Part shown: in pieces, positions 1 through 64,000 of the stretch | Layout: the number at the start of each line of letters is the position of its first letter | Numbering within the stretch: the stretch's first letter is position 1 | Assembly: GCA_000002435.2 (NCBI GenBank) | Contig: CM018791.1 | Strand: one strand, 5' to 3' | Source of the DNA: Giardia intestinalis | Lineage: Eukaryota | Length of the DNA: 64,000 nt | Position numbers and translations under genes: made by a program | The notes under the pieces: model-generated | The model's input: only the letters and a program-made list of their open reading frames with translations | The model's database searches: none | What the model was told of the DNA's origin: nothing

Positions 1-2844
1 CAATCGTTCTTGTAGTATTTCTTTCAGACTGTAATTCGGAAGCATCAAAATGCCAAAGCAGGTATGTGATGTAGGAAGGAACTGATCGTTATCTCCATTA
101 AGGGTAATTTTAAAGCGCAGCCTACTGAGCCCACCGACGGGAGCACGCGCGCTTCCACAGACAAACTTAAGCAACGCTTTGCGCTGATCCTGAGTCATGA
201 CATTGAGAACAATATCCCAGAACCATATAATAAGCGGGTGTGTTGGCGAGAGAGGCTCATCATACTTTGTGTTGTTCTTCAACGCGATGAAGTCCAGGTT
301 GGGCTCTCCACACAGAGCAATCTCAAGGTCTGCAGGCGTGAAGAGCGTGAGGGACCTGGAGCGAACAAGAAGATGGAAGCCATCTGCAAAGTCTTCAAAC
401 TGCCTAGACACAGAGTCGTTGAGAATGTAATTTGCATATGCCTTGATATACCCTTCAACATTGTGCTCGTCTACATATATCTCCTGGCCACCCTCTATCA
501 AGGGAACGTCTTCTCCGTTCGGTCCTAAAGCCGTGAAAGTCAAACAAAACGTATCCTTTATCGACGGAAGATTGCTTCCCTCTCTCAATTGTGCTGCATA
601 ATTGTAAAGATTGCACAAGCCTTTGTATATTGTAAGATCATAGTTCTCTAGGTCCTCAAACACCCCTTTGTAGCCCAATAACTTTCTGTAGAGCACGCGC
701 GGGAAGTGGTTGGTTATGTTAACCCTATTGAGCAAGCACATCCCCAGTATCATGCCGGCAAAGCAGTAGTTCTTCGATAACTTGATCCACTGCTCGCTCC
801 CTTCTGCAACCGTTCCGTTCTTACGATTAAAGTAGAAGCTGTGCGTCTCCTGGTTCTCTTCAAACAAGTCCAGGGCTTTTGAAAACATCTCATCGCAGAT
901 GAGGTTGAAGAATTCTGTCCGTGGGCCACCCTGATCGATGCCGTCCTCCCAGTCAAAGGTGATGCGCAGAGGCTTACGCAGAAAGCTTCTGTTGGAGATA
1001 CTCCGCCAGCCGTGCTCATCTTCGGGCGAGTGGCCTATGATGTGATCTAGTGTATCATAGAAAATGTTAAATCTGTTTGGATATATGACGGTTCCCATAT
1101 TGAATAAGTTTTCATAGCAGCACTCTGCACAAAGGATCTGGACCTTGATCATGGGGTCGAGGAGAAATGGATAACTTAAGAAGGTGAAGTTGACAGCAGA
1201 AAAAGGAATGTCTTTGATGGTTGACATCTGGGTCCTGAAGGAGGGAGGCATGTTTGCTGCCAACTCCATGAAGTTCAGCTGCGTGATGGGGCCCTGATAC
1301 TTGATCTCTTCAGTGCTCAGATCGTCAGGAGTTAGTGAAAGCTTGCATAAGGAGTTATCTAGAGCCAAAAGACTGCTTACCTTTGTACGACTAAGTTCAT
1401 CATCATAGATCAGAAAGGCTAAGGAGGAGAGATGCTGCACCTGCTCTCTAGAGTAAAGAAAGGTGGTAGAAGCATTGTCCAAGTTGTTTATCTCTTTGTA
1501 ATGCATTAGCCAGTACTTTGCATCCATGGCAAAGAGGTAGCTCCGGGAGTTAATGTACTCTAGCATGAAAAGGCTCTCTGGAATAAAGCGTGTCTTTACC
1601 TCTGGGCGATCGTCCACTCGGTCACCCGCTGTTTCTGCAAGAAGGTTCAGCTGCTCTTCGGACTTTACCGTATCAGCGGAGAGTACAGTGGTGTCATACG
1701 AGAAGGGAAGATTGAGTGCGTGTAGGATAGAGATCATGTGCAGAACCTGGTATATACTATCGCCGTTGTCCTTTAGGTCTAAAATGGTGACCCTCTTGTT
1801 CGGGACCTCCTTCACGAGGAGAAGACGCGATAAGTAATTCTTGGAGATCTTAACCAGACGCTCTAGTAAGAGCTTAGGGCTGAAAATGCTACTGTTCTGC
1901 AGGACTGCTAGCTGCTCTGCTGTGCTAACGTAGTGACTAAGCTCTGCCTGGAACACGGTACAAAAACTCTCCAGTCCTAAACGTAGAACCTGGAGAGTGT
2001 CCGGCGGAAGGTGTACAACTAGATCACAGAGAGATAAAAAGAGATGCTGCCGGCCGCACAATAGTTTCTCTGGGAGTGTCATCAAAAGAATTATAGCGTC
2101 TATGGCTTTATCGTTCGAAGTAATACAATCAGGGCTTGCCTCAAGGATACTGGTAAAGGATTCAACGCACTCACAAAACGTTTGAATCAGGTCCATCCCG
2201 GGACCACACACTTCCATCACTGCAGTGCCTGTTATGGAGCTGTCCTGGAACTTAGACTGGCCGCCAGCAGCCAGGGCGCGCTGTTCCTCGACGGAAAAGA
2301 TTGTCTCGAAAAACGCATGAATAGCTAGGATAGCCTGAGGAAGCGTAAAGTTATGGAATAAAAAGCTAGAAAGCCCGTCAAAGCTAACAAGCTGATTCCT
2401 AAGCATAATGGTCAGAAATTCAAAGGGAATGCAAGACTCGAGCTGTACGAGCTTAAGCCTGTCTAACTTATTTATAAAGTCCTGGAGACCCTGATCTGGG
2501 CTGAACTGTGATGGATTGCCGTACTTCCAAAGAAAGTGACCCAACGGGAGACGTGTTGCATTTGGGAGCAAATCGACACCCTTTAGCCAGAGAGACAGAA
2601 TTCTCGAGATAGTTAATGGACAAACAGCCGCGTCTCCGTGTTGGGCTGTGATCTGCTTGGCTAGCTGCGATGCCCATTTACTATCTCCAGAGTCGTCAGG
2701 GAGCATATGGGAGAAAGACTTTGAGGATCTGCAGTGATTATTGGTACAGTTAGGATCTCCACAGCCGTATTTAAGCTGCACACTTATGTACGGTGTAGGC
2801 GATAGTTGCATCAATTTCTTTTTTCTCACAGGGGTTCTAGCCAT
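1..2844 (-). CDS. HECT-domain E3 ubiquitin-protein ligase; C-terminal about 10-15 residues lie beyond the window start
   Basis: I translated this myself on the minus strand. It is missing from the ORF track because no stop codon falls inside the window. The ATG at 2844..2842 is the first in-frame ATG after an in-frame stop at 3010..3012, and the frame stays open to position 1 (948 codons). The C-terminal part shows a clear HECT domain: ...ITFDWEDGIDQGGPRTEFFNLICDEMF..., ...FTPADLEIALCGEPNLDF..., and the catalytic-Cys region ...LPTSHTCFGILMLPNYS... Confidence 0.8.
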   Translation of the reverse strand, partial: MARTPVRKKKLMQLSPTPYISVQLKYGCGDPNCTNNHCRSSKSFSHMLPDDSGDSKWASQLAKQITAQHGDAAVCPLTISRILSLWLKGVDLLPNATRLPLGHFLWKYGNPSQFSPDQGLQDFINKLDRLKLVQLESCIPFEFLTIMLRNQLVSFDGLSSFLFHNFTLPQAILAIHAFFETIFSVEEQRALAAGGQSKFQDSSITGTAVMEVCGPGMDLIQTFCECVESFTSILEASPDCITSNDKAIDAIILLMTLPEKLLCGRQHLFLSLCDLVVHLPPDTLQVLRLGLESFCTVFQAELSHYVSTAEQLAVLQNSSIFSPKLLLERLVKISKNYLSRLLLVKEVPNKRVTILDLKDNGDSIYQVLHMISILHALNLPFSYDTTVLSADTVKSEEQLNLLAETAGDRVDDRPEVKTRFIPESLFMLEYINSRSYLFAMDAKYWLMHYKEINNLDNASTTFLYSREQVQHLSSLAFLIYDDELSRTKVSSLLALDNSLCKLSLTPDDLSTEEIKYQGPITQLNFMELAANMPPSFRTQMSTIKDIPFSAVNFTFLSYPFLLDPMIKVQILCAECCYENLFNMGTVIYPNRFNIFYDTLDHIIGHSPEDEHGWRSISNRSFLRKPLRITFDWEDGIDQGGPRTEFFNLICDEMFSKALDLFEENQETHSFYFNRKNGTVAEGSEQWIKLSKNYCFAGMILGMCLLNRVNITNHFPRVLYRKLLGYKGVFEDLENYDLTIYKGLCNLYNYAAQLREGSNLPSIKDTFCLTFTALGPNGEDVPLIEGGQEIYVDEHNVEGYIKAYANYILNDSVSRQFEDFADGFHLLVRSRSLTLFTPADLEIALCGEPNLDFIALKNNTKYDEPLSPTHPLIIWFWDIVLNVMTQDQRKALLKFVCGSARAPVGGLSRLRFKITLNGDNDQFLPTSHTCFGILMLPNYSLKEILQERL

Positions 2845-2981
2845 CGACAGAAAATGATTGGTGACTCCATAGCCAGAGAAGATGAGTAGGTAACCCGAGT
2901 CGTCCAGACGTGGAAATGCCGGCTGTATATTTACTGAAGCAGAAAGGGTACACAGAAAAGAGACTTTTGATGAAGGCCGCT

Positions 2982-3902
2982 CTATAGGAAGTAATCGGGG
3001 ATGCACCTCCTATCTGGGAGGGCCCTGCATGACTTGGGAGCTGCTTCAAAGACCTTAAAGCTCCTCTCCTTGGTCTCTCTTATCTCGAGAATCGCAGCCA
3101 CATTCCCAGCTCGATAGCAGTAGTTCGGACAAGACCACAGTGTCAGCAACTTATTATTGAACTGGAACTTCATGCCCTCCATGACAAGCTGATGTGACCT
3201 GACAATCAGTTCAATGCTATTGGCTGCACAGAACTCCTGGACCACATCACTGCCGAACATGAAGCCTGCGCCTCTCTGAGACTGCTGGTATCCTCTGTCT
3301 GTTGGTAGTTCCATGGGGTCTGACCATAGAGTGTCACAAATTGGCCCAGAGAAAGGGACCTCTTCATTTCGGTGGAGTGTCTTCATAGTCGAAATATACT
3401 TTACATCGGGGCTGAGGCCGCCGTGAATACAGTAGAGCGTGTCGTCTACAGTCGCTGCGAGTGGAAGTGCGTCGAAGACATCGCAACAGAGTCTCCAAAT
3501 GCGGTTAGAGCCGTACTTGCGTAGACACTCGTCGTTATAGCCATATACTTGGGATATCTGTCTAGATTCGTGATTACCGCGAAGCAGAGATATACGGGTG
3601 GGGAATTTTACCTTAAATGCAATGAGAAGAAGGAATGTCTCGACAGAGAAGTAGCCCCTGTCGACGTAATCCCCAAGGAAGAGGTACTGTACATCTGGAA
3701 TGCTTCCCCCGATGCTGAACATTTCTCTGAGGTCATAAAACTGACCGTGGATATCTCCGACAAGGGTTATCGGACTAACGAGGGTAAGCACGTTGGGTTC
3801 CTGAACAAGAATCTCACGCGCGCGATGCGTCAGCTCCTCAACTTCTAACTCAGTGGGCAATTCACAGCGCTTGAGGCGTTCGAGTGCTGCATCAAGGTCC
3901 AT
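2982..3902 (-). CDS. Ser/Thr protein phosphatase 2A-family catalytic subunit (PPP family)
   Basis: 306 aa with an ATG start (cat at 3900..3902). PPP signature motifs are GDIHGQ, GDYVDRG, GNHE and HGG. The C-terminus ends ...IPDYFL, the conserved PP2A/PP4 tail ending in the methylated Leu. Confidence 0.9.
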   Translation of the reverse strand: MDLDAALERLKRCELPTELEVEELTHRAREILVQEPNVLTLVSPITLVGDIHGQFYDLREMFSIGGSIPDVQYLFLGDYVDRGYFSVETFLLLIAFKVKFPTRISLLRGNHESRQISQVYGYNDECLRKYGSNRIWRLCCDVFDALPLAATVDDTLYCIHGGLSPDVKYISTMKTLHRNEEVPFSGPICDTLWSDPMELPTDRGYQQSQRGAGFMFGSDVVQEFCAANSIELIVRSHQLVMEGMKFQFNNKLLTLWSCPNYCYRAGNVAAILEIRETKERSFKVFEAAPKSCRALPDRRCIPDYFL

Positions 3903-3977
3903 AAATTGTTTTTTGCCTTTACTGATTTACACTGGTGTGAGCCGGTTCGGATCCTCTCGGACCCTTCATGGGAGTAA

Positions 3978-4592
3978 CTATATCTTTCGCTGTATAAGGT
4001 AACGCTTAATAGTCTTAAGTTGCCAAACAGTGACGCCAATGTACGTTACTATGCATAAAAGGTTTGTAACAACAACACTACGCCTCGTGGAGGAGATCTG
4101 AGATTCAAACCGGTCAAAGTTGGTGTGTATTACTTCTGCCTGCTGGTCAATTGCCTTCGCCTTCGCTAAGAGCCTAGTTACAGTTTGCTCCTCCTGTCTG
4201 CGCTTTGCATCCACCGAGTCATTGGCTGGGGCGTGGCTCTCTATTGAGAGACTCATGCGACCGACCGACTTGTCCATCTTTGCAGAGCCGCCACCAAGGC
4301 AGACCTTGTAGTCGCCTACTTGCCGGGGGCTGAAGAGAAGCTCCCCCCTGTCCGAGAGCTGAGTGTCAAAGACAACCGCGTCATAAACGTCGTATATTTG
4401 CAGTAAGACACTGCTAGTTCGCTGATTGAGCGATGTGCTCCCTTTGGCATAGAGCTCCGGGGTATTGACGGAATACAAAAGCCGAATGTCTTGATCGACA
4501 ACGGCCTTGTGCCGGAAGCAGATTACGTTAGAGTTTGTAAAGTCAAAGTACAGAGCATTGGTGGCGGTTAATAGGAACAGCAAGGAAAGCAT
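3978..4592 (-). CDS. p24/emp24 (GOLD-domain) cargo receptor family protein
   Basis: The ORF-track start at 4655 is TTG (sequence agccaa rather than agccat), and no in-frame ATG lies upstream before the stop at 4686. The first ATG is at 4592..4590 and gives the N-terminus MLSLLFLLTATNALY, which looks like a signal peptide. The protein has a lumenal domain with CF...C cysteines, a coiled-coil segment, and a single C-terminal TM with the p24-like GVTVWQLKTIKRYL motif and a short tail. Confidence 0.55.
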   Translation of the reverse strand: MLSLLFLLTATNALYFDFTNSNVICFRHKAVVDQDIRLLYSVNTPELYAKGSTSLNQRTSSVLLQIYDVYDAVVFDTQLSDRGELLFSPRQVGDYKVCLGGGSAKMDKSVGRMSLSIESHAPANDSVDAKRRQEEQTVTRLLAKAKAIDQQAEVIHTNFDRFESQISSTRRSVVVTNLLCIVTYIGVTVWQLKTIKRYLIQRKI

Positions 4593-4701
4593 ACAGTGGC
4601 TGATCGACAGCTTCAAAGCGTCAAATTGAAAAATCAAGCCAAAGTAATAAGCCAAAAAGTAATGTATAGATATTTGGTTACAGTTTTATCTGAAACTGTC
4701 C

Positions 4702-5295
4702 ATGACACCCGATGGCGAGGAAAAAGCCACTAAAGATCAAAAACCGTCTCCGCTTTGCTTAAGCAGCGATGTCTTTGTAACATTTGAGTACACGGTTAGC
4801 GGGGAGGAGCCCAGCCAACCCTGCTACACAAAGAACTCCAACCATGCTTTTTCTACCTCTCAGGATACAATAGGAGAGCTAATTGCAGATACTGTGCTTG
4901 TCAGGGGTATGCCACTTGCATCAGGAAGAATGCTAAAACAGATCCTATTGAGCTGTGTTTCTGCTATCGTTTCAGCGGACGATTATCCCGCATCCATTAG
5001 GCAAAGTCTTGTCAAGCACATCAGTGATGCTAGTGTCTCCAGTCAGGTGATTAGGAGGCGTTACATTACCTACGGTAGGGAGCATCAGAACATATTGAAA
5101 GGTCTTCTTCATAGCGCCGTGGCCTGCAGTGTCTCATATAACTTAACGACTGATCCAGCTGTGCTTTCACACATGGTAACCTACATGAACGCGCTTCTAC
5201 CCACTGGAGAGATAAAGACCATAGTCTGTGGGATCTCCAAATTTGATGAAAACGCACCTGGGTCTATGCTTAAATCCGCCTTTTTTCGTCTCTAG
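4702..5295 (+). CDS. hypothetical protein (197 aa)
   Basis: ATG verified at 4702. Clean ORF, divergent from the p24 gene across a 110-bp intergenic region. No recognisable domain. Confidence 0.5.
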   Translation: MTPDGEEKATKDQKPSPLCLSSDVFVTFEYTVSGEEPSQPCYTKNSNHAFSTSQDTIGELIADTVLVRGMPLASGRMLKQILLSCVSAIVSADDYPASIRQSLVKHISDASVSSQVIRRRYITYGREHQNILKGLLHSAVACSVSYNLTTDPAVLSHMVTYMNALLPTGEIKTIVCGISKFDENAPGSMLKSAFFRL

Positions 5296-5378
5296 GAGTT
5301 GATGCCAACAATGAGCTATGTAGGATATTATCCAATAAGCTTGTCAGTATTACAACAAACCTTACAGTAAGCGCTACA

Positions 5379-6584
5379 ATGAAACCCAGTAAGTTCTGTG
5401 ATGAGATTGCTCGCGCCTTGCGTGATTTATCGAGCAACCGAGAAATCTTGTACATGGGCTGCTTAATGCAATGGCAGAACAAGGCATTTACCATCCTCTA
5501 TGAACAGCATTTCTCTGATGTCATAGAAGTAGTCCACAAGTTGACCATGAAGATTCTGAATATGTCTGTTTCAATGAAAGAGCAGTTTCGGTCTTTCTTG
5601 GCCCAGTATGAACTTAGTGTTAAGGGCCCTTCTGTTACTGATGAATCTATCGGGTCTGATGCTTCAGGCGCTGAACCGGCTTCCAGGAAGACTTTATCAA
5701 AAGTGGATACTGAAGCAGGGCTTCGCCCCGCGTTGCGAGTGTATAGTACTGTACGTTGGACGTACTTATACATATGTATTCTCAACTTTTATGAAAATCT
5801 AGAGCGGCTCATAGCGTTCATAAGTCGGTGCCCGAATACAACCTCTGTTCTTTCAAAGCATCTTGCTACACAGCTTATTAACCTTACCTGGATTCGGCGA
5901 TTGGCGTTCCTTGCAGATATCTTCCAGCTCTGTAGGGGCCTCCGACTCCTAATGGAAGGGCCACGTATTGTACCGGGGCACGCGCTGCTGGAGATGGGCG
6001 GGCTCCGGGACGCGCTGCAGACGGTGCTCGCCGAGCTCCGGGCCGGGGTCTGGACCCGCCTCCCCCGGCTGGGTGCGCGCCTTCGGGATGGGGCCGCACT
6101 CCCTGACGAGGAGAGGAGGTCCCTTGCGGGCGCCCTGGAGGCCTTTGTCGCCGAGCTCGATGCGTGCTTGTCGGCGTACCGGCAGTGCCTTCCGCTTCTC
6201 CGGCTGACGGTGTCCCCCGTGTGTGCCCCGGCAGCGGGAGGAGCGGCGCCTCCGGAGCCATTCCCGGTTCCAGGGGTGGACCGGGACGGGTTTACCGCGG
6301 AGTATCGGGGCTTCAGCGGCGGAGAACGCGGAGACGCGCACCGGCGTTGCCTGGAAAGAATTCGCGGCATGACGTGCAACGCGGCCCGCTGGAACGCACT
6401 AGTGACCTTCTGGGCGGACCAGAGGGCAGCGTATCCGCAGACCAGCCGGGCCGCGCTCGGGCTCCTGACGGTACTCGCGACCGTCTGTGCCTCCGAAGTA
6501 TCCTCCTCCGCGCTCAAGCGGGCCCTGAGCCGGGGAGCAGGCGCCGTGCTCCTTGCGCGCCTCGACGCGCGCGTGGGCGAGTAA
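5379..6584 (+). CDS. hypothetical protein (401 aa), mosaic: a normal-composition N-terminal half fused in frame to a GC-rich repeat-derived C-terminal half
   Basis: ATG verified at 5379. Codon third-position GC changes abruptly at nt 5975, which is exactly where the large inverted repeat begins. The C-terminal 202 codons (Ala/Arg/Leu/Gly/Pro-rich, GC3 about 90%) are also present in the second repeat copy with a different 12-aa N-terminus (ORF 21154..21798). Confidence 0.45.
   Translation: MKPSKFCDEIARALRDLSSNREILYMGCLMQWQNKAFTILYEQHFSDVIEVVHKLTMKILNMSVSMKEQFRSFLAQYELSVKGPSVTDESIGSDASGAEPASRKTLSKVDTEAGLRPALRVYSTVRWTYLYICILNFYENLERLIAFISRCPNTTSVLSKHLATQLINLTWIRRLAFLADIFQLCRGLRLLMEGPRIVPGHALLEMGGLRDALQTVLAELRAGVWTRLPRLGARLRDGAALPDEERRSLAGALEAFVAELDACLSAYRQCLPLLRLTVSPVCAPAAGGAAPPEPFPVPGVDRDGFTAEYRGFSGGERGDAHRRCLERIRGMTCNAARWNALVTFWADQRAAYPQTSRAALGLLTVLATVCASEVSSSALKRALSRGAGAVLLARLDARVGE
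5975..6584 (+). other. compositionally anomalous GC-rich block (about 73% GC) at the outer end of the inverted repeat; strong GC3 periodicity in the + frame
   Basis: Seen directly: the flanking sequence is about 45-50% GC. Many overlapping ORFs appear on both strands, as expected for GC-rich DNA. The mirrored copy is at 21154..21763. Confidence 0.6.
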
Positions 6585-6595
6585 AGCAGGGAAAG

Positions 6596-6668
6596 TACCG
6601 ACGACGGGGCTCGAACCCGCGACCACAGGATTAAGAGTCCTGCGCTCTACCGACTGAGCTACATCGGC
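6596..6668 (-). tRNA. tRNA-Lys (anticodon CUU), 73 nt, no encoded CCA
   Basis: I folded the reverse complement by eye: GCCGATG acceptor arm, TA, GCTC/GAGC D-arm, CAGGA-CTCTTAA-TCCTG anticodon arm (U33, CTT at 34-36, A37), a 5-nt variable loop, GCGGG-TTCGAGC-CCCGT T-arm, and CGTCGGT closing the acceptor stem with two G-U pairs plus discriminator A. It is very close to the metazoan tRNA-Lys-CTT sequence. Confidence 0.85.
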
Positions 6669-6732
6669 GCGACCGCACGCAGAATATCAGAATGACTTGT
6701 AATTTTGCTAGCAGTGTGTTGGTATTTGATCA

Positions 6733-9159
6733 ATGGCCGTTCTGCCGTCCGGCTACACGTACCTCCAGACCCTCGAGGACGGCGTCCTTCGCAAGCTCTA
6801 TACGGCCGCCCGGCACGATGGCGTCTCCTGCCTTTGTGAGGAGGTCTTTGTTGGACCTCCCCCTGCGCCTTCTGCCTCTTCGCTTCGCGCCTGTCCTGCC
6901 CTGATCGCTCGCCTCGATTCGCCCTTCCTTGGAAAATACATTCTTGTCCAGCCAGATAATCAGCGCAGGTCTGTCTTTCTTCTTTCCCAGCATGTCCAGG
7001 ATTTCTCTCTCTTCACTCTCTTTACGGCCCACACAGGCTCGCGACCATACACTCCAGAGGATGATATATGGCAAATTTTATATGGCGCACTTCAAGGACT
7101 GGCCTATCTTCATAGCCCTTTGGCAAAGCCTGTTCTTGTTCACGGTGCAATTTCACCCACCTCGGTCTATGTGTCTAGAGATGGAGCTGGGCTTTTGCGG
7201 TCACTGTGGAGCGTTCGAGAAAGTGGATCCCCCTTTACGGGCGACGCATACTCACCCCTCACCCCATACGTAGCCCCCGAGGTCCTGAAATCTCAGGCCA
7301 TAACTACCAAGGCAGACGTTTGGGCTCTTGGTTGTATAATTTATGAACTATGTGTGCAAAAGCAACTCTTTGCTGCGGCTAGCGAAGAAGAGATGGTCGC
7401 GCGTATCCTCACACCCGTGTCTGTCACCTTGCCGCCACAGTACTCGCGCGACTTAGTGACCGTTCTTCGCGCCATGCTTGAACAAGACCCGTTCCAACGG
7501 CCAGGAGCTGTTGTTCTTCTCGGACACCCTCGCTTCGAGCACTTCGATAATTCCCTCCCTGAGGATCACGAGGCTACCGCTGACTGCAAAGATCCTACCC
7601 TTTCTCGTGTCAACACAGTGCTAGCAGACAGCACAATGTCCTTTAGTTCCGTTGGCAGCTCTGTGGCCCCACTTCTTCCCGAATCTAATAGCCCCCTTTC
7701 CCAGGCAATTGCCGCCGGCAACAAGACTGCATTTACGAAGGCGCTAGGGGCATGGAAAGGGAAAGCAGACTCGAACGGCTACTCCAGCCTAATGTACGCC
7801 ATAGTCTATCAGAATACACCGATGGCTAAGCTTCTATTGAAATCGGATGCAGGGCTCCAGGACCGCACTGGCCGAAGCGCACTTATGTACGCATCTTCCT
7901 ATGACAAACTTGAACTCGTTCAAGAACTGATCCGGCGCGAGGGACGCCTTCGCGACAGGGCTGGGCGAACGGCGCTAATGCATGCAGCAGCGTCTGACTC
8001 CTTGCTGTCTATACGAGCCCTCATTCCCCTCGAAGCAGGGCTTGCCGATAATGAAGGCTCAACTGCCTTGATGATCGCCATTAAGAGCGGCGCATATCGT
8101 GCCGTGAGCATGCTTTATATTCAGGAAGCCAGATATCAATCTATGCTGGGAAAGACCGCCCTTATGCTTGCTGCACAACTTGATTGCGGCGTAGCCATCA
8201 ATCTGCTTGCAGAGGAGGAGACATACCTTGAGGACTCGTATGGGATGACTGCATCCCAATATGCCGAGCTGGCTGGTAACCAAGTTGGCGAGCTAGCACT
8301 TCGAGAACATGATCAAACCATAGTAACCGGGAAAACAGTTGCGGGGAGGCTGAGCTCTCTTCCTAAGCTGGGAATCAAAGGCGGGGCCCTGACCCTCGAG
8401 GAACGAGAACGCGTCAATATGCTGTCGGGATCACTTCCCAGAGATGAGCAAGGCAATACGTCGTTAATGCTGGCTATTCTGGAAGGCGATCGAATCTCTG
8501 CCGAAAGCTATCTTCCGAGCCAGATGGGCTTTAGAAATGCTGATTCAGAAACAGCCCTTATGCTTTGCGCAAAGAAGAATCTATCTGGTATCGCTGCTCT
8601 TCTCCTTGCTGCAGAGTCGGGACTGCGCGTTGGGCTTAGCTCTTCTGTGCCCAAGGAGCGAGTTGGCATGACTGCGCTCATGCATGCAGCAGAAGCAAAT
8701 GCAGTAGAGGTGTGCAAGGTCCTTTTGACAGCAGAGGCCGGGTCAGTGCGAAAGGACGGCAAGACGGCCCTTATTCTTGCCGCTATGGCTGACGCAAAAG
8801 ACGCTGCCCTTGTCTTGGGAGCTTGTGATAAAGAGGCAGGCCAGCATGACACAAACGGCTTCACAGCTCTGATGGGGGCTGTGCAGCATAGAAATGTAGA
8901 TCTTGCCAAGCTTCTATTGAAGAAAGAAGCCGGCTTTCAGAAAAACGACGGCACTGCTGCGATACACATTGCAGTGTTTCTCGAAGATGTCGCCTTGGTA
9001 AAGCTGCTCTTTTCTTATGAAAAGGACTTGCAGCTAGCAGACGGCAGAACTGCCCAGACGATTGCAATTGCTCTTAACAATCCTGCATTGCAGGCTGTCT
9101 TCGATGAACCCACAAAGAAGCGCTCCAAAAGCCGGGCACAAGGGAGCGCCAAGCGATAG
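6733..9159 (+). CDS. NEK-like protein kinase-fold protein (predicted pseudokinase) with C-terminal ankyrin-repeat array, 808 aa; copy A
   Basis: ATG verified at 6733. The N-terminal 265 aa have a kinase fold (APE-like TPYVAPEVL, subdomain IX ADVWALGCIIYEL), but no recognisable G-loop, HRD Asp or DFG (VHGAISPTSV / SLWS). The rest carries about 14 ankyrin repeats (TALMxAA..G). This architecture is typical of Giardia NEK/ankyrin proteins. Confidence 0.8.
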   Translation: MAVLPSGYTYLQTLEDGVLRKLYTAARHDGVSCLCEEVFVGPPPAPSASSLRACPALIARLDSPFLGKYILVQPDNQRRSVFLLSQHVQDFSLFTLFTAHTGSRPYTPEDDIWQILYGALQGLAYLHSPLAKPVLVHGAISPTSVYVSRDGAGLLRSLWSVRESGSPFTGDAYSPLTPYVAPEVLKSQAITTKADVWALGCIIYELCVQKQLFAAASEEEMVARILTPVSVTLPPQYSRDLVTVLRAMLEQDPFQRPGAVVLLGHPRFEHFDNSLPEDHEATADCKDPTLSRVNTVLADSTMSFSSVGSSVAPLLPESNSPLSQAIAAGNKTAFTKALGAWKGKADSNGYSSLMYAIVYQNTPMAKLLLKSDAGLQDRTGRSALMYASSYDKLELVQELIRREGRLRDRAGRTALMHAAASDSLLSIRALIPLEAGLADNEGSTALMIAIKSGAYRAVSMLYIQEARYQSMLGKTALMLAAQLDCGVAINLLAEEETYLEDSYGMTASQYAELAGNQVGELALREHDQTIVTGKTVAGRLSSLPKLGIKGGALTLEERERVNMLSGSLPRDEQGNTSLMLAILEGDRISAESYLPSQMGFRNADSETALMLCAKKNLSGIAALLLAAESGLRVGLSSSVPKERVGMTALMHAAEANAVEVCKVLLTAEAGSVRKDGKTALILAAMADAKDAALVLGACDKEAGQHDTNGFTALMGAVQHRNVDLAKLLLKKEAGFQKNDGTAAIHIAVFLEDVALVKLLFSYEKDLQLADGRTAQTIAIALNNPALQAVFDEPTKKRSKSRAQGSAKR

Positions 9160-11097
9160 CCGAATTGCAGCCTCACAGAATGTGACACACTGGCCTGTGG
9201 TTACTAGCTTTGGGAGGCCTGGCCTATGGGCTTCAATTGCCATACTTATCCACCAAGAATGAACACTGCGAAGGTGCCTACTCATTATTTGACAATTCAG
9301 GTTTTACACATGTTTCCTTGTGCATTATTGGGAGGAAGCATGAAAAATCCACATTCTTCGAAGGTAAAGCTCCTGTCCCCTACATCTATTTTCTAATAAA
9401 GCATTCAACTGCACAGACTAAGTGCTGCAGCTATCTCATGGTATTGAAAACCGTATATACAGGCTTTATCCTCAGACCTGCTAGAGTTGATTGGGGGGCC
9501 ATTAGCCTACTAATTTGACATGAACAGAAGGAGTAATGTGCCTATTCGGTCGACATTGAGGGTTAAACCACACCAATGACTGACTATGTGCCACACGGAT
9601 CACTCCCAGTAAGCATTTGTTACAAACTAGAGAGTCCTGCACGGTCAATTTACAGCACATCTTTCCATCATAACCTTCAAAGTAGGCGTCCATTCTGTTA
9701 TCACATAGCCTGTTGAGCCATGAGTGACACCTGCAACGTTTCTGCTTAACAGATTAAATGTTCTAAGCTTGTTCTTTGAATAATAAGTATAGCTGTCCCG
9801 TATTATTTACACAGAGGTGAAGACACGATACACTTATGCGCCAGGATCGCATTAAATTAGACCTTGATTGATAGCTATATATTCTACTGATTGCTCGCGC
9901 TCTTGGATTGCAGAATGAATAAAAGGTAGCTAGATTGCATGCATTACTATTGTAGAGTAAGTTATTTTAGGACGGATCCTGCAATCCTACTGGTGTCCAT
10001 CTCCCTAGATATCTGCATCTGGAGAGGACTGTTTCCTGGCTGCCTGTGACAAGCATAAAGGAAACGTGTCTTGAAGAAAAGCACATTCACAGGGTCGTAT
10101 ATTAATGCGGCTCAGCATGTCCATCAAGATTGGCATCGGATGGACTTCTGACAGCTGAGTACAGGAGTGCCTAGTTGCGCAAACTGTGGACCCGCAGTTC
10201 CTAAGCATACTAAGTAGCATCTCTTCAGTTCTGTGGCCTAAGTCAAGCGTTCTGCAGATAGACTCCTAAGTTAATGTGCTTCTGGCTATGATTTTCAGCT
10301 CTGGAGGTTCTGTCCCGTCCGCAGACTACTACTTCTAGATACAGTCTTTCTGCATCGGGAGTGAGGGGCTCTGTGGCCTCTTACTCTCCCTTCATACAAA
10401 TACAGACAGGTCCTTGCAGAAGAGACCCAGAGCTCTTGTAGCATTTACGCTGTGGCTACGCACCGTACCTCCCCACGCTTCTCTCGGATACTCACGGCGG
10501 CTGTATCCCTGGTTGTCCACGCTACGTTGCCCCACATGAGAAGTCCATTAGCGAAGCGCTTGTGGTCACCGAAGCTGCCTGCTCAATATCGGTTAGCGGC
10601 CTTCACCGGTATTTCACGTCCACATATGCAAGGGGCACCTGCGTCTCAGCGCCGTCCCTCAGGCACTGTAGCAGGCGAGGTCTGACTTCGCTGCATTGGC
10701 GGTTTCGTGATATGCATCCAGCTACCCGATGTTTGGCAATGGTCTGTGCCAATTCCTGAGCAACTGGTAACAAATCCTTACCTGTTTAGAGTCATACCTG
10801 TGAAGGGTGTCCCTTACATCACGGAAGACCCTAGCCGCCGGTCGACGCTCGGCGCCAGATGCCTCCTGCGGGCCACGAGGAGCGAATCTGCATGGGTCTT
10901 CCCACATGCTGCTAGCGCCGGGCCGCCCGCCCATTGCGCGCATGACCAACGCCTCGGCGCCAGACCCGCAACGCAGGAGGAGTGTGTGTTCATTCACTCT
11001 TTGCAAACGAGCAAGATATTCAGATCCAGCCCCAACAATTCTTAAGTAATGAGCTGCGACGTCTAAGCTACAGCCGTATTCAATGATTTACAGAAAA

Positions 11098-14000
11098 TTA
11101 GAGCTGAACCATGGATGGTTGTCTGGAACCATTTAGTAGAGGTGCAGTAGAGTACATAGACGCAGTAAGACTAGAATTGCGAGTGAGTTGCGGCTTAGGA
11201 AGCCCGCGACCAGGCTTCCGCGGGGCACGCTCCCTCAGTACACCGCTCTTCCTGGGCCGTATCACGAACCACCAGACGAGGAAGCCGGCCACCGCAGCGA
11301 GGACGAGGAGAACGACGACCACGATCGCAGCTGTTGTGCCGGCAGACGATTTGTTAGATGGAGCAGGGACTCCGCAGACGAAGTCGCTTGTGAGAGAGAA
11401 GCCTTCATCGCATATGCAAGTGGGCTTTACGCCGTTCTCAGACACGCACCTGCCGTTGCCCCCGCAGATCGTCACGGTGCCGTCGGTGCCGCGCTGGATG
11501 CACTGGCTGCTGATGCAGAGCCCCTCGGAGACGGTCTCGTAGCCGCTTCTGCAGCTGCACAAGCCCCCGTCGGAGAGCTGGCAGTCGCCGTTCCCCCCGC
11601 ACAGCGTTCCACTGGAAACGCAGGCCGATGGGTAGCAGAGGGTCCCGTGGAGGGTCCAGCCTTGTCTGCAGCTGCAGATCGCAGAGGACCCTTCACCAGT
11701 ACACTCTCCTCCGCCGTTGCAGACTTTCCCGTCCTTGAGACACCTTGTGGGGATGCAATCAGTCTTGACCAGAGTATAGTCTTTTGCACACAGGCAGCCG
11801 TAGGTGTCGCCGGTCTTCTCGCAGGCGCCGAAGCCGCTACAAAGCTTGTTGTCTGACGAGACGCAGCTGCTATGCACACAACCATTTTGACCAGGGAGGT
11901 TCTTAAAATTGGGGGCCTGGCAGTTGCATGTTCCTGTGTCACCGGTCTCCGTGCACGTCCCACCACCATCACAAACTTCTGAAAGAATGCTCTCGTGCGC
12001 CCCGAAGCACTCCTTGACGAAGCACTGGCCGGTCTTCTTGTCTGTACGGTACCTGCTGTTGTCGCACCTGCACATTCCTGTACCAGTGGTGGCTTCAACG
12101 CATGTTCCACGGTTATTACATATCTTAGTAATGTCATCAGCGTGATCTCTCGGCATGCATTCTCTATATACGCAGACACTTGATCCAATGAGAATTGTTC
12201 CAGAATTGCAACTACATTCCCCAGTGGCCTCGCCGTTGTCATTGCACGTACCCATACCATAGCACGTTTTTTCTGTCTGATCGTATGGATCCGTCCAGAC
12301 GCACCTGGACTTCCGGCACTTCTTGCTAGCACTGTCAACGACGAAGCTCGAGTTGACGCAGACGCAGTTGAAGCTACTGCCACCAAACTGACAAGTTCCT
12401 GCATCAGTATTTTCTTCCATACTACAGCTATCTTTTGGACAGTTGCTAAGATAACATCGCTTATCTGTGTGTTCCAGGTACCCATCATTGCAAGCCTTGC
12501 ATTGAGGACCTTCGTACCCAGGGTAGCACTTACATGTCTTTTCTTCTATAGAGCAAGTTCCCCTTCCGCTGCATATCATGGTTGTGTCTGTCTCCGAGAC
12601 AGCACATACCTCCGGGATACACACATAATTTCCTAATATGCCTTTGACTGTTTTGTAGCCAGACTCACAGCTGCAAGAATATTCTACGGTATGATCCCCC
12701 TTGCATGTTCCGTGACCAGAACACTCGACATTCCTGAAGGTGTTTCCAGGCAGGACGTCACTGAGACACACTCTCTTGATGCACTTTTTATTCTCCAGCT
12801 GGACAATGTCAGATCGCTCTATACACTTGCAGTAGGGTTCGGATGACTGAGTGGTATTCAGAATGCACATTCCAAACTGTCTTCCGCCGCATGTAGTATT
12901 CATTTTGGTGTTATCTAGTTTTGTAATCTCAAATATGCAAGCCTTTGGCAGACAGAACCCATCAAGTTCTTCGTACCCGTCAGGCCTCGGGTCCTTGCAC
13001 TTACAAGCGTAGTCTCGACGATCGCCGTGCGACGCTATCTTTGTGCACACACCAATCGTGTCACCGCCACATACGGATTCAGTGAGCCTTCCGTTACTGT
13101 CTGTAGCATTGATGAAGCAATTGAGACCAACACAGACCTTATCCACCAACTTGGTCCCTAGATTGCATATGCATCCATCAGGTCCACACCTACCCGCGCC
13201 TCCACAGATCACCGGTACGTCCTTGTCTTTACTAGAAATACACTTTTCTAGCACGCATGTCTTCCTCAGCTCGCCGCTTGCGTCTCTAAGTGTATACGCA
13301 TTCGCACCATTAGTACACGTGCATTGCTTGTCCTTCAATAAACCGTTGGCACTGCATGTTCCCAGCCCGTTACACTCTATGGCGGCGTCGTTCGCAGACG
13401 CCCTATACATGCACTTGCTCGGGACACACGTGTCTCTATTTCCATCTTGATTTCTTTTATCACTCAGTTCGTAGCCCTCGGAGCAGACGCAGCCGTAGCG
13501 GTTATCATCTCCCTTCACGCACGAAGCCAAAGAGTCACCTCCGCAATACTTATCCCCAGACATGCAGCTTTGGTGAACGCAAAGCCCATTAAAAGACTTG
13601 TATGAAAAAGCACACTTGCACGAGTACGTGTTTCCATTAGAATCTTGTGTGCAACTCCCAACGGTGCCGTCGTAGACCTTGCATTCGACGTACTTAAGTT
13701 CTCCATTGTGGATCACCTTTCCGGCGCACCCGGGGTGAGTGCAGTAACCACCAAAGGCCTCAAAACCATCCTTACACTCACATCCATATCGGCCGGTCAG
13801 CTGGTTGTACGCGCAGACTCCCTTCCCAGAGCAGACGTGGCGATCTAACGTTAGCTTCCTTGCATCGGCTGCCGTCACGCCCACAGGCAGGCAGTCGTAG
13901 CTGTAGCACATGTCACCGATCCTCAGGAAGCCCGGGTTGCAGGTGCAGGACTCATTTTCGTTTATGTAGCCAGCTCCGGGGCCGCCGCATAGACCTCTTG

Positions 14001-16179
14001 CTAGCTTAGTCTGTGGATTCGCATTCTTGCTTTTTAAAATGCACGTCTTGTTGTATGTAACATAGTCCCCAGTGCAATTACACTGCCACGTCGTGTCCCG
14101 GCCGACGGTGCAGTGGAGTTCGTGACTGCCCAGCGCAGCGCAGTACTTAGGTGCTCCTGGGCCGGCGAGCTTTTTATCAAGCTTGCACGCATTGGTGACG
14201 CACGCCTTTAAACTTTGGTCCCACGTAGCATCTGGACCGCAATCGCATTCATATCCTTCGTTACCATCCTTCTTTTTGACACAGTCTCCCACACCACCAC
14301 AGTAATTGTACCACATATGATAAATAGATCTACCGTCGTGACAGTCGGTATGCATGCAGGTTGCATTGTTTTCCCCAAAGTGTACAAGATGAAAGCCAGT
14401 TGGGCACACAGTGCACGTTTCAGGTAGATTGGAGCCTTCAGAAGGCTTAGCACAGGTTGGCATTCGATCGTCCTGAAGACTATCTGTCAGCCCCTCTAGG
14501 AACCCACAAAAGAACCTTCTTGTCTTATCTATCTTACTGATAAATACACATCCAGGTTTAGCAGAGAAGGTGCCGTTGTAGGCTGAAACGTTCCCATCAC
14601 TGGAGCCTTTAGGGACGCATGTGATGAACGGATTGCTAGGATCTCCATAAGTGGTGTACGTGCCTGTGTTCCCGCAGATATCCTGAGCAGTAGCCGTGCG
14701 CAGACTGGGCTGTGGATCCGGTGGTTGTTGTTGCACAATGCACTTCTTTGCAATGCATTTCTTGTCAATCACTTGCGCATTTTGTTGATTACATTCTGCG
14801 CACTTAGCTCCTGTGTAGATAGGCGAACACTGGCACGTCATCGTATAAGGAGCCTCAGCACTAACGACAATGCGTCCATGATCACTGCAAACCGTGGCAG
14901 GGATATCCACCAGACTGCTCAAGATGCAGCGCCCTGGAGCGATGTAGGTATAGTCCTGATCACAAGTGCATTGTATATTTCGTAGATCGTCCGTCTTGCA
15001 CGTGCCGTGCCCCGAGCAGACCTTCCCAAGTTCCTCGTCCATGCACGCGGGGGACGTGCACTCTCCGTCAACGGCAATGAGCATGTCCGGGCAGCGGCAG
15101 TGGTACTCGCCATCGAACTTGACACATGTTCCTCCGTTCTTGCATGATTCTCGCTTGTCTGAGGTGAGGCATCCCACTGGAACGCACTTGCCATTTATCT
15201 TAGCAGACTTGTCAGTGCAAGTATCGCAGAGGTCGCCCGTGGCAAGTCCCCGGCAATCGCACTTATAGCCAGCGCCGTCACGCACACAGGCGCCCACTCC
15301 GCCACAGATCTTCGAGTTGGAGCTATCGGTGCAGGTCGGATGCGTGCAGAACTCACCAACCTGGACTGCATTAGAATCGCAAACACACCTGAAGGTGCCG
15401 GTATTTCCCTCATCTGTGCAGTTCCCAAAGCCCCCGCAGACGACCGGGGACCCGTCGATCGTGGCCACGCACTCTGTCCTGACGCACTTGTGTCCAACGC
15501 GTGTATATCCCGTCTCACAGGCACAACGGTAGTGGTATGATTCGCGATTGAGGCCTACGTCGAGGACACAGTTACCATGTCCTGAGCACACAGTGCCGTC
15601 AGGATCCTGGCAAGCCCGTGGGTTACAAGTGGGGAGATTGTCCTGTGAGGGAGTCTTAGCATCAATTGCGTTGGCGTCGTCGCACGACTGGCAGAGACTC
15701 CCGCGGTAGATCGGGTAGCAGTCGCACGCGTAGTCGTCAGCACTCAGCCCGGCCAGCCCGGGGTCCTTCAGGAGGCAGCGGCCGCGGCCGTTGCAGGGAG
15801 GCTTCGTTGCCTCCTGTCCTGAGAGGTCACCGGTGTTGAAGCAGCTCTTCGGCAGGCACTCGCCCTCGTAGGACACGAAGCCATCGGGGCAGGGGTCGCA
15901 CGAGTACGCCCCCGCGTAGTAGGTGCACTTGTTCGACTCTGTGCACTCCGTCCCGTTCACGAGGCAAGCGTAGTTGACGGCCCTGTCTGCGGGTGTCTGC
16001 CCACTGGTAGTTACCCTGCGGAACCCTGCACGGGGAGCATCGCACGCAGCCCCCGCCCAGCCCCGCCTGCACTGGCAGAAGTATGCTCCGTCCCCGTAGG
16101 TGCAATTTCCGTGGACGCACTCGGGGCCTGTTCCGCATGCACTGGCGAGGAATGCAATAGCATACAGGAGAATCAGCAT
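11098..16179 (-). CDS. High-cysteine membrane protein (HCMP; VSP-like, EGF/CXXC-rich), 1693 aa
   Basis: ATG verified at 16179..16177. The N-terminus is a signal peptide (MLILLYAIAFLASA). Hundreds of Cys in CXXC/CXC spacing with GxCxxC-type repeats. A single C-terminal TM (IVVVVLLVLAAVAGFLVWWFVI) is followed by a roughly 45-aa cytoplasmic tail, which distinguishes it from VSPs ending in CRGKA. Confidence 0.85.
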   Translation of the reverse strand: MLILLYAIAFLASACGTGPECVHGNCTYGDGAYFCQCRRGWAGAACDAPRAGFRRVTTSGQTPADRAVNYACLVNGTECTESNKCTYYAGAYSCDPCPDGFVSYEGECLPKSCFNTGDLSGQEATKPPCNGRGRCLLKDPGLAGLSADDYACDCYPIYRGSLCQSCDDANAIDAKTPSQDNLPTCNPRACQDPDGTVCSGHGNCVLDVGLNRESYHYRCACETGYTRVGHKCVRTECVATIDGSPVVCGGFGNCTDEGNTGTFRCVCDSNAVQVGEFCTHPTCTDSSNSKICGGVGACVRDGAGYKCDCRGLATGDLCDTCTDKSAKINGKCVPVGCLTSDKRESCKNGGTCVKFDGEYHCRCPDMLIAVDGECTSPACMDEELGKVCSGHGTCKTDDLRNIQCTCDQDYTYIAPGRCILSSLVDIPATVCSDHGRIVVSAEAPYTMTCQCSPIYTGAKCAECNQQNAQVIDKKCIAKKCIVQQQPPDPQPSLRTATAQDICGNTGTYTTYGDPSNPFITCVPKGSSDGNVSAYNGTFSAKPGCVFISKIDKTRRFFCGFLEGLTDSLQDDRMPTCAKPSEGSNLPETCTVCPTGFHLVHFGENNATCMHTDCHDGRSIYHMWYNYCGGVGDCVKKKDGNEGYECDCGPDATWDQSLKACVTNACKLDKKLAGPGAPKYCAALGSHELHCTVGRDTTWQCNCTGDYVTYNKTCILKSKNANPQTKLARGLCGGPGAGYINENESCTCNPGFLRIGDMCYSYDCLPVGVTAADARKLTLDRHVCSGKGVCAYNQLTGRYGCECKDGFEAFGGYCTHPGCAGKVIHNGELKYVECKVYDGTVGSCTQDSNGNTYSCKCAFSYKSFNGLCVHQSCMSGDKYCGGDSLASCVKGDDNRYGCVCSEGYELSDKRNQDGNRDTCVPSKCMYRASANDAAIECNGLGTCSANGLLKDKQCTCTNGANAYTLRDASGELRKTCVLEKCISSKDKDVPVICGGAGRCGPDGCICNLGTKLVDKVCVGLNCFINATDSNGRLTESVCGGDTIGVCTKIASHGDRRDYACKCKDPRPDGYEELDGFCLPKACIFEITKLDNTKMNTTCGGRQFGMCILNTTQSSEPYCKCIERSDIVQLENKKCIKRVCLSDVLPGNTFRNVECSGHGTCKGDHTVEYSCSCESGYKTVKGILGNYVCIPEVCAVSETDTTMICSGRGTCSIEEKTCKCYPGYEGPQCKACNDGYLEHTDKRCYLSNCPKDSCSMEENTDAGTCQFGGSSFNCVCVNSSFVVDSASKKCRKSRCVWTDPYDQTEKTCYGMGTCNDNGEATGECSCNSGTILIGSSVCVYRECMPRDHADDITKICNNRGTCVEATTGTGMCRCDNSRYRTDKKTGQCFVKECFGAHESILSEVCDGGGTCTETGDTGTCNCQAPNFKNLPGQNGCVHSSCVSSDNKLCSGFGACEKTGDTYGCLCAKDYTLVKTDCIPTRCLKDGKVCNGGGECTGEGSSAICSCRQGWTLHGTLCYPSACVSSGTLCGGNGDCQLSDGGLCSCRSGYETVSEGLCISSQCIQRGTDGTVTICGGNGRCVSENGVKPTCICDEGFSLTSDFVCGVPAPSNKSSAGTTAAIVVVVLLVLAAVAGFLVWWFVIRPRKSGVLRERAPRKPGRGLPKPQLTRNSSLTASMYSTAPLLNGSRQPSMVQL

Positions 16180-18578
16180 ACAGTGATTTTAAAGATGGCT
16201 CCGGGTTATTATGTGCTAGCATACCATGAATATAAGAAGGAAACTTGTAAGTTTGTCATTTACAAACGAAAGTATACTGTTTCTGAGCTGTCCTCAGATG
16301 CTGCGTATAGCAGGATTAAATCGATACGTCACAAGGTTGTAGTTATTTACACGTCTTTTAAATATTGCTTCATTTCAACGAGGCGTTGCTTCAGTCTTCG
16401 TAGACATAGAGCACTATATGGTTGCACTCTTGATACTGAAGGCTAAAAGCGCTGAATTTCGAGGATTGCTCAGACTGATGAAGTAGATTGACACGAGTAC
16501 CAGGTCATTGTAACGTCGATAGCTATTGCCGTCATGCAAGGAGACGTTATGTCACGAAAAGGCCACGACTCAGATATTCTCGGTAGAGTAAAGAATTGCT
16601 CTTACAAATGAAGAATAAGAGGCGTGAAGGGACAGACAGTGGAGCAGAGTACAAAACGAAAAGGCAAGCTAATTGCTTTCTTTTAGTGGCGTATACATCC
16701 ATGAGACAGACCTCGCGGGCCCATTGCAGTCGATCTCCGTGATCAACGGGAGAGTCTGTGGCCCTTGTGCGGGTCTGGCGCCGAGGCGTTGGTCATGCGC
16801 GCAATGGGCGGGCGGCCCGGCGCTAGCAGCATGTGGGAAGACCCATGCAGATTCGCTCCTCGTGGCCCGCAGGAGGCATCTGGCGCCGAGCGTCGACCGG
16901 CGGCTAGGGTCTTCCGTGATGTAAGGGACACCCTTCACAGGTATGACTCTAAACAGGTAAGGATTTGTTACCAGTTGCTCAGGAATTGGCACAGACCATT
17001 GCCAAACATCGGGTAGCTGGATGCATATCACGAAACCGCCAATGCAGCGAAGTCAGACCTCGCCTGCTACAGTGCCTGAGGGACGGCGCTGAGACGCAGG
17101 TGCCCCTTGCATATGTGGACGTGAAATACCGGTGAAGGCCGCTAACCGATATTGAGCAGGCAGCTTCGGTGACCACAAGCGCTTCGCTAATGGACTTCTC
17201 ATGTGGGGCAACGTAGCGTGGACAACCAGGGATACAGCCGCCGTGAGTATCCGAGAGAAGCGTGGGGAGGTACGGTGCGTAGCCACAGCGTAAATGCTAC
17301 AAGAGCTCTGGGTCTCTTCTGCAAGGACCTGTCTGTATTTGTATGAAGGGAGAGTAAGAGGCCACAGAGCCCCTCACTCCCGATGCAGAAAGACTGTATC
17401 TAGAAGTAGTAGTCTGCGGACGGGACAGAACCTCCAGAGCTGAAAATCATAGCCAGAAGCACATTAACTTAGGAGTCTATCTGCAGAACGCTTGACTTAG
17501 GCCACAGAACTGAAGAGATGCTACTTAGTATGCTTAGGAACTGCGGGTCCACAGTTTGCGCAACTAGGCACTCCTGTACTCAGCTGTCAGAAGTCCATCC
17601 GATGCCAATCTTGATGGACATGCTGAGCCGCATTAATATACGACCCTGTGAATGTGCTTTTCTTCAAGACACGTTTCCTTTATGCTTGTCACAGGCAGCC
17701 AGGAAACAGTCCTCTCCAGATGCAGATATCTAGGGAGATGGACACCAGTAGGATTGCAGGATCCGTCCTAAAATAACTTACTCTACAATAGTAATGCATG
17801 CAATCTAGCTACCTTTTATTCATTCTGCAATCCAAGAGCGCGAGCAATCAGTAGAATATATAGCTATCAATCAAGGTCTAATTTAATGCGATCCTGGCGC
17901 ATAAGTGTATCGTGTCTTCACCTCTGTGTAAATAATACGGGACAGCTATACTTATTATTCAAAGAACAAGCTTAGAACATTTAATCTGTTAAGCAGAAAC
18001 GTTGCAGGTGTCACTCATGGCTCAACAGGCTATGTGATAACAGAATGGACGCCTACTTTGAAGGTTATGATGGAAAGATGTGCTGTAAATTGACCGTGCA
18101 GGACTCTCTAGTTTGTAACAAATGCTTACTGGGAGTGATCCGTGTGGCACATAGTCAGTCATTGGTGTGGTTTAACCCTCAATGTCGACCGAATAGGCAC
18201 ATTACTCCTTCTGTTCATGTCAAATTAGTAGGCTAATGGCCCCCCAATCAACTCTAGCAGGTCTGAGGATAAAGCCTGTATATACGGTTTTCAATACCAT
18301 GAGATAGCTGCAGCACTTAGTCTGTGCAGTTGAATGCTTTATTAGAAAATAGATGTAGGGGACAGGAGCTTTACCTTCGAAGAATGTGGATTTTTCATGC
18401 TTCCTCCCAATAATGCACAAGGAAACATGTGTAAAACCTGAATTGTCAAATAATGAGTAGGCACCTTCGCAGTGTTCATTCTTGGTGGATAAGTATGGCA
18501 ATTGAAGCCCATAGGCCAGGCCTCCCAAAGCTAGTAACCACAGGCCAGTGTGTCACATTCTGTGAGGCTGCAATTCGG

Positions 18579-21005
18579 CTATCGCTTGGCGCTCCCTTGT
18601 GCCCGGCTTTTGGAGCGCTTCTTTGTGGGTTCATCGAAGACAGCCTGCAATGCAGGATTGTTAAGAGCAATTGCAATCGTCTGGGCAGTTCTGCCGTCTG
18701 CTAGCTGCAAGTCCTTTTCATAAGAAAAGAGCAGCTTTACCAAGGCGACATCTTCGAGAAACACTGCAATGTGTATCGCAGCAGTGCCGTCGTTTTTCTG
18801 AAAGCCGGCTTCTTTCTTCAATAGAAGCTTGGCAAGATCTACATTTCTATGCTGCACAGCCCCCATCAGAGCTGTGAAGCCGTTTGTGTCATGCTGGCCT
18901 GCCTCTTTATCACAAGCTCCCAAGACAAGGGCAGCGTCTTTTGCGTCAGCCATAGCGGCAAGAATAAGGGCCGTCTTGCCGTCCTTTCGCACTGACCCGG
19001 CCTCTGCTGTCAAAAGGACCTTGCACACCTCTACTGCATTTGCTTCTGCTGCATGCATGAGCGCAGTCATGCCAACTCGCTCCTTGGGCACAGAAGAGCT
19101 AAGCCCAACGCGCAGTCCCGACTCTGCAGCAAGGAGAAGAGCAGCGATACCAGATAGATTCTTCTTTGCGCAAAGCATAAGGGCTGTTTCTGAATCAGCA
19201 TTTCTAAAGCCCATCTGGCTCGGAAGATAGCTTTCGGCAGAGATTCGATCGCCTTCCAGAATAGCCAGCATTAACGACGTATTGCCTTGCTCATCTCTGG
19301 GAAGTGATCCCGACAGCATATTGACGCGTTCTCGTTCCTCGAGGGTCAGGGCCCCGCCTTTGATTCCCAGCTTAGGAAGAGAGCTCAGCCTCCCCGCAAC
19401 TGTTTTCCCGGTTACTATGGTTTGATCATGTTCTCGAAGTGCTAGCTCGCCAACTTGGTTACCAGCCAGCTCGGCATATTGGGATGCAGTCATCCCATAC
19501 GAGTCCTCAAGGTATGTCTCCTCCTCTGCAAGCAGATTGATGGCTACGCCGCAATCAAGTTGTGCAGCAAGCATAAGGGCGGTCTTTCCCAGCATAGATT
19601 GATATCTGGCTTCCTGAATATAAAGCATGCTCACGGCACGATATGCGCCGCTCTTAATGGCGATCATCAAGGCAGTTGAGCCTTCATTATCGGCAAGCCC
19701 TGCTTCGAGGGGAATGAGGGCTCGTATAGACAGCAAGGAGTCAGACGCTGCTGCATGCATTAGCGCCGTTCGCCCAGCCCTGTCGCGAAGGCGTCCCTCG
19801 CGCCGGATCAGTTCTTGAACGAGTTCAAGTTTGTCATAGGAAGATGCGTACATAAGTGCGCTTCGGCCAGTGCGGTCCTGGAGCCCTGCATCCGATTTCA
19901 ATAGAAGCTTAGCCATCGGTGTATTCTGATAGACTATGGCGTACATTAGGCTGGAGTAGCCGTTCGAGTCTGCTTTCCCTTTCCATGCCCCTAGCGCCTT
20001 CGTAAATGCAGTCTTGTTGCCGGCGGCAATTGCCTGGGAAAGGGGGCTATTAGATTCGGGAAGAAGTGGGGCCACAGAGCTGCCAACGGAACTAAAGGAC
20101 ATTGTGCTGTCTGCTAGCACTGTGTTGACACGAGAAAGGGTAGGATCTTTGCAGTCAGCGGTAGCCTCGTGATCCTCAGGGAGGGAATTATCGAAGTGCT
20201 CGAAGCGAGGGTGTCCGAGAAGAACAACAGCTCCTGGCCGTTGGAACGGGTCTTGTTCAAGCATGGCGCGAAGAACGGTCACTAAGTCGCGCGAGTACTG
20301 TGGCGGCAAGGTGACAGACACGGGTGTGAGGATACGCGCGACCATCTCTTCTTCGCTAGCCGCAGCAAAGAGTTGCTTTTGCACACATAGTTCATAAATT
20401 ATACAACCAAGAGCCCAAACGTCTGCCTTGGTAGTTATGGCCTGAGATTTCAGGACCTCGGGGGCTACGTATGGGGTGAGGGGTGAGTATGCGTCGCCCG
20501 TAAAGGGGGATCCACTTTCTCGAACGCTCCACAGTGACCGCAAAAGCCCAGCTCCATCTCTAGACACATAGACCGAGGTGGGTGAAATTGCACCGTGAAC
20601 AAGAACAGGCTTTGCCAAAGGGCTATGAAGATAGGCCAGTCCTTGAAGTGCGCCATATAAAATTTGCCATATATCATCCTCTGGAGTGTATGGTCGCGAG
20701 CCTGTGTGGGCCGTAAAGAGAGTGAAGAGAGAGAAATCCTGGACATGCTGGGAAAGAAGAAAGACAGACCTGCGCTGATTATCTGGCTGGACAAGAATGT
20801 ATTTTCCAAGGAAGGGCGAATCGAGGCGAGCGATCAGGGCAGGACAGGCGCGAAGCGAAGAGGCAGAAGGCGCAGGGGGAGGTCCAACAAAGACCTCCTC
20901 ACAAAGGCAGGAGACGCCATCGTGCCGGGCGGCCGTATAGAGCTTGCGAAGGACGCCGTCCTCGAGGGTCTGGAGGTACGTGTAGCCGGACGGCAGAACG
21001 GCCAT
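18579..21005 (-). CDS. NEK-like pseudokinase with ankyrin repeats, 808 aa; copy B, identical to 6733..9159
   Basis: Translation identical to copy A in the ORF track. Confidence 0.8.
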   Translation of the reverse strand: MAVLPSGYTYLQTLEDGVLRKLYTAARHDGVSCLCEEVFVGPPPAPSASSLRACPALIARLDSPFLGKYILVQPDNQRRSVFLLSQHVQDFSLFTLFTAHTGSRPYTPEDDIWQILYGALQGLAYLHSPLAKPVLVHGAISPTSVYVSRDGAGLLRSLWSVRESGSPFTGDAYSPLTPYVAPEVLKSQAITTKADVWALGCIIYELCVQKQLFAAASEEEMVARILTPVSVTLPPQYSRDLVTVLRAMLEQDPFQRPGAVVLLGHPRFEHFDNSLPEDHEATADCKDPTLSRVNTVLADSTMSFSSVGSSVAPLLPESNSPLSQAIAAGNKTAFTKALGAWKGKADSNGYSSLMYAIVYQNTPMAKLLLKSDAGLQDRTGRSALMYASSYDKLELVQELIRREGRLRDRAGRTALMHAAASDSLLSIRALIPLEAGLADNEGSTALMIAIKSGAYRAVSMLYIQEARYQSMLGKTALMLAAQLDCGVAINLLAEEETYLEDSYGMTASQYAELAGNQVGELALREHDQTIVTGKTVAGRLSSLPKLGIKGGALTLEERERVNMLSGSLPRDEQGNTSLMLAILEGDRISAESYLPSQMGFRNADSETALMLCAKKNLSGIAALLLAAESGLRVGLSSSVPKERVGMTALMHAAEANAVEVCKVLLTAEAGSVRKDGKTALILAAMADAKDAALVLGACDKEAGQHDTNGFTALMGAVQHRNVDLAKLLLKKEAGFQKNDGTAAIHIAVFLEDVALVKLLFSYEKDLQLADGRTAQTIAIALNNPALQAVFDEPTKKRSKSRAQGSAKR

Positions 21006-21069
21006 TGATCAAATACCAACACACTGCTAGCAAAATTACAAGTCATTCTGATATTCTGCGTGCGGTCGC

Positions 21070-21142
21070 GCCGATGTAGCTCAGTCGGTAGAGCGCAGGA
21101 CTCTTAATCCTGTGGTCGCGGGTTCGAGCCCCGTCGTCGGTA
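21070..21142 (+). tRNA. tRNA-Lys (anticodon CUU), second copy inside the right repeat arm
   Basis: Sequence GCCGATGTAGCTCAGTCGGTAGAGCGCAGGACTCTTAATCCTGTGGTCGCGGGTTCGAGCCCCGTCGTCGGTA. Cloverleaf as described for the left copy. Confidence 0.85.
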
Positions 21143-21153
21143 CTTTCCCTGCT

Positions 21154-21798
21154 TTACTCGCCCACGCGCGCGTCGAGGCGCGCAAGGAGCACGGCGCCTG
21201 CTCCCCGGCTCAGGGCCCGCTTGAGCGCGGAGGAGGATACTTCGGAGGCACAGACGGTCGCGAGTACCGTCAGGAGCCCGAGCGCGGCCCGGCTGGTCTG
21301 CGGATACGCTGCCCTCTGGTCCGCCCAGAAGGTCACTAGTGCGTTCCAGCGGGCCGCGTTGCACGTCATGCCGCGAATTCTTTCCAGGCAACGCCGGTGC
21401 GCGTCTCCGCGTTCTCCGCCGCTGAAGCCCCGATACTCCGCGGTAAACCCGTCCCGGTCCACCCCTGGAACCGGGAATGGCTCCGGAGGCGCCGCTCCTC
21501 CCGCTGCCGGGGCACACACGGGGGACACCGTCAGCCGGAGAAGCGGAAGGCACTGCCGGTACGCCGACAAGCACGCATCGAGCTCGGCGACAAAGGCCTC
21601 CAGGGCGCCCGCAAGGGACCTCCTCTCCTCGTCAGGGAGTGCGGCCCCATCCCGAAGGCGCGCACCCAGCCGGGGGAGGCGGGTCCAGACCCCGGCCCGG
21701 AGCTCGGCGAGCACCGTCTGCAGCGCGTCCCGGAGCCCGCCCATCTCCAGCAGCGCGTGCCCCCTGTGTGCAATGGGCAACATCGTAAGGTGCAACAT
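21154..21798 (-). CDS. GC-rich ORF (214 aa): second copy of the repeat-borne GC-rich coding block with its own ATG; protein of unknown function, or a pseudogene fragment
   Basis: ATG verified (cat at 21796..21798), 12 codons outside the repeat boundary. It lies 13 bp downstream of the stop of the ankyrin gene 21811..22527. Residues 13-214 are identical to residues 200-401 of ORF 5379..6584. Confidence 0.4.
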   Translation of the reverse strand: MLHLTMLPIAHRGHALLEMGGLRDALQTVLAELRAGVWTRLPRLGARLRDGAALPDEERRSLAGALEAFVAELDACLSAYRQCLPLLRLTVSPVCAPAAGGAAPPEPFPVPGVDRDGFTAEYRGFSGGERGDAHRRCLERIRGMTCNAARWNALVTFWADQRAAYPQTSRAALGLLTVLATVCASEVSSSALKRALSRGAGAVLLARLDARVGE

Positions 21799-21804
21799 AT
21801 CACC

Positions 21805-21811
21805 GTTTACT
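21805..21811 (-). terminator. Giardia-type polyadenylation signal AGTAAAC overlapping the TAA stop of the ankyrin gene
   Basis: Minus-strand sequence gcaTAAGTAAACggtg. It matches the AGTRAAY consensus described for Giardia. Confidence 0.5.
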
Positions 21812-22527
21812 TATGCACGAAGCGCTTGCCGCATTTCTTCAGTTAATCGACCAGTTCCCCGCGCTGTCTGAGCGAGAGCCATGCGGCCGTACTTCTCCAT
21901 TTCATAAGGAGCCAGCATCGCCACAGATCCTGCATGTCCACCATAGGATGCATGTACAAGCGCAGACCACCCATTTAGGTCTTTAAGAGTGCGTTCTTTC
22001 GACAGCAGCAATCGAACGCACTCTGTCCGCCCGTACCGTGCAGCCTGCATGAGCGCCGTTTCACCTTTAACGTCAAATATGGCACCTTCTAAGTCTCGAA
22101 GCTCCCGCACAGCCGCAGCCTGTCCATCTATGGCTGCCCGCATGAGAGCTGTTTGCAGGGACAAGGTCTGAATTCCTCCTTCTTTGGGCGCTAATAATTT
22201 GATGACAGGAACATGACCACGGGAAGCGGCGATCATCAAGGCAGATACGTTCCGCCAAGTGGCAGTGGAAAAGCGGTATGCAGGAACGACCTTCCGTGCT
22301 TCTGCAGGAATCAGCATCTCCACTATCGCCGAGTATCCCCGCTCCGCTGCATAGTGGATTGCGGCCATGCCATGCCTATTGACGCAGCCAGCCTCTTGAA
22401 GATGTTGTAGAACAGCTGCTGCGTTTCCCATCTGTGCAGCAGCTATTAGCGGTGTGTTGCCTTCATGGTCGCGATCAAGAGTCGCTAAGGAGTAGGCTGT
22501 GGTGCTTGAAAGTTGACTCAGAGGCAT
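21811..22527 (-). CDS. ankyrin-repeat protein (protein 21.1 family), 238 aa
   Basis: ATG verified. Six or seven ankyrin repeats (TPLIAAAQMGN..., TALMRAA..G, SALVHAS..GH). The start lies only 26 bp from the divergent start of the next NEK gene. Confidence 0.8.
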   Translation of the reverse strand: MPLSQLSSTTAYSLATLDRDHEGNTPLIAAAQMGNAAAVLQHLQEAGCVNRHGMAAIHYAAERGYSAIVEMLIPAEARKVVPAYRFSTATWRNVSALMIAASRGHVPVIKLLAPKEGGIQTLSLQTALMRAAIDGQAAAVRELRDLEGAIFDVKGETALMQAARYGRTECVRLLLSKERTLKDLNGWSALVHASYGGHAGSVAMLAPYEMEKYGRMALAQTARGTGRLTEEMRQALRA

Positions 22528-22553
22528 TTATTTTTTAGCGGACAAAATTAGCG

Positions 22554-25500
22554 ATGCTTGCTGCTGAATTCCGCAAACTATACTGCCTATCAGAGCCCAT
22601 CGAAGTCAGTCCACATATACGCACATATGACGCCGTAAGAATAGACGGACCCGGGACTTTTACGTACTTAGAGCTTTGTTACGCTAAAGCCTTTCAAATC
22701 TCAGTGCTACCAACTCTCGATGCACTGGAGGATTTTCAAAGATTGAGGCATCCTAGTATTGTTCCGATTTTAGAGATAGTCTATGATCCTTCTTCAGGGA
22801 TCGTGGGGATTCTAGTGGAGCAGATCACTGATATGACTCTGCGAGACTTAATGGACGATTTTATAAGGCACAAACTGTCTCTCCCAGAAGAGCAGGTGTG
22901 GGACATTGTTGCTCAGGTCGTCAAGGCTATGCAATACTGTCATTTGGCGTATAAGCCCGGATCTCAAAATCTACGGCGTGTCATCCATCGGTGCCTTCAT
23001 CCTAACAATATCTTTGTTAGTGCGAGCGGCACTGTGCGTGTAGGATTTCCTGAACTCAGCTTCCTCTTGGGTTGCATTAAAGCATCTGATTTGTCACCTG
23101 GTATACAACGCTATTTAGCGCCAGAGGTTATTGCTGAACAAACTGTCTCTGATAAGTCCGACGTGTGGTCGATGGGCGTGATCTTCTATGAGCTTTGTAC
23201 TCTGACTCCCCTACTTCCACTTCTTCAAGGCAATGAACTTATTGACAATATTAATATTCTTCGCACGCATATTTCAGTGCCCGGATACTCCTTTGATATG
23301 TGCGATGTTATCAATGGGATGCTGTCCAGAGAACCCCTCCACCGCTTTTCTACATATGAGCTACTCCATCATGAACGGATTCAATCAGCTTTGTTGAGAC
23401 GTGGCCCTGTAGTCGCACAGACTCTACATCAGACTATAGAGCCGGACAAATCTGCCCTTGGGCTCACCGCTTACTCACTGTCCGAGGATGCCCCCAAGTC
23501 TAGCTCCGACAGTGTGGAAAAGAAAAAGGCGCATATCAATAGGCTACAAAATAGCAGATACAAGCCCGAGAAGTTTGACGCGGCAACACGTTTGTATTAT
23601 GGTGTAACCGACTCTGGGGATGATATCGATTTGTCCTACAGGGGAACAGATTCAGTAGTCACAGGAAAGCCATATTCACAGATTAATTTCGAACTTAAGC
23701 ATGGAGACACTATGGATAAATACAATAAAGTGCACACCAATGATTCTTCACAGACAAGAATGGAACACAATCCTTTTTCTGACTCATCTATTCAAACCAC
23801 GCTACCAAGGGATGGGACTAAAGAAATCGCCCCTCAATGTTGCACTTCTAGATCTAAATCCAGGTCAGGCTCTAGAGCATCAGGCCGATCTAAGTCGCGG
23901 AAGTCAGAGTCTCGCTCGCTGCGCAAATCCAATGCCAAAGCGGCTAGTGCATCGTCTGCAAAAGACCAGGCTCCTCCGGCTGAGCTTGAAAATATGATAG
24001 ATCAGTATGTTAGATCCACTCGGACCGAGATACCACGGTCTATTACTACAGACTCCAGCACTATTGCTAATACAATGACATCGGTGCTAGCCCAGAGCTT
24101 AACTGAAAATGCTAAAGATGAGAGCTTCCCGCTTCCCCCCACGATAACGAATTCAAGTTATAAGCCGGCCGCAAAGCTGGACTCTAACCTTAATCTCTGG
24201 GTTGATGACATAGTCGTGAACGTGCTCCAGAAAAAACACGGATACTATACTATGGATGATATCAAAAACCGGCTCTTTGAAATTGTTCCTGGAATGCAGT
24301 TGGAGCCAGGTGTGAGTGTCCATTCTCCCTCCGACCTAATTGCCATACAGATCCTTGCGGAAGAAGTAGAGCGTCGACTCGAGCCTTATAGAAGCCTGTT
24401 CCCGTCAGTGAATCCATCAGGGCAGCCAGTAACTGCTAGCTCAACTGCCAGGAGCATTAGTGATATGGTGGAAAATGAGAGCCAGCTGCCTCAAGAACTC
24501 CAAGCAGACAGGCGGGTTTTAAAATCCTCTCATCCAAAGGGCAGAAGTTCCAGTCATCTGGCCCCGCATGAGCGGATTAGGCAGAACATGTCTACACTGG
24601 GAACAGCGCACGCCGTTTCAACTCTTTTCCGTAAGGATACGAGTGCCTCTATGGAGGACGGTAACTCGTTGCAGAATACCTCAATGACTGAGTCCAGCCG
24701 GCCAAAGATGACTACGCTGGATGACTACAATGAGCAGAAGAGTATTTGCAATGCTATAAATGCAGATGGTTGGAGAGAAACCTGGTCTAACACGACGTAT
24801 TCACAACACGTTGTTCCACGCTCTGCAGAGGTAGAGTCTCTCGAGTACACTAGCCGTCCAATTGAGTACACAAATTTGATGAAAGCAGCTACACTGGGTG
24901 ATATCGATAAGGTGAAGCTCCTTATCTCTCTCGAGGCCAATATAACTACGCGCCATGGCGTGACTGCACTAATGTTTGCTGCGGCTGCTGGTCATCTGAG
25001 TGTCGTGGAAACCCTTCTCCCGTATGAGGCAAAAGGCGTCGACATGGATGGTCTTCCTGCTCTGTCGTATGCGGTCAAAGGAGGCCATGCTGAGATTAGC
25101 AGGGTCTTGGCGCCCATAGAAGCATGCATCATTGCCAAGAACGGACTCTCGCCGCTCATGATAGCGTGCGATTACAATCAGGTAGCAATAGCGTCCATTC
25201 TCAAAGAATACGGTGGACGGCTTTGCACATCGTCTGGAACGACAGCTCTGATGCGCGCCGCCCAGCGGAATAGCTACCCGCTCTGTAAAACCCTCTTTGA
25301 TGTCGAGGCTGCCATGCAAAACAACGCTGGAGAGACAGCCATGCTTATTGCTGCGAAGCAGAACTATGTACAGATAGTTGAGCTTCTTGCAAACAGAGAA
25401 AATAGAATACCGAATGCGCAGGGTACAACTGCTCTGATGATCGCAGCCTCAAAGAACTTCGTGGAGATTGTTCGGCTGCTTTATCGGATGGAGAGCGAAA

Positions 25501-25964
25501 TGAAAGACATCTACAATGAAACGGCACTGATGAAGGCAGCTAAGGCGGGCGCCTTGGATGCCGCAGCCCTCCTGTTGGAGGCAGAGGCAGGAATGGCACG
25601 CGAAGATGGCAAGACAGCAATGATGTGTGCAGCAGAAATGGATCGCATGGAAATGGTAGATCTGTTACTCAAAAAGGAGTGCAACAGAGCGATGAAGGAC
25701 GGAACCACTGCCCTAATGCTGGCTGCTCAGAAGGGGCACAGGCGCATTATTCAACTTTTGGCACGGTTCGAGGCGAAGAGGCAGCGGGTCTCCGGTGAAA
25801 CAGCTCTTATGCTTGCGATACGTCACCAAAACGTTGACGCTATAGAGGACTTGATAAATTATGAAGGCGATATCGACATGTACAACGGAACTACCGTAGA
25901 AGAGATTGCCAGGCTGACGGGGAATCCCACTGTCATCTGGGCTGTTGCTAGTAGGTTTTCTTAG
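22554..25964 (+). CDS. NEK-like kinase-fold protein (predicted pseudokinase) with Ser/Arg-rich linker and C-terminal ankyrin repeats, 1136 aa
   Basis: ATG verified at 22554. The kinase-fold N-terminus has HRC in place of HRD (VIHRCLHPNNIF) and GFP in place of DFG (RVGFPELS). The APE motif (YLAPEV) and subdomain IX (DVWSMGVIFYEL) are present. There is an SR-rich low-complexity tract (SRSKSRSGSRASGRSKSRKSESRSLRKS) and about 12 ankyrin repeats in the last 380 aa. Confidence 0.8.
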   Translation: MLAAEFRKLYCLSEPIEVSPHIRTYDAVRIDGPGTFTYLELCYAKAFQISVLPTLDALEDFQRLRHPSIVPILEIVYDPSSGIVGILVEQITDMTLRDLMDDFIRHKLSLPEEQVWDIVAQVVKAMQYCHLAYKPGSQNLRRVIHRCLHPNNIFVSASGTVRVGFPELSFLLGCIKASDLSPGIQRYLAPEVIAEQTVSDKSDVWSMGVIFYELCTLTPLLPLLQGNELIDNINILRTHISVPGYSFDMCDVINGMLSREPLHRFSTYELLHHERIQSALLRRGPVVAQTLHQTIEPDKSALGLTAYSLSEDAPKSSSDSVEKKKAHINRLQNSRYKPEKFDAATRLYYGVTDSGDDIDLSYRGTDSVVTGKPYSQINFELKHGDTMDKYNKVHTNDSSQTRMEHNPFSDSSIQTTLPRDGTKEIAPQCCTSRSKSRSGSRASGRSKSRKSESRSLRKSNAKAASASSAKDQAPPAELENMIDQYVRSTRTEIPRSITTDSSTIANTMTSVLAQSLTENAKDESFPLPPTITNSSYKPAAKLDSNLNLWVDDIVVNVLQKKHGYYTMDDIKNRLFEIVPGMQLEPGVSVHSPSDLIAIQILAEEVERRLEPYRSLFPSVNPSGQPVTASSTARSISDMVENESQLPQELQADRRVLKSSHPKGRSSSHLAPHERIRQNMSTLGTAHAVSTLFRKDTSASMEDGNSLQNTSMTESSRPKMTTLDDYNEQKSICNAINADGWRETWSNTTYSQHVVPRSAEVESLEYTSRPIEYTNLMKAATLGDIDKVKLLISLEANITTRHGVTALMFAAAAGHLSVVETLLPYEAKGVDMDGLPALSYAVKGGHAEISRVLAPIEACIIAKNGLSPLMIACDYNQVAIASILKEYGGRLCTSSGTTALMRAAQRNSYPLCKTLFDVEAAMQNNAGETAMLIAAKQNYVQIVELLANRENRIPNAQGTTALMIAASKNFVEIVRLLYRMESEMKDIYNETALMKAAKAGALDAAALLLEAEAGMAREDGKTAMMCAAEMDRMEMVDLLLKKECNRAMKDGTTALMLAAQKGHRRIIQLLARFEAKRQRVSGETALMLAIRHQNVDAIEDLINYEGDIDMYNGTTVEEIARLTGNPTVIWAVASRFS

Positions 25965-26127
25965 TTGCACTCTTAACTTTTCATATACAGATGCATAACT
26001 GGCCCAATGGTTTGAGGCTACCAGATTGTAAATTCCTTGGATGCTAACCACTACGCCGGCAGCTTAAATGTACGTTTACGTATTTGTAATTAATTTATGT
26101 CACCCGTCCAAAGCAAGCAAAAAACCA

Positions 26128-29100
26128 ATGAGCACTGAGGATGATTACTCCGGAATAGATAAGGAGGAGTGCGAGAGCACTGGTGAGGGTGCAACAGCGG
26201 AAGATCCATCGCGCTCGCCTTCTGATTCGCCAAACTGTGAGAGCTCTCCCGAAGAGCCTGGTGCAAAAGAGCAGACAGTGCCGCTTCAATTTCCCAAGCT
26301 ACCCGTCAGTCCAAAGCAGGCCGCCAGGATTAAGCTCTATGGACGCGCACCCAATCCGTCTATGGTTTTGAATGGAGTAGAGTATGTGCTCCAGAGACGA
26401 CGCCGTCCCCGTTACCGAACTGACCTACTCCACGAGGATATGTTTGTTGTCGTCCGTATGCAAAGGTTGTGCGGACCTAAGGAGCACATTAATGCCATTG
26501 CTCGCGTTCCAGCTAGGCTCTCCGTCCCCATTCTAAACGAAAGCTTTGACATTGATGCATATCTTTCCTCCACTTGTGTAACCTTAGAGGTCTTTGACGT
26601 GCGGCGGCACTCCAGCGACAACACTGTCCTTGGACGTACGCTGCTCTATCCTCGTTCCGAGCAGACAACCTTCTATCTCAGCGATATTATTGGGTTTGCA
26701 GAGGTGTTCAGGCCCAGAGGTGCGGACTTAGTGGCTCATGGCATTATTCCAGGCTCTCAGGCTTGCTTGGAGCTAGCCTGCACAGAGGCCTGTCCCTCCA
26801 GAGTTGTTCCAGCCAAAATGTGGCGGCGTGCAAAGCTTTTTGTAGTGAAGGCCACTCTTGGCTTATCCAAGTTTCCACTTGCACCATTATTCTTGCTCAA
26901 TTCAGAACTCATGGAGAAGGCCTGTTCTGACAAAGTAGAGAACATGGAGGAGGTGCGGGGCTGGATGGACACTAGCCGTGCACGCCTTTTGTCGCTAGCA
27001 TCTCTGCCTCCGTTTCCTAACAGCAGTTTCGATATTAGTCAACGCGTTCTTTCGGCATCGCTAGCGGGTGCTGGTGCTATGTGTCAATTACTTGATAGCT
27101 TGTGGGAGCACTGCAACAGCCTCCCAGCAGTCCTCTCTGATCTTTCCATAGACGTCTTCTCTGCGTTGTTACGTGCCTTTCTTCACCACAACACTCCTAC
27201 CTGCGATGTTCTGGAACAGATGAAGACTATGTCTAATTGGTGCGCTATCTTTTCTTTTAAGCTCAAGAACATCGAGTCTACAAAAGTCTTGACGAAGTGG
27301 ATCGGGAGGACATTCATGAAGCAAATGTTCCCATACCTCATTGATTCTCAGAGTGTGACCGTTCCAACGTGGTCCCGCGCCTGTGCATTAGAGCCATCCA
27401 TATCCATAGAGCTACTTGATGCTATTTATCACCTTGAGGTTGAACTTTTCAAGAATCAGTCTGTCTGCTCTGAGCCAGACTACACGCCTCATCCAGCGAA
27501 CCACATGCAGGGATTTACTCAACTTCTAGATCCTGTCTTTAAGATCTGGCTTCAGTCATTTGATGATGCCGTGCATGCAGGGAATTATGGATACGCTTTC
27601 CTCATGGCCTCCAAAGGAAAAACTAACGACTCTAATTTATTTGCACCATTAGGCCTTATATCTTTGTCCAAGACGCTTGTATTTTCAAGCATTGACTTTG
27701 AGGTTACACAGAAGATGATTTTGCAAACACCTAGTGCGATATCCAAATACGTTACCACTGCCCCCATAGACTGGGTTATCCTTAGTGGAAATAGAGACAT
27801 GCTTACTGGATTCTTATCTACTTGCCTAGGAAATAGCGAGTCCTCTATTGATCTTGTCTACAAGACCTACGAATTTGCTTTGAATGGGGGCATTCGAACC
27901 CTTCGAGACGTTCCGCAGCAGCTGATGCCAACGTTGACTCTTCCTCATGCAATTGCTCTCATCATGGGCTCTATGGCTTTTGGGGACGCAGACCAGCTTC
28001 TAGCGCTGTTGAAATCCCTGCGTACATGTGTGTTTGAGCCTGCCACGGAAAACTGCAATCCCTTCCCACTTTTCAACATCACGAAGGCATTTATAGATAG
28101 ATTGCTTGTGCTAGATGATGGCGGCGCTTGTAGATTCTCTGTCCCAGTGTCTCTGCATGCAGTCCTTATGGAGCTTGTTAGTCCGTACATATACCCCCTC
28201 TTTTCAACCAGCGATCAAGTCAACTTATTATCGGCCATCATTGATAGTCAAATAGATCAAGACTTCATCGTAACGATGCTCACAACGCTTTCTTCTAGGG
28301 CGTCTGTCTTACACTGCAGCGAGTCACGATGTCTTTTGGAGCACGCTATCAAGAGAGGTAAGTTGCATGTTGCTGCTTGCCTATTGTACGATCTGTTCGT
28401 TGATCCAATTAAGCACATGGGCTCGTGGTTGGCGTCGCTAGGCTGCTATAGTGACGATGTCATCCTGCACTTTATAGATTCATTGCTGCTCAGAACTACG
28501 CTGACAGAGTGTGATTCCGCTATTACTGCAATTTACGAGAATACCTATGGCGCACTGATACGGCAGAAACGGTTTGACAGCTTGCGTGTTATTAACGCCC
28601 ATGTAAAAGACCTTATGTCATCAGACGCATTTCTCGGTTATAAGCGAGCGCGGTCTGTTGATGAGGACATTATTAAGCTCTATCTATTTGCAACCATGGC
28701 ACCATCTGGAAAGATACTGATTTCTGATAGAACAGTCGACGACATCCTAACCCTGGTGGATATTTTTGGGCCACAGTCCCTGGCCTCAGCTGATATGCTT
28801 TTCCAACTGGGCTCATTTGGACTGGACGAACTGCTTGAGGAATTGTTGGGCTCAGAGCTTGCCATGCCATCGGATCAGCTATCACGTGTCTTCGCGGACA
28901 TCATAAACAGAGTTACGTCTATCTTGCCAAGCCTTTTAACTATTTTCCTCAGATTCCTTGATTACGCGCTTTCTCCTCTGACAGACAAAGAGGTCAAGGA
29001 TGAGGTTACACGCCCGTTCCTTGACTTCCTTAACCATCCCAATATCATGGTTCTTTACCTTCTTGCCGTAGAAGACAGCGTCGCTCTCATACACGAACGC

Positions 29101-32100
29101 TTGGAAAAGCAGCTTCAATCTTCTGGACTATCATGGGATAAGATCGCCAACATGCTGGCCGGAGGGGATGTGGATCAGGTGAAAGGCAGCGGGCTTACCT
29201 ATCTAGGTATTGTGCAAAGTATCTTGACAAGCGCTCTATCGGAGTACAACACTAAGCTGGATCAGGCGCGGGGGTTTGCAAAGCTTGCATGCACACAGAT
29301 GACCAGCTCTAGCCTGAGGGCCATGGTAGGCCACCTGGAATTTCTTCTTCTCCAGCGTGCAGTGAAGAATGCCTTTATAAACGGTTCGGCAATATTTACT
29401 CTGAGCTTCATGTCTGCCCCCACTGTCCTTTCTAGTTCTCACTTTATTTGTCCATTTTCTATGACCGTACTTTCCACGCTAAATCTCTGCGTATCTGAAT
29501 GCGAACAGCTGACGTGTCTGGGAGCATATCCGGTGCATTTAGTTTCTAAAGAAATTCTGCAGCGAATTCTGCAGATAAAGGGCATACATGCTCTGCGCCA
29601 TCTACCTTTCAAGTCTGTTGCTTATGCTCCAGAAAATACGGATATTATGGATTTACCAATAGTCCAAAGCTATTACAGATTTCTTAATGCGCTAAATTCG
29701 GACGAGTCACGATCCACTGCTTCTTTGCCGATTGCTCCTAAGCAATCCGTTTCTGAACAGATTGACTCGTTGACGGATGCATATCTAGCTGCTAAGGTCG
29801 ATAAAGCCCACAAGGAGAAGGATGACTCTTCCCCCGTTATGTTTTCTGCCCAGTTCGTGGACGGCGACCTACTGTCAGCGCCAAAGAGAGAGTCTGTCTT
29901 TCGTGGGGATACCATTCTGCATACCATCTTCTCTCTCTTCGACTTCGGTTCTTTTGACAATATCTCAGAGTCTCTCGTGAGCACCTTCTCCGATACCCTA
30001 GCGAACATTATCGCAGAGCATCATAGTTCTCCATTTACCCAAATTAATGCTTCTTACAAGACGCCGCTTCAAATGATTAACATTAACTCTCTTGATCAGG
30101 CGTTGCTGGTCCTGGCTGTTGTCAAAAAGGTCGATCCGGCCCTGCTTGCTCCTCATGTGGACGCCTCGGCAGATTATCCATCCTTGGTCCATTACTTTTT
30201 GTTCAAGCTGATCACAAATTCTAGCGAGCATGTTCTATCTCAGATGCTTCCGCTGGTTCCTAAAGCTATCATGCGTGAATTCCTACTCGCTCCGTGCTAC
30301 TCGCTTTCTAATGCCATCTTATTAACAGCTCTTTTACGGCGAGGGGTAAGCGATGCAGATTTTCTCATAGGCGTTTACCAGCAGTACGGTTGCTTAAATG
30401 AAGCAGCAGTGATGCCCGACTGTGGCGGGTGGTGTGCAATAACCGTTGCGCTCCAGAATCCTGATATCCTAGAGGTACCCGGTGCGCTTTTTGAAGCGGC
30501 CATGAAGTCCCCCAAAGAGCTTCTAGTCAACAAATATGGACACACACCTTTGCACTGTCTGTTTTTTAATGGACGCCTTGTATCTCAAACACCGCATAAG
30601 GACAAGGAGCAATATGTGTATGGTTATCACGTGCTATCAGACACAAAGATAGATCCCGTTTTCAAGCTCTCAGTGGCCCAACAACTCACCGAGGCAAGCA
30701 CATCTAGTGATGCAATTTCCCAATTAGACAGATTTGGAATGACACCCCTCCATTATGCTGTCATTTCTTCAGCCTTTGTATGCATGGAATCTCTCTTGGG
30801 CAAATACAGTTCCATACAGCTGCTTGATAAGGCTGGCCTAGATAGGGACGTCACACCTCTGGAATTAGCGCTCGCGCGGAAATCGGAGCCAATGGTTCAG
30901 CTGCTGCTTCAGAAGGGTGCAAATCCGCTGCGGCGGACCTCTGTGACGTCGTTTTTGGGGGAGTCCCTTACTGTTTTTGCCCGTCTCATTCAAAACGGCT
31001 ATCTCAACCTAGCGTATACCGTCATCTATCAGCACGCATCAATGAAGAGCTTGTTGCTGAGCGAGGCCCTTCATGCTAACACTACAAACTCCAAGCCCGT
31101 TCTGCGAGCCCTTACAGATGGAGCAACTGAGGCATGTGTTGCGTATTTGGCGTTGTCTATTTCAGGGAGATCTGTAGACAAGCAGATAGTGAAGGCTATC
31201 ATGGACTTGTTGCAGGGCATCTACGTTGGAACAGGAAAGAAGTTCCACATGACAACCTGGCTAGGCTCCTTTGCTTTTTCGTCACCAAGTTATTGGTTTA
31301 GTGGGGATGATAGTCTATATAATTCGTTCGTCAAACTGGCAGCTGTAACAAACTTTGCGGAAACCAGCTTGGCATTTAATCTTCGCCTAATTACATCTAA
31401 TATCCCCGTTAAGCTGATTTGCAACGGTTTACGTGTGCGCCACTTGGTAAGCTCTTCAAAAGCGAGTAGCGACTTTGAAAACGATTCTGTCCTTATTGAG
31501 AAGGCGTCGCCCATTGAGCTCATGCTTCTCAAGTTGTACCACACCCCCTGCCAAAGCGTTTTTACCGAGAAGGAATTTCTTATGCTGCTCCAATTATACG
31601 TCTGTAAGAGCCTGCATATTTCTCCTCTCGTTTCACGGATTGTCCTTGACTTTCTCACTGCTACACAGGCAGGGACTCTCACGAGAGCAAACGTGCAGTT
31701 CTGCAGCCAGTTCTTCAAGTCTCTAAGTGCCATGCTTGTAGTCGACGAGTGCTTGGTTCCCAACTTGGCGGTGAAGACCCTCAGGACGCACGCTAAAGAG
31801 TTCATCGTGAAGCTATTGGGGACCGATGAGATTCTGACCAGGCTATTTACGGTCCTGACCCTACCTCCTCCTACGAAGGCGAATTCGGGCCCTTGCCAAT
31901 TGATTATGCTAGGACAATCAATGAATACTGATGGCCGCTTTATGGAGGACTATACACCCTGTTGCTTGGAAATTCTTAAGTGCTATGTTGCGACAAACTC
32001 TGTTGTATGGCAGTCGTTCTTCTCTGCCATCTACGGATTACATTCCGAAATGCACAGGAATCCCAAGCCGGTGATAACCCATGTGTTCGATCAACTAAAT

Positions 32101-34239
32101 AGCATAAATCAGGTGTCCAAGCCTACAATGGAGACGCTGTTTTCCGCTGCTACCACAAGCTTGACCTCTCTTTATAGCAGGGGATGTGCAGAAAGTGTTG
32201 TTGCTGGATATTTGTCTGATCTTCTGGAGGCCGCCAAGCAGAAGCAACTGTACGATGAGATGCTTACGCAGATCTTGAGTAAGGCCCAGGATATTAAAGT
32301 GTCTGCTAATAACGAGGCGTCGGCATTCTGTGACTTAGTACCAGATCTGGGTGTTGAGGCTTTGGAGCATGAATTCATGGAAACCACGACACATGTCGAA
32401 AAAATACTCAATGCTTCTACGAATAAAACGCTGTTATCAACGGAGCTTAGCGTGCCAAGCATAGCCTTTGGCTGCTCTCAGGAGCCGGTCAAGGTGATAG
32501 AGCAGGTGTTCCACAGCATCCCTAGTCAGGCATCCTCGGTGTTTTACCAAGACGGCTCCTCTCTACGGGTAGACGGCCGCCCATGCCATTTCATGCTAGT
32601 CAATGTTTTGTCACGAAGGAACAGTCTTCTGTTAGCATTTCATAGTTATAGCCTACGATTTAATCAATGCGCCAACAGATACGCGTTGTTCTATAAGTCC
32701 AGAAGAAGCGTAGCAGAGCTGAAGGGCGGGTGTTACTCCTGGCAGGGTATATCTGGTCATTGGCCAGAAAAGGAGCTCTTCAAGTACGCGACAGTTGACC
32801 AGGCCATCAGGTCCTTCCACTCATATTTCAAGAAGAAGTCGGGCCTTAATTTTGTAGATTGCTGCACAAACGGGCTCTCCCAGGCATACTATGAAAGCGC
32901 AGGAACCATGAAGGGAATAGTATGCTATGTAGGAAAAGACATTGTTGGGATCACGACCAGGTTCTTCGAGGTTACACCGACGATTAAGAGCCTCCTTCCC
33001 AACCTGTTCTTGTACGGAGTTGCATCCACGATTGCCGCTAAAATTGATTCCGCCATAATACCTAAGCTGCCGGCATCCGATCGTAAGGATTGGCGAGCCA
33101 TGAAAATAATATCCTCCATAGTATTGGCTGCTCTGTCCACTAGTTTAGTTCGAGATGAAGCTTATTATAATGAGGATCCTGGCTTCGACTGTACAATACT
33201 GTCTCTCAAGCAAGCCTTGAGCGCTTACGAGGAGGCGATCTTACCCGTTCTGGATGCGCCTGGGTTTCTAAAGACAGTCAGGGCGATAGAAAGCTCTGGC
33301 GATGCACCCGAGACTTCCAGGGAAACCATATTGAAGGCTTGTGGCATGGGATTATATATGCATGAGCTTTCGGGCCTTCCCATGCACCTACTTCCCATGT
33401 TTGTTGTCTGTTCACGTCTATCTTTGTACTATCTAAAGATGTACTTTTCTAACGTCAAGCTTGCACTTGACGGGGTACACCGTGGCTCACTGCTACTTCT
33501 AGCTAGCTTACGCAGCTTTGCAGAGTCACCGTCCAACATGTCCGTTAAGGCAGCTGTCACCCTGGTGGATCGTGTGTTGGGGGTGAAATTACAGGCTCTG
33601 GATAGGCAGACAGGCTTCTTGTTGCAGACCCTCAGTGATTTGCCAAAGAGAACGGTTATTTGCCGTGTCCGTGGGTGGAGCGACAGTAACGCAATCACAA
33701 ACTTGATAAATCGCACAAGGGAGTTTGTAACTGAGCTCTCTAAGGGCCGCAGCCAGTGCCCAGAGTCGTGGATCAATAGACGAGAGTGTCCAGAAAATAG
33801 TGAGAGTAAGAGCAACGTCGATTGGAGTGGTGCTAACCTTCTTTGGGTCTCCTCTGAATCTTCTATTAACGGCCTGGCAACGCTAGTATCTGGAATCCTT
33901 AGACCCTCCAGGTACGATCAGTGGAGCCCGTGCAACTATGGCTTCAATTTCAGCACGATCCCTCTGCATGGTGTTAGCGCATCTCCCTCGATATCCCCTG
34001 GTGCGTCTCTTCGCTTTGGGGTGATTGTTAATAATGTATCTAGCTTCCTTTGTGTGCCTCAATCAATCAACCCAGATGTCATGAAAGTGGCGCCTGGTGT
34101 CTTCTGGTCACTAGGCAGAGACGGACCTGTTCAAGAATACACTGCAGCTGGTTTCAGATACAATTGGCCGAACCAGCGTGTAACGGCTGTCTCTTTCACG
34201 CCAGAGGATATGCACATCCAGTACGTTGCCCTCCTCTAG
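26128..34239 (+). CDS. very large hypothetical protein (about 2700 aa) with internal ankyrin repeats
   Basis: Uninterrupted 8.1-kb ORF. The track start is at 26068, but the ATG at 26128 is preceded by the A-rich Giardia-like initiator caaaaaaccaATG, so I prefer it. Ankyrin repeats lie around aa 1430-1620 (GHTPLHCLFF..., GMTPLHYAVIS..., VTPLELALARKSEPMVQLLLQKGANP). Confidence 0.6.
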   Translation: MSTEDDYSGIDKEECESTGEGATAEDPSRSPSDSPNCESSPEEPGAKEQTVPLQFPKLPVSPKQAARIKLYGRAPNPSMVLNGVEYVLQRRRRPRYRTDLLHEDMFVVVRMQRLCGPKEHINAIARVPARLSVPILNESFDIDAYLSSTCVTLEVFDVRRHSSDNTVLGRTLLYPRSEQTTFYLSDIIGFAEVFRPRGADLVAHGIIPGSQACLELACTEACPSRVVPAKMWRRAKLFVVKATLGLSKFPLAPLFLLNSELMEKACSDKVENMEEVRGWMDTSRARLLSLASLPPFPNSSFDISQRVLSASLAGAGAMCQLLDSLWEHCNSLPAVLSDLSIDVFSALLRAFLHHNTPTCDVLEQMKTMSNWCAIFSFKLKNIESTKVLTKWIGRTFMKQMFPYLIDSQSVTVPTWSRACALEPSISIELLDAIYHLEVELFKNQSVCSEPDYTPHPANHMQGFTQLLDPVFKIWLQSFDDAVHAGNYGYAFLMASKGKTNDSNLFAPLGLISLSKTLVFSSIDFEVTQKMILQTPSAISKYVTTAPIDWVILSGNRDMLTGFLSTCLGNSESSIDLVYKTYEFALNGGIRTLRDVPQQLMPTLTLPHAIALIMGSMAFGDADQLLALLKSLRTCVFEPATENCNPFPLFNITKAFIDRLLVLDDGGACRFSVPVSLHAVLMELVSPYIYPLFSTSDQVNLLSAIIDSQIDQDFIVTMLTTLSSRASVLHCSESRCLLEHAIKRGKLHVAACLLYDLFVDPIKHMGSWLASLGCYSDDVILHFIDSLLLRTTLTECDSAITAIYENTYGALIRQKRFDSLRVINAHVKDLMSSDAFLGYKRARSVDEDIIKLYLFATMAPSGKILISDRTVDDILTLVDIFGPQSLASADMLFQLGSFGLDELLEELLGSELAMPSDQLSRVFADIINRVTSILPSLLTIFLRFLDYALSPLTDKEVKDEVTRPFLDFLNHPNIMVLYLLAVEDSVALIHERLEKQLQSSGLSWDKIANMLAGGDVDQVKGSGLTYLGIVQSILTSALSEYNTKLDQARGFAKLACTQMTSSSLRAMVGHLEFLLLQRAVKNAFINGSAIFTLSFMSAPTVLSSSHFICPFSMTVLSTLNLCVSECEQLTCLGAYPVHLVSKEILQRILQIKGIHALRHLPFKSVAYAPENTDIMDLPIVQSYYRFLNALNSDESRSTASLPIAPKQSVSEQIDSLTDAYLAAKVDKAHKEKDDSSPVMFSAQFVDGDLLSAPKRESVFRGDTILHTIFSLFDFGSFDNISESLVSTFSDTLANIIAEHHSSPFTQINASYKTPLQMININSLDQALLVLAVVKKVDPALLAPHVDASADYPSLVHYFLFKLITNSSEHVLSQMLPLVPKAIMREFLLAPCYSLSNAILLTALLRRGVSDADFLIGVYQQYGCLNEAAVMPDCGGWCAITVALQNPDILEVPGALFEAAMKSPKELLVNKYGHTPLHCLFFNGRLVSQTPHKDKEQYVYGYHVLSDTKIDPVFKLSVAQQLTEASTSSDAISQLDRFGMTPLHYAVISSAFVCMESLLGKYSSIQLLDKAGLDRDVTPLELALARKSEPMVQLLLQKGANPLRRTSVTSFLGESLTVFARLIQNGYLNLAYTVIYQHASMKSLLLSEALHANTTNSKPVLRALTDGATEACVAYLALSISGRSVDKQIVKAIMDLLQGIYVGTGKKFHMTTWLGSFAFSSPSYWFSGDDSLYNSFVKLAAVTNFAETSLAFNLRLITSNIPVKLICNGLRVRHLVSSSKASSDFENDSVLIEKASPIELMLLKLYHTPCQSVFTEKEFLMLLQLYVCKSLHISPLVSRIVLDFLTATQAGTLTRANVQFCSQFFKSLSAMLVVDECLVPNLAVKTLRTHAKEFIVKLLGTDEILTRLFTVLTLPPPTKANSGPCQLIMLGQSMNTDGRFMEDYTPCCLEILKCYVATNSVVWQSFFSAIYGLHSEMHRNPKPVITHVFDQLNSINQVSKPTMETLFSAATTSLTSLYSRGCAESVVAGYLSDLLEAAKQKQLYDEMLTQILSKAQDIKVSANNEASAFCDLVPDLGVEALEHEFMETTTHVEKILNASTNKTLLSTELSVPSIAFGCSQEPVKVIEQVFHSIPSQASSVFYQDGSSLRVDGRPCHFMLVNVLSRRNSLLLAFHSYSLRFNQCANRYALFYKSRRSVAELKGGCYSWQGISGHWPEKELFKYATVDQAIRSFHSYFKKKSGLNFVDCCTNGLSQAYYESAGTMKGIVCYVGKDIVGITTRFFEVTPTIKSLLPNLFLYGVASTIAAKIDSAIIPKLPASDRKDWRAMKIISSIVLAALSTSLVRDEAYYNEDPGFDCTILSLKQALSAYEEAILPVLDAPGFLKTVRAIESSGDAPETSRETILKACGMGLYMHELSGLPMHLLPMFVVCSRLSLYYLKMYFSNVKLALDGVHRGSLLLLASLRSFAESPSNMSVKAAVTLVDRVLGVKLQALDRQTGFLLQTLSDLPKRTVICRVRGWSDSNAITNLINRTREFVTELSKGRSQCPESWINRRECPENSESKSNVDWSGANLLWVSSESSINGLATLVSGILRPSRYDQWSPCNYGFNFSTIPLHGVSASPSISPGASLRFGVIVNNVSSFLCVPQSINPDVMKVAPGVFWSLGRDGPVQEYTAAGFRYNWPNQRVTAVSFTPEDMHIQYVALL

Positions 34240-34395
34240 GTCATTAGTCAGCTAACGTTGTCTATTAGAGATTGTCTAACAGAGATTGATAACTGTATGT
34301 AAAATAGTAGTTATTTTTGTATAACCTCCAAACGTTTTGGTAAGGCTGGAAATCCTCCCAGAGAGCTTTCTAAAAAACTGATGCTTGAAATCTAA

Positions 34396-35730
34396 ATGCC
34401 GGAGATACTTTTGTATTACCTGGCGCAGCCGCGCAGCCTCTATATCCAAGCGACTACAACCGTCTCTGAGGCACTGTACAACGCTTTTGACAAAGAAGAG
34501 TTTTTCAATGACAATCTAAAGTGCTTTAGTATTATTGCCGCCTACGGGGATGACCGTGAAAGCTGCCACTTTATCCTTCTCCAGCCACATGACTACTTGA
34601 TCAGACATTATGGAAAGGCGAGCACCTTCATTGTTGCCTTGACCGTCCCGCCCCGCATGACGGAGTATCAGAGCTATCTGAAGGAAACAGAAGACTTTCT
34701 TCACGCGCTGTACTCTAACGTGAGATTGTCTCTAAAGCTGGGCCTCCTCTCTTTGGGGTCTGGCGTTGTGTCTCGGCTCATTGCGCAGAGCATCCTGATC
34801 GACTACGGTCTGGATAAGTCTGCACCGTTTCGCCAGGACGTTTCTCGCATCATGGACGTACTCTACGATTACTTGCCAGAAACCTACTTCCACAATCTAC
34901 TCGGTGTCGGCCCGAAGACCCGAGCCCGAAGGATCAAACGATGCGAGCAGGAGTTCCTGATCGACGTCTTTCGCTATTTGCAGCTGCAGCACCTTACGCG
35001 CTCGAGTACCAAGATCTACATAATTAACTACCTAGTTATGGTGAAGAAGGGCACAGTACATCGTGATTCCATACACTTCTATGGCACGTGTTCAAGGAGG
35101 ACTGGAAGACAGACAGGAGTCCCTTGCAAGATAAGCGTTTCGTATGAAACTAAGGAGCTATCCATTGTTCTACTGAAGCCAACTGGGCTCTCAATATATA
35201 GGCGTAGGCTGAATGGATCTAATGTACGCGAGGCTGTACACATCAGGCGATTCATACACAACTATGGAGCAGAGAACGCCCTAAAGGCCCTCCGAAGAGA
35301 CACCCACACAGCAATGTCAAACGCCATGGACAAACCAGTATTGGATTCATGCAATCCACTACTGCAGATGTTCTACTTGAACCCGTATATCTTCTATCGC
35401 AATGGGAGGGTGTACTCTCTCGACGCCTCTAGCCGTAAGGGTGTAGAGATAGTAGACGCTAATCTACTGATGCTGTCCATAGCCGTAGGAGACACCTTGC
35501 GTAACGTATTTGTCTGGACACCTGGGGCCTCTGTGATAGCAGGGCTACTGGCGTTGTCTTGCTCGGCTACAGAGCACCGGGACGTGTCATTCAGTTCCCC
35601 AGGTATTGCTCCAGGACAGTCCGTCTCAGAGGATTCTCCCGTAGTATCTGTGATCACCGCTCCGTCGTCTCTTCTACGTGCACAGCGGACCGTGGACCTG
35701 CGACCAGAGCCACAGCGGACAACACACTGA
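34396..35730 (+). CDS. hypothetical protein (444 aa)
   Basis: ATG verified. Clean ORF with no recognised domain. Confidence 0.5.
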   Translation: MPEILLYYLAQPRSLYIQATTTVSEALYNAFDKEEFFNDNLKCFSIIAAYGDDRESCHFILLQPHDYLIRHYGKASTFIVALTVPPRMTEYQSYLKETEDFLHALYSNVRLSLKLGLLSLGSGVVSRLIAQSILIDYGLDKSAPFRQDVSRIMDVLYDYLPETYFHNLLGVGPKTRARRIKRCEQEFLIDVFRYLQLQHLTRSSTKIYIINYLVMVKKGTVHRDSIHFYGTCSRRTGRQTGVPCKISVSYETKELSIVLLKPTGLSIYRRRLNGSNVREAVHIRRFIHNYGAENALKALRRDTHTAMSNAMDKPVLDSCNPLLQMFYLNPYIFYRNGRVYSLDASSRKGVEIVDANLLMLSIAVGDTLRNVFVWTPGASVIAGLLALSCSATEHRDVSFSSPGIAPGQSVSEDSPVVSVITAPSSLLRAQRTVDLRPEPQRTTH

Positions 35731-35797
35731 TCAAGGCTCCATAATTTACTAGTTTGCCAGCAGGCCGTCGAATCTGCATTATCACCAGTGCTGGAAG

Positions 35798-35983
35798 TCA
35801 CTCCAGCCTCTGTAGCATTTGTATATATGCATCTGTAGGTTCCTTGTTCCATGCCTCTTGCCACGTATCCTTGCTCAAGATAGCTTCAGTCAAAGCCTTT
35901 TCAGGATCCTGAAGAACGCCAAATTCTTCGAACTCGTCATACATCAGGACCTCTGCACGGACATCATCTTTTGCTTCTATCAT
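35798..35983 (-). CDS. small acidic protein, candidate DSS1/SEM1 (26S proteasome lid subunit) ortholog, 61 aa
   Basis: ATG verified (cat at 35981..35983), preceded by an A-rich initiator (attaaaaagtATG on the minus strand). It contains the hallmark acidic DEFEEF motif followed by two Trp residues (DTWQEAW), as in DSS1/Sem1. Confidence 0.45.
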   Translation of the reverse strand: MIEAKDDVRAEVLMYDEFEEFGVLQDPEKALTEAILSKDTWQEAWNKEPTDAYIQMLQRLE

Positions 35984-35991
35984 ACTTTTTA

Positions 35992-38900
35992 ATGAATAAT
36001 TTAACGAATGAGGACATCAAAGCCTTTGCCAATAAGCCCCTCACAGAGCTAGTGGCACTTGCTGGATCATACTACATGGATGGAAATGACGAAGAGGTCG
36101 TTGTTTGCTTCAATCATCTGGCTAAGAGGCTCGAACTCGAGGAGAAGTACACGCGCGCCCTGGACTATGCACTCGCCGATGCGCACCTCTCGGCAACTAT
36201 CTCCGACTATGCTAGCAGCGCAATATCTCTATCGCAGGTTGCAAACCTTCTCAACGCCCAGGATGACGCGACTGACAGGTGTACTCTTCCTGCATATTAT
36301 ACGTCAGTAATGTCCATGAAACACTTAATGGGGCTACACTACCTGTCGCTGGACGACTCCGTTCCCCCAGTGGTCTCGGAGGACACCCTTGAGCGCTTCC
36401 TACTGTACAAAAAAATCAATCTTAATTCTATTTCTCAAAACGTTGACTATTCGTTTTCTATTCATGCAATCCTTGCACGGTTTGTATTGGATGGACATGA
36501 CACGTGTATACGGCACGTTTACCACAATCTTAAGTCAAGCCTGCTGTACTTTGATGCTATTATCAAGGCAAGCAAGCGCACTGCAGGCCTGCTAGAGTCA
36601 AACAACGTGTTGCTGAATGCAGCAGTGACACATGTGCGTCTCTTGATAATGCGTTATCGCGATTCTGAGGAGTTTATCAAGAATGCGAAGATGATATCTG
36701 TAAAGCTGCTCGATAGAGACCTGAGGCCAAGCTACCACATGGCTGTGTGCACTCACGCCTGTATGCACTATTCTTCACGGCTATTTTGGAAGGGACTCCT
36801 ACAAAGCAGCATTACTTTCCCAGCGGCCAAGGAAAGGGTTCCCCTAAGTGTCATTCTCTCAAAATTAAACCACTCGGCATCTGATACACAGGGAGAATCG
36901 TCTATTTTTCGAAAACTTGACATTATTTTCGCCGATCTTCTATCGAGTTTGCAGATTAGCAATTGTAGCGCAATTGTGCGTGATAATGCAATCCTGGAGT
37001 TTGTAGAACTACTAGGAAAGTACCCTCTTCTCACGCATTCATTTGTTCCGTTCGTGGAGGACAAGCTAAGGGTCTTGGATCATGATGCAGTCGATGAGGC
37101 CCAGGAGGCTTTCAGCTCTGCCCTTAAGAGATACCGCTATTTTAGTGAGAGCATTGTAAGGATGGATCAGAGCATAGTTGCAGACTTTTCTGACCTTGTT
37201 GAAATTACTGAGGCCGATAACGCTAGAGAGTGTATCGCTCTTATCCCGGGGCTCACAGTGTTTTCTACTGCGAGTCCAGGTGTTGTGGCCATAATCTATA
37301 ACTTCTTGCAGTCAATACATGCGCTCAAAGAGGGTCTCTATTTCTCTGTCAAGCCCGAAGGCAGTGAGGTGCACTCCAGCTCCAGGGAGCTCAGTGGTAT
37401 CATGGCCTACACTGATTCCCTCAAGTCCCTGTTCTCTACGTCCATCGACGGTACATTCTTTGACAAGACTCTCTTCCACTTTGCATGGTTTTTGTTGAAA
37501 GACTATGACGCTAACGTTGAAGAAAGGGTTGTTAAGGTAATGCCACCAAAATTGGCCTTGTTGTTTCTAGAAACGATCGTGTTGGCTGGGCAGTACGTTT
37601 TTGTTATTCTACAAGAATTGGAAGGCTCGACGGTCACAGACACCCTACAGACGCTTTGTGAAAAGGTTGTGTTTACGATGGATAACAATATTGACTTATT
37701 GTCCTTGTCCACAACTACTCACAAGGTGCTACTGTCGGTGCTCCTGAACTTGTTGGACAGCGATAATTTTCAAAGTGGATCCGAGGACGTGTTCGGCATC
37801 ACCTCTGCAACATACGTGCTCATTTGTGATGTCCTATCTTATAAAGAGCCTATTTCCAACTATGGGCGGTTTCTTCGAACCGTACTGCATTCTTTTTACA
37901 CGACACCGAGCATTGTAACTGCGGCTAAGGAAAGCTGCAGCTGGCAGAAGGAGTTATTGGACCTACTGCAGAGCCTTTATAACATGGGAACCATGTATTG
38001 TCTCGATATTCGATTCGAACAGATTTTGTCCAGAGAAAATGGGTCGGCCTCCACCGCCGACGTCTCCTTTGGACAGATACAGGCCTTACTGATTAAAATG
38101 ACAAATGACTTTGGCATCTCTTGCTCACTGCTGGCAACACGTGAACTGTTCTCCTATCGCCAGGAATTCGATCTAGACAGATGGATGGTAAAGCGTCGAA
38201 TCGTAAAATACCCAAGACCCCATAGAACACGTGAGTTGTTTCTAGATAAGCATCCATACATTCAATCCACAATCCGCATGTTGGACACAAATTCTGCCTA
38301 CGGAGGCAGGAACAGCATATTCAGAAGCAAAGTACAAGCACGCCCATTCACTGAAAAAGAAAAAGAAAGCAAGACGCCCGATTCGTCCGATAGTCAGGAG
38401 CCCGCCTCCCATCCTACAGAGGATCATTCAGGGTCATTTAAAGAAGACATTAGTACTGCTGACTCCAGTGATAACTCCAACGATAAGGTAATAGAGCCGG
38501 AGATTAAGACGATACCCGTCAAGATGGATGCAGCAGAGCTATTTGCACCTCCCAGAGAAGAGCAGACTATGCAAACAATCCTTTTGAACGTATATTCTAA
38601 CTATGGGCTACGGCCACGAGACCTAGTTACCATGAGTGTTCTGCCAGGCGAGCGCCTTGTTGCTCTAGACAGCTCACGTATTGTGAAGTATGTCCCAGAC
38701 TCTGACAATTTTGCCTTTATCTGTTATCTTGTCAAGCAGCTTTTAACCGCAGAAGACATCACAGCCTCAGCACTTTCAGGGGGTCGAGTCTGTGAAACTG
38801 TACGATTATCTCTGGGTCAGGTGGATGCATCCGAAGCCCAAATGCATGAACTATTGAACTTTCTACTTCTCCGGGGGAGCAAGTTGAGCCTTCATTTGGC

Positions 38901-39519
38901 TAACTCCTCTGTCCCCTGTGCCCTCTTTGCAACGCTCACTCAGATGATCCTCAATCCCTCGCACTGTAAGAACATGGGCCATGGTCTATTTGCAGAGGGA
39001 ACGGAGCTATGTATAAAAGAGTCCAGGGTCCCTCTCTCCCTTCTCTTCGTCTTTCTAACCGGAGTTGGATCGCTGTGTAGAAGGACTGAAGTGTCTATAT
39101 CCCAGTGTACAAGTGTGCCAGACAGTAAAGGGGTTTTATCTGGCGAGATTCAGACAGCTCATGCTCTCCCAGAGGGTGCCACGCTCACCTTTCTGGACCT
39201 CACGGGCACCGATTTACGGGATGTGAACTTTTGCACGATTAGGTCAACCCTCGCCATTGAGAAGCTTTACTTGAATGGGGCGATCTTCTCGCCTACTTTG
39301 TTTTCTGCCCTGATAGCTTGCTCCATCAACGTTGCGGAGATTCATATGAAAAGCATCTCTCTCGATTGCTTTAAAATAGCTTCTAGAATTAATTATGAAG
39401 ATATACCTGGATTGAAGACGATTGAGGTATCTTCTGTGGACCGTGAGGGCTCTCTTCCTTACCGTCCTGTTTTTGAGACATTCAGAAGTTTCGGAATAGA
39501 GGTGCGCCTCAGTGATTAG
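35992..39519 (+). CDS. hypothetical protein (about 1175 aa), possible LRR-like C-terminus
   Basis: The track start at 35971 is TTG and overlaps the DSS1-like gene start. The first in-frame ATG is at 35992 (ATGAATAATTTAACGAATGAG gives MNNLTNE). Long clean ORF. Confidence 0.55.
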   Translation: MNNLTNEDIKAFANKPLTELVALAGSYYMDGNDEEVVVCFNHLAKRLELEEKYTRALDYALADAHLSATISDYASSAISLSQVANLLNAQDDATDRCTLPAYYTSVMSMKHLMGLHYLSLDDSVPPVVSEDTLERFLLYKKINLNSISQNVDYSFSIHAILARFVLDGHDTCIRHVYHNLKSSLLYFDAIIKASKRTAGLLESNNVLLNAAVTHVRLLIMRYRDSEEFIKNAKMISVKLLDRDLRPSYHMAVCTHACMHYSSRLFWKGLLQSSITFPAAKERVPLSVILSKLNHSASDTQGESSIFRKLDIIFADLLSSLQISNCSAIVRDNAILEFVELLGKYPLLTHSFVPFVEDKLRVLDHDAVDEAQEAFSSALKRYRYFSESIVRMDQSIVADFSDLVEITEADNARECIALIPGLTVFSTASPGVVAIIYNFLQSIHALKEGLYFSVKPEGSEVHSSSRELSGIMAYTDSLKSLFSTSIDGTFFDKTLFHFAWFLLKDYDANVEERVVKVMPPKLALLFLETIVLAGQYVFVILQELEGSTVTDTLQTLCEKVVFTMDNNIDLLSLSTTTHKVLLSVLLNLLDSDNFQSGSEDVFGITSATYVLICDVLSYKEPISNYGRFLRTVLHSFYTTPSIVTAAKESCSWQKELLDLLQSLYNMGTMYCLDIRFEQILSRENGSASTADVSFGQIQALLIKMTNDFGISCSLLATRELFSYRQEFDLDRWMVKRRIVKYPRPHRTRELFLDKHPYIQSTIRMLDTNSAYGGRNSIFRSKVQARPFTEKEKESKTPDSSDSQEPASHPTEDHSGSFKEDISTADSSDNSNDKVIEPEIKTIPVKMDAAELFAPPREEQTMQTILLNVYSNYGLRPRDLVTMSVLPGERLVALDSSRIVKYVPDSDNFAFICYLVKQLLTAEDITASALSGGRVCETVRLSLGQVDASEAQMHELLNFLLLRGSKLSLHLANSSVPCALFATLTQMILNPSHCKNMGHGLFAEGTELCIKESRVPLSLLFVFLTGVGSLCRRTEVSISQCTSVPDSKGVLSGEIQTAHALPEGATLTFLDLTGTDLRDVNFCTIRSTLAIEKLYLNGAIFSPTLFSALIACSINVAEIHMKSISLDCFKIASRINYEDIPGLKTIEVSSVDREGSLPYRPVFETFRSFGIEVRLSD

Positions 39520-39575
39520 CAGACCGAGGCCCTACTCTGCTCCGCCCGTAAACGTTTCTAAAACTTTTTTACCGT

Positions 39576-40388
39576 ATGCCGCCTGCTCCTCAGCCCGCCG
39601 CCCCCGGGGACCTGGACGCCCCTGTAAATGCCGTTTATATTAAAGGCATCTGTGCAGGGTTTGTGAGGTTTAAGCTTGCTAGGCCCCCAACTAAGGACGT
39701 GGCGTGGCATTGCTGGACCATCTTCCTCGCATCTAACTGTGGCCTGGACCTCTCTCCTTTCGTCGAAAAAGTTACCTTTGTTATCCACAAGGACTTCAGT
39801 TCATACGTTCGCTCTGTTTATGACCCGCCCTACGAGACAACAGTCATAGGACAGCTGGGCTTCGAGGCCTTTATCCACATAACATACCGTGATTCTAAAC
39901 TGCCGTCTTCTATCATAAGCATCAGCATTGTTATAGACGGGGATGACTACACCCGACGAATCTACCCGGACATGCTTGTCTTTGTCAATCCACGGTTTTG
40001 GTTTTCTCGCTTGCTGGACATAGAGCGGATATGTACCAAGCAATCGAGCATCCTTCACCACTTGAGCATGCAGCAGTTTATTCGCCAGGAGAACGCGATG
40101 GGCCACATTCCCCATGTCTTCGACAGCTCCACAAAGGTAGCACTCAGTGATGATGTGCCACTAGAGGAAGCTGTCAAGCGGGAGGGGTCCCCACGGAACG
40201 GAACAGCCTTCTACAGAACCGACAGCCTGCAAGCAGAATATCTATACCCTCCTGCAGGCGAGTCTGTGGGTCTCTACCACTGCTGTTCTGCAGCGACCAA
40301 TATATTCAAGGATACCATTGATCGCTCGGCAGAGTTCATAGCCAAATATGTATCCGACATCTGTGTCCGCAAGACAGATCAACACTAA
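39576..40388 (+). CDS. YEATS-domain protein (Yaf9/GAS41/Taf14-like), 270 aa
   Basis: ATG verified. The N-terminal about 140 aa match the YEATS pattern: VTFVIHKDFSSYVRSVYDPPYETTVIGQLGFEAFIHITY (V.F.LH.SF..P.R....PFE..E.GWGEF.I.I.I.F). Confidence 0.6.
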   Translation: MPPAPQPAAPGDLDAPVNAVYIKGICAGFVRFKLARPPTKDVAWHCWTIFLASNCGLDLSPFVEKVTFVIHKDFSSYVRSVYDPPYETTVIGQLGFEAFIHITYRDSKLPSSIISISIVIDGDDYTRRIYPDMLVFVNPRFWFSRLLDIERICTKQSSILHHLSMQQFIRQENAMGHIPHVFDSSTKVALSDDVPLEEAVKREGSPRNGTAFYRTDSLQAEYLYPPAGESVGLYHCCSAATNIFKDTIDRSAEFIAKYVSDICVRKTDQH

Positions 40389-40465
40389 CAATAAAAGAAC
40401 AACATTCCAATTCACAAGTCATGACACTCCAACTACAAAGCAATAGGGTCTTACCGCTAGATTAG

Positions 40466-42625
40466 TTACTGCATCCACATGAGGGCCGGGGAAGGTGAGC
40501 TGCTGTTCTGTGCCAGCATCGCTTGTGCAATATCTACGACATTGGTTACAGTCATGTTGAAATGGCGGGCCAAATCATCTGGCTTTCCAGAGAATGAAAA
40601 GTCCTCTATCGAGACAGACTTATGTGCATATTTGCCCGCAATTCCGAAAGAGGTATATGGCTCTACACTCAGACACGGAATACCAGGGGTTGTAAGGCAT
40701 GGGAGAACGGCATTCTGTTCAGAGAAGGGCTGGGAGTTGAATATCGTGTAGGATGGCATGGAGACGACACGCACAGAAGCTTCTGGGATCTGCTTGACAA
40801 GGGCATCAGTCGCTTTAAGACACAAACCCACCTCAGACCCGGATGACAAAAGAATGAGATGCTTTCCATCTGTTATGTTTGTTGTAAAGGCACCGAGACC
40901 GCCAGTTTCATGAACCGAATAGGCACCTTTCAACACTGCACGAGCAGATGAATTAGGTACGTCGTCAAGAGCCTGACGGGATAGGCATACGATATGCTGA
41001 AGCTTGGACATGGGGTACGTGTGGGGGTCCTTTGCTTGGAGACCCGTTCCATTGCCGTGTATGGTGATCTTCACATCATCTGCCAGAGCTGTCATGTACA
41101 CACCATAAACCTCAGCCAGGCTGCAAGGGCGCCAATCTATCACTCGTGGCATAGAGCGGATCCAAGCAACAGTTTCTATGGGGTGGTGCGTACCTCCGTC
41201 TTCACCAAGGAAGAAGCTGTCGTGGGTAAAAACATGAATGGCAGGGACTTCGCTAAGTGCTCCGTTACGAATTCCTGCACAGCAGTAGCTAAAGAACATC
41301 AGGAAGGTTGCATCGAAGGAGACAAACCCACCGTGCGCACCAATACCATTCGATATCGCTGCCATCGCGTGCTCGCGAACACCATAATTGACATAATTGC
41401 TGCCCTTAGTGAAGCCATCAGCGACCGCTGTAAATGCGCTAACCTTTGTGAGGTTCGAGGAAGCAAGATCCGCACTGCCAATAAGCATCGAGTCTCCAAG
41501 CACATGGGTAGCGAGGAGGTCCAGAATTTGTTGGCTCATCTGACGAGAAGCCAAGCGCTTCCCCACGTTTGCTGCAACGAGCTTTTCATATTCATGATCT
41601 GCCTTCGCAAACAGCTCACTAAGAGTGCGGTGCTCAAGGCCCTTGAAGCGGCGTTCAATGGTGACGCGTACATCTGGAGCAAGGCGCTCAAAAACATTTT
41701 TGGTCCACTTAGCGTGTGCAGCCTTTTTCTTTGCTATGATGGACTCAAAGTTATTGCGAACTTCGTCAGAGACATGGAACTCCAAGTCCGGGTTGACACC
41801 GATAAGCTCCTTGAACTGACGGGTGCTCTCTCCCAGCGGAGCTCCGTGGACAGCAGCGGTACCCTGCTTGGCGGTTCCATACCCTATAGTTGTCTTGATG
41901 ATGACCAGGGTCGGACAACTCAGGAGACTCGTGTATGCCTTGCCAATGACACTTCTGAGCTCCTCCAAACCAGTGTTTCCATTCTTCACCTCAAGAACTT
42001 GCCACCCGTATGCTTGGTAGCGGCGTGCCACGTCTTCCGTGAAGCTGATCGCAGTTTTACCGTCTATCGTGATTCCATTATCATCATAAAGAACGATCAA
42101 ATTATTAAGCTGCAGGCGCCCTGCAAGGCTGGATGCTTCCGCACTGACGCCCTCTTGAAGACAACCATCGCCAACGACGCAAATAACCTTATTGGTGAAG
42201 ACGCCCGGATATTGCGCAGCAGCGCACTTGGAGGCCAAAGCCATGCCAACGGCGCTCCCGATGCCTTGGCCAAGAGCACCCGTCGTTATCTCAATCCCAC
42301 GAGAGATGTCTCTCTCAGGATGACCAGGTGTGTGACTGCCAAGCTGGCGGAAGTGACGAAGATCATCCATAGAAAGGTTATACCCAAATAGATGTAGAAG
42401 GGAGTAAATTAATGGAGACGCGTGCCCATTTGACAATACAAAGCGGTCCCTGTTGATCCAGAGAGGGTCGCTGGGATCGAATTGGAGAAACTCCTTGAAT
42501 AGGATATATGCGGCCGGGGCAAACCCAATAGGCGTCCCTGGGTGCCCAGAATTTGCGGCATTGACCTGGTCCACAGAAAGACAGCGGATGGCGTTGATAC
42601 AGCGCCCGTCTATTCCGTCAAGCAT
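40466..42625 (-). CDS. transketolase
   Basis: 719 aa with ATG verified, preceded by gcttttaaaaATG. The N-terminal TPP-binding region has ...ANSGHPGTPIGFAP...SNGHASPLIYSLLHLFGY.... The GDG(C)LQEG motif and a transketolase C-terminal domain are present. Confidence 0.95.
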   Translation of the reverse strand: MLDGIDGRCINAIRCLSVDQVNAANSGHPGTPIGFAPAAYILFKEFLQFDPSDPLWINRDRFVLSNGHASPLIYSLLHLFGYNLSMDDLRHFRQLGSHTPGHPERDISRGIEITTGALGQGIGSAVGMALASKCAAAQYPGVFTNKVICVVGDGCLQEGVSAEASSLAGRLQLNNLIVLYDDNGITIDGKTAISFTEDVARRYQAYGWQVLEVKNGNTGLEELRSVIGKAYTSLLSCPTLVIIKTTIGYGTAKQGTAAVHGAPLGESTRQFKELIGVNPDLEFHVSDEVRNNFESIIAKKKAAHAKWTKNVFERLAPDVRVTIERRFKGLEHRTLSELFAKADHEYEKLVAANVGKRLASRQMSQQILDLLATHVLGDSMLIGSADLASSNLTKVSAFTAVADGFTKGSNYVNYGVREHAMAAISNGIGAHGGFVSFDATFLMFFSYCCAGIRNGALSEVPAIHVFTHDSFFLGEDGGTHHPIETVAWIRSMPRVIDWRPCSLAEVYGVYMTALADDVKITIHGNGTGLQAKDPHTYPMSKLQHIVCLSRQALDDVPNSSARAVLKGAYSVHETGGLGAFTTNITDGKHLILLSSGSEVGLCLKATDALVKQIPEASVRVVSMPSYTIFNSQPFSEQNAVLPCLTTPGIPCLSVEPYTSFGIAGKYAHKSVSIEDFSFSGKPDDLARHFNMTVTNVVDIAQAMLAQNSSSPSPALMWMQ

Positions 42626-43028
42626 TTTTAAAAGCTAAGTGTATATTATAGTTTGAAGATATGCTTTCTGGTAGCACGTTTTGTAAATTGATAAGAGGAG
42701 TCTTCAAGAATAATCTTACTTTTCCAAGCTATTCAATATGCACCCGTTACAAACAAAGGTATAGCTCCGTTTATGGCTACTTTAATAGGAGAAACTAGCC
42801 TGCATGCTCTTTTACTTTAAAGGATGGCCCTTCCGCAAGATTAGCTCCATCCTTTTTCCAGTCAGATCCTTCAGGTAAATCAAAGTGAGGCATTATTAGC
42901 AGGGCAAACTTCTGTCCTAAGAGCAGAACATGTATAGAGCAAATTTTACGAGCTGAAGAAAGCGCCATGCAACACAGTTTAGTTGCTCCAAATCGTAGAA
43001 ATAAAAATCCAAAGCAAAATTCATATCT

Positions 43029-44687
43029 ATGGAAGCGCCCCCCAACATTAATCTGAAGGTGGATCATACATCCCACCTCAACATCCACGGAGACAATGAG
43101 CCTAAGACTCAGAAGGATCTCCTCGAGCTCTCTCGTAAGTACAGGCACATGGAAGGTGACCGCAAGATGTACGCAGACGAAGCACAGCTGACGATACGTC
43201 GCCAGAACCAAGTAATGGAGCGTCTTACTAATGAAAATAACCAGCTTCGTGAACGGGTAGCCGAGGCGACCCACAAGGCGGGCGGCAACGCATCTCGGTT
43301 TTCAGAGGCTGAAGCGCTGATTGCGAAAAAGGCTCTTTTCGAGCAAAAGATAGCTCAAGAGCGTGAAGCAATCCGTGCTGTTGAGCGAAAGCTCAAGGCC
43401 GCCGACAAGGCGATGGATGATCTGCGGCGTGAGCGTGCCACGGCAGAGGCAGCCAGACCGACTGCGGCAACGGTGGAGAAACACGTCGGCCTCTTGGAAA
43501 ATCGATTGCAGCAGGCGTCATGCAAATATAACGACATACTGGCAGAAAACCGCAAGCTACGCTCTGAAATCGAGAATCTCCGATCAGAGCATCTTGCATT
43601 CGAGAAGATACATTCTGGTTTGGTCAAGGATTCAGAGGCAAAGATAGCGGAGATGACAAAGCTCATGGATCGCGCCCGCGAGGAGTTCAAACATCGCGAA
43701 GACACGCAGGAGCAGCTTATTAGGCTTAGAGAGCAATCTCAAAAAGAAGCGAGCGCATTCCAAGAGGAGTGGACAGAGCTGGGGCGCATTTTGGAGCGAG
43801 ACGCTAGGCGACGTCAGCTCCAACAACAACAATTAGAACAGCAAAGACAGCACCTTCAGGACCAAGCAGCCACTAAGATGAATGCGACTGCGAAGTCTGA
43901 GGGAGAGTTGGAGCAAGCCGACAAGGTCAGTGACGAAGCAGCTTATGAGCGGGCCTTCCGTGCTATTATTGAAAGCGGGTGCTATCCTGCTGTCAATCAG
44001 GCAATTCGCGAAGCACATGGAGACAGCATACCGAACTACTCTTCAATGCGCCTTACAGAGGGAATGATTAACCACATTGTTGACTCGTTCATAGTTGGAG
44101 AAGAGCATAACTTTTCTCTCTTTACACTCACTAACGAGTTGAGAGCCGAATTGGAGACCAAAGAAGAAGAGCTCTACAAGCTTAAGTCAGATTTAGTATC
44201 TGCGAAACGTCGCAAGCAGGAGGCAGATTCAAACATGAAATCCGAGATTCAAGCTTTGGAATCACAGCTCGCAGCCATCAAAGCAACCGGCGAGGGCTTC
44301 GAGCAACAGTTTGACAGGCTCAATGCAAGCATGAATACAATCTATGAGCTAATAGAGTATATCTTCCGAGAGTCTGGATGTGAGAACATAGGAGGAATCA
44401 GTGCTATCAGTGATAACATTGAGAGTAACTTTGTCACCAGTGAAAATGTGATCATTCACCTCAGCGCCGTCGAATCTGCAGTTGATGGCTTGATCGGGAA
44501 GCTTCTTATGCTCCTAAATACAAACGCTATATCCCGAGAGTCTGCGCGCGACATCCTACACATGGAGCTAAGCAACGACGTCGTCTCTACCCTTGCACCT
44601 GCCGCTGCCGCGCTGCTGAAAACGGTTAACAAACCTCTAGACGACCATATAAGCTTTGGAGATTTTGCTGGTGACGAGCTTATTTAA
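43029..44687 (+). CDS. coiled-coil protein (552 aa), possibly an axonemal/outer-dynein-arm docking-complex-like protein
   Basis: ATG verified with an A-rich upstream region. Long heptad-rich region (RKLKAADKAMDDLRRERA..., QQQLEQQRQHLQ). The N-terminal MEGDRKMYADEAQ motif is reminiscent of the CCDC63/114 family. The family assignment is low confidence. Confidence 0.55.
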   Translation: MEAPPNINLKVDHTSHLNIHGDNEPKTQKDLLELSRKYRHMEGDRKMYADEAQLTIRRQNQVMERLTNENNQLRERVAEATHKAGGNASRFSEAEALIAKKALFEQKIAQEREAIRAVERKLKAADKAMDDLRRERATAEAARPTAATVEKHVGLLENRLQQASCKYNDILAENRKLRSEIENLRSEHLAFEKIHSGLVKDSEAKIAEMTKLMDRAREEFKHREDTQEQLIRLREQSQKEASAFQEEWTELGRILERDARRRQLQQQQLEQQRQHLQDQAATKMNATAKSEGELEQADKVSDEAAYERAFRAIIESGCYPAVNQAIREAHGDSIPNYSSMRLTEGMINHIVDSFIVGEEHNFSLFTLTNELRAELETKEEELYKLKSDLVSAKRRKQEADSNMKSEIQALESQLAAIKATGEGFEQQFDRLNASMNTIYELIEYIFRESGCENIGGISAISDNIESNFVTSENVIIHLSAVESAVDGLIGKLLMLLNTNAISRESARDILHMELSNDVVSTLAPAAAALLKTVNKPLDDHISFGDFAGDELI

Positions 44688-44782
44688 GCTTTCTATCTGT
44701 CAGGTAAATTTCCCTGCGACAATTTCCCTGTCATGCGTTGTGTTGGTTTTTAAAAAATCTGGGGCGCCAAACTTGTTGAACC

Positions 44783-46852
44783 ATGACTGTCTATCGCGAT
44801 AACATACACGGATCTATAGAGATTGAACCGTATGCCATGCTCATTATCAACACACCGCATTTCACGCGACTTCGTTATCTTTCTCAGTTAGGCTCAACTA
44901 GATATATTTACTCGTCTGCAACACATTCCAGATACGAGCACTCTATCGGTGTCTATCACCTCACAAAACTGCTGCTGGACGTAATTTACTCTTCAAAGAA
45001 GCAGTGCCACCGGCGGCTCCGTCAGCTTGTCTGTATCGCGGCCCTGTGCCATGATCTAGGCCACGGGCCCTTTTCGCACCTTTTTGATCTGCTTCTAACA
45101 GCTCACTACCCATCTGCACCACTGCACGAGCATCGGTCTTGTGTTATCTTTGAGGATCTGCTGAAGTATATTAGAGACAATCATCCAGAGGAATACCAAA
45201 CCCATCTTAGTATAGATTCTTCAGAACTAGAAGCCATCCGCTCGCTGATCCTCGGAAAGCTCCCAGCGAGTGAGGATTTCAGGAAACGGGAGTATCTGTG
45301 TAGAATCGTGAGCAACTCCGTGTGCGGAATAGACATGGATCGCCTGGATTACCTGCTTCGAGATAGTAAGGCACTGGGCCTTGGGGTCACGATTGACCTG
45401 ATAGAGCTGATCAAGTCGGTAACATTGCGGAGCATTAAGCCGAAGTCAATCGGGGCTTCTGAGGGTTGTCAACAGCAGCAATCTAGGTGTGTTATTTGTT
45501 ATCCTAGTAGGCTATCTTTTGAGATAAGCCAGATTTTTCATACGCGGTATAGCTTATTCAAGATGGCATACAATTCACCGGCTTCTCGCTCTGTTGACGC
45601 TATGCTTAAAGATATCTTGACACTTGCAACTGATGCGGGATTTTTAAATTTAGGCCAGGTTATTGAAGAACCCTTGACAATCAATAAGTTGGACGATCGC
45701 ATTATCTATACTATTCGACAATCTCTTGACCTTCTTCCCGCTGATAATCACAGTGAGCTGAGGAGTTTGTTGCGACGCTTTGACGTCAACGATTTTTACA
45801 TGGTCCTTTTCTCGCACTCCTTCCCTGCAGACGCGCATCAACATCCCTTGGGCGATCCATCAGTAAGCTGTAGCTGCAAAGTAGAGTTTGTGCGGTACCT
45901 TCTTTCTGCAGTTATGTCCGACGAAGAAATTCGCGCCAACATAATAATAGATGCCTGTGATCTTCACCACGGAAAGAAAGCAGCCAACCCAAATTTATAT
46001 GTACCGTATTACAACGGTGACTTTACTGACATAACTGATGAGCTTATGACGGAGCTGTTTCCAACGCTTCCGCCGAGCACGTCCACGATACAGCACAACA
46101 TAGTTCTTAAGCCGATCGACGCTGGTAGCCAATACACAGATTTAGGTATTCAAAATAGCCGTCAATTCAATCCCGGGTTGCAAGATGATGTTTCTACCAT
46201 GGAGCTGTTATTGATTGAGCAGAACTTTAACGTTGATCAGCGGACCCAAGACTTAATAGAAGCACCAGACAATGTGCTCACCAATTCTCCTCCACAATAT
46301 CAGAGCCATAGCCAAATGTACAGTAACGATGATTACTCTGCGCCAGCATCTACTTCTGTTGACAGTTTAATAGCAGGATACATCAAGGCCTCTCAAAAGA
46401 AGGACGCAGAAAGCAATGCTCTCGAAACAGAACAGCGGTCAAATGTGAGGTCCTATGAGGCGCAAGGGATGCTGAGCGTAAGCAGTTTCCAAGAGACAAT
46501 GATTAATATCTATCTTCGACCATCAAAGCATTCTCCCGACTTTTCTGCGCTTCTAGAAAGATGTCTGCGCCAAATCATGACGGCCTTTATTAGGTACATG
46601 CGGGTTTACAATCTGTGGTTTAACATGTTGGCAGCTATCCCTGGTGACTGCACCAAGCTCTTCACAAACCCTCAAGAACTACACATAGAAAAAAAGATTG
46701 CCTATCACATAACTGGGGAAAGACATCTATCAACTCCTCCGGCCACCAGAGAGTCAGTTCGGCACCCCTTTTCATCTGCCAGCTCATTGAACGACTCAGA
46801 CGAGCTGGATGAGGATATGCCAGAGCCCCACATCAAGTACCAAAAGCCATGA
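44783..46852 (+). CDS. SAMHD1-like HD-domain deoxynucleoside triphosphate triphosphohydrolase, 689 aa
   Basis: ATG verified. The N-terminal region has IINTPHFTRLRYLSQLG...HSRYEHSIGVYHL...ALCHDLGHGPFSH, matching the SAMHD1 HD domain (H...HD...D metal ligands). The long C-terminal extension is low complexity. Confidence 0.8.
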   Translation: MTVYRDNIHGSIEIEPYAMLIINTPHFTRLRYLSQLGSTRYIYSSATHSRYEHSIGVYHLTKLLLDVIYSSKKQCHRRLRQLVCIAALCHDLGHGPFSHLFDLLLTAHYPSAPLHEHRSCVIFEDLLKYIRDNHPEEYQTHLSIDSSELEAIRSLILGKLPASEDFRKREYLCRIVSNSVCGIDMDRLDYLLRDSKALGLGVTIDLIELIKSVTLRSIKPKSIGASEGCQQQQSRCVICYPSRLSFEISQIFHTRYSLFKMAYNSPASRSVDAMLKDILTLATDAGFLNLGQVIEEPLTINKLDDRIIYTIRQSLDLLPADNHSELRSLLRRFDVNDFYMVLFSHSFPADAHQHPLGDPSVSCSCKVEFVRYLLSAVMSDEEIRANIIIDACDLHHGKKAANPNLYVPYYNGDFTDITDELMTELFPTLPPSTSTIQHNIVLKPIDAGSQYTDLGIQNSRQFNPGLQDDVSTMELLLIEQNFNVDQRTQDLIEAPDNVLTNSPPQYQSHSQMYSNDDYSAPASTSVDSLIAGYIKASQKKDAESNALETEQRSNVRSYEAQGMLSVSSFQETMINIYLRPSKHSPDFSALLERCLRQIMTAFIRYMRVYNLWFNMLAAIPGDCTKLFTNPQELHIEKKIAYHITGERHLSTPPATRESVRHPFSSASSLNDSDELDEDMPEPHIKYQKP

Positions 46853-46889
46853 CAGGTCTGGTACCTGTGACATGCACTTGTGATGTCCC

Positions 46890-47306
46890 TTATAAGCCCT
46901 CGAAAAGAAGCTCTGCTTTCTTCCTATTTTCCTCTGTATAATCTACCTGAGCATTCTCTATATCCATTTTAATTTGCGCATTAAGCTCTTCAATGCCGGA
47001 AAATTTTATAGGAGAGCGGAGGCGGCGCTGGATAGTTGTGTATAAAGTGGCTCCATAAAAGTCCTCGGGGAACGTAGCGAGAATGTGCACCTCCAACGTT
47101 TTGCTTTTATTAGCAAATGTGGGGTTCTTACCGTATGAAATGACTGCGGGGAGAACGTCTCCGCTTAATTCCACACGCGCCCAGCCGCTAAAGACCCCGT
47201 CTTCTAGTTGATCCTGATTTGATAAGACGAGGTTGGCTGTTTTGAAATTAATCACCCGGCCTCGCTGGAAGCCCCTCACGACCGTCCCCTTTGTGCAAAA
47301 GATCAT
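46890..47306 (-). CDS. riboflavin kinase (FMN-forming)
   Basis: 138 aa with ATG verified. Motifs: RGFQRGRV..FKTANL (substrate/ATP loop), GVFSGWA, ISYGKNPTF, EVHIL..FPEDFYG. Confidence 0.75.
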   Translation of the reverse strand: MIFCTKGTVVRGFQRGRVINFKTANLVLSNQDQLEDGVFSGWARVELSGDVLPAVISYGKNPTFANKSKTLEVHILATFPEDFYGATLYTTIQRRLRSPIKFSGIEELNAQIKMDIENAQVDYTEENRKKAELLFEGL

Positions 47307-47395
47307 AATTCTATCCTTTACTCGCTTCTGTTGTATTCTGTTATGTATTTGTAATATAAAGTAAAATGTCCAATTTTAATTTAACTTGACCCTTC

Positions 47396-50300
47396 ATGAA
47401 AACCATGCTCCAAGGGAAGGCCCAGGAGAAGAGTCCTGCCCAGCTTGACGAGCTTCTCCTCTGTGCAATGAACTGCTACCACAATGGGCATTATGAAAAG
47501 GCGCTCACTGTCTTTCAGATTATCGCTCTGAGTGTGAAGGTGATACCATCATCCCTTTGGCTTGCGTGCGCCGCATGCCTCGCCGAAATCGGGCATGTGT
47601 CGGAGTGCATCCTCGTCGTGCAATATGTCTGCAGCCAGCAGCTCAGTAGAGAGCTCCGCCTCGAGGCACTGACAATCGTGATATCTGCCATCCTGAACGA
47701 GACCTTGTCCACAAGAAACACTCAACATCTTCTTCAATTAGAAGCATACATATTTGAGCTACGGGCCATAGACGAGACAAATCCTTTGATCTTCATAACC
47801 TATGCTCTATTCTTTACTCGCACATACAGCTTGGCTCTTCCAAGCTACTTTACCAGCGAGTACATTGAAACTGTCACCTCCCAGTCTCTTCTAGCAGAGT
47901 TCTACAGAGCCCGGCTTCTCCACACCATGGGCAAGGTGTCTGCTGCCAATGAGCTATATGAAAAGGTCTATCACTCCACGGAGATTTTGTGTCGTGATAC
48001 GCACACGCTACAATATGAGCATTACAAAGCCCTTTATAATGCAGCCCTGGAGGGATCGCTTATCTCTGAGCTGTACATATACTGTGTGCTAAAAGGACGG
48101 ACAGAGATGTGCTCTCTCGGCTATGTAGACCTACATGCCAATGGGGACGACAGTGGTCTGTTCACAGATGTGGATGAACAACAGGAGGACTCTCGCACGG
48201 TACACAAATCTGTTCGTGTCGAGTCCCAGATTTCTAGAGTACAAACGCGAATCCATATGCACTACGCCGCTTTGGCCAAAAGCGGTATATCTCTAGCGCC
48301 AAACATTGTAATGCTTGTCGCATTAGTAACGCAAGGAAGTGACATTCTCGTCAAGCAGGTCTCTGGGTCCATCAACCCTCTTCTCATCACCCCCATACTA
48401 CATCTCAATCGCTTTTCATACTCCAACGCAAAGGATTTAGTATTAGCCATTGCCTCTAGCTTATCATACCTGCTCTTGATAAACGTACAGCCAAATGACC
48501 ATGGCATGGGCGAACAATCAAGTCGCATACAGTATATTAGGTTAGTTGATCATCCAGGATATCGCTCAATACTTAATAATGGTGCTCGAACAGCGATGAA
48601 TGACCTCCGGTGGCATGAGTTCCCCTGTTTTGCCGCAGAGGGCTCACAAGGTCTTTCGTCTTTCTTGACACCTTTTTTATCTCTGGATTTAGATACTCTT
48701 TTAATACTTATACGTGAGGGGAACTTTGAGGATTCTTTTGCGAGAGATTTTATAGCAATCTTTCCCGATTTGTTTTATAACATTGCGCTCATAGCACTGC
48801 GCGCTTCTGACTATTCTATCACGCTCCTCTTCCTCTGCATCAGTATATATGCATCTGCTGTGAAGTTTCTGCTGTTAGGTGGGGTTGCCAATGCGCCCTT
48901 GTCAAACATCAGTGCAACTAAGCTGCACCTTGTCAGCATTGCTTCTTCCATCAAGCTCTTCCACGACTCACCAGCAATTCTCGAGACACGCCCAGACATC
49001 TTGAAGATTCTTCTCCATGCACCCTTTGATACCTGCTACGCACTCTGCTACTTCCTTAAGACCTTCGGCTTCTCCAGGCCATCCCTATACTTAGCTATTA
49101 CGCTCTCTCATCTGTATTTCACCCCAAAGCTTCCCATTTTCATAGCCAATCTGCTGCGTGCAGAGGGGGCTCCTCCCCTTATCCAGGCGTTCTATTTATT
49201 TGGTCCCAGAGCCACAGCAGTTCTGTCCACTAACAGCACAGATTCTAGAACTATTTGGAATTTGGAGGCTCTGAACTCCATACATCCTCGTCTGCTTGCT
49301 TACCTTGCACTTTTGGTAGATCCTACGGATCAGTCCGAGTCTATATCCGTGTACCAGAAGGCACTAAGCACAAGCATAAAGGCTCAAGAAAAGAATAAGA
49401 TCAGTCAGCTCTTTTGTGAAACAGCCATGATTTACCTCGTTACAACGAAGATATGCTACTACGTCTCTCAGAAGTATCTAGTGAGGAATTTGCACTCAGA
49501 TTTCGGCAAAGATATCTCGTTATTTAACAGAATTGCGCAGGATAATGAGGACGTTGTAAGGTTTTTGACTAAATTGATAGTGGGCTTAAATGAGAAGCTC
49601 GCAAATTACGAAAAGACAGTCGATTACTATTACAAATACTTGAACACTGAGTCGTACACAAAGCATAGGTCGTTTGACTATTCACCAACTGTTTTCAACC
49701 TAAAGATGTGTCTTACCAACTTAACATCAGCAAAAGCTGCGCTCTGTGGAGTGTACGGTCAGTCTCTTCTTAACATGACGTGTCTCCTTAATCATATTAG
49801 TTCTCCTGCTTCATGTGATAGGAAGGCTTACATGGGATATACGTTCACAGCCGGCTGCATAGGTCTTGCACATAGCAGCCCTACAGCTGCTTCATATTTT
49901 CAAAACGCACTAATCTCAGGGCTTCTTATGTGTGTGCTTCCTAGATCTACCACTGACCAGTCCGGTGCCTATCTCCTGTCAGTGCTTACACATGCCAACA
50001 AGAACTACGAACGGATACTAGAAATCTATAATTCTAGCGCACAGGGCGCTGAAGGAAGGACAAAGGAGCCTATCTGTCTTACGTCCCCCGAAGTCGATGC
50101 GGAAATTCGAAATATCTCTCCGATAATCCCCCTTTCTCTCCTTCTCTATCTATCTGTCGCTCTCTATGACGCTGGAAGCTATATGGAATGTCTGTCTATT
50201 TTGAAAACACTACTACTGCAGTATCCTCTCCCAAGATACCCTCTACTGAGCACCCTACTAGTCACAGTATTGGAGGCTGTAATTGCTCCTATGAGCGAGC

Positions 50301-51544
50301 ACGTAATAGGAAGGAAGGTCAAGCTTTTGCAGGCGGAGCTGCGGAGAGTACTTTTTGAGCAGCAACTTGACAGCAACAAAGAGTATGATTGGCTCTTCGC
50401 AAACCAATCTGGTGCCCAGTCCAGATTAAGCAATAAGGCCGTTCTGCCGGAGATAGAGAAGACACAGAAACTATGTGAAGATCTCAATTCTCTCACAGGA
50501 ATGCCATCAAACGATATACTATTGAAAATGTCAGAAACCTATGCAAGAACTGAAAATGGATATAGTCCACTCAGTGTTATCCGGGAAAAGATAATCGCTG
50601 CAATCAACGAGCAGCTGGAGGCTATCAGTTCTTTAAAAACACGGTTCAGTGTGCAGCTAGACAATCTCATGGAATTATACAAGACCACGGCTAATCTATT
50701 TCAACTGACCAAACAAGATGCAGAGCTCTGCATAATGTACCTGGGCGTAATGAGTAGCTTGATACAGGAGACGGCGTCTTGTGTGCAGAGCGATGCCTCG
50801 ACGGTTGGATCAGAGTCGTTGTTCCTTAATATACCCTCCTATCCATGGCTCTCAGCAACATATCCAAGGTTCCTGAGCAAAATAGGATCGTCTAAGTCCA
50901 CCTTCTCCATGTACTTATCTCCAGATACCGATTACAACTCCTACCAACTGGAGGCCATGTCTGATAGATATGGGGTTCCCGTATATGTGGAGTCCTTTGT
51001 AAGGAGCTATATGTCTATCCACAGAATACCTCTTATTCGTAAGGTGAGAGATTATTATGCATATTACCTTAAGGAAGTAGAAAATATCAATAGAACAGAC
51101 GCCCTGGTAAAACGGCTCAAAGACTTGGAAAAGATGCTCATAAAGGCAATAATAACCTGCCAAACAGTTGTGAGGAATGCGCAGTACACTAAGTCTGCGG
51201 TAAAGCTGGATATACACGCTATAGCAAGACAAAACGAAGAGCTTATGAGACGGAACGACGAGGCCATCGGATTGCATGACCAGCACCGCTACAGGCTTGG
51301 TGAAAGAGCATCAAAGGAGCATCAGAAGAAACGAAGAGTACAGCACCCTCTGGATGCAGAGCTGGAGCAGAGAGATGAGTACTTATGGGAGGTGCATAAT
51401 ACTGAGGTGGGAGTAGGGTCTGATAGACATGATAGCACACCTATAAGCTCGCGAGACAATGTGTATGAGGAGAATGACCTTCTGGATCCCCAGATGCCCT
51501 TAAATATGGAAGGCACAAGGCTCGACGAGAATGACGACATTTAA
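47396..51544 (+). CDS. large hypothetical protein (1382 aa), helical-repeat-rich with coiled-coil C-terminus
   Basis: ATG verified. Uninterrupted 4.1-kb ORF with no confidently recognised domain. Confidence 0.55.
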   Translation: MKTMLQGKAQEKSPAQLDELLLCAMNCYHNGHYEKALTVFQIIALSVKVIPSSLWLACAACLAEIGHVSECILVVQYVCSQQLSRELRLEALTIVISAILNETLSTRNTQHLLQLEAYIFELRAIDETNPLIFITYALFFTRTYSLALPSYFTSEYIETVTSQSLLAEFYRARLLHTMGKVSAANELYEKVYHSTEILCRDTHTLQYEHYKALYNAALEGSLISELYIYCVLKGRTEMCSLGYVDLHANGDDSGLFTDVDEQQEDSRTVHKSVRVESQISRVQTRIHMHYAALAKSGISLAPNIVMLVALVTQGSDILVKQVSGSINPLLITPILHLNRFSYSNAKDLVLAIASSLSYLLLINVQPNDHGMGEQSSRIQYIRLVDHPGYRSILNNGARTAMNDLRWHEFPCFAAEGSQGLSSFLTPFLSLDLDTLLILIREGNFEDSFARDFIAIFPDLFYNIALIALRASDYSITLLFLCISIYASAVKFLLLGGVANAPLSNISATKLHLVSIASSIKLFHDSPAILETRPDILKILLHAPFDTCYALCYFLKTFGFSRPSLYLAITLSHLYFTPKLPIFIANLLRAEGAPPLIQAFYLFGPRATAVLSTNSTDSRTIWNLEALNSIHPRLLAYLALLVDPTDQSESISVYQKALSTSIKAQEKNKISQLFCETAMIYLVTTKICYYVSQKYLVRNLHSDFGKDISLFNRIAQDNEDVVRFLTKLIVGLNEKLANYEKTVDYYYKYLNTESYTKHRSFDYSPTVFNLKMCLTNLTSAKAALCGVYGQSLLNMTCLLNHISSPASCDRKAYMGYTFTAGCIGLAHSSPTAASYFQNALISGLLMCVLPRSTTDQSGAYLLSVLTHANKNYERILEIYNSSAQGAEGRTKEPICLTSPEVDAEIRNISPIIPLSLLLYLSVALYDAGSYMECLSILKTLLLQYPLPRYPLLSTLLVTVLEAVIAPMSEHVIGRKVKLLQAELRRVLFEQQLDSNKEYDWLFANQSGAQSRLSNKAVLPEIEKTQKLCEDLNSLTGMPSNDILLKMSETYARTENGYSPLSVIREKIIAAINEQLEAISSLKTRFSVQLDNLMELYKTTANLFQLTKQDAELCIMYLGVMSSLIQETASCVQSDASTVGSESLFLNIPSYPWLSATYPRFLSKIGSSKSTFSMYLSPDTDYNSYQLEAMSDRYGVPVYVESFVRSYMSIHRIPLIRKVRDYYAYYLKEVENINRTDALVKRLKDLEKMLIKAIITCQTVVRNAQYTKSAVKLDIHAIARQNEELMRRNDEAIGLHDQHRYRLGERASKEHQKKRRVQHPLDAELEQRDEYLWEVHNTEVGVGSDRHDSTPISSRDNVYEENDLLDPQMPLNMEGTRLDENDDI

Positions 51545-51569
51545 TGGAGCTCCCGAATTATCTAGCACT

Positions 51570-53762
51570 TCACAGTGATTTTTCATAGAGCATGCGGTAA
51601 GAAGATCCGCACATCGCATAGTTTATTTCATGCAGCGTGCAGAGGCCACTCCCTTCTAGGATCTCGTGACATATGGCTGTGGGAGTGGGGATGGGTCGAG
51701 GGTCTACAATGAATGCAGATCCCTCCATAACCGAGCAGCTTTTGTAATGTCTCGCGTTCTCTCTTGTATCTTGTATCAACGAATCAAACCTCTCCAGAAA
51801 CATCTTTGCCTTTTCCTTGTTTGCCTCTTCAGAAGATTCTATAACGTCTAAATCTGCGTTCTTCTCTAGGTAGGGCGGGGGTGGCGGCAATGCGTGACCA
51901 TTTATTGCCTTTAGATAGCCTATTTCCTTGAGCAATTTTTCGTTTTCCCGCTCAAGAATTGCAAGCTTCTCTTCAAGAAATGATCTTTCTATCACAAAAT
52001 CGGCTGGCAAAATCTGCTTATCTAAATTGAGTACATCCTCCAACTGTCTGCAACGGTCCTGCAACTTATTCGAGCGTTCTAGCTCAGTATTTAAGCGCTC
52101 CTTCACACTACTGAGTGCCTGTACACTTTCCTTGTGCATCATCACGAGTGCTTTGATGTCTCTTCGAGCCGCCAAGATCTCCCGCTGGAGGGCTGACCTT
52201 TCCGACTCTGCACTCATTATGGCATTCTGTAGAGTTAGTATCCGCTTATCTCGTAAAAGAGCGTCATTTCGACTAGCAAGCTCCTGCTTTATGGCGGCTA
52301 GTTCTGCAATCGTGGCATTGTGTGCGTCAATTCTGGACTCATAAGCTATTTTAAGCTGCTTAATTGTTTCATGGGCATCTGCCAGCTGTTGTGTGAATTT
52401 CTCGCGCTCTGCTATGAGCGTCTCCTCGCACTTATTCTTCTCGTGTAGCAGTTTGTTGACGTGGACAGGGTGAACAGCCGGCTCGTGCTTGTTCGCTACA
52501 AGAAAGGACGTATATATCTGCTCTAAGCGTTGTAGTTCTTCACGTGCGGTTGAAAACCTCTTCTCCAACATTGCAAGGGCCGAAGTGGCATGCTCCAGAT
52601 CCATACTAAGCTTCTCAATATGAGCGTTTTTCATGTCCACCTGTGCTGCTAGATTTTGCAGTTGCATATCTTTTCTAGTATCTTCTGGTGCCATAGATTC
52701 CACCAATAAAGTAGAATTGGAAACGCCTATAAGCTTGTGCTTGTTGACATTATTAATCATTTGCTGAACAACTCCGTTTCTTTCTTCGGGCAAGTACTCG
52801 GGCTCCTCAGTCTGAGAGCTGGTTTCAAGAATACGCAGAGACGATATGCTTCCACTAAGGTTCTTCTGCCGAATGATATTCTCACATAGACTACACATCT
52901 TAGGGTCAGTCATAGGATCCCCGGAAAATGCATCATCAGCTACTATTGCTACCCCCTTTATAGAGATGTCCACTAACGTTGCTAATTCTATTCGCGTGGT
53001 AGACTCCACAGCTAGCATCCAGTGGGCAAGGTGCAGAAGCGAGTTACTGTATGGAAAGCGGCGCAAGGTAATTATGTCCTGCCTTATAGGTTGTGCCTTG
53101 TCAGCATAGAGAGGCTCTCCCGAAAGAAACTCGCAAAGAACACACCCAAGTGACCAGATATCAAAGCTTGGAGCAATGTCTACTGTAGAATAGAATTCCT
53201 TCGGTTGATAAAGACGAGAGGTCTGGACTGATGAATGCAACGCACTTAGAGTTGTCACACTGGTAAGAAAGTGCGGGCATATGCCGACATCCGTAAAGAC
53301 ATATATCCCTTCTGGAGTCGATATAATATTCTGAGGCTTTATATTGCCGTGACAAATGCCCTTCTTGGTGTGTTGCTGAAGGTACAGGAGTGCACTGGAT
53401 AAGTCACGTATAAGCTTCCAGGCCTTAACCTCAAGCGCTCTTGGATGCTCATTCTTGTTTGTCGGAATGATGAGATCCAGGGAGTTTCCTTCTATGTAAT
53501 CTCGAGCATAGTAAAGATCAGCGCCGAAGAGATCATTCGGTTCAAAGCACCTATCAAGCCTATATGTTGGTAGTGAGCTATGAGATACGGTACTAAGGCT
53601 ATCTAATATCCCACGGAGAATACCCAATCGCTTTTGATAAAACCATTCAGAAAGCCCTAAATTCTTAATAAAGTAAAGCTTTACGACTACACGATTGCCA
53701 CTGTCTTCGGCAAAAAATGTCGTACATGATGGAGAACTGCTCACTGGCCGCAGTGCCTTCAT
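51570..53762 (-). CDS. kinase-fold protein (predicted pseudokinase, NEK-like) with long C-terminal coiled coil, 730 aa
   Basis: ATG verified. The kinase-like N-terminus has HGN in place of HRD (ICHGNIKPQNI) and TDVG in place of DFG, with subdomain IX DIWSLGCVLCEF. Residues about 330-620 are heptad-rich (LQRLEQIYTSF..., ELASRNDALLRDKRIL...). Confidence 0.75.
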   Translation of the reverse strand: MKALRPVSSSPSCTTFFAEDSGNRVVVKLYFIKNLGLSEWFYQKRLGILRGILDSLSTVSHSSLPTYRLDRCFEPNDLFGADLYYARDYIEGNSLDLIIPTNKNEHPRALEVKAWKLIRDLSSALLYLQQHTKKGICHGNIKPQNIISTPEGIYVFTDVGICPHFLTSVTTLSALHSSVQTSRLYQPKEFYSTVDIAPSFDIWSLGCVLCEFLSGEPLYADKAQPIRQDIITLRRFPYSNSLLHLAHWMLAVESTTRIELATLVDISIKGVAIVADDAFSGDPMTDPKMCSLCENIIRQKNLSGSISSLRILETSSQTEEPEYLPEERNGVVQQMINNVNKHKLIGVSNSTLLVESMAPEDTRKDMQLQNLAAQVDMKNAHIEKLSMDLEHATSALAMLEKRFSTAREELQRLEQIYTSFLVANKHEPAVHPVHVNKLLHEKNKCEETLIAEREKFTQQLADAHETIKQLKIAYESRIDAHNATIAELAAIKQELASRNDALLRDKRILTLQNAIMSAESERSALQREILAARRDIKALVMMHKESVQALSSVKERLNTELERSNKLQDRCRQLEDVLNLDKQILPADFVIERSFLEEKLAILERENEKLLKEIGYLKAINGHALPPPPPYLEKNADLDVIESSEEANKEKAKMFLERFDSLIQDTRENARHYKSCSVMEGSAFIVDPRPIPTPTAICHEILEGSGLCTLHEINYAMCGSSYRMLYEKSL

Positions 53763-54024
53763 TTTTTCGGGCAGGATTTATTATTGACCAGAGGCTTTGT
53801 GGCACTCCTCTAGAGAAGATCTCAGTGTCAGCTTTAGGCCACTCCCATGGACATCGTCTGTTCCTGATCTCAGGGGCCCGTCAGGCTTCTCACGCTACCT
53901 CGCGGCTCCTCCGGGCGCGCGGCCCTGCTACTTCAAAGAGACTCGACTCCCAAGCCCCGCCTGGCCACCGAGCGGCCTGCAGGGTCCTTGCGCCCCCTGG
54001 GCCCGTGATGTGGCACATGGATGC

Positions 54025-54031
54025 GTTTACT
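54025..54031 (-). terminator. polyadenylation signal AGTAAAC 11 nt downstream of the VSP copy A stop
   Basis: Mirror of 61397..61403. Matches the AGTRAAY consensus. Confidence 0.55.
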
Positions 54032-54041
54032 ACCTGAGTAT

Positions 54042-56063
54042 CTACGCTTTGCCTCTGCAGATGAACCACCAGCAGAGGAACCCGACGAGCCCCCCGACTA
54101 CGACAATCACAGCAACAGAGATGCCGGCGATGGCCCCAGTGGAGAGGCCGCTCTTGTTCGTGCTTCCACCGGTGTTGTCGCTAGTGCCATCGCCCATCTC
54201 AAGGCACATGAACGCATCGGTGGATGACACCGTGCACTGCCTGCACCCAGCGAGCCCCTCAGAGCACGGATTACACTTTGTCCCAGCACTCTGCGGTTTG
54301 TAATATCCAGTGCTGCATGTAGCACAGGCGTTAGCGTCGTTAGCAGCCGTGCATGTCTCGCAGCTAAGATGGCACCTTTTATTGGAACAATCGCCATTAT
54401 CAGCCGTTAGACCACTGGCACATTTTGTACATTTTCCTCCCTGCACTGTAGTACACACTTGTTTACCAGGCTGTCTATTTGTTTGATAGCAACCGCCATC
54501 TTTGAGGAAGTAGTTATTTTCACATTGAGTGCATGCTCCATTACTCACCGTAGTGCAAAATCGTGTTCGCGTATTGGCCGCACAGTTGCCATCCAGTGGC
54601 GCTTGCTGAGCGTTCTTGCACTTTGAGCAGTATGCAGTTCCTCCTATCTGAGCCCCACACTCTGCGCATCCATCGTTTGTAGAACTCACACTGCACTGGT
54701 TCATGCACGTGCCCCCATTGGCAGGAGTATCAGCATCTGTATACTGAAGCATCTTCCCAGCAGGACAGGCCGTGCACTTATCAGCGCCCTCACCCTTGCA
54801 CTCTACGCACGCATCGTTGCACTTCTTGCAGGTCTTTTTGCCACTATCGTCTCCGTAGTAGCCCTTGAGGGTCGTGCAGTCAGATACGCATTGACTGGTT
54901 GGGGTGAGGTAGTACTCAGACAGACACTTTGTACAGACCTCCTTATCAGCGCCTTCACCGGTGCACTCCAAACAGTGCTCTGTGTTACAGTTACTGATTG
55001 GTCGGCATTCAGTCGATTCAGTATTAGGCTGGAGTCCTTCGTTGCACTCGCACACTTGGCTATCCTGTCCGGTGGCCTTGGGGGTAGAGTTAGCAGGGCA
55101 ACTAGCAACGCACGACTTTTTGTTGAGGCCAAAGATGGTCTTATCAGAATCGGGGCACTCTTTGCATACTGCTCCGTCGCCGTTCTTTTCACAAGTCTTA
55201 CAATCTTTTGCCCCGCCCGATGTGCAGGTAGTGCAGGTCTTCGCTGCTTCATCTATGTAGTGTGTTGCTGGGCAATCGCCCTGATTAACGCACGTGCCTG
55301 TCTCACTGTCATCCTCCTTCTTCAGGTAGGGCGTGGCTTCAGTACACGAGGTACACTGCGTCTCTGTATTCTCGCATGTCTTACAGCTGGAAGCACATTT
55401 GCTGCACTTCTTTCCATTACGTGAGTCCACAAAATACCCATTATTGCAATCGGCCTCCTCGACACACGACGTTACGCCGTCGACTGTCTTGACAATCTTA
55501 CCGCCTCCACATGCATTACATGTAGCGGCTTTTGGTGCATCAGTCGCCTGCTCTGGCTTCTCGCAGGTGGTGCACCCATCTACGCCTGTGTACTTCTTAC
55601 CATCGCCAAGCGTCACTCCTTCGACGTCTCCACACCAGACAACCGACTGGTCTGTTTTGGTGGCCCCTGGAACAACAAAGTAGTTCTTTGTGGTAGCAGC
55701 CTCAGCGCATATCCCGTTTGTGGTAACCGTTTTACACATTTGATTGCCAGGTGTAGCGTCTTTTGAGTAACACCCGCCTTTGTACAAGAAATGATTTGCC
55801 GCATCGCACTGCTCGCACCTAACACTCGAAGCGTCAACGTTATCACCTGCCTTCTTTTTGCACCCGGCAGTTGTGACGGCGTTGTCATTTTGTGGTTTAC
55901 ATATTCCGTCAATAGGAACATTTCCTTGGTCTTTACACTCTGTGCATATCTCAGTGCTGCCAGCCATTTCACACATATTTTCCTTACATTTGCCAACCTG
56001 AGTATCTGCAGAACACGTCGCTGCGAGTGTACTCAGTGCAAAACAAAATGCCACCAACAACAT
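54042..56063 (-). CDS. variant-specific surface protein (VSP), 673 aa; copy A
   Basis: ATG verified. Signal peptide MLLVAFCFALSTLAATCSA. More than 80 Cys, mostly in CXXC pairs, with GGCY motifs (KGGCYSKD, DGGCYQTN). Single TM followed by the invariant VSP tail ...FLCWWFICRGKA*. Confidence 0.9.
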   Translation of the reverse strand: MLLVAFCFALSTLAATCSADTQVGKCKENMCEMAGSTEICTECKDQGNVPIDGICKPQNDNAVTTAGCKKKAGDNVDASSVRCEQCDAANHFLYKGGCYSKDATPGNQMCKTVTTNGICAEAATTKNYFVVPGATKTDQSVVWCGDVEGVTLGDGKKYTGVDGCTTCEKPEQATDAPKAATCNACGGGKIVKTVDGVTSCVEEADCNNGYFVDSRNGKKCSKCASSCKTCENTETQCTSCTEATPYLKKEDDSETGTCVNQGDCPATHYIDEAAKTCTTCTSGGAKDCKTCEKNGDGAVCKECPDSDKTIFGLNKKSCVASCPANSTPKATGQDSQVCECNEGLQPNTESTECRPISNCNTEHCLECTGEGADKEVCTKCLSEYYLTPTSQCVSDCTTLKGYYGDDSGKKTCKKCNDACVECKGEGADKCTACPAGKMLQYTDADTPANGGTCMNQCSVSSTNDGCAECGAQIGGTAYCSKCKNAQQAPLDGNCAANTRTRFCTTVSNGACTQCENNYFLKDGGCYQTNRQPGKQVCTTVQGGKCTKCASGLTADNGDCSNKRCHLSCETCTAANDANACATCSTGYYKPQSAGTKCNPCSEGLAGCRQCTVSSTDAFMCLEMGDGTSDNTGGSTNKSGLSTGAIAGISVAVIVVVGGLVGFLCWWFICRGKA

Positions 56064-56647
56064 TGTATTGTGGATTGGATTGCAATAAGATTCTGTTGGT
56101 GGTTGGACTGCTCCTGATAAGAAGACTCCATGCTTGCTAGTTCTTAATCAGCTTGAGACTCTTAGTCATTCATCTCAGAGGACAAAACCGGCATGTTCAG
56201 TAATGAGTGCACTGGCTCTCAAGCCGTACCACGTGTGCCGCTGGGGCCTACCTACATGTATGGTCCAGAAGTCTCACGGGCAAGCCTCGCTCAGTCCCTG
56301 GCCAGTCCGGAGGAGAGGGCTGGCCGCGGGTCGTAACGATAACCACAGCGGTGATAGGGAAGAGCTCCCTCCGTTTGTGGATCTGGGGTCTGTGCGTTCC
56401 TCGGCTGTTCCGCGGGCGTACGTGTCGATCTTTTCGAGGTTTTCTTACGGGCTCACTGTTCTACTGAGGGTGCCTCTCCTTGGTCTCTCTTCATAGTAGG
56501 TGAAGCTCTGGTCGTTGTCTTTTTAGATGCCCCCATCTGTCACAACTACTGCCGTCAGGGCTCTCTCCACCGGCTGAGATTCCACTCGATTGTGTGTCCG
56601 GTCTTGCGCCCCTTCTCGATCGTTGTCGTCGGGTCCCGGGGATGGAC

Positions 56648-58980
56648 TCATTCGGTTGTCAGAAGTAGGATGACAGGAGACGGTCGCTCTGGGTGACCAG
56701 GCTTTCGGCCCGGCCGCGTCTGATCAGCTTCGTCGGGTGCTCGTTCGCCTCTGCAGCCATGTGGGCGATGGCGAAGGCAGCCCGGACAGAGGTCCACGTG
56801 GAGCTCCTCGAGGTGCCCCTTGGACTTGGGGTGGAGGGATCCGTCTGTCTCGTCCCTGTACTTCTTGACCTTCTCGTTGTAGTAGGCATCCATCTGGCGG
56901 GGCTGGATGACACCCACGTCCACTGCCTTGCACTTGTCGACGAGCCAGATGTCGGGCTTCTGGTTCTGGTCGCTGAGGTGGCTGTGGGTCTCGACTTCCA
57001 GCTCTGCGTTGAACTTCCCTGAGACGCGGAGGTACAGGCACGCGACGATCATGTCGTGCCTTGTGGCAGCCCGGGCAGGTGCCTCTTGTCTGCGCCATGA
57101 TCGAGCCGCCCTTCTCCTTCAGGGCCCTTTCCTCCTCGGTCAGCACGCCGCACATCTGCAGACAGTACGCCGCCGCTCTATCCGGAAGCTGGTGTGTGCG
57201 CGTGAGGAGGCGGTTGGAGTAGGTCCCCTTCCCCTGCAGTGCCTGACCGCCCACCGACAGCTCCACCGGGTCCCTGGTCCCCTTGTTGACGTCCGGGGAG
57301 GCCCATGCCCTCCGCAGCTCGTCGTGGCAGAGCTCCGGCATGAGCAGGCCCGGGCCGCCCTTCTCCTTCGGGTACGCCAGGAAGTCGACCAGGCGATCGC
57401 AGCTTCTGTTGGTTAGTGCCTGAAGCCTTGTGCGACGCGTCTGTTGAGCTCCTCGTAGTCCGCCTTGTTCGATGTCATCTCGACCAGGGGGGCGTAGTTC
57501 ACCATCGGGACCACACAGAGTGACAGCAGGATGAGCTTCTGGTGGATGGTTATGGGGGCATTCTCAATCTTCCTCAGGGCAGTCTCGGCACCTGCGATGG
57601 CCTTCGGCGCGAGACTGGTAGGGATGGGGGACACCGGGTGGTTGAGGAAGGTCACCTCCTCGCCCGCCACGGTGGACTTGCATTTGTCGCTCCTGATCGT
57701 CAGGCCCATAGCCTGCTGTACTATTGCGCCTGCTGGGTACCCCTCGTCGTGGAGCGCCACGATGTCGTCCGCATAGGCAAGGAAGGTGATGCCCCTCCTT
57801 GAGGCGTCTCAGGAGGCGCTCGGTGGCCATGCAGAAGAGGAACATGCTGAGCGGGTCGCCCTGGGAGACGCCGCAGACCTCGCACTTCACGTCCCGGCTG
57901 TGCCTCGGCTCGAGGAAGTTCCTGATGTAGTCGATCAGGACCTTCGGGATGCCCGCCTCGTTCAGGGCTCTGACGACCTCTGCCCTCGGGAGCGAGTTGA
58001 GGGCGTTCTTTGTGTCGAGGGAGACGGCGTGCACCCCCGGCCTGCTGATGAGCTCGTGGGCCCTCCTCACGCCTACCGCGTATGCGTTCTGCATGAAGGC
58101 GATCTGTTCGCATGAGGGGTAGTTGGCATGCCTGATCAGTCGCTTCAGCAGGATGCGGTGGAAGATGCTTGTCACCGTCTCGCCATCGCGATCGGGGGTA
58201 TCCATCGGACTCCTTCAGGGTGGGTGGTCAGCTCGTTGTACGCCTGCGTGAGGTACTTCACGAAGCTGTCGTTCTGCTTCATCGCCTGAGCTGGACCGCC
58301 CGAGACCAGACAGGCCTTGTTGAGGGTTCCAAACAGGGCCTTCCTCATTTCTTCTTCGGTTGCCGGCTCCAGCCCCGTCGAGCTCATCGATGGAGGGCAG
58401 TCAAAGCCAACGTAGCCTTCGGGGAGGACGCACGGGTGTAGCGCGCTGAGGGCGGTCGGCCTTCTTCGGCTTGTCTACCATGGGTGTGCCATCAAGGGCG
58501 CGGAGAGCCTTAGCAACTGCCCCGAAGCTCAGCGCGTTGTTCACCCTGTTTGCTATCCGGCGCCTCGCCCTCTCTGGATCTGGGTCCGACTTGCCTGGGA
58601 CTGCTCCGGGTGTTGCTTGAGTCTTCTAGCAGTTTCCTACCAAGGCGTCTAGACCCCTGATAGCGGGGAGCGCGACCCCAGTCCCTGCCTGCTCGATGCT
58701 CGCGATCATGCGCGCACCCTGGTGGATGAGCATGGCAGCTGTCTGATTCGGTATGTGGGACGGAATGATCAGTTTGTCGTCACCTAGTACTCTGTGTCTG
58801 TCATCATTTGCTTCTCTCAGGTGCTCGGTTAGTTGTTTAGCCTCTCGCACGGCAGGCCACAGAGCCAGCGTGTGTGTCCTGCTGAGAGAGTAAATGTCTT
58901 CGGAGTGGTCTCCCAAGTAGAGACTCACGGCTTGCTGTTTGGGGTCTCGGAGGTACGATCTTGCGTTCATAATGTGGATC
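56648..58980 (-). mobile_element. degenerate non-LTR (LINE) retrotransposon remnant, GilM/GilT/GilD-like: RT followed by CCHC and a restriction-like endonuclease domain; multiple frameshifts
   Basis: Minus-strand ORF fragments in three frames. ORF 57564..58205 carries RT motifs (...SLDTKNALNSL..., ...GVSQGDPLSMFLFCMATE...). The next frame holds motif C, LAYADDIVALHDEG (around 57745..57790). ORF 56724..57341 has a Cys/His cluster (CPGCHKARHDRR). ORF 56648..57052 has a PD-(D/E)xK-like KPDIWLVDKCKAVDVGV motif. The region is about 62% GC, higher than its surroundings. Confidence 0.75.
57413..58205 (-). pseudogene. reverse transcriptase domain of the LINE remnant, disrupted by a frameshift between motif B (QGDPLS) and motif C (YADD)
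   Basis: Motif B lies in frame with ORF 57564..58205. YADD lies in the frame of 57413..57760, whose M in the track is an alternative-start artefact. The two overlap out of frame. Confidence 0.7.
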
Positions 58981-59364
58981 GGGTCCTCGCGGGCTCTCCT
59001 TCGCCTCAGGTCCAGCTGTGTGCACGCCCGCGGAACAGCCAAGACACAAGACCCCAGATCCACAAACGGAGGGAGCTCCTCCTATCACCACTGTGGCTAT
59101 CACTGCGACCTTCGCCTTCGAGCTGGCCAGGGACTGAGCGAGGCTTGCCCGTGAGACTTCTGGACCATACATGTAGGTAGGCCCCAGCGGCACACGTGGT
59201 ACGGCTTGAGAGCCAGTGCACTCATTACTGAACATGCCGGTTTTGTCCTCTGAGATGAATGACTAAGAGTCTCAAGCTGATTAAGAACTAGCAAGCATGG
59301 AGTCTTCTTATCAGGAGCAGTCCAACCACCAACAGAATCTTATTGCAATCCAATCCACAATACA

Positions 59365-61386
59365 ATGTTGTTGGTGGCATTTTGTTTTGCACTGAGTACA
59401 CTCGCAGCGACGTGTTCTGCAGATACTCAGGTTGGCAAATGTAAGGAAAATATGTGTGAAATGGCTGGCAGCACTGAGATATGCACAGAGTGTAAAGACC
59501 AAGGAAATGTTCCTATTGACGGAATATGTAAACCACAAAATGACAACGCCGTCACAACTGCCGGGTGCAAAAAGAAGGCAGGTGATAACGTTGACGCTTC
59601 GAGTGTTAGGTGCGAGCAGTGCGATGCGGCAAATCATTTCTTGTACAAAGGCGGGTGTTACTCAAAAGACGCTACACCTGGCAATCAAATGTGTAAAACG
59701 GTTACCACAAACGGGATATGCGCTGAGGCTGCTACCACAAAGAACTACTTTGTTGTTCCAGGGGCCACCAAAACAGACCAGTCGGTTGTCTGGTGTGGAG
59801 ACGTCGAAGGAGTGACGCTTGGCGATGGTAAGAAGTACACAGGCGTAGATGGGTGCACCACCTGCGAGAAGCCAGAGCAGGCGACTGATGCACCAAAAGC
59901 CGCTACATGTAATGCATGTGGAGGCGGTAAGATTGTCAAGACAGTCGACGGCGTAACGTCGTGTGTCGAGGAGGCCGATTGCAATAATGGGTATTTTGTG
60001 GACTCACGTAATGGAAAGAAGTGCAGCAAATGTGCTTCCAGCTGTAAGACATGCGAGAATACAGAGACGCAGTGTACCTCGTGTACTGAAGCCACGCCCT
60101 ACCTGAAGAAGGAGGATGACAGTGAGACAGGCACGTGCGTTAATCAGGGCGATTGCCCAGCAACACACTACATAGATGAAGCAGCGAAGACCTGCACTAC
60201 CTGCACATCGGGCGGGGCAAAAGATTGTAAGACTTGTGAAAAGAACGGCGACGGAGCAGTATGCAAAGAGTGCCCCGATTCTGATAAGACCATCTTTGGC
60301 CTCAACAAAAAGTCGTGCGTTGCTAGTTGCCCTGCTAACTCTACCCCCAAGGCCACCGGACAGGATAGCCAAGTGTGCGAGTGCAACGAAGGACTCCAGC
60401 CTAATACTGAATCGACTGAATGCCGACCAATCAGTAACTGTAACACAGAGCACTGTTTGGAGTGCACCGGTGAAGGCGCTGATAAGGAGGTCTGTACAAA
60501 GTGTCTGTCTGAGTACTACCTCACCCCAACCAGTCAATGCGTATCTGACTGCACGACCCTCAAGGGCTACTACGGAGACGATAGTGGCAAAAAGACCTGC
60601 AAGAAGTGCAACGATGCGTGCGTAGAGTGCAAGGGTGAGGGCGCTGATAAGTGCACGGCCTGTCCTGCTGGGAAGATGCTTCAGTATACAGATGCTGATA
60701 CTCCTGCCAATGGGGGCACGTGCATGAACCAGTGCAGTGTGAGTTCTACAAACGATGGATGCGCAGAGTGTGGGGCTCAGATAGGAGGAACTGCATACTG
60801 CTCAAAGTGCAAGAACGCTCAGCAAGCGCCACTGGATGGCAACTGTGCGGCCAATACGCGAACACGATTTTGCACTACGGTGAGTAATGGAGCATGCACT
60901 CAATGTGAAAATAACTACTTCCTCAAAGATGGCGGTTGCTATCAAACAAATAGACAGCCTGGTAAACAAGTGTGTACTACAGTGCAGGGAGGAAAATGTA
61001 CAAAATGTGCCAGTGGTCTAACGGCTGATAATGGCGATTGTTCCAATAAAAGGTGCCATCTTAGCTGCGAGACATGCACGGCTGCTAACGACGCTAACGC
61101 CTGTGCTACATGCAGCACTGGATATTACAAACCGCAGAGTGCTGGGACAAAGTGTAATCCGTGCTCTGAGGGGCTCGCTGGGTGCAGGCAGTGCACGGTG
61201 TCATCCACCGATGCGTTCATGTGCCTTGAGATGGGCGATGGCACTAGCGACAACACCGGTGGAAGCACGAACAAGAGCGGCCTCTCCACTGGGGCCATCG
61301 CCGGCATCTCTGTTGCTGTGATTGTCGTAGTCGGGGGGCTCGTCGGGTTCCTCTGCTGGTGGTTCATCTGCAGAGGCAAAGCGTAG
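59365..61386 (+). CDS. variant-specific surface protein (VSP), 673 aa; copy B, identical to copy A
   Basis: Identical translation. ATG verified at 59365. CRGKA tail. Confidence 0.9.
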   Translation: MLLVAFCFALSTLAATCSADTQVGKCKENMCEMAGSTEICTECKDQGNVPIDGICKPQNDNAVTTAGCKKKAGDNVDASSVRCEQCDAANHFLYKGGCYSKDATPGNQMCKTVTTNGICAEAATTKNYFVVPGATKTDQSVVWCGDVEGVTLGDGKKYTGVDGCTTCEKPEQATDAPKAATCNACGGGKIVKTVDGVTSCVEEADCNNGYFVDSRNGKKCSKCASSCKTCENTETQCTSCTEATPYLKKEDDSETGTCVNQGDCPATHYIDEAAKTCTTCTSGGAKDCKTCEKNGDGAVCKECPDSDKTIFGLNKKSCVASCPANSTPKATGQDSQVCECNEGLQPNTESTECRPISNCNTEHCLECTGEGADKEVCTKCLSEYYLTPTSQCVSDCTTLKGYYGDDSGKKTCKKCNDACVECKGEGADKCTACPAGKMLQYTDADTPANGGTCMNQCSVSSTNDGCAECGAQIGGTAYCSKCKNAQQAPLDGNCAANTRTRFCTTVSNGACTQCENNYFLKDGGCYQTNRQPGKQVCTTVQGGKCTKCASGLTADNGDCSNKRCHLSCETCTAANDANACATCSTGYYKPQSAGTKCNPCSEGLAGCRQCTVSSTDAFMCLEMGDGTSDNTGGSTNKSGLSTGAIAGISVAVIVVVGGLVGFLCWWFICRGKA

Positions 61387-61396
61387 ATACTCAGGT

Positions 61397-61403
61397 AGTA
61401 AAC
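61397..61403 (+). terminator. polyadenylation signal AGTAAAC 11 nt after the VSP copy B stop
   Basis: Sequence gcgTAGatactcaggtAGTAAACgc. Confidence 0.55.
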
Positions 61404-62098
61404 GCATCCATGTGCCACATCACGGGCCCAGGGGGCGCAAGGACCCTGCAGGCCGCTCGGTGGCCAGGCGGGGCTTGGGAGTCGAGTCTCTTTGAAGTAG
61501 CAGGGCCGCGCGCCCGGAGGAGCCGCGGACACGTCTCAGGCAGGGCGACGGCCTCCGGTGCCCAAGACCGGTTACACACGGCGGGGTGGACAGAAATTAT
61601 AGTTTCATATGGCTCCTTTTGTCTAGGGAAGCAACTCGTAGTTATTTGGCTTCTATTTCAGAATATCTTTACTGAGCGTCAATTCTTGTGATACTACATA
61701 CTGAAGAGTTATAAAAAGTACTCAGAATATATTGTCAAGAGAATACGAAGCGCCTATACAATAGAGTGTACGCATATTATGCACGTATTCAGGCTCACTT
61801 TGCTTAGTTTAGTTGTATTTAGCTATAACTTTTCAGAGAACTTTACACTGGATTGCAAAGGCGCTCAGTGGTAAGTGACATTAGGATGAACGCAGATCTG
61901 GGTTATTTCTATTCATGGCATGGCTTGCACCTAACTAACCAGTAGAACTAATAGCTAATATCCATGAAATACTAGATACGTAGTTTACTGCACAACCTCA
62001 ATTAGAGCAAGTGGTAAGTACACTGCGATACGCTTCTTCAGCTGTGTACTCTTGAGTAGATATTTATAAGTAAAGCATCTGAGTATTAAGCATAGTGC

Positions 62099-63892
62099 TT
62101 ATTCTTTCACAAGGCCTCGCAGTATCTCTAATTGATCTCTTCGCAAAAACGCCGTAGCAAAGATAACGCCCTGAGTCCGTGGAATCTTGGTTTTAACGGC
62201 TCGCGGAGCAACTTGGAGAGAATATACTACAGCAATAAGACAAAATGCCACCAGCAGCGGATTATCCTTAAAATGTGAAGTGCAGTAGGTTAGAAGAGTA
62301 TCTACTGACAAACCGGCTATCATGAACAAGCGAAGAATCTCCGACCCGACCCCCTCTAAAGCAGTATTAAATGTTCTGTAGACAAGAATCTCACTCAAAG
62401 GGACGATGTCAGGTGACATCGCTGCCGTACGTAGAAGATAAATAAACAGTCTATCCACAGGAGACACAAACACAGATGGGTTTTCCAAGGCTAGCGCATA
62501 AGCAGTTTTAATCATCCTGAAGTCTCCTGCGCTGAGACCAATTGTTTCGCCCCCAGACTGCGAGGATGCAACTAGCCTACATAGCTCGTTCCTAGAGGCA
62601 GGGCCATCAAAAGCCCCCTGGCCTAAATTAACTATTGTCGCTGCACGCTCTGAGTACCAAGCTGCGTAGGAATATATCTTATTCCACTGGTAGCAAAGCA
62701 AAATTAGTTCAGGCGACTCTGCAGAGGCCTTCAAAATAAGGTAAAGCGATGTTCTAGAAAGGTTGTCCCTAAGAAATGGGTAATTTGACTTTGACTTGAC
62801 TTGAAGAGCTACATACAGCTGAAGTATATAAATAGAATCCGGATCTGGTTTGTTCGCAGGTCCATAGCTAGCCAGTACGAAGTCCTCAGTAAGCTGGTGG
62901 ACTTCTTTCTTAGTCGGACTAGAGAGGACAAAAGTTTTAGCGTCGACCAAAGAACGAATAACATTACGTGAGCAAGCTTCGAGTGGACTCGTTGATGCAT
63001 TTGGCAGAGTAGAGTCTTCTTGCATTTTGTTTTCCTCAGAACTATATGATGACAAACAAGAAGAGGCTAGATGCACTCCGGGATGCAGCACCGCTTGTAT
63101 CGCATCGTACATGCTATAGAGGTGAGATGAGCTCTTGTCTGTGAGCGTGCCGTTAACTCTGTCTAAAAGCTCATTGAGGGCTTGCTTAAAGGATGCGACT
63201 TGCAAACACACGCCTCCATAATTGAAATAGGTAAGAATGGAAAGGGTTAGATACTGAAAATTATGCTTAGCTATTAACGATGCAGAAGTGTGTTGCTTCC
63301 ACGTCTGCAGGAGCAAATCAACAAGACGACCAAATGCTCCATGGTCAAGGGGGAAAATACAATCAAGCACAGCATCATCAAGACTGCTATAGAGCGAACC
63401 CTGCTTCCCCAGAAACCCAATCTTTGTTGTGAAAATAAGAGATGAGTCAGAAAGCCCTGTGAGATCAACAACAATTTCCTTCAGCTTTTCAAAATCGTAC
63501 GTTTTGATATCATATTTGAACATCACTAGATATAAGTTGACTGTCGCTAAGCGCAACTCATTGATAGTGAGAATCCTATCTGGAAGCGGTTTTATCAAAG
63601 CGTATATGCATTCAAAAATTTCGCCTATTGCTTTCACATGAAGAGACTGAGAAAACGCATCGAAAAGAGCAACAAACCTTTCAAGGCAACGCGCAAAGAC
63701 AGAATCTAGCCCCTCGTGGCGCGACTCAGTGTAGTTCTTGGTCCACTTCATGTGCGTAGCAAGTGTACGGAAGAATGTGACTAGCACACTATTATAGCAG
63801 TCGACAAATGCCTCTGGAACATTATCTGGGAAGCTCTTTGCTATGCGTACAAGGCCGATAAGCAGTTTTTCAAAGCCAGCCAGCATGGTCAT
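62099..63892 (-). CDS. hypothetical protein (at least 597 aa); the reading frame remains open upstream to the window end, so the true N-terminus may lie outside the window
   Basis: ATG verified at 63892..63890. I checked that no in-frame stop occurs between 63893 and 64000. No recognised domain; a helical-repeat-like composition. Confidence 0.5.
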   Translation of the reverse strand: MTMLAGFEKLLIGLVRIAKSFPDNVPEAFVDCYNSVLVTFFRTLATHMKWTKNYTESRHEGLDSVFARCLERFVALFDAFSQSLHVKAIGEIFECIYALIKPLPDRILTINELRLATVNLYLVMFKYDIKTYDFEKLKEIVVDLTGLSDSSLIFTTKIGFLGKQGSLYSSLDDAVLDCIFPLDHGAFGRLVDLLLQTWKQHTSASLIAKHNFQYLTLSILTYFNYGGVCLQVASFKQALNELLDRVNGTLTDKSSSHLYSMYDAIQAVLHPGVHLASSCLSSYSSEENKMQEDSTLPNASTSPLEACSRNVIRSLVDAKTFVLSSPTKKEVHQLTEDFVLASYGPANKPDPDSIYILQLYVALQVKSKSNYPFLRDNLSRTSLYLILKASAESPELILLCYQWNKIYSYAAWYSERAATIVNLGQGAFDGPASRNELCRLVASSQSGGETIGLSAGDFRMIKTAYALALENPSVFVSPVDRLFIYLLRTAAMSPDIVPLSEILVYRTFNTALEGVGSEILRLFMIAGLSVDTLLTYCTSHFKDNPLLVAFCLIAVVYSLQVAPRAVKTKIPRTQGVIFATAFLRRDQLEILRGLVKE

Positions 63893-64000
63893 GTAGCTGT
63901 TTTCCGGGGGCTTTGCCCGAGCACTGTGTCCGTGCAGTTGGGGTTTTGGAGAGTTTAGCCCGGAAAATATCCGATCGCTGACACTCGCAATGATCAGAAG

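Follow-up and report, generated by a model that had tools for sequence, protein, structure and literature searches.

We found that the window, a 64,000-nt stretch of DNA (GenBank assembly GCA_000002435.2, contig CM018791.1) inside the 1.97-Mb chromosome 3 of the long-read Giardia intestinalis WB assembly, carries a palindrome that is very probably an old inverted segmental duplication, with its two arms kept identical by repeated arm-to-arm gene conversion. The structure itself, its conservation in other lineages, and the pattern of within-genome against between-lineage identity were observed directly, and the process that would maintain the arms is considered below together with the alternatives.

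Overall structure of the palindrome

A repeat search and direct string comparison revealed that positions 5975-10970 and 16768-21763 were perfect reverse complements over 4996 nt with 0 mismatches, exactly where a sequence-only reading of this DNA had placed them. With no difference along the arms, arm-to-arm divergence in WB was at most 6e-4 (95% upper bound), and a perfect 5-kb inverted repeat cannot be attributed to chance. The arms enclosed a unique spacer of 5797 nt (10971-16767). Beyond the outer and inner boundaries, complementarity dropped at once to the random level (~25%), giving abrupt edges, and the identity of the NEK-bearing arms reached past the open reading frames (ORFs) up to 5975/21763 and 10970/16768. 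Among inverted repeats of 100 nt or longer, the window contained just one more, a second palindrome, I2, which was also perfect. The features of the first palindrome were as follows.

5379..6584, plus strand: GL50803_0022133, 401 aa, spanning the left outer boundary; exact look-up; Pfam Dimer_Tnp_hAT, 24 bits
5975..10970, plus strand: left arm, 4996 nt, reverse complement of 16768-21763
6595..6668, minus strand: tRNA-Lys(CTT), left copy; ARAGORN; Rfam RF00005, 71.8 bits
6733..9159, plus strand: NEK pseudokinase with ankyrin repeats, left copy, KAE8302677.1, 808 aa; Pfam Pkinase and Ank; exact look-up
9160..10970 (mirror 16768-18578), no strand: ORF-poor part of the arm, 1.8 kb, longest ORF at most 112 aa
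10971..16767, no strand: unique spacer, 5797 nt, with no complementarity past the arm ends
11098..16179, minus strand: EGF-like high-cysteine membrane protein (HCMP) gene, KAE8302678.1 / XP_001704627.1, 1693 aa; Pfam EGF; exact look-up
16768..21763, minus strand: right arm, 4996 nt, perfect match to the left arm
18579..21005, minus strand: NEK pseudokinase, right copy, KAE8302679.1, ORF identical to the left copy; exact look-up
21070..21143, plus strand: tRNA-Lys(CTT), right copy; ARAGORN; Rfam
21154..21798, minus strand: truncated mirror of the 3' part of GL50803_0022133, a 214-aa ORF with its start 35 nt outside the arm; same hAT-dimerisation match

The GC content of the arm was 0.539, compared with 0.47-0.48 in the flanks. 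In particular, 60-nt bins over the outer ~600 nt of each arm had GC values of 0.67-0.82, and the outer boundary was marked by a sharp step in GC; this was the GC-rich block that had been noticed from the letters.

Contents of the arms

The identical NEK copies, 6733-9159(+) and 18579-21005(-), were arranged tail-to-tail on the same chromosome, and the strands in the ORF list agree with the convergent orientation described earlier. The Pkinase match of 68 bits covered only profile positions 70-262, and ankyrin repeats were also matched by Pfam. Upon comparison with what we take to be the human NEK2 sequence, used as a ruler for the NEK catalytic motifs, the Gly loop, VAIK lysine and DFG were all found to be absent, as was the HRD aspartate, with HGA in its place, which justifies the label of pseudokinase; the same was observed in the orthologues from P15, L019 and G. 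muris. Between WB and P15, the NEK gene showed a dN/dS of 0.13 and a dS of 0.38, similar to the dS of the flank genes (0.43-0.54). Both copies are already annotated in the reference, as KAE8302677.1 and KAE8302679.1.

A tRNA-Lys(CTT) was recognised in both arms by ARAGORN and by Rfam (71.8 bits), as the sequence-only reading had it, and was 100% conserved between WB and P15. The last 203 codons of GL50803_0022133 corresponded to the GC-rich arm block and held the hAT-type C-terminal dimerisation domain. The GC3 of this gene was 0.81 inside the arm versus 0.48 outside, and P15 and the L019 lineage both conserve the arm-encoded part at the protein level. On the opposite side, ORF 21154-21798 adjoined the stop codon of the ankyrin gene at 21811-22527; the truncated mirror ORF therefore lacks the N-terminal half of GL50803_0022133. 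A palindrome made by a transposase through hAT hairpin chemistry was considered as an origin and rejected by reasoning, since the hAT-like gene is located at the outer boundary rather than at the centre and the spacer is large.

The ORF-poor 1.8 kb of the arm matched no Rfam family, showed no similarity by blastx to any VSP, HCMP, NEK or RT protein encoded in the window, and had no further copy there beyond its mirror by blastn.

The spacer gene

The spacer was mostly occupied by a single gene of 1693 aa, the HCMP, which filled 87.7% of it, as had been claimed. The source record names the protein "High cysteine membrane protein EGF-like". It contained 11.0% Cys with 28 CXC and 6 CXXC motifs, a hydrophobic N-terminus, a single C-terminal TM segment AAIVVVVLLVLAAVAGFLVWWFVI and a tail of ~50 aa without a CRGKA ending, where the signal-like and TM segments were judged by eye. 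These are the properties of the EGF-like HCMP group (>10% Cys, signal-like segment, one TM, non-CRGKA tail). The orthologue in P15 was 83% identical at the amino acid level, and DH also carried the gene, on a contig with 91% nt identity as a whole; the dN/dS of the HCMP was 0.12-0.21. Pfam and blast searches within the window revealed no RT similarity, retrotransposon relic or pseudogene in the spacer.

Junctions in independent assemblies

The idea that the palindrome is an artefact of the WB long-read assembly or library, caused by fold-back or chimeric reads or by a mis-joined repeat, is scarcely credible, although false palindromes can come from long-read pipelines. Artefactual palindromes typically have a tiny spacer or none and lie at the end of a contig, but this one is internal to its chromosome and has a unique 5.8-kb spacer with a complete, conserved gene. 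At the outer boundaries, flank contigs from at least 20 short-read samples ended on both sides after 30 nt of arm sequence (k-1), so that both outer junctions are represented in many independent Illumina data sets. The left outer junction was spanned by Logan contigs L001-L003 and L007 and by P15 contig L023, and the right one by Logan contig L012. NEK contigs of 2-5 kb, that is, pure arm unitigs, were present in 39 of the 47 collection blocks. Both inner junctions were located on single contigs in the 454 assemblies of DH and P15, and P15 contained all four junctions; the concern about an artefact was thereby settled in favour of a real structure. The 2007 Sanger assembly also had, in order of accession, NEK, HCMP and part of a second NEK, with GL50803_135970 representing a 95-aa C-terminal fragment of the second NEK.

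On the side of an artefact, the left inner junction is missing from some short-read contigs: it was crossed by 0 of the 10 WB-type short-read contigs listed, and a minority of WB-type short-read contigs continued across the right inner junction, where a break in the graph was expected. An exact look-up of the HCMP in short-read assemblies gave no match outside the reference, nor did two homology searches yield any Logan-derived fragment, so the left inner junction was not confirmed by that route in WB-type Illumina data. Many k-mer assemblies were interrupted at 16310 and lacked the HCMP gene. Exact look-ups of the small ORFs across the inner junctions gave no match, and the last 30 nt of the arm, used in a metagenome scan, had 0 matches. 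Contigs L001-L003, which join the left flank and arm to the right inner junction and come from a look-up that orders the longest contigs first, were initially candidates for isolates with a single copy or a flipped spacer. This reading was dropped because a k=31 graph has no phase over a 5-kb repeat and because 39 of 47 blocks had pure arm-sized contigs.

Comparison with other Giardia lineages

The sequence-only reading had proposed a comparison of assemblages, and this comparison revealed the inverted-duplicated block in P15 and DH and no inverted NEK within 6.4 kb in GS_B. In P15 (assemblage E, 454 assembly), the layout of right flank, arm, HCMP and inverted arm was the same as in WB. The two P15 arms were identical to each other over 558 and 420 nt except for one small indel, contig L018 was collinear with the WB right flank and arm, and the left-flank contig opened with 205 nt that formed a 100% inverted copy of the outer end of the right arm. 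In DH (A2), contig L022 bore both inner junctions, and the arm ends differed by 1 mismatch in 419 nt, located 3 nt from the boundary. The spacer was 5782 nt long in P15 and 5777 nt in DH, compared with 5797 nt in WB. The inner junctions were identical between WB and DH and at most ~8 nt apart in P15, and the outer junction in P15 lay within 34 nt of that in WB.

We found the sequences of these lineages to be clearly diverged. Between WB and P15, identity was 81.6% in the arm, 88.9% in NEK, 69.6% in the non-coding 1.8 kb, 80.0% in the spacer and 87-88% in the flanks, while the arm ends of WB and DH were ~94% identical (~6% different). In contrast, the identity of the arms within a genome was 100% in WB, the one assembly in which it extends over the whole arm, and 99.6-100% in P15 and 99.8% in DH, where the figures refer to the junction-proximal 200-990 nt assembled from the second arm and the middle of the arm is possibly a collapsed consensus. 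The non-coding 1.8 kb illustrates this most clearly, at 69.6% between WB and P15 yet 100% between the two WB arms. A small number of differences between the WB arms could be masked if multi-mapping short reads were used to polish the assembly.

In assemblage B (GS_B), NEK was followed by tandemly arrayed NEK and VSP fragments, and no HCMP was present within 6.4 kb of NEK; thus the palindrome in its present form is not universal. A truncated, degenerate hAT-like fragment was observed beside the ankyrin gene of this assemblage. The NEK orthologue of G. muris (40% aa) was single-copy and non-syntenic, with no palindrome and no tRNA near it, and carries no information on the ancestral state. Contigs L019 and L020 (NEK 77% aa) were ruled out as assemblage B by their 76% nt identity to the GS_B orthologue; they belong to another, more divergent lineage, and their 5.4-kb length is the only hint of a repeat there.

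Age of the duplication and probable gene conversion between the arms

The comparison bears on the alternative of a recent duplication or ongoing gene conversion that had been drawn from the perfect arms: conversion was favoured and a recent event was not, as P15 and DH share the palindrome and have arms that are near-identical within each genome and diverged from WB. We propose that a block of ~5 kb, comprising the 3' half of the hAT-like gene, the tRNA-Lys(CTT), the NEK pseudokinase and 1.8 kb of non-coding DNA, would have been duplicated in inverted orientation on either side of the single EGF-like HCMP gene before the split of assemblages A and E. The truncated copy beside the ankyrin gene of assemblage B suggests that the duplication may also be older than the split from B. 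The arms would then repair and recombine against each other by non-reciprocal intrachromosomal gene conversion, so that a change in one arm would be either erased or copied to the other. We infer homologous recombination between the arms as the mechanism, as well as its rate and any benefit from it.

Had the arms been independent since the A/E split, ~550 differences would be expected in the 1811 nt of non-coding DNA, and 0 were observed. Purifying selection is not the cause of this identity, since the ORF-free 1.8 kb diverges fastest between lineages. Gene-conversion tracts in Giardia are GC-enriched (median 0.541 vs 0.488; PMC12669663), and the GC content of the arm relative to its flanks fits this enrichment. 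A polarised substitution count revealed no arm-specific AT-to-GC (W-to-S) excess since the A/E split, and GC-biased conversion as the source of the GC-rich arm edge is unsupported by these counts.

Two other histories were weighed against an old, homogenised duplication. That the block was duplicated very recently in the WB (AI) lineage, with arms too young to have diverged, would account for the 0 differences between the WB arms and accords with the earlier interpretation of low-dS Giardia duplicates as recent (PMC2829556), but it is very improbable because DH (A2) and P15 (E) have the same palindrome with the same junctions, and their arms differ from WB by 6% and ~18%, respectively, while remaining near-identical within each genome. 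The block could instead have been duplicated repeatedly and independently in each lineage at a hot spot; regions with NEK, ankyrin and Cys-rich genes are indeed dynamic and synteny-breaking in Giardia genomes (PMC7000408), and assemblage B is arranged differently after NEK. However, the four junctions agree to within 0-34 nt among A1, A2 and E, the small offsets of the boundaries resemble the erosion of one ancestral junction, and the degenerate hAT-like fragment is found beside the ankyrin gene in assemblage B too, so that we regard recurrent duplication as highly implausible.

A second palindrome in the window

The second palindrome, I2, was located as follows.

53901..61527, no strand: I2 palindrome; 2419-nt perfect arms at 53901-56319 and 59109-61527, 2789-nt spacer

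Its arms carried the VSP pair GL50803_119706/119707, which is given in Table 2 of PMC7000408, and its spacer held a reverse-transcriptase relic (Pfam RVT_1). The pair is 32 kb from the NEK palindrome. Over their outer 759 nt, the two I2 arms of DH were 100% identical to each other and shared 116 mismatches against WB (82.6% identity), while the adjoining flank was 98.7% identical; the outer arm boundary was exactly conserved. On these alignments, I2 behaves like the NEK palindrome, with concerted change in DH.

Similarity to known inverted repeats

The sequence-only reading knew of no description of such a configuration for HCMPs, and the claim of novelty is not supported: inverted pairs of perfectly identical copies that enclose a unique spacer and diverge abruptly at their ends are well documented in Giardia, and the NEK copies had been annotated. 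Adam et al. (2010, PMC2996952) described 14 inverted identical vsp pairs, including the vsp1267 pair; Xu et al. (2020, PMC7000408) reported 19 inverted VSP pairs, or 19-20 when a preprint is counted (bioRxiv 10.1101/2022.03.07.483299), and found 6.9% of the genome to be duplicated. The identical duplicates include some NEK and ankyrin genes (bioRxiv 10.1101/2022.03.07.483299), and G. muris has 7 inverted pairs (PMC7641422). These four reports describe pairs within one genome and no cross-assemblage concerted evolution.

We found that, like the VSP pairs, the NEK palindrome has two perfect inverted copies with a few kb of unique DNA between them, and that its identity continues past the ORFs and ends in abrupt divergence. 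Such pairs are known to break contigs in short-read assemblies, as here. Several differences were present. The arms contain NEK, tRNA and half of a hAT-like gene, none of which is Cys-rich, whereas the Cys-rich gene, the HCMP, is intact and single-copy in the spacer. At 5.0 kb, the arms exceed the 2.4 kb of the VSP pair of the window, and the NEK ORFs are 9419 nt apart (the arms 5797 nt), compared with 2-4 kb between published paired ORFs. Additionally, the spacers of published pairs often contain a pseudogene or retrotransposon relic, in contrast to the intact, conserved HCMP.

The palindromes of primate sex chromosomes (human Y P1-P8, and X; PMC3723533, PMC8327919, PMC8981503), which are maintained by gene conversion, likewise have >99.9% identical arms around a unique spacer. 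They also resemble the NEK palindrome in that orthologous palindromes exist in diverged lineages and the arms are far more alike within a genome than between lineages, the hallmark of concerted evolution, and in that the arms are GC-richer than the flanks. They differ in size, as the Giardia arms are 5 kb compared with 9 kb to 1.45 Mb, and in setting, as the NEK palindrome belongs to a tetraploid, binucleate protist, in which it lies on an ordinary chromosome, and its arm genes are not a tissue-specific amplified family. In plastids, the identical copies of the inverted repeat flank a single-copy region, and recombination homogenises them and can flip that region. The NEK palindrome shares with them identical inverted copies around a single-copy region, but it is nuclear, with another context of replication and repair.

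Possible effects on the HCMP gene

The left NEK copy was on the strand opposite to the HCMP, as had been pointed out, and a 5-kb hairpin transcript, siRNA and a cruciform are geometrically possible. Selection could keep the palindrome because convergent NEK transcription, or a fold-back transcript, would yield dsRNA through which Dicer/Argonaute might tune or silence the HCMP. The geometry permits this, the NEK strand has no AGTRAAY poly(A) signal within the arm after the NEK stop, the HCMP has such a signal 22 nt before the arm boundary, and the palindrome is retained across assemblages. Against it, the poly(A) consensus is a weak one that the window as a whole contains less often than expected (16 matches vs 30 expected), conversion alone can perpetuate a palindrome without function, the HCMP is absent from this position in assemblage B, and an inversion of the spacer alters nothing locally as the arms are identical. 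We consider such regulation quite unlikely. Reading the palindrome as a simple invertible switch was rejected by reasoning, because inversion of the spacer between identical arms leaves the surroundings of the HCMP unchanged within 5 kb.

Implications for identical duplicates in Giardia

Identical duplicates, which make up several % of the Giardia genome, were earlier interpreted as recent duplications (PMC2829556), and they were once even taken for assembly artefacts. The NEK palindrome and the neighbouring VSP pair point to at least some of them being old and maintained by gene conversion, and where conversion keeps the identity, divergence cannot date the duplicates. The AI lineage of Giardia has been reported to be asexual (PMC12669663), and the arms would provide direct sequence evidence of efficient mitotic or intrachromosomal conversion in a parasite with such a lineage. 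Short-read variant calls and dN/dS scans over such arms are unreliable, and the arms offer a defined 5-kb substrate for the experimental measurement of a conversion rate.

It is a tentative and rather unlikely extension that the identical inverted pairs of Giardia in general may be long-lived palindromes with very frequent intrachromosomal conversion instead of recent duplicates. If this is true, most of the signal in low dS that was read as a "recent burst of duplication" would be an artefact created by concerted evolution, and palindromes could allow local repair in a parasite that is largely clonal, a role that has been proposed for Y chromosomes. Within the window, the NEK palindrome was the largest identical inverted pair, and its arms contained no Cys-rich gene.

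Palindrome structure and gene content

The window was placed by exact-sequence match on a 1,973,847-bp chromosome of the long-read Giardia intestinalis WB (ATCC 50803) reference. A repeat search revealed two inverted arms, 5975-10970 and 16768-21763, each 4996 nt long, that are 100% complementary and separated by 5797 nt. Direct comparison of the strings gave 0 mismatches between the arms and complementarity at random level directly beyond all four arm edges. As evident from these results, the sequence-only reading had described the perfect inverted repeat correctly, and the contents that it assigned to arms and core (NEK pseudokinase, tRNA-Lys, GC-rich block and high-cysteine membrane protein, HCMP) were recovered by Pfam, ARAGORN/Rfam and GC bins. 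The features, with those of a second perfect palindrome (I2), are as follows.

Features of the two palindromes
4702-5295 (+), upstream ORF, 197 aa
5379-6584 (+), GL50803_0022133, hAT-like ORF across the left outer boundary
Outer ~600 nt of each arm, GC-rich block, 0.67-0.82 GC in 60-nt bins
One per arm, tRNA-Lys(CTT) (ARAGORN, Rfam)
One per arm, NEK, 808 aa, kinase domain and ankyrin repeats (ORF list, Pfam)
One per arm, ORF-poor segment, 1.8 kb, no ORF >112 aa
11098-16179 (-), HCMP gene, 1693 aa, 87.7% of the spacer, 11% Cys, EGF-like domains
53901-56319 and 59109-61527, I2 arms, 2419 nt each, perfect, spacer 2789 nt
Within the I2 arms, head-to-head VSP pair GL50803_119706/119707, exact match to the reference
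57564-58205, reverse-transcriptase relic in the I2 spacer

NEK has two reference annotations, KAE8302677.1 and KAE8302679.1, and the gene between the copies is KAE8302678.1/XP_001704627.1, 'High cysteine membrane protein EGF-like', whose C-terminus comprises one TM segment followed by a tail of roughly 50 aa. The Gly loop, VAIK lysine, HRD aspartate and DFG were absent from NEK in all orthologues. Lacking catalytic motifs yet under purifying selection (dN/dS 0.13), the arm NEK is, judged by its sequence, a conserved pseudokinase.

Support from independent assemblies

In WB-type short-read k-mer assemblies, left-flank contigs ended at 6004 and right-flank contigs at 21734 (at least 20 samples each). 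Both stops lay k-1 = 30 nt within the arm, as expected of an assembly graph for one sequence with two different neighbours. The left outer junction was spanned by Logan short-read contigs L001-3 and L007, the right outer junction by L012 and the right inner junction by some contigs; 39 of the 47 collection blocks had 2-5-kb contigs with NEK, a length expected of a unitig made of arm sequence alone. NEK (XP_001704624) and HCMP (XP_001704627) were already present in the 2007 Sanger assembly, together with a 95-aa protein (XP_001704630, GL50803_135970) that is the exact NEK C-terminus, the spacer-facing end; from the accession order, we infer that the three lay in that order on one 2007 contig. 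The junctions recurred in short-read contigs and in 454 contigs of P15 and DH; the worry about an assembly or library artefact was not borne out, and the palindrome is real.

A minority of WB-type contigs (assessed among L001-L006, L009 and L010) continued out of the arm and across the right inner junction without a break at the inner arm end and stopped at 16310, or in one case at 16166; one of them, the 5454-nt L004, recurred in about 10 samples. The left inner junction (10970/10971) was crossed by 0 of the 10 short-read contigs shown, and the protein collection held no short-read-derived HCMP. Effects of coverage, or a spacer that differs between WB lines or between chromosome copies, may lie behind these observations.

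Conservation between lineages

The palindrome was found in P15 (assemblage E) and in DH (A2) as well as in WB (A1). P15 contig L018 carried, in order, the right flank, the ankyrin gene, the arm (tRNA, NEK, non-coding), HCMP and the start of the inverted arm, with 5782 nt of spacer; its arm pieces 8427-9412 and 15195-16176 matched perfectly over 558 + 420 nt except for one small indel. The P15 left-flank contig L023 spanned the left outer junction, and its first 205 nt matched the outermost part of the right arm at 100% in inverted orientation. DH contig L022 (6664 nt) comprised an arm end, the HCMP-bearing spacer and the inverted arm end; over 419 nt, the two ends differed at a single position, 3 nt from the boundary. 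The inner junctions of DH coincided with those of WB to the nucleotide and those of P15 to within about 8 nt, and the outer junction in WB was 34 nt further out than in P15.

Divergence of WB from P15 and DH
WB vs P15, flanks: 87-88% identity
WB vs P15, whole arm: 81.6% identity
WB vs P15, tRNA: 100% identity
WB vs P15, NEK: 88.9% identity
WB vs P15, GC block: 86.3% identity
WB vs P15, ORF-free 1.8 kb: 69.6% identity
WB vs P15, spacer: 80.0% identity
WB vs P15, NEK dS: 0.38, vs 0.43-0.54 for flank genes
WB vs DH, arm ends: about 94% identity
WB vs DH, whole contig L022: 91% identity

Between WB and DH, HCMP (11098-16179) was a mosaic, with an identity per 200-nt bin that varied from 70% to 99.5%; the 91% overall was far under the value for the left flank, roughly 98%. 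This pattern suggests that HCMP may have been replaced patchwise by segmental conversion from paralogues.

In assemblage B, GS_B contig L025 kept the right flank, the ankyrin gene, a degenerate GC-rich hAT-like fragment, a segment homologous from the WB tRNA-Lys position onward, and NEK. Downstream of NEK (14145-20513), a unit of about 1.3 kb was repeated in tandem about four times. Each unit comprised about 500 nt from the 3' part of NEK and about 140 nt from the 3' end of a VSP gene, the latter resembling the 3' end of the I2 VSP; the 1.8-kb non-coding segment was absent there, and neither HCMP nor an inverted NEK occurred on L025 within 6.4 kb after NEK. In WB and P15 it is the right-flank copy of the hAT-like gene that is truncated; from the truncated fragment at the right flank in B we infer, as a suggestion, a duplication before the A/B split and a later rearrangement in B. 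The G. muris NEK orthologue was single and non-syntenic.

Contigs L019 and L020 (SRR17450158, ERR3333379) represented a more divergent G. duodenalis lineage, with NEK at 77% aa identity to WB and 73-76% nt identity to A, E and B. A 5.4-kb contig of this lineage started within 3 nt of the P15 outer arm boundary, relative to the tRNA, which hints that the block may be a repeat there too, without the GC-rich edge.

Concerted evolution of the arms

The sequence-only reading had offered a very recent duplication or inversion, or ongoing gene conversion. A recent origin did not hold, because P15 and DH share the palindrome and have diverged from WB. The conversion alternative stood, since the arms are near-identical within genomes, the second arm in P15 and DH being independently assembled only for 200-990 nt next to the junctions. 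In the 1811-nt non-coding part of the arm, roughly 550 differences would be expected under independence since before the A/E split, and WB had 0. As this identity lies in the least constrained arm sequence, selection cannot be its cause; this leaves repeated gene conversion between the arms, and so concerted evolution, as the explanation. The palindrome is thus very probably old, its arms kept identical by gene conversion.

In the mechanism proposed, the arms recombine homologously, for the most part with no crossing-over, and one would be corrected against the other. The 0 differences in 4996 nt set the equilibrium arm divergence below about 6e-4. Under d ≈ 2μ/c, the rule applied to Y palindromes, this implies per-site conversion thousands of times commoner than mutation. 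Crossing-over between the arms would invert the spacer, an event invisible to k-mer graphs and 454 contigs; ONT-based work predicted many intra-isolate inversions in WB (PMC7048089). Because the arms are identical, inversion would leave the surroundings of HCMP within 5 kb unchanged, and a switch function is therefore unlikely.

Within the arm, the AGTRAAY motif, taken as the poly(A) consensus, did not occur downstream of NEK. The proposed RNA hairpin, antisense transcripts and siRNAs would be compatible with this absence and with the geometry. The only such motif downstream of the HCMP stop was at 10992-10998 (-), 22 nt into the spacer from the left arm boundary, which puts the 3' end of HCMP almost at the edge of the arm.

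In DH, the perfect I2 repeat was limited to the outer 759 nt of the arms (L024, 7139-7897 and 11402-12160), with the outer boundary exactly at the WB position. These 759 nt were 100% identical between the DH arms and 82.6% identical to WB, with the same 116 mismatches in both copies; identity to WB was 98.7% in the adjoining unique flank and 97.2% in the remainder of the full-length VSP copy of DH. The replaced patch, present in both arms, is a concerted change.

Relation to known inverted pairs

The configuration had been thought novel, which comparison with the literature did not support. For Giardia vsp genes, identical pairs in inverted orientation whose identity ends abruptly have been on record since vsp1267 (PMC2996952), and they occur in the long-read WB genome (PMC7000408), where Table 2 lists 119706/119707 (chromosome 3, 673 aa, 3301 bp apart, ψRT between), and in G. 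muris (PMC7641422). A few other Cys-rich genes also form such pairs, and the NEK and ankyrin families contribute 'some members' to the identical duplicates (bioRxiv 10.1101/2022.03.07.483299). The NEK/HCMP palindrome shares the architecture of the vsp pairs but has longer arms with non-Cys-rich genes and a longer spacer with an intact HCMP; it adds to a class of structures already known from Giardia. The closest functional analogue is the primate sex-chromosome palindromes kept by gene conversion (PMC3723533, PMC8327919). In the literature searched, no statement was found that Giardia inverted pairs persist between assemblages and evolve in concert, and one study explicitly favoured recent duplication over conversion (PMC2829556). 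The comparison between lineages is a modest addition to what is known.

The hAT-like gene and the GC-rich arm edge

GL50803_0022133 looks to be derived from a hAT transposase: Pfam Dimer_Tnp_hAT scored 24 bits in both WB and the L019 lineage, and Hermes transposase was the sole PDB sequence match (weak, E about 0.4). The only distant homologue among 1.8 billion representatives, the 619-aa P0139, had DUF4371 (3e-7) and a weak Dimer_Tnp_hAT match. DNA transposons of the hAT class are not known to have been described from Giardia. The hAT-like gene was intact at the left flank in both WB and P15, and its right copy was truncated against the ankyrin gene. In P15, the 197-aa upstream ORF and GL50803_0022133 were fused in one ORF of >511 aa (L023:7-1539(-)).

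Polarised counts showed no arm-specific AT-to-GC bias since the A/E split. GC stepped from 0.47-0.53 to 0.77-0.82 exactly at the outer boundary (5975, also 21763), in the middle of GL50803_0022133, whose GC3 rose from 0.48 outside to 0.81 within the arm. P15 (L023/L018) and the degenerate GS_B copy (L025, about 10900) showed this step too, and the L019-lineage orthologue had 53% GC. The outer arm edges of I2 carried GC spikes of 0.645 and 0.68 vs 0.36-0.41 in the flanks.

Follow-up and report, generated by a model that had tools for sequence, protein, structure and literature searches.

The window analysed here, a 64,000-nt stretch of the Giardia intestinalis WB reference genome (contig CM018791.1, assembly GCA_000002435.2), contains an inverted repeat whose two arms (5975-10970 and 16768-21763) are 4,996 nt each, 100% complementary to one another and separated by a spacer of 5,797 nt. 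The left arm consists of a GC-rich block (5975-6584, plus strand), a tRNA-Lys gene, a NEK kinase gene (6733-9159) and 1.8 kb without long ORFs, and the right arm carries the second copies of NEK (18579-21005, minus strand), tRNA-Lys and block (21154-21763). The NEK protein has two accession numbers in the WB assembly. The spacer (10971-16767) holds a minus-strand gene (11098-16179) for a 1,693-aa EGF-like cysteine-rich membrane protein. As the original prediction had stated, a tRNA gene directly follows the block: tRNA-Lys(CTT) (6595-6668, minus strand), found by ARAGORN and Rfam (71.8 bits), lies 10 nt past the stop codon of the block and recurs at 21070-21143 in the right copy, and its position is unchanged in P15, GS and L002. 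The gene for ankyrin repeat protein 1 (Ank1; 21811-22527, minus strand) flanks the palindrome on the right, and it also adjoins the remnant of the block in P15 (assemblage E) and GS (assemblage B). Since the right junction is present at 100% identity in independent assemblies of sequencing runs (L005 and L006), the palindrome is not an assembly artefact. The window has a second palindrome (53901-56319 and 59109-61527), an inverted VSP pair with a reverse-transcriptase remnant between its arms (56938-58152) which is itself very GC-rich.

The block, which makes up the outermost 610 nt of the left arm, forms the last 202 codons of a gene that enters the palindrome from the left. In WB this gene is represented by two ORFs on the plus strand, namely ORF1 (GL50803_0015769, or GL50803_15769; 197 aa; 4702-5295; an exact match to KAE8302675.1), which corresponds to its N-terminal part, and a 401-aa ORF (GL50803_0022133, or GL50803_22133; 5379-6584; an exact match to KAE8302676.1), which corresponds to its middle and C-terminal parts. 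The two are separated by a 1-nt frameshift at a T6 run (5281-5286), where assemblage A is one T short of the T7 found in P15. All members of the assemblage-A cluster share the ORF1 end ...SAFFRL*, and an alignment of WB, L002 and P15 indicates that, going upstream, the frame of this second ORF stays open no further than the T6 run. In P15 both ORFs are joined in one ORF of at least 511 aa (GLP15_4100), a joining which hinges on the T7 run in a 454-era assembly, where a homopolymer error is possible. The P15 protein covers both ORFs and the junction at 5975 at 80% identity. Conservation of the whole protein together with its GC-rich C-terminus, which the original prediction had raised for other diplomonads, is therefore found in assemblage E, that is, in another Giardia assemblage and not in another diplomonad genus.

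Estimates of dN/dS between WB and P15 are 0.25 for ORF1, 0.215 for the middle part and 0.26 for the block, so that purifying selection is similar in all parts of the gene (0.21-0.26). Within the block the differences between WB and P15 fall 19/14/45 on the three codon positions and no indels are present. The excess at third positions, the dN/dS of 0.26 and the Pfam match described below mark the plus frame of the block as coding, in agreement with the earlier claim of genuine coding sequence. Five further ORFs, overlapping and each of 60 aa or more, lie in the other frames and on the other strand (for example 5789-6517, minus strand); these were rejected as genes and regarded as chance products of GC-rich sequence, the substitution pattern fitting the plus frame. 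On these comparisons, GL50803_15769 and GL50803_22133 together make up one gene of ~626 aa; A and E have conserved it, with a frameshift in A, and in B it has been deleted.

The Pfam family Dimer_Tnp_hAT (PF05699) matches residues 341-385 of the 401-aa ORF (24.1 bits against a cut-off of 21.4, E 3.1e-5). Searched by profile, 1.84 billion representative proteins yielded a sole distant relative, P0042 (E 3e-5), whose own relatives are named ZBED5/ZBED8/FAM200/SCAND3-like; BLASTP of the P15 protein against P0042 gave 1e-13, and hhalign a probability of 94.9%. Alignment by hhalign to a 20-sequence profile of ZBED5/FAM200-like Buster proteins reached a probability of 95.6% (E 1.3e-8, 409 columns) and places Giardia columns 99-603 of 627 against profile columns 151-576 of 649. 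The similarity takes in the RNase-H-like core, the all-alpha insertion domain and the C-terminus, ORF1 aligning with the catalytic-core region, and it is colinear straight through both the frameshift site and the 5975 junction, so that the N- and C-terminal parts share one origin. Low-confidence regions of the alignment set the D-E-s-T-D and C-T-D-G-A motifs of the profile against YNLTTN(D) and TTNLT in Giardia, and C-E-t-g-F-S against CASEVS; the catalytic aspartates of the hAT triad appear to have been replaced. The first ~98 residues of the Giardia protein lie outside the profile alignment, and ORF1, with regard to a BED-type zinc finger, has no Pfam match at E up to 1.

A search for terminal inverted repeats and 8-bp target duplications found no inverted repeat bracketing the gene, and its neighbours are as close as 46 nt (an emp24-family ORF, 3978-4655) and 10 nt (the tRNA); it is therefore classed as transposase-derived and not as a transposon. 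Sequence searches of solved structures with the Giardia profile and with P0042 returned nothing meaningful, and an AlphaFold model of the 401-aa ORF, computed from a four-sequence alignment, adds no evidence on the fold (mean pLDDT 41, pTM 0.37). Taken at the level of sequence, the gene is best described as a putative immobile relic, or domesticated gene, derived from a Buster-type (ZBED5/ZBED8/FAM200-like) hAT DNA transposase.

The GC content measured over 5975-6584 is 0.72, close to the figure of about 73% first given for the block, and the highest-GC 300-nt window of the whole 64 kb starts at 5972 (window-wide mean 0.497, sd 0.061). A composition scan, suggested originally as a way to expose a missing discontinuity, found a clear one, with the maximum-likelihood change point at 5973 (2-lnL support interval 5921-5977; lnL gain 45.8) and a change point at 5935 nearly as likely; the right edge of the block is near 6580. 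The block had been said to begin exactly at the palindrome boundary, which holds to within about 50 nt only, because GC creeps up already from about 5890. The reported jump of GC3 from 45% to 90% is smaller in size, from 0.48 to 0.81, values of about 1.0 being confined to the first ~40 codons. GC1 (0.76) and GC2 (0.59) of the block are raised as well, and the share of Gly, Ala, Arg and Pro among the residues goes from 21% to 45% across the step. As NEK, which lies on the same arm, shows a GC3 of 0.52, an ordinary value, the effect is confined to the arm end.

The same character is seen at two further arm ends. GC over the 150 nt just inside the arm is 0.71 for the inner end of the first palindrome (top 1.3% of windows) and 0.66 for the second palindrome's outer end (top 3.6%), the flanks outside both being at 0.43-0.52; the fourth arm end is only mildly GC-rich (0.59). 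The GC step is also seen in P15 and in an assemblage-A lineage 97% identical to WB. In every context compared the change point falls at the palindrome boundary, and in A, E and B alike GC-richness keeps to the arm end.

On the right, the last 202 codons of the gene are preceded by a 12-codon leader from the 3' flank of the ankyrin gene, giving a 214-aa ORF (21154-21798, minus strand). The sharing of these codons between the 401-aa and the 214-aa ORF, and the leader, are as originally described; the ATG does directly follow the ankyrin stop codon, at a spacing of 12 nt and not 13 bp. This ORF is unannotated at NCBI and known only as gene calls in Logan assemblies; the peptide stretch MLHLTMLPIAHR would mark its translation. 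Because the same gene is present in assemblage E and all of its parts are under similar selection, the left context is the ancestral gene and the right copy a truncated 3' by-product whose ATG is accidental in WB. Both of the two N-termini noted at first are thus real as contexts, the second merely as a by-product of the duplication. It could instead be argued that the duplication gave birth to a new functional gene encoding a stand-alone hAT dimerisation-domain protein, as the ORF has an in-frame ATG, both WB and the 97% lineage have it intact, and the right copy of P15 likewise keeps the frame of the block unbroken. However, an intact frame is expected regardless, because the arm is continually copied from or to the left copy; P15 lacks an in-frame ATG at the right junction (33 nt are missing and a nearby ATG is out of frame), the remnant of the block in assemblage B has no ORF, and the WB reference annotation leaves the 214-aa ORF out. 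A new gene is thus improbable, and in annotation the 214-aa ORF is best entered as a truncated duplicate.

The palindrome recurs outside WB. In P15, Ank1, the block, the tRNA, NEK and the cysteine-rich gene all lie on one contig, and the contig with the left flank stops 230 nt into the block, where 205 nt are 100% identical between both P15 copies. In the 97%-identical lineage, a right-junction contig (L014) is 99.6% identical to its own left copy and 97.6% to WB. The arms are thus identical within WB, within this lineage and, over the 205 nt comparable, within P15, but WB and P15 arms are only about 81% identical, so that arm-to-arm gene conversion goes on homogenising them. For assemblage B, four independent assemblies all break off at one position after EMP24, and their terminal sequence overlaps with the stretch coming after Ank1 in GS, the comparison from copy to copy being limited there to 30-55 nt. 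Divergence between A and B was taken from Ank1 (dS 1.18), a NEK estimate between WB and GS (pN 0.45) being dropped for frame errors in the GS draft contig; with such a dS, unconverted arms would be very different by now. From these comparisons it is concluded that the palindrome is, in all likelihood, older than the divergence of A, E and B, and that conversion keeps its arms identical in each lineage.

The boundary itself differs between assemblages: it lies at codon 200 in A, 33 nt deeper in the right copy of E and about 220 nt deeper in B. The remnant of the block in B is non-coding and 61% identical to WB with many indels, and it still has a GC content of 71.7%. The right flank in B (206 nt), examined as a possible decayed, low-GC remnant of a former part of the block, has a marginal local match to the block near TGTTGGAGATG (z about 3-4); aligned globally to the block, it does no better than random window segments.

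Taken together, these observations would be explained if a 5-kb segment, starting at codon 200 of the 401-aa ORF and taking in tRNA-Lys and the NEK kinase gene, had been duplicated in inverted orientation beside the ankyrin gene before assemblages A, E and B diverged. The breakpoint would have fallen inside the hAT-derived gene, leaving on the right a 3' fragment that gained an ATG in WB by accident. GC-biased repair during conversion between the arms, concentrated at the arm end next to the tRNA gene, may then have produced the GC-richness, and as conversion cannot pass the limit of homology, a composition step would arise at the boundary, inside a single protein domain. We consider this explanation probable as a whole, the weight lying on its structural part more than on the cause of the GC-richness. 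That one transposase-derived gene was cut by an ancient palindrome is highly probable, and a duplication breakpoint inside a gene, one of the explanations put forward in the original prediction, proves essentially correct.

The cause of the GC-richness is a more tentative matter. The GC-rich arm ends elsewhere, the tracking of the boundary in three assemblages and the persistence of high GC in the non-coding B remnant suggest a local process that favours GC. That the GC-richness is a local property of the arm end, most likely due to GC-biased repair in arm-to-arm conversion, is a reading we put forward with reserve. Giardia genes involved in gene conversion have been reported to be GC-enriched (PMC12669663). 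Polarised by parsimony, and with small counts, AT-to-GC against GC-to-AT changes in the block number 6 against 11 (WB versus the 97% lineage, P15 as outgroup) and 11 against 24 (A versus E, B as outgroup), compared with 97 against 68 for NEK in the same arm. As the block shows no present gain of GC, the force, if real, would be mainly past or too weak to hold 72% GC. Near the limits of homology, repeats are generally expected to convert less often rather than more often, which counts against the arm-end model. Two further causes were considered and rejected: arm-wide biased conversion as the sole cause, given the GC3 of NEK, and an ancestrally GC-rich gene frozen in the palindrome. In the latter case synonymous divergence in the block (0.34) is only ~1.5 times below that outside (0.51), the A/B split is saturating, and the non-coding B remnant keeps its 72% GC.

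It is also conceivable that the palindrome did not create the step at all and that a GC-rich island, a hotspot of recombination or replication stalling by the tRNA gene, predates the duplication, which then broke at its edge, for example via fork stalling and template switching. A net flux from GC to AT in the block in both A and E suggests an old, decaying GC-richness; GC rises about 50-80 nt outside the boundary, the change point at 5935 being nearly as likely; the tRNA gene abuts the block in all assemblages; and in the left copy of P15 the 33-36 nt beyond that strain's own repeat are still GC-rich. Against this, an unrelated step inside one protein domain followed by a breakpoint within about 50 nt of it would be needed, a GC-rich stretch begins again at the B boundary ~220 nt further in, and the two other GC-rich arm ends, with no tRNA gene close by, show their excess solely on the side facing into the arm. 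We regard a pre-existing island as rather unlikely.

Far less room is left for a block of foreign origin. The strong GC3 periodicity and the protein rich in Ala, Arg, Gly and Pro could point to a high-GC domain, laterally transferred and fused to native Giardia sequence, but the Buster homology runs colinear across 5975 through one hAT-type gene where a domain fused to two N-termini had been envisaged; the sole distant relative is on a contig of 42% GC, and neither a word-indexed search nor the exhaustive profile search (1.84 billion representatives) found relatives in a GC-rich donor lineage. Synonymous sites, moreover, have been saturated since the A/B split, so that an inherited composition would be erased, and the B remnant is still 72% GC although non-coding. 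Such a transfer is very improbable. Scarcely credible at all is the view of the block as rDNA-like, subtelomere-like or retroelement-derived sequence, or as random GC-rich DNA with a chance ORF. Giardia rDNA is indeed described as very GC-rich (PMC10123126), the reverse-transcriptase remnant of the second palindrome is very GC-rich as well, and GC-rich DNA carries long chance ORFs, five of which overlap the block. However, Rfam returns the tRNA alone and no rRNA similarity, BLASTN and TBLASTX searches with the block, run on the window including the reverse-transcriptase remnant, found only the block itself and its copy, and the hATC match, the dN/dS and the third-position excess mark the plus frame as coding. 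The rDNA and retroelement origins first proposed are thus abandoned.

Returning to the duplicated and converted hAT-derived gene, two hypothetical genes of the Giardia reference genome gain an identity as one Buster-type transposase-derived gene. To our knowledge, the mobile elements usually listed for the Giardia genome are non-LTR retroelements only, and our literature search found no mention of GL50803_15769, GL50803_22133 or any hAT-type gene in Giardia. A palindrome kept identical by conversion since before the A/B split bears on the debate about recombination in Giardia, and GC-rich arm ends suggest a way of measuring conversion bias. The strongest form of the proposal is that GC-biased conversion, concentrated in the outermost few hundred bases of Giardia palindrome arms, made the step, that the step follows the boundary as it shifts while sequence which drops out of the repeat decays to ordinary composition, and that this is the first hAT-derived, possibly domesticated, diplomonad gene to be described; we hold it to be possible though doubtful. 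If true, such palindromes would act as natural gauges, in a tetraploid protist of disputed sexuality, of mitotic recombination and of bias in conversion.

Compared with the Buster clade (ZBED5, ZBED8, ZBED9/SCAND3 and FAM200A/B), the Giardia gene is similar in length (~626 aa against ~600-620) and shares the order of motifs, which starts with the region of the first two catalytic motifs, continues with an H-C-x-x-H-type motif (YMGCLMQWQNKA in Giardia), V-R-W and W-I-x-R-L-A-[FY]-L-x-D-I-F, and ends with the C-terminal dimerisation region F-W...Y-P...C-x-S-E. As in the vertebrate Buster derivatives, terminal repeats are lacking and purifying selection acts on the gene. In contrast to the clade, it is very divergent (about 14-25% identity) with no BED zinc finger detected, its aspartates are apparently replaced (YNLTTD/N, TTNLT), and it is split by a frameshift in A, deleted in B and 72% GC in its last third.

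The palindrome resembles the large palindromes of the primate X and Y chromosomes as these are presented in PMC8981503, in which arm-to-arm gene conversion, GC-biased, keeps the arms identical. Two inverted arms with a unique spacer and an arm identity of about 100% are common to both, as are a structure far older than the arm identity implies, conserved across diverged lineages, and a GC content higher inside the arms than in the flanks (PMC8981503). The differences from the same description lie in size, with about 5 kb in Giardia against tens to hundreds of kb, in the extent of the GC excess, which in Giardia covers only a few hundred bases at the arm ends and not the whole arm, and in the polarised substitutions, where the Giardia block has no current excess of AT-to-GC changes (PMC8981503). 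Within Giardia, the paper on the WB reference genome puts the duplicated share of the genome at 6.9% and lists VSP genes arranged as inverted pairs, in some cases around a reverse-transcriptase remnant (Xu et al. 2020, PMC7000408). Going by a term search, that paper does not seem to describe a gene-internal breakpoint, how old the palindrome is, or GC-rich arm ends (PMC7000408); the second palindrome of our window is exactly of the inverted VSP type reported there.

The GC-rich block at 5975-6584 makes up the 3' third of an old gene of transposase origin and sits within one end of an ancient palindrome. The arms of this perfect inverted repeat (5975-10970 and 16768-21763; 4,996 nt each) are 100% complementary and flank a spacer of 5,797 nt. 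Contigs L005 and L006, from two sequencing-run assemblies, are 100% identical to the window over the right junction and the palindrome is therefore real. GC content of the block is 72%, and of all 300-nt windows across the 64 kb the most GC-rich begins at 5972 (mean over the 64 kb 0.497, sd 0.061). Maximum-likelihood change-point analysis of the 401-aa ORF (5379-6584, + strand) places the step at 5973 (support interval 5921-5977, lnL gain 45.8), while the right edge of the block is at ~6580. The original prediction placed the onset exactly at the palindrome boundary; a step is present there, located only to within about 50 nt. Across it, GC at codon positions 1/2/3 changes from 0.48/0.39/0.48 to 0.76/0.59/0.81, so that the predicted rise at third positions is steep but reaches about 0.8 rather than 0.9.

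Exact protein look-ups place the window in the new reference assembly of Giardia intestinalis WB C6 (WB). They identified the 401-aa ORF as GL50803_0022133 (hypothetical), the upstream 197-aa ORF as GL50803_0015769, the 808-aa ORF in the arms as a NEK kinase that has a separate accession number for each of its two arm copies and the 238-aa ORF in the right flank as Ankyrin repeat protein 1 (Ank1). The 214-aa ORF of the right copy (21154-21798, - strand) has no NCBI annotation and is called only in sequencing-run assemblies. These ORFs match the earlier description, as do the 12-codon leader and its ATG (21798), and the tRNA-Lys(CTT) described directly after the block was found 10 nt past the stop codon. 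The spacer carries a gene for a 1,693-aa EGF-like cysteine-rich membrane protein (11098-16179, - strand) with very GC-rich ends: its GC3 is 0.74-0.85 in the first ~150 and last ~200 codons as compared to about 0.5 mid-gene, and these ends may be regions exchanged among paralogues. Within the arms, 1.8 kb (9160-10970 and its mirror copy) contain no ORF longer than 112 aa, which is unusual in the compact Giardia genome. Divergence of this stretch between WB and the assemblage E isolate P15 is about 30%, against 11% for the adjoining NEK gene, and it may be a decayed gene.

Among proteins, a word-indexed search brought up one of 401 aa with 95% identity, and GLP15_4100 of P15. The latter, partial because its contig ends, extends from the 197-aa ORF over the linker into the 401-aa ORF as far as residue 276, crossing the 5975 junction with 80% identity. 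An equivalent GC step is present in P15 and in the second assemblage-A lineage (the 97% lineage). Where P15 has seven T (T7), WB and every assemblage-A relative have six (T6, 5281-5286), and this one-base difference splits the gene into two ORFs; going upstream, the second ORF stays in an open frame only as far as this run. Conservation of the linker at the protein level argues for an ancestral single ORF of about 626 aa. The P15 T7 could be a homopolymer error, given an assembly of the 454 era. A -1 shift at the T6 run would restore the frame of the gene; that transcriptional or ribosomal slippage at 5281-5286 yields some full-length protein is pure speculation.

Between WB and P15, dN/dS is 0.25 in the first ORF (dS 0.49), 0.215 in the low-GC part of the second (dS 0.51) and 0.26 in the GC-rich block (dS 0.34). 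The block shows 19, 14 and 45 differences at codon positions 1, 2 and 3, and no indels. The low ratio, the third-position excess and the absence of indels bear out the prediction that the block is genuine coding sequence, and the whole gene is, or was until recently, functional coding sequence. Within assemblage A the ratio is about 0.68, significantly above 0.24 (P = 0.005), which is consistent with relaxed constraint after the frameshift.

Pfam places a hAT C-terminal dimerisation domain (hAT being a DNA transposase superfamily) at residues 341-385 of the 401-aa ORF, above the curated cut-off. When 1.84 billion representative proteins were searched exhaustively with a profile, only one distant relative emerged: P0042 (619 aa, E 3e-5), whose match to residues 70-286 spans the junction at residue 199/200. 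Its domains are FAM200-ZBED5 RNase-like, DUF4371 and FAM200-GTF2IRD2-like, and its relatives are named ZBED5-, ZBED8-, FAM200- and SCAND3-like, a set which we take to be the Buster clade of hAT elements and its domesticated derivatives. P0042 is an intact 619-aa Buster-type transposase on the sequencing-run contig L009 (Logan SRR23967709, 3,150 nt, 42% GC), and its source organism might point to the origin of the Giardia gene. Compared profile to profile with 20 Buster-type proteins, the Giardia alignment gave 95.6% probability (E 1.3e-8, 409 columns), with Giardia columns 99-603 of 627 paired to profile columns 151-576 of 649 and no break in colinearity at the frameshift site or the 5975 junction. 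Aligned motifs are YMGCLMQWQNKA with tHCmiHReqLA, VRW with vRWLSRG and WIRRLAFLADIF with wl.klAYLVDIF, and the C-terminal FW...YP...C.SE region also falls within the alignment. In catalytic motifs 1 and 2 the aspartates seem to have been replaced, although the alignment is weak in that part. Pfam and the profile alignment detect no zinc finger, and the gene abuts its neighbours with no terminal inverted repeats bracketing it. The gene comprising GL50803_0015769 and GL50803_0022133 is therefore transposase-derived and immobile. It is a new, very divergent member of the hAT/Buster-derived genes; no mention of its identifiers or of any hAT-type gene in Giardia was found in the searchable literature.

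In P15, Ank1 is followed on one contig (L004) by 775 nt that contain the block and tRNA-Lys, then by NEK and the spacer's cysteine-rich gene; the left-flank contig stops 230 nt into the block. The 205 nt common to both contigs are 100% identical, where WB and P15 differ by 10-16%. In the 97% lineage, contig L014 (right junction) has 99.6% identity to the left copy, contig L002, and 97.6% to WB, and that lineage's 401-aa and 214-aa proteins have the same substitutions in common. L002 (Logan ERR15315897) is a short-read contig, colinear with window 4601-11167, that passes both left-arm ends unbroken, although L014, from another sample of this lineage, has the right junction; either its isolate is without the duplication or the assembler picked one path. 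In assemblage B, four independent assemblies stop at one point, about 160 nt past the emp24-like gene, and their last 30-55 nt are the sequence lying 206 nt after Ank1 in the B isolate GS; the palindrome therefore exists in B too. Nearly all of the hAT-derived gene is deleted there, with about 10 codons of its beginning remaining on the left side, and the B arm begins about 220 nt deeper into the block. What is left of the block in B shows homology to WB 6194-6510 (local score 137, as compared to 32 +/- 4.4 for shuffles), with many indels and no ORF. Since dS of Ank1 between WB and GS is 1.18, unconverted arms would be saturated with differences, and arm-to-arm gene conversion homogenising an ancient palindrome is the only reasonable reading. 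The P15 right copy is without 33 nt at its outer end (11 codons, GHALLEMGGLR; L004 10718-10770 against window 21731-21810) which the right copy of WB and both left copies have, so the palindrome boundary shifted in-frame between assemblages A and E. The in-frame ATG of the WB 214-aa ORF is not conserved in P15. Given these two differences, we regard this ORF as a by-product; the second N-terminus joined to the block is an accident of duplication.

The suggestion that the block is a foreign domain is wrong: colinear hAT homology crosses the junction, the evidence is for one gene, the profile search found no GC-rich relative, and the elapsed time also rules it out. An rDNA-like or retroelement-derived origin is excluded, as Rfam finds the tRNA only and BLASTN/TBLASTX of the block against the window, which includes a reverse-transcriptase remnant, matches nothing but the block and its copy. 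The non-coding B remnant, at 61% identity to WB, is still 71.7% GC, so that local maintenance rather than inheritance accounts for the GC-richness. As a sole cause, biased conversion along the whole arm is ruled out by the ordinary GC3 of NEK (0.52). This would leave a process acting locally at the arm end. In all four contexts covered, namely both copies in WB and the right copies in P15 and B, the change point falls at the repeat boundary. GC of the 150 nt inside is 0.71 at the inner end of this palindrome (top 1.3% of 150-nt windows) and 0.66 at the outer end of a second perfect palindrome (53901-56319 and 59109-61527, 2,419-nt arms, spacer 56320-59108; top 3.6%), both ends being GC-rich inside only, with flanks of 0.43-0.52. 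The fourth arm end is only mildly GC-rich (0.59). Fisher's method on the four window-rank fractions, by hand, gives P about 4e-5 if the four ends are independent, and with the 5975 end the three further ends look like a general arm-end effect. At 10810-10960, 53870-53990, 56210-56320 and their mirror copies, the last 100-160 nt inside the arms have 0.59-0.71 GC against 0.43-0.59 in adjoining unique sequence.

Giardia genes in gene-conversion tracts are reported to be GC-enriched (PMC12669663), and GC-biased conversion is documented for primate sex-chromosome palindromes (PMC8981503). Together with the arm-end coincidence and the other GC-rich ends, this leads us to favour GC-biased repair during arm-to-arm conversion as the cause, which would be focused close to both arm end and tRNA gene and would halt where homology stops. 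Against it, polarised substitutions in the block are 11 vs 6 and 24 vs 11 (GC-to-AT vs AT-to-GC), and the block is not gaining GC at present. Conversion is also generally expected to be rarer at homology edges, and the evidence for a decay to low GC of B sequence that left the repeat is marginal. The main rival, somewhat less probable on these data, is a GC island next to the tRNA gene that came first, with the duplication breaking at its edge. The locus gives a testable hint that palindrome arm ends are foci of GC-biased conversion.

Besides a new gene identity, the locus provides a clear-cut example of long-term concerted evolution in Giardia. Each arm of the second palindrome carries a 673-aa VSP gene, the pair being divergent, and its spacer holds a GC-rich reverse-transcriptase remnant (57564-58205; Pfam RVT_1); it fits the inverted-VSP-pair class of the WB reference genome, and the palindrome of the block falls in the known class of duplicated regions of that genome (PMC7000408). 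Like the palindromes of mammalian sex chromosomes, the palindrome of the block is maintained by conversion; unlike them, it is on a scale of 5 kb, with its GC excess confined to the arm ends.

Follow-up and report, generated by a model that had tools for sequence, protein, structure and literature searches.

How a dead retrotransposon came to lie between two identical copies of a surface-antigen (VSP) gene is the question raised by this locus. Either the element entered the centre of an existing palindrome, or the palindrome was built around the element. The window (the whole stretch of DNA that was analysed, 64,000 nt) belongs to chromosome 3 of Giardia intestinalis WB, and the element was compared with other copies of its kind.

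The VSP palindrome

Two identical 673-aa VSP genes, GL50803_00119706 and GL50803_00119707, lie head-to-head on the arms of an inverted repeat, with the following features.

53901-56305, no strand: left perfect palindrome arm (ungapped reverse-complement comparison with 59123-61527)
59123-61527, no strand: right perfect palindrome arm (same ungapped comparison with the left arm)
54042-56063, minus strand: VSP gene, 673 aa, C-terminal CRGKA (Pfam VSP, E=3.7e-77; exact-sequence look-up)
59365-61386, plus strand: second, identical 673-aa VSP copy

The ungapped reverse-complement comparison of the arms gave no mismatch over 2,405 nt. Their outer edge is sharp. By direct comparison, the 14 nt that follow the perfect stretch contain five mismatches. 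The left arm includes 141 nt 3' of the VSP stop codon and 242 nt 5' of the VSP ATG. The arrangement, two identical inverted VSPs a few kilobases apart, is that of a duplicated VSP pair. The identifiers of the pair are XP_001704601/XP_001704607 and KAE8302693/4 (exact-sequence look-up and preprint Table S1). Ordinary genes on both sides place the palindrome in a chromosome-internal region, as the preliminary description of this DNA had stated, and no telomere repeats were found at the palindrome locus.

The relic at this locus and the association of GilD with VSP genes are already known, and the reference-genome paper includes both the locus and the retroelement. Table 2 of Xu et al. 2020 (Sci Data) has an entry for chromosome 3, 119706/119707, '<- ->', 673 aa, 3,301 bp and psiRT, and the spacer measured here from ATG to ATG, 3,301 nt, agrees with it. 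The link with VSP duplication sites suggested in the preliminary description is therefore real but not new. As to other VSP pairs, the same table has psiRT in 4 of the 7 head-to-head pairs, and Table S4 of the preprint by Rodriguez-Walker et al. 2022 agrees. That preprint describes the 119706/119707 spacer as containing 'Two retrotransposon relics' and as very similar to the spacer of 111933/111936. In its main text the pair appears as tail-to-tail; the head-to-head orientation is given by its table and is borne out by the sequence. Both publications record the presence of the remnant only, whereas the ends of the relic, the family-wide repeat and the shared truncation are added here.

A perfect palindrome may also be produced by an assembly artefact, in which case the relic would lie beside a single VSP gene. 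Duplicated VSPs of the older assembly have been questioned on these grounds (Rodriguez-Walker et al. 2022 preprint), and the orthologous locus of isolate DHA2 has a partial repeat only. Nonetheless, this explanation is extremely improbable. The PacBio plus optical-map assembly matches the window and lists the pair explicitly, the annotation of the 2007 assembly, made independently, has RT ORFs flanked by two VSPs (XP_001704601/07), and in DHA2, a separate assembly, the relic likewise lies between VSP sequences of opposite orientation.

The window contains a second perfect palindrome, with arms of 4,996 nt, sharp edges and a spacer made of a cysteine-rich protein gene, without RT. Palindromes in general do not need a GilD relic, given this RT-free example. 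The idea that degraded inner edges are a general trait of Giardia palindromes was rejected, since this other palindrome is sharp both inside and outside.

The relic and its family

The decayed LINE that had been placed at 56648-58980 is present on the minus strand, and its core occupies 56420-59023.

56420-59023, minus strand: asymmetric core, a decayed, 5'-truncated non-LTR retrotransposon relic of probable GilD type, 2,604 nt, GC 0.61
56530-58970, minus strand: single-ORF remnant corresponding to aa 1-876 of AAM12686.1 (tblastn and frameshift-aware alignment)
57509-58181, minus strand: reverse-transcriptase domain (Pfam RVT_1, E=1.2e-16 on stitched frames)
57063-57077, minus strand: surviving half of a CCHC zinc knuckle, CPGCH (translation and alignment with four other copies)
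56789-57064, minus strand: restriction-like endonuclease remnant, KPDIWLVD...D...KKY (88% identity to AAM12686.1 aa 689-787)

The GC content of the core, 0.61, compares with 0.52 in the palindrome arms and 0.50 in the window. The core shares 84-88% nucleotide identity across its whole length with independent DHA2 copies. A tblastn search with AAM12686.1 (P0042, an 878-aa Giardia 'putative reverse transcriptase/endonuclease') aligned aa 1-867 over 58970 to 56559 and identified a single such copy across the 64-kb window. Frameshift-aware alignment from 58970 to 56530 matched 803 codons at 90.5% identity and showed the frame to be shifted about 14 times and six stretches, of 18, 20, 8, 7, 6 and 4 aa, to be deleted. 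A TAG stop codon is located at 58623-58621. The RT motifs up to GDPLS share one frame and YADD is in a different one, with a frameshift at about 57797 between motif B and YADD. Other frameshifts, at 57438, 57418, 57366 and 57062, separate the RT from the endonuclease, and many more occur elsewhere. The two interruptions that had been recognized from the letters alone are both there, and so is the dead LINE with RT and restriction-like endonuclease (RLE) domains. Of the CCHC domain that had been listed with them, only the CPGCH half remains; the multiple alignment with four other copies shows that a deletion of 59 nt at 57062/57061 removed the rest. The endonuclease remnant has a 21-nt deletion at 56852/56851. 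Pfam gave no significant match for the endonuclease/CCHC part of the window copy, and a profile of the C-terminal domain of the family matches the CCHC plus RLE region of R2 (9nl3_A 985-1131, E=3e-6).

Deletions private to the window copy measure 53, 59, 21 and 10 nt. The 21-nt deletion is associated with a 6-nt repeat, the 53-nt deletion with 2-3 nt of microhomology and the 59-nt deletion with none; microhomology is clear in only two of the four WB-specific deletions. Neither a poly(A) tail nor a target-site duplication, both named in the preliminary description, was found at the relic; it has no direct repeat, and its flanks form an inverted repeat. Target-primed insertion characteristically leaves a defined 3' end with a tail that is A-rich or repetitive, duplicates or deletes sequence at the target site and truncates the 5' end to a variable degree; these hallmarks are absent, and six copies have an identical 5' end. 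The spacer contains no canonical G-quadruplex motifs; GilM and GilT have been reported to be G4-rich. With its ORF shattered and its N-terminal zinc-finger DNA-binding region missing, the relic is enzymatically inert.

The DNA itself could still be of use to the cell, if read-through transcription of the palindrome and its relic loop yielded a long hairpin RNA for the RNAi-type pathway proposed to control VSPs, or if the relic supplied regulatory sequence for the divergent VSP promoters. The only feature of the locus that suits this proposal is its geometry, perfect arms spanning both VSP genes (a 2.4-kb stem and a 2.8-kb loop), and Giardia is reported to have abundant antisense transcripts (PMC2583053) and retroposon-derived small RNAs (PMC10999387). 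We consider it very unlikely, as the expression values of 119706/119707 are low in the preprint tables, the relic is decaying freely through frameshifts and private deletions, an Rfam search over 53.5-62 kb returned no match and the spacers of most VSP pairs differ.

The family of the element was assigned by comparison with labelled GilM and GilT RT domains taken from a published supplement. The stitched relic RT is 33% identical to each of them, whereas GilM and GilT are 66% identical to one another and 63-65% identical to P0049/P0050. When the labelled domains were used in tblastn against the relic, E was about 3e-25 with 29-40% identity per segment. The 2007 annotation of the spacer ORFs, XP_001704605/6, reads 'Reverse transcriptase/endonuclease, putative'. 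Since the relic is only 33% identical to GilM and GilT and about 90% identical to AAM12686.1, a protein whose source record carries no family label, it most probably represents the third, dead, VSP-associated family, GilD, an assignment made by elimination and by published traits. PMC2861651 describes GilD as dead, with internal microhomology-mediated deletions and located in gene-poor regions next to VSPs. The relic is an RT-bearing Giardia LINE distinct from GilM and GilT; it has frameshifts, a stop codon and internal deletions, and all other examined copies are also broken; it occupies an internal, gene-poor site between two VSPs on chromosome 3. Among the other loci retrieved, a VSP gene is present in the stretches of L001-L007, L010, L011 and L013, directly adjacent in all except L001. 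GilD relatives share more than 50% identity with each other. The earlier designation as GilD-like agrees with these data, and the best matches are to a Giardia-specific family and not outside the R2/CRE-like families of this organism.

Membership of the RLE-bearing LINEs is supported by the RT domain, whose top-ranking eukaryotic matches in the PDB are R2 proteins, and by the family profile, which has the CCHC followed by a PD-(D/E)xK endonuclease C-terminal to the RT. The N-terminal zinc-finger region is absent from the window copy, which indicates truncation and not a different family. Transfer of a GilM or GilT fragment from a telomere to this internal site would account for the domain architecture and the host organism, which are shared, and is effectively refuted by the RT identities, 33% to each against 66% between them. 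The relic also has no long 3' UTR, tandem array or telomere repeats, and a search of the window and of all retrieved loci for the Genie-1 primer sequences (PMC1950533) found none, which is weak negative evidence.

Shared ends, flanking repeats and arms of different ages

The relic is bracketed by a short inverted repeat that lies partly inside and partly outside the perfect arms.

56235-56419, no strand: family-wide inverted repeat on the relic 3' side, 185 nt (homology to flanks of other copies)
59024-59193, no strand: family-wide inverted repeat on the relic 5' side, 170 nt, directly abutting the truncated ORF

Compared in reverse complement with 59024-59193, the 56235-56419 repeat has 92% identity. 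It contains a locus-specific insertion of about 20 nt, and its outer 71 nt fall within the perfect arm. The inner part is degraded: 56306-56419 and 59122-59024 share about 90.6% identity with 15 gap columns. Eroded palindrome homology had been thought to occupy 56304-56480 and 58980-59124, but it never reaches 56480 or 58980. Nor do these edges represent a local palindrome into which the element inserted, as had been proposed, because the same repeat, of about 170-185 nt, flanks every other examined copy (L001, L002, L003, L011, L012 and L013 from DHA2 and the metagenome contigs L005-L007). It is present whatever the VSP layout, be it head-to-head, tail-to-tail, a single gene or none seen in the retrieved stretch. 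The flank homology begins at 56235 in L005-L007 and is common to L001-L004, L011 and L013.

The ends of the relic are shared as well. A common 5' start was observed in all six assemblage-A copies with a 5' end (the window, L001, L002, L011, L012 and L013), and the 3' end is common to all examined assemblage-A copies; the complete copies other than the window all come from one short-read assembly, DHA2, in which repeats and palindromes may be collapsed or chimeric. The assemblage-B relative, P0046/L010, has 335 extra N-terminal residues that include C2H2 fingers. The zf-C2H2 match of P0046 is weak (E=0.006), and N-terminal zinc fingers are also found in the GilM/T-like P0050. A homologue search with P0046 recovered nothing beyond P0046 and one unrelated protein. 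The nucleotide homology to L010 starts at window position 59018, the inner edge of the inverted repeat, and no assemblage-A copy for which a 5' end is available has the N-terminal zinc-finger region. Because 5' truncation, 3' end and the repeat of about 170 nt are all shared, descent from one truncated founder unit appears most likely. The repeat brackets every examined copy, and L011 has it without longer arms, which makes the short inverted repeat a part of the relic unit that predates the VSP arms.

Site specificity is typical of LINEs that carry a restriction-like endonuclease, which counts in favor of a different origin of the shared ends: GilD could, like its relatives R2, CRE and Genie 1, be a LINE that targeted the centre of a short VSP-associated palindrome, in which case every copy inserted on its own and the two halves of its target form the inverted repeat. 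The fact that all copies have the same 5' and 3' junctions and homologous flanks is compatible with this possibility, and the same 5' ends and flanks would be expected if the short form were full length. A precedent is Genie-1, described in PMC1950533 as site-specific in a chromosomal repeat. On the other hand, the ORF homology to the assemblage-B relative reaches the edge of the repeat without a 5' UTR, the N-terminal zinc fingers with which such elements bind their target are missing from every assemblage-A copy, and neither a poly(A) tail nor a duplicated target site is present. Empty, relic-free repeat sites were found neither in the window nor in the 13 loci, a small sample. On balance, independent insertion is unlikely, and descent from a common truncated unit is preferred.

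Arms at different loci differ in age. The inverted repeat of L011 consists of 169 nt at 88% identity, without longer arms. L013 has long arms that have decayed to 72-93%, and those of L002 are 99% identical outside, dropping to 81% inside. The arms in the window are 100% identical, and the 114/99 nt on their inner side are about 91% identical with indels. The orthologous DHA2 locus, L004, has unique flanks 98-99.6% identical to those of WB. Its VSPs have in common a perfect repeat of only 759 nt; the one on the right is incomplete and runs directly into the middle of the relic. Between L004 and WB, the relic body is 90.5% identical and the relic 3' end plus repeat 98.4%; the low identity of the body could be due to ectopic conversion or mis-assembly. 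The comparison with L004 suggests that the arms in the window were recently homogenised, although one very recent duplication could also give perfect arms. Recombination or gene conversion between arms probably maintains or re-creates their identity.

Taken together, the spacer is a dead, truncated relic, most probably of GilD type, and the comparisons make it likely that this kind of relic multiplied as DNA and that the VSP arms were added later. The examined assemblage-A copies would go back to a single truncated founder, a unit of about 3 kb in which the relic already lay between the two copies of the inverted repeat. This unit would have multiplied as DNA in VSP-rich, gene-poor regions and not via repeated retrotransposition. 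At some loci, the short repeat may then have extended outward into long VSP-carrying arms, which arm-to-arm recombination or conversion would keep identical or re-create, and the relic, as the non-palindromic loop, would be free to decay.

A further step can be proposed only tentatively. The repeat of about 170 nt may itself seed VSP palindromes, so that antigen genes would be duplicated and homogenised under the direction of a dead LINE unit that had spread as DNA. Break-induced or template-switch repair, once begun within the repeat, would carry a copy of the adjacent VSP outward in inverted orientation, and subsequent arm-to-arm conversion would hold the twin antigen genes identical. The stages of such a process could be represented by the bare 169-nt repeat of L011, the young or perfect arms of L002 and the window, and the decayed arms of L013.

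The added detail consists of one truncation point, a bracketing repeat and arms of very different ages centred on a GilD unit. If confirmed genome-wide, it would offer a specific mechanism, open to testing, by which Giardia duplicates its surface-antigen genes and keeps them alike, and it would explain why a LINE family without living copies is found specifically beside VSP genes.

Comparison with known systems

Arkhipova and Morrison reportedly described GilD in PNAS in 2001 as a 'dead' family of Giardia lamblia non-LTR retrotransposons, so the association with VSPs would date from that year. In 2002, Burke et al. reportedly described a 'Genie' family of Giardia whose flanking inverted repeats reach about 172 bp, a length that would fit the 169-185-nt repeat of the GilD relics. 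The likeness of the window relic to GilD includes a Giardia-specific RT/endonuclease LINE, broken copies, internal deletions, VSP-adjacent internal sites and distinctness from GilM and GilT. No contradiction was found, and the identity is by elimination and traits.

GilM and GilT (Genie 1-type) have the same host and are intact relatives with N-terminal zinc fingers, RT, CCHC and RLE. Their intact elements measure about 5.5 kb, have long 3' UTRs and follow one another head-to-tail at telomeres, whereas the relic, with an RT identity of 33%, measures only 2.6 kb, is dead and lies at an internal site between the two halves of an inverted repeat. R2 (9nl2/9nl3, 8gh6, 9dou, 8ibw) has a homologous RT, a C-terminal CCHC plus PD-(D/E)xK and a single ORF. 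Unlike the relic, it has its insertion site in 28S rDNA; the two are only distantly homologous, and the window copy is truncated and non-functional.

The arms of the ampliconic palindromes of the human Y chromosome are kept identical by arm-to-arm gene conversion, and the degenerate retroposons of Leishmania (SIDERs) mediate inverted duplications through their repeats. The locus resembles the former in that its almost identical arms enclose a unique spacer that diverges freely, and the latter in that dispersed, dead, retroposon-derived repeats would be recombination substrates in a parasite genome. It differs from both in its scale of a few kilobases and in carrying one antigen gene per arm, and here conversion and amplification are proposed processes.

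The VSP palindrome and the decayed LINE in its spacer

The palindrome at 53.9-61.5 kb contains two copies of one VSP gene in head-to-head orientation, with a kinase (XP_001704609) and GL50803_0032938 as neighbours:

54042..56063, minus strand: VSP gene, 673 aa, exact-sequence match to XP_001704601/XP_001704607 (KAE8302693/4)
59365..61386, plus strand: second copy, same 673-aa protein, exact-sequence match to the same records

The protein matches Pfam VSP (E=3.7e-77) and corresponds to GL50803_00119706/119707 on NC_051858.1 (preprint bioRxiv 10.1101/2022.03.07.483299, Table S1). The window lies on chromosome 3 of Giardia intestinalis WB C6; its remainder is gene-dense, ordinary sequence, and no telomere repeats were found in it. 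A repeat search placed the arms at 53901-56319 and 59109-61527, and the perfect span was set by direct comparison: 53901-56305 and 59123-61527 are complementary over 2,405 nt with 0 mismatches, and the first mismatch is at 56306. The outer edges are sharp. The GC content is 0.61 between the arms, 0.52 within them, and 0.50 over the whole window.

Pieces of one protein are spread over all three minus-strand frames of the spacer and, when stitched together, match Pfam RVT_1 (E=1.2e-16). Two spacer ORFs are exact matches to XP_001704605/6, annotated in 2007 as 'Reverse transcriptase/endonuclease, putative', and a third (57413..57760) clusters at 90% identity or higher with AAM12686.1 (P0042), an 878-aa Giardia protein whose record name is 'putative reverse transcriptase/endonuclease'. 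A tblastn search of the window with P0042 matched amino acids 1-867 to 58970..56559, the sole locus found. Together with the RVT_1 match, this result confirmed the decayed LINE that the preliminary description had placed in the spacer. The damage was scored by a purpose-written frameshift-aware alignment to P0042, in which 803 codons between 58970 and 56530 are matched at 90.5% identity. It revealed about 14 frameshifts and six deletions (18, 20, 8, 7, 6, and 4 residues), and the first reading frame ends at a TAG stop at 58623-58621. The two frameshifts named earlier, one separating GDPLS from YADD at about 57797 and the other separating the RT from the endonuclease, are real and represent a small share of the damage. 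Of the CCHC and endonuclease domains proposed at the same time, the endonuclease stands. A profile built from P0042 and two intact relatives over their C-terminal regions matched the CCHC and restriction-like endonuclease (RLE) of solved R2 proteins (9nl3_A 985-1131, E=3.1e-6; also 9dou_A, E=4e-6). The CCHC knuckle is not complete: only CPGCH is left (57077-57063), the remainder having been removed by a 59-nt deletion. The deletions private to the window's copy measure 53, 59, 21, and 10 nt, with a 6-nt repeat at the 21-nt deletion and 2-3 nt of microhomology at the 53-nt deletion. The relic has neither a poly(A) tail nor a direct target duplication, and Rfam gave no match over 53.5-62 kb.

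The ATG-to-ATG spacer of the 119706/119707 pair measures exactly 3,301 nt. The pair appears in Table 2 of Xu et al. 2020 (PMC7000408) as 'Chr 3, 119706, 119707, <- ->, 673 aa, 3301 bp, psiRT', and Table S4 of the 2022 preprint lists it as 'Pseudogene; Two retrotransposon relics'. Therefore, the earlier finding is correct and was already known; its reading as a dead LINE of the GilD type at a site of VSP duplication is supported and also in the literature. The preprint also notes a close similarity between this spacer and that of 111933/111936 and suggests that transposons drove VSP duplication. Its main text (section 1.5) calls the pair 'tail to tail'; however, the sequence, the preprint's own Table S4, and Xu et al. 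2020 all give a head-to-head orientation.

The short inverted repeat that brackets the relics

Inward of the perfect arms, pairing continues between 56306-56419 and 59122-59024, at about 91% identity and with 15 gap columns, and arm-to-arm homology ends fully at 56419/59024. The preliminary description had read these eroded edges as local remains of a palindrome whose centre the element had entered or replaced. The copies compared were six from DHA2 (assemblage AII; L001, L002, L003, L011, L012, and L013), the orthologous DHA2 locus (L004), three metagenome contigs with a 747-aa VSP (L005-L007), and an assemblage-B copy (L010). The assemblage-A copies share 84-88% identity with window 56433..59043 by BLAST, or 91-93% by substitutions alone. 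A common flanking sequence lies 3' of the element in every copy, and it is found inverted on the 5' side wherever the 5' end is present. The homology of L005-L007 to the window starts exactly at 56235.

Flanking inverted repeat and state of the arms
Window: repeat at 56235-56419 on one side and 59193-59024 on the other; arm identity 100% outside, about 91% inside
L002: arm identity 99% outside, decreasing to 81% beside the element
L011: inverted repeat of 169 nt at 88%, nothing longer; VSP on one side, transporter gene on the other
L013: 125-nt core repeat; the long arms around it, 72-93% identical after decay, extend to two tail-to-tail VSPs

Since the short repeat is common to all copies and the state of the arms varies by locus, the sequence comparison indicates that the repeat belongs to the relic unit and predates the locus-specific arms. 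The edges are thus not local remains, and the evidence does not support insertion of the element into a palindrome that already existed. A tentative idea that we consider rather doubtful is that VSP palindromes are seeded by the relic with its bracketing repeat.

Degraded inner edges as a general trait of Giardia palindromes were ruled out by a second palindrome, 5975-10970/16768-21763, whose inner and outer edges are both sharp. Its arms, 4,996 nt each and reported as 100% complementary, each encode a NEK-type kinase of 808 aa that has ankyrin repeats. The spacer, 5.8 kb long (10971-16767), holds a gene for a 1,693-aa EGF-rich, cysteine-rich protein and no RT remnant.

Extra short fragments of the relic 3' end occur within the palindrome arms of L002 (467-610) and L013 (7783-7919). 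Fragments of this kind may be the preprint's 'two retrotransposon relics'; the arms of the palindrome at 53.9-61.5 kb showed no second fragment.

Comparison of the WB and DHA2 loci

The unique flanks of L004 are 98-99.6% identical to WB. Identity between WB and DHA2 is 96-99.6% over the 5' two-thirds of the VSP, falls to 65-84% over its 3' third (window 54250-54750, mirror 60680-61180), and is about 99% in the flanking genes. The VSP is a mosaic, a pattern that suggests conversion of a segment from another VSP in one of the lineages. The perfect repeat between the two L004 VSP sequences covers the outer 759 nt only. The right-hand VSP (L004 7139-8539, orthologue of window ~60436-61527; annotated as 419 aa, no ATG) lacks its 5' half and is joined to the middle of the relic at the point equivalent to window 57640. 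This junction reflects either a true rearrangement or an assembly error, DHA2 being a short-read assembly in which chimerism is possible. VSP-like coding sequence is fused to the GilD relic interior in two DHA2 loci (L003 1-825 and L004 8227-8438), at neighbouring points that are not the same (window equivalents ~57712 and 57640), which hints at recurrent VSP-relic rearrangements.

The L004 relic body is 90.5% identical to that of WB and resembles the other DHA2 copies at about 95%; its 3' end plus the repeat is 98.4% identical to WB. If the DHA2 assembly is correct, the relic would be older than the A1/A2 split; conversion between the arms, or a renewed duplication, would have made the WB arms perfect very recently, and sequence would pass between this region and its paralogues.

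A shared truncation and the LINE family

The assemblage-B relative of the element, P0046, aligns with P0042 from P0046 residue 336; its 335 extra N-terminal residues include C2H2-type fingers, and an N-terminal finger is also present in the GilM/T-like P0050. Upstream of the first ATG, the window frame reads LDLRRRRAREDPIHIM, homologous to P0046. Nucleotide homology between the window and L010 begins at 59018, five bases from the repeat edge, and this start point is common to six assemblage-A copies (window, L001, L002, L011, L012, and L013). Identical junctions would also be expected of a site-specific element whose short form is its full length, an explanation that we find improbable. These copies share a truncation within the ORF and the same 3' end, lack the DNA-binding region, and have flanks in inverted instead of direct orientation; the four features argue for one dead founder unit that would have been multiplied as DNA, not by repeated retrotransposition, to produce all these copies. 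In L010 (1-3327, isolate GS), the frame stays open for 1,108 codons and takes in the N-terminal zinc-finger region, part of the CCHC motif is lost, the endonuclease is frameshifted, and a VSP gene adjoins.

The RT domains were compared by BLASTP with the labelled GilM (AF433875) and GilT (AF433876) sequences from the PMC10088271 supplement.

RT identity (BLASTP)
GilM vs GilT: 66%
Window's stitched RT vs GilM or GilT: 33%
P0042 vs GilM or GilT: 33-34%
Metagenome proteins P0049/P0050 vs GilM or GilT: 63-65%

At these values, P0049 and P0050 are of the GilM/T type. The intact ORFs of this kind (1,055 and 1,134 aa; P0050 at L008 1800-4967 and L009 1572-4739, and also P0049) are found in ~5-kb metagenome/SRA contigs, carry zinc finger, RT, CCHC, and RLE, and have a GC content of about 0.49; they look like a living GilM/T-type element from another Giardia lineage. 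The window's element, only 33% identical in its RT to two families that are themselves 66% alike, belongs to neither and is a third, deeply separate Giardia family. The title of the Arkhipova & Morrison article names three families, 'two telomeric, one dead'. R2 retrotransposon structures were the best eukaryotic matches to the RT. The window's copy, with its private deletions, fits the published description of GilD, and its assignment to GilD is made by elimination and from traits.
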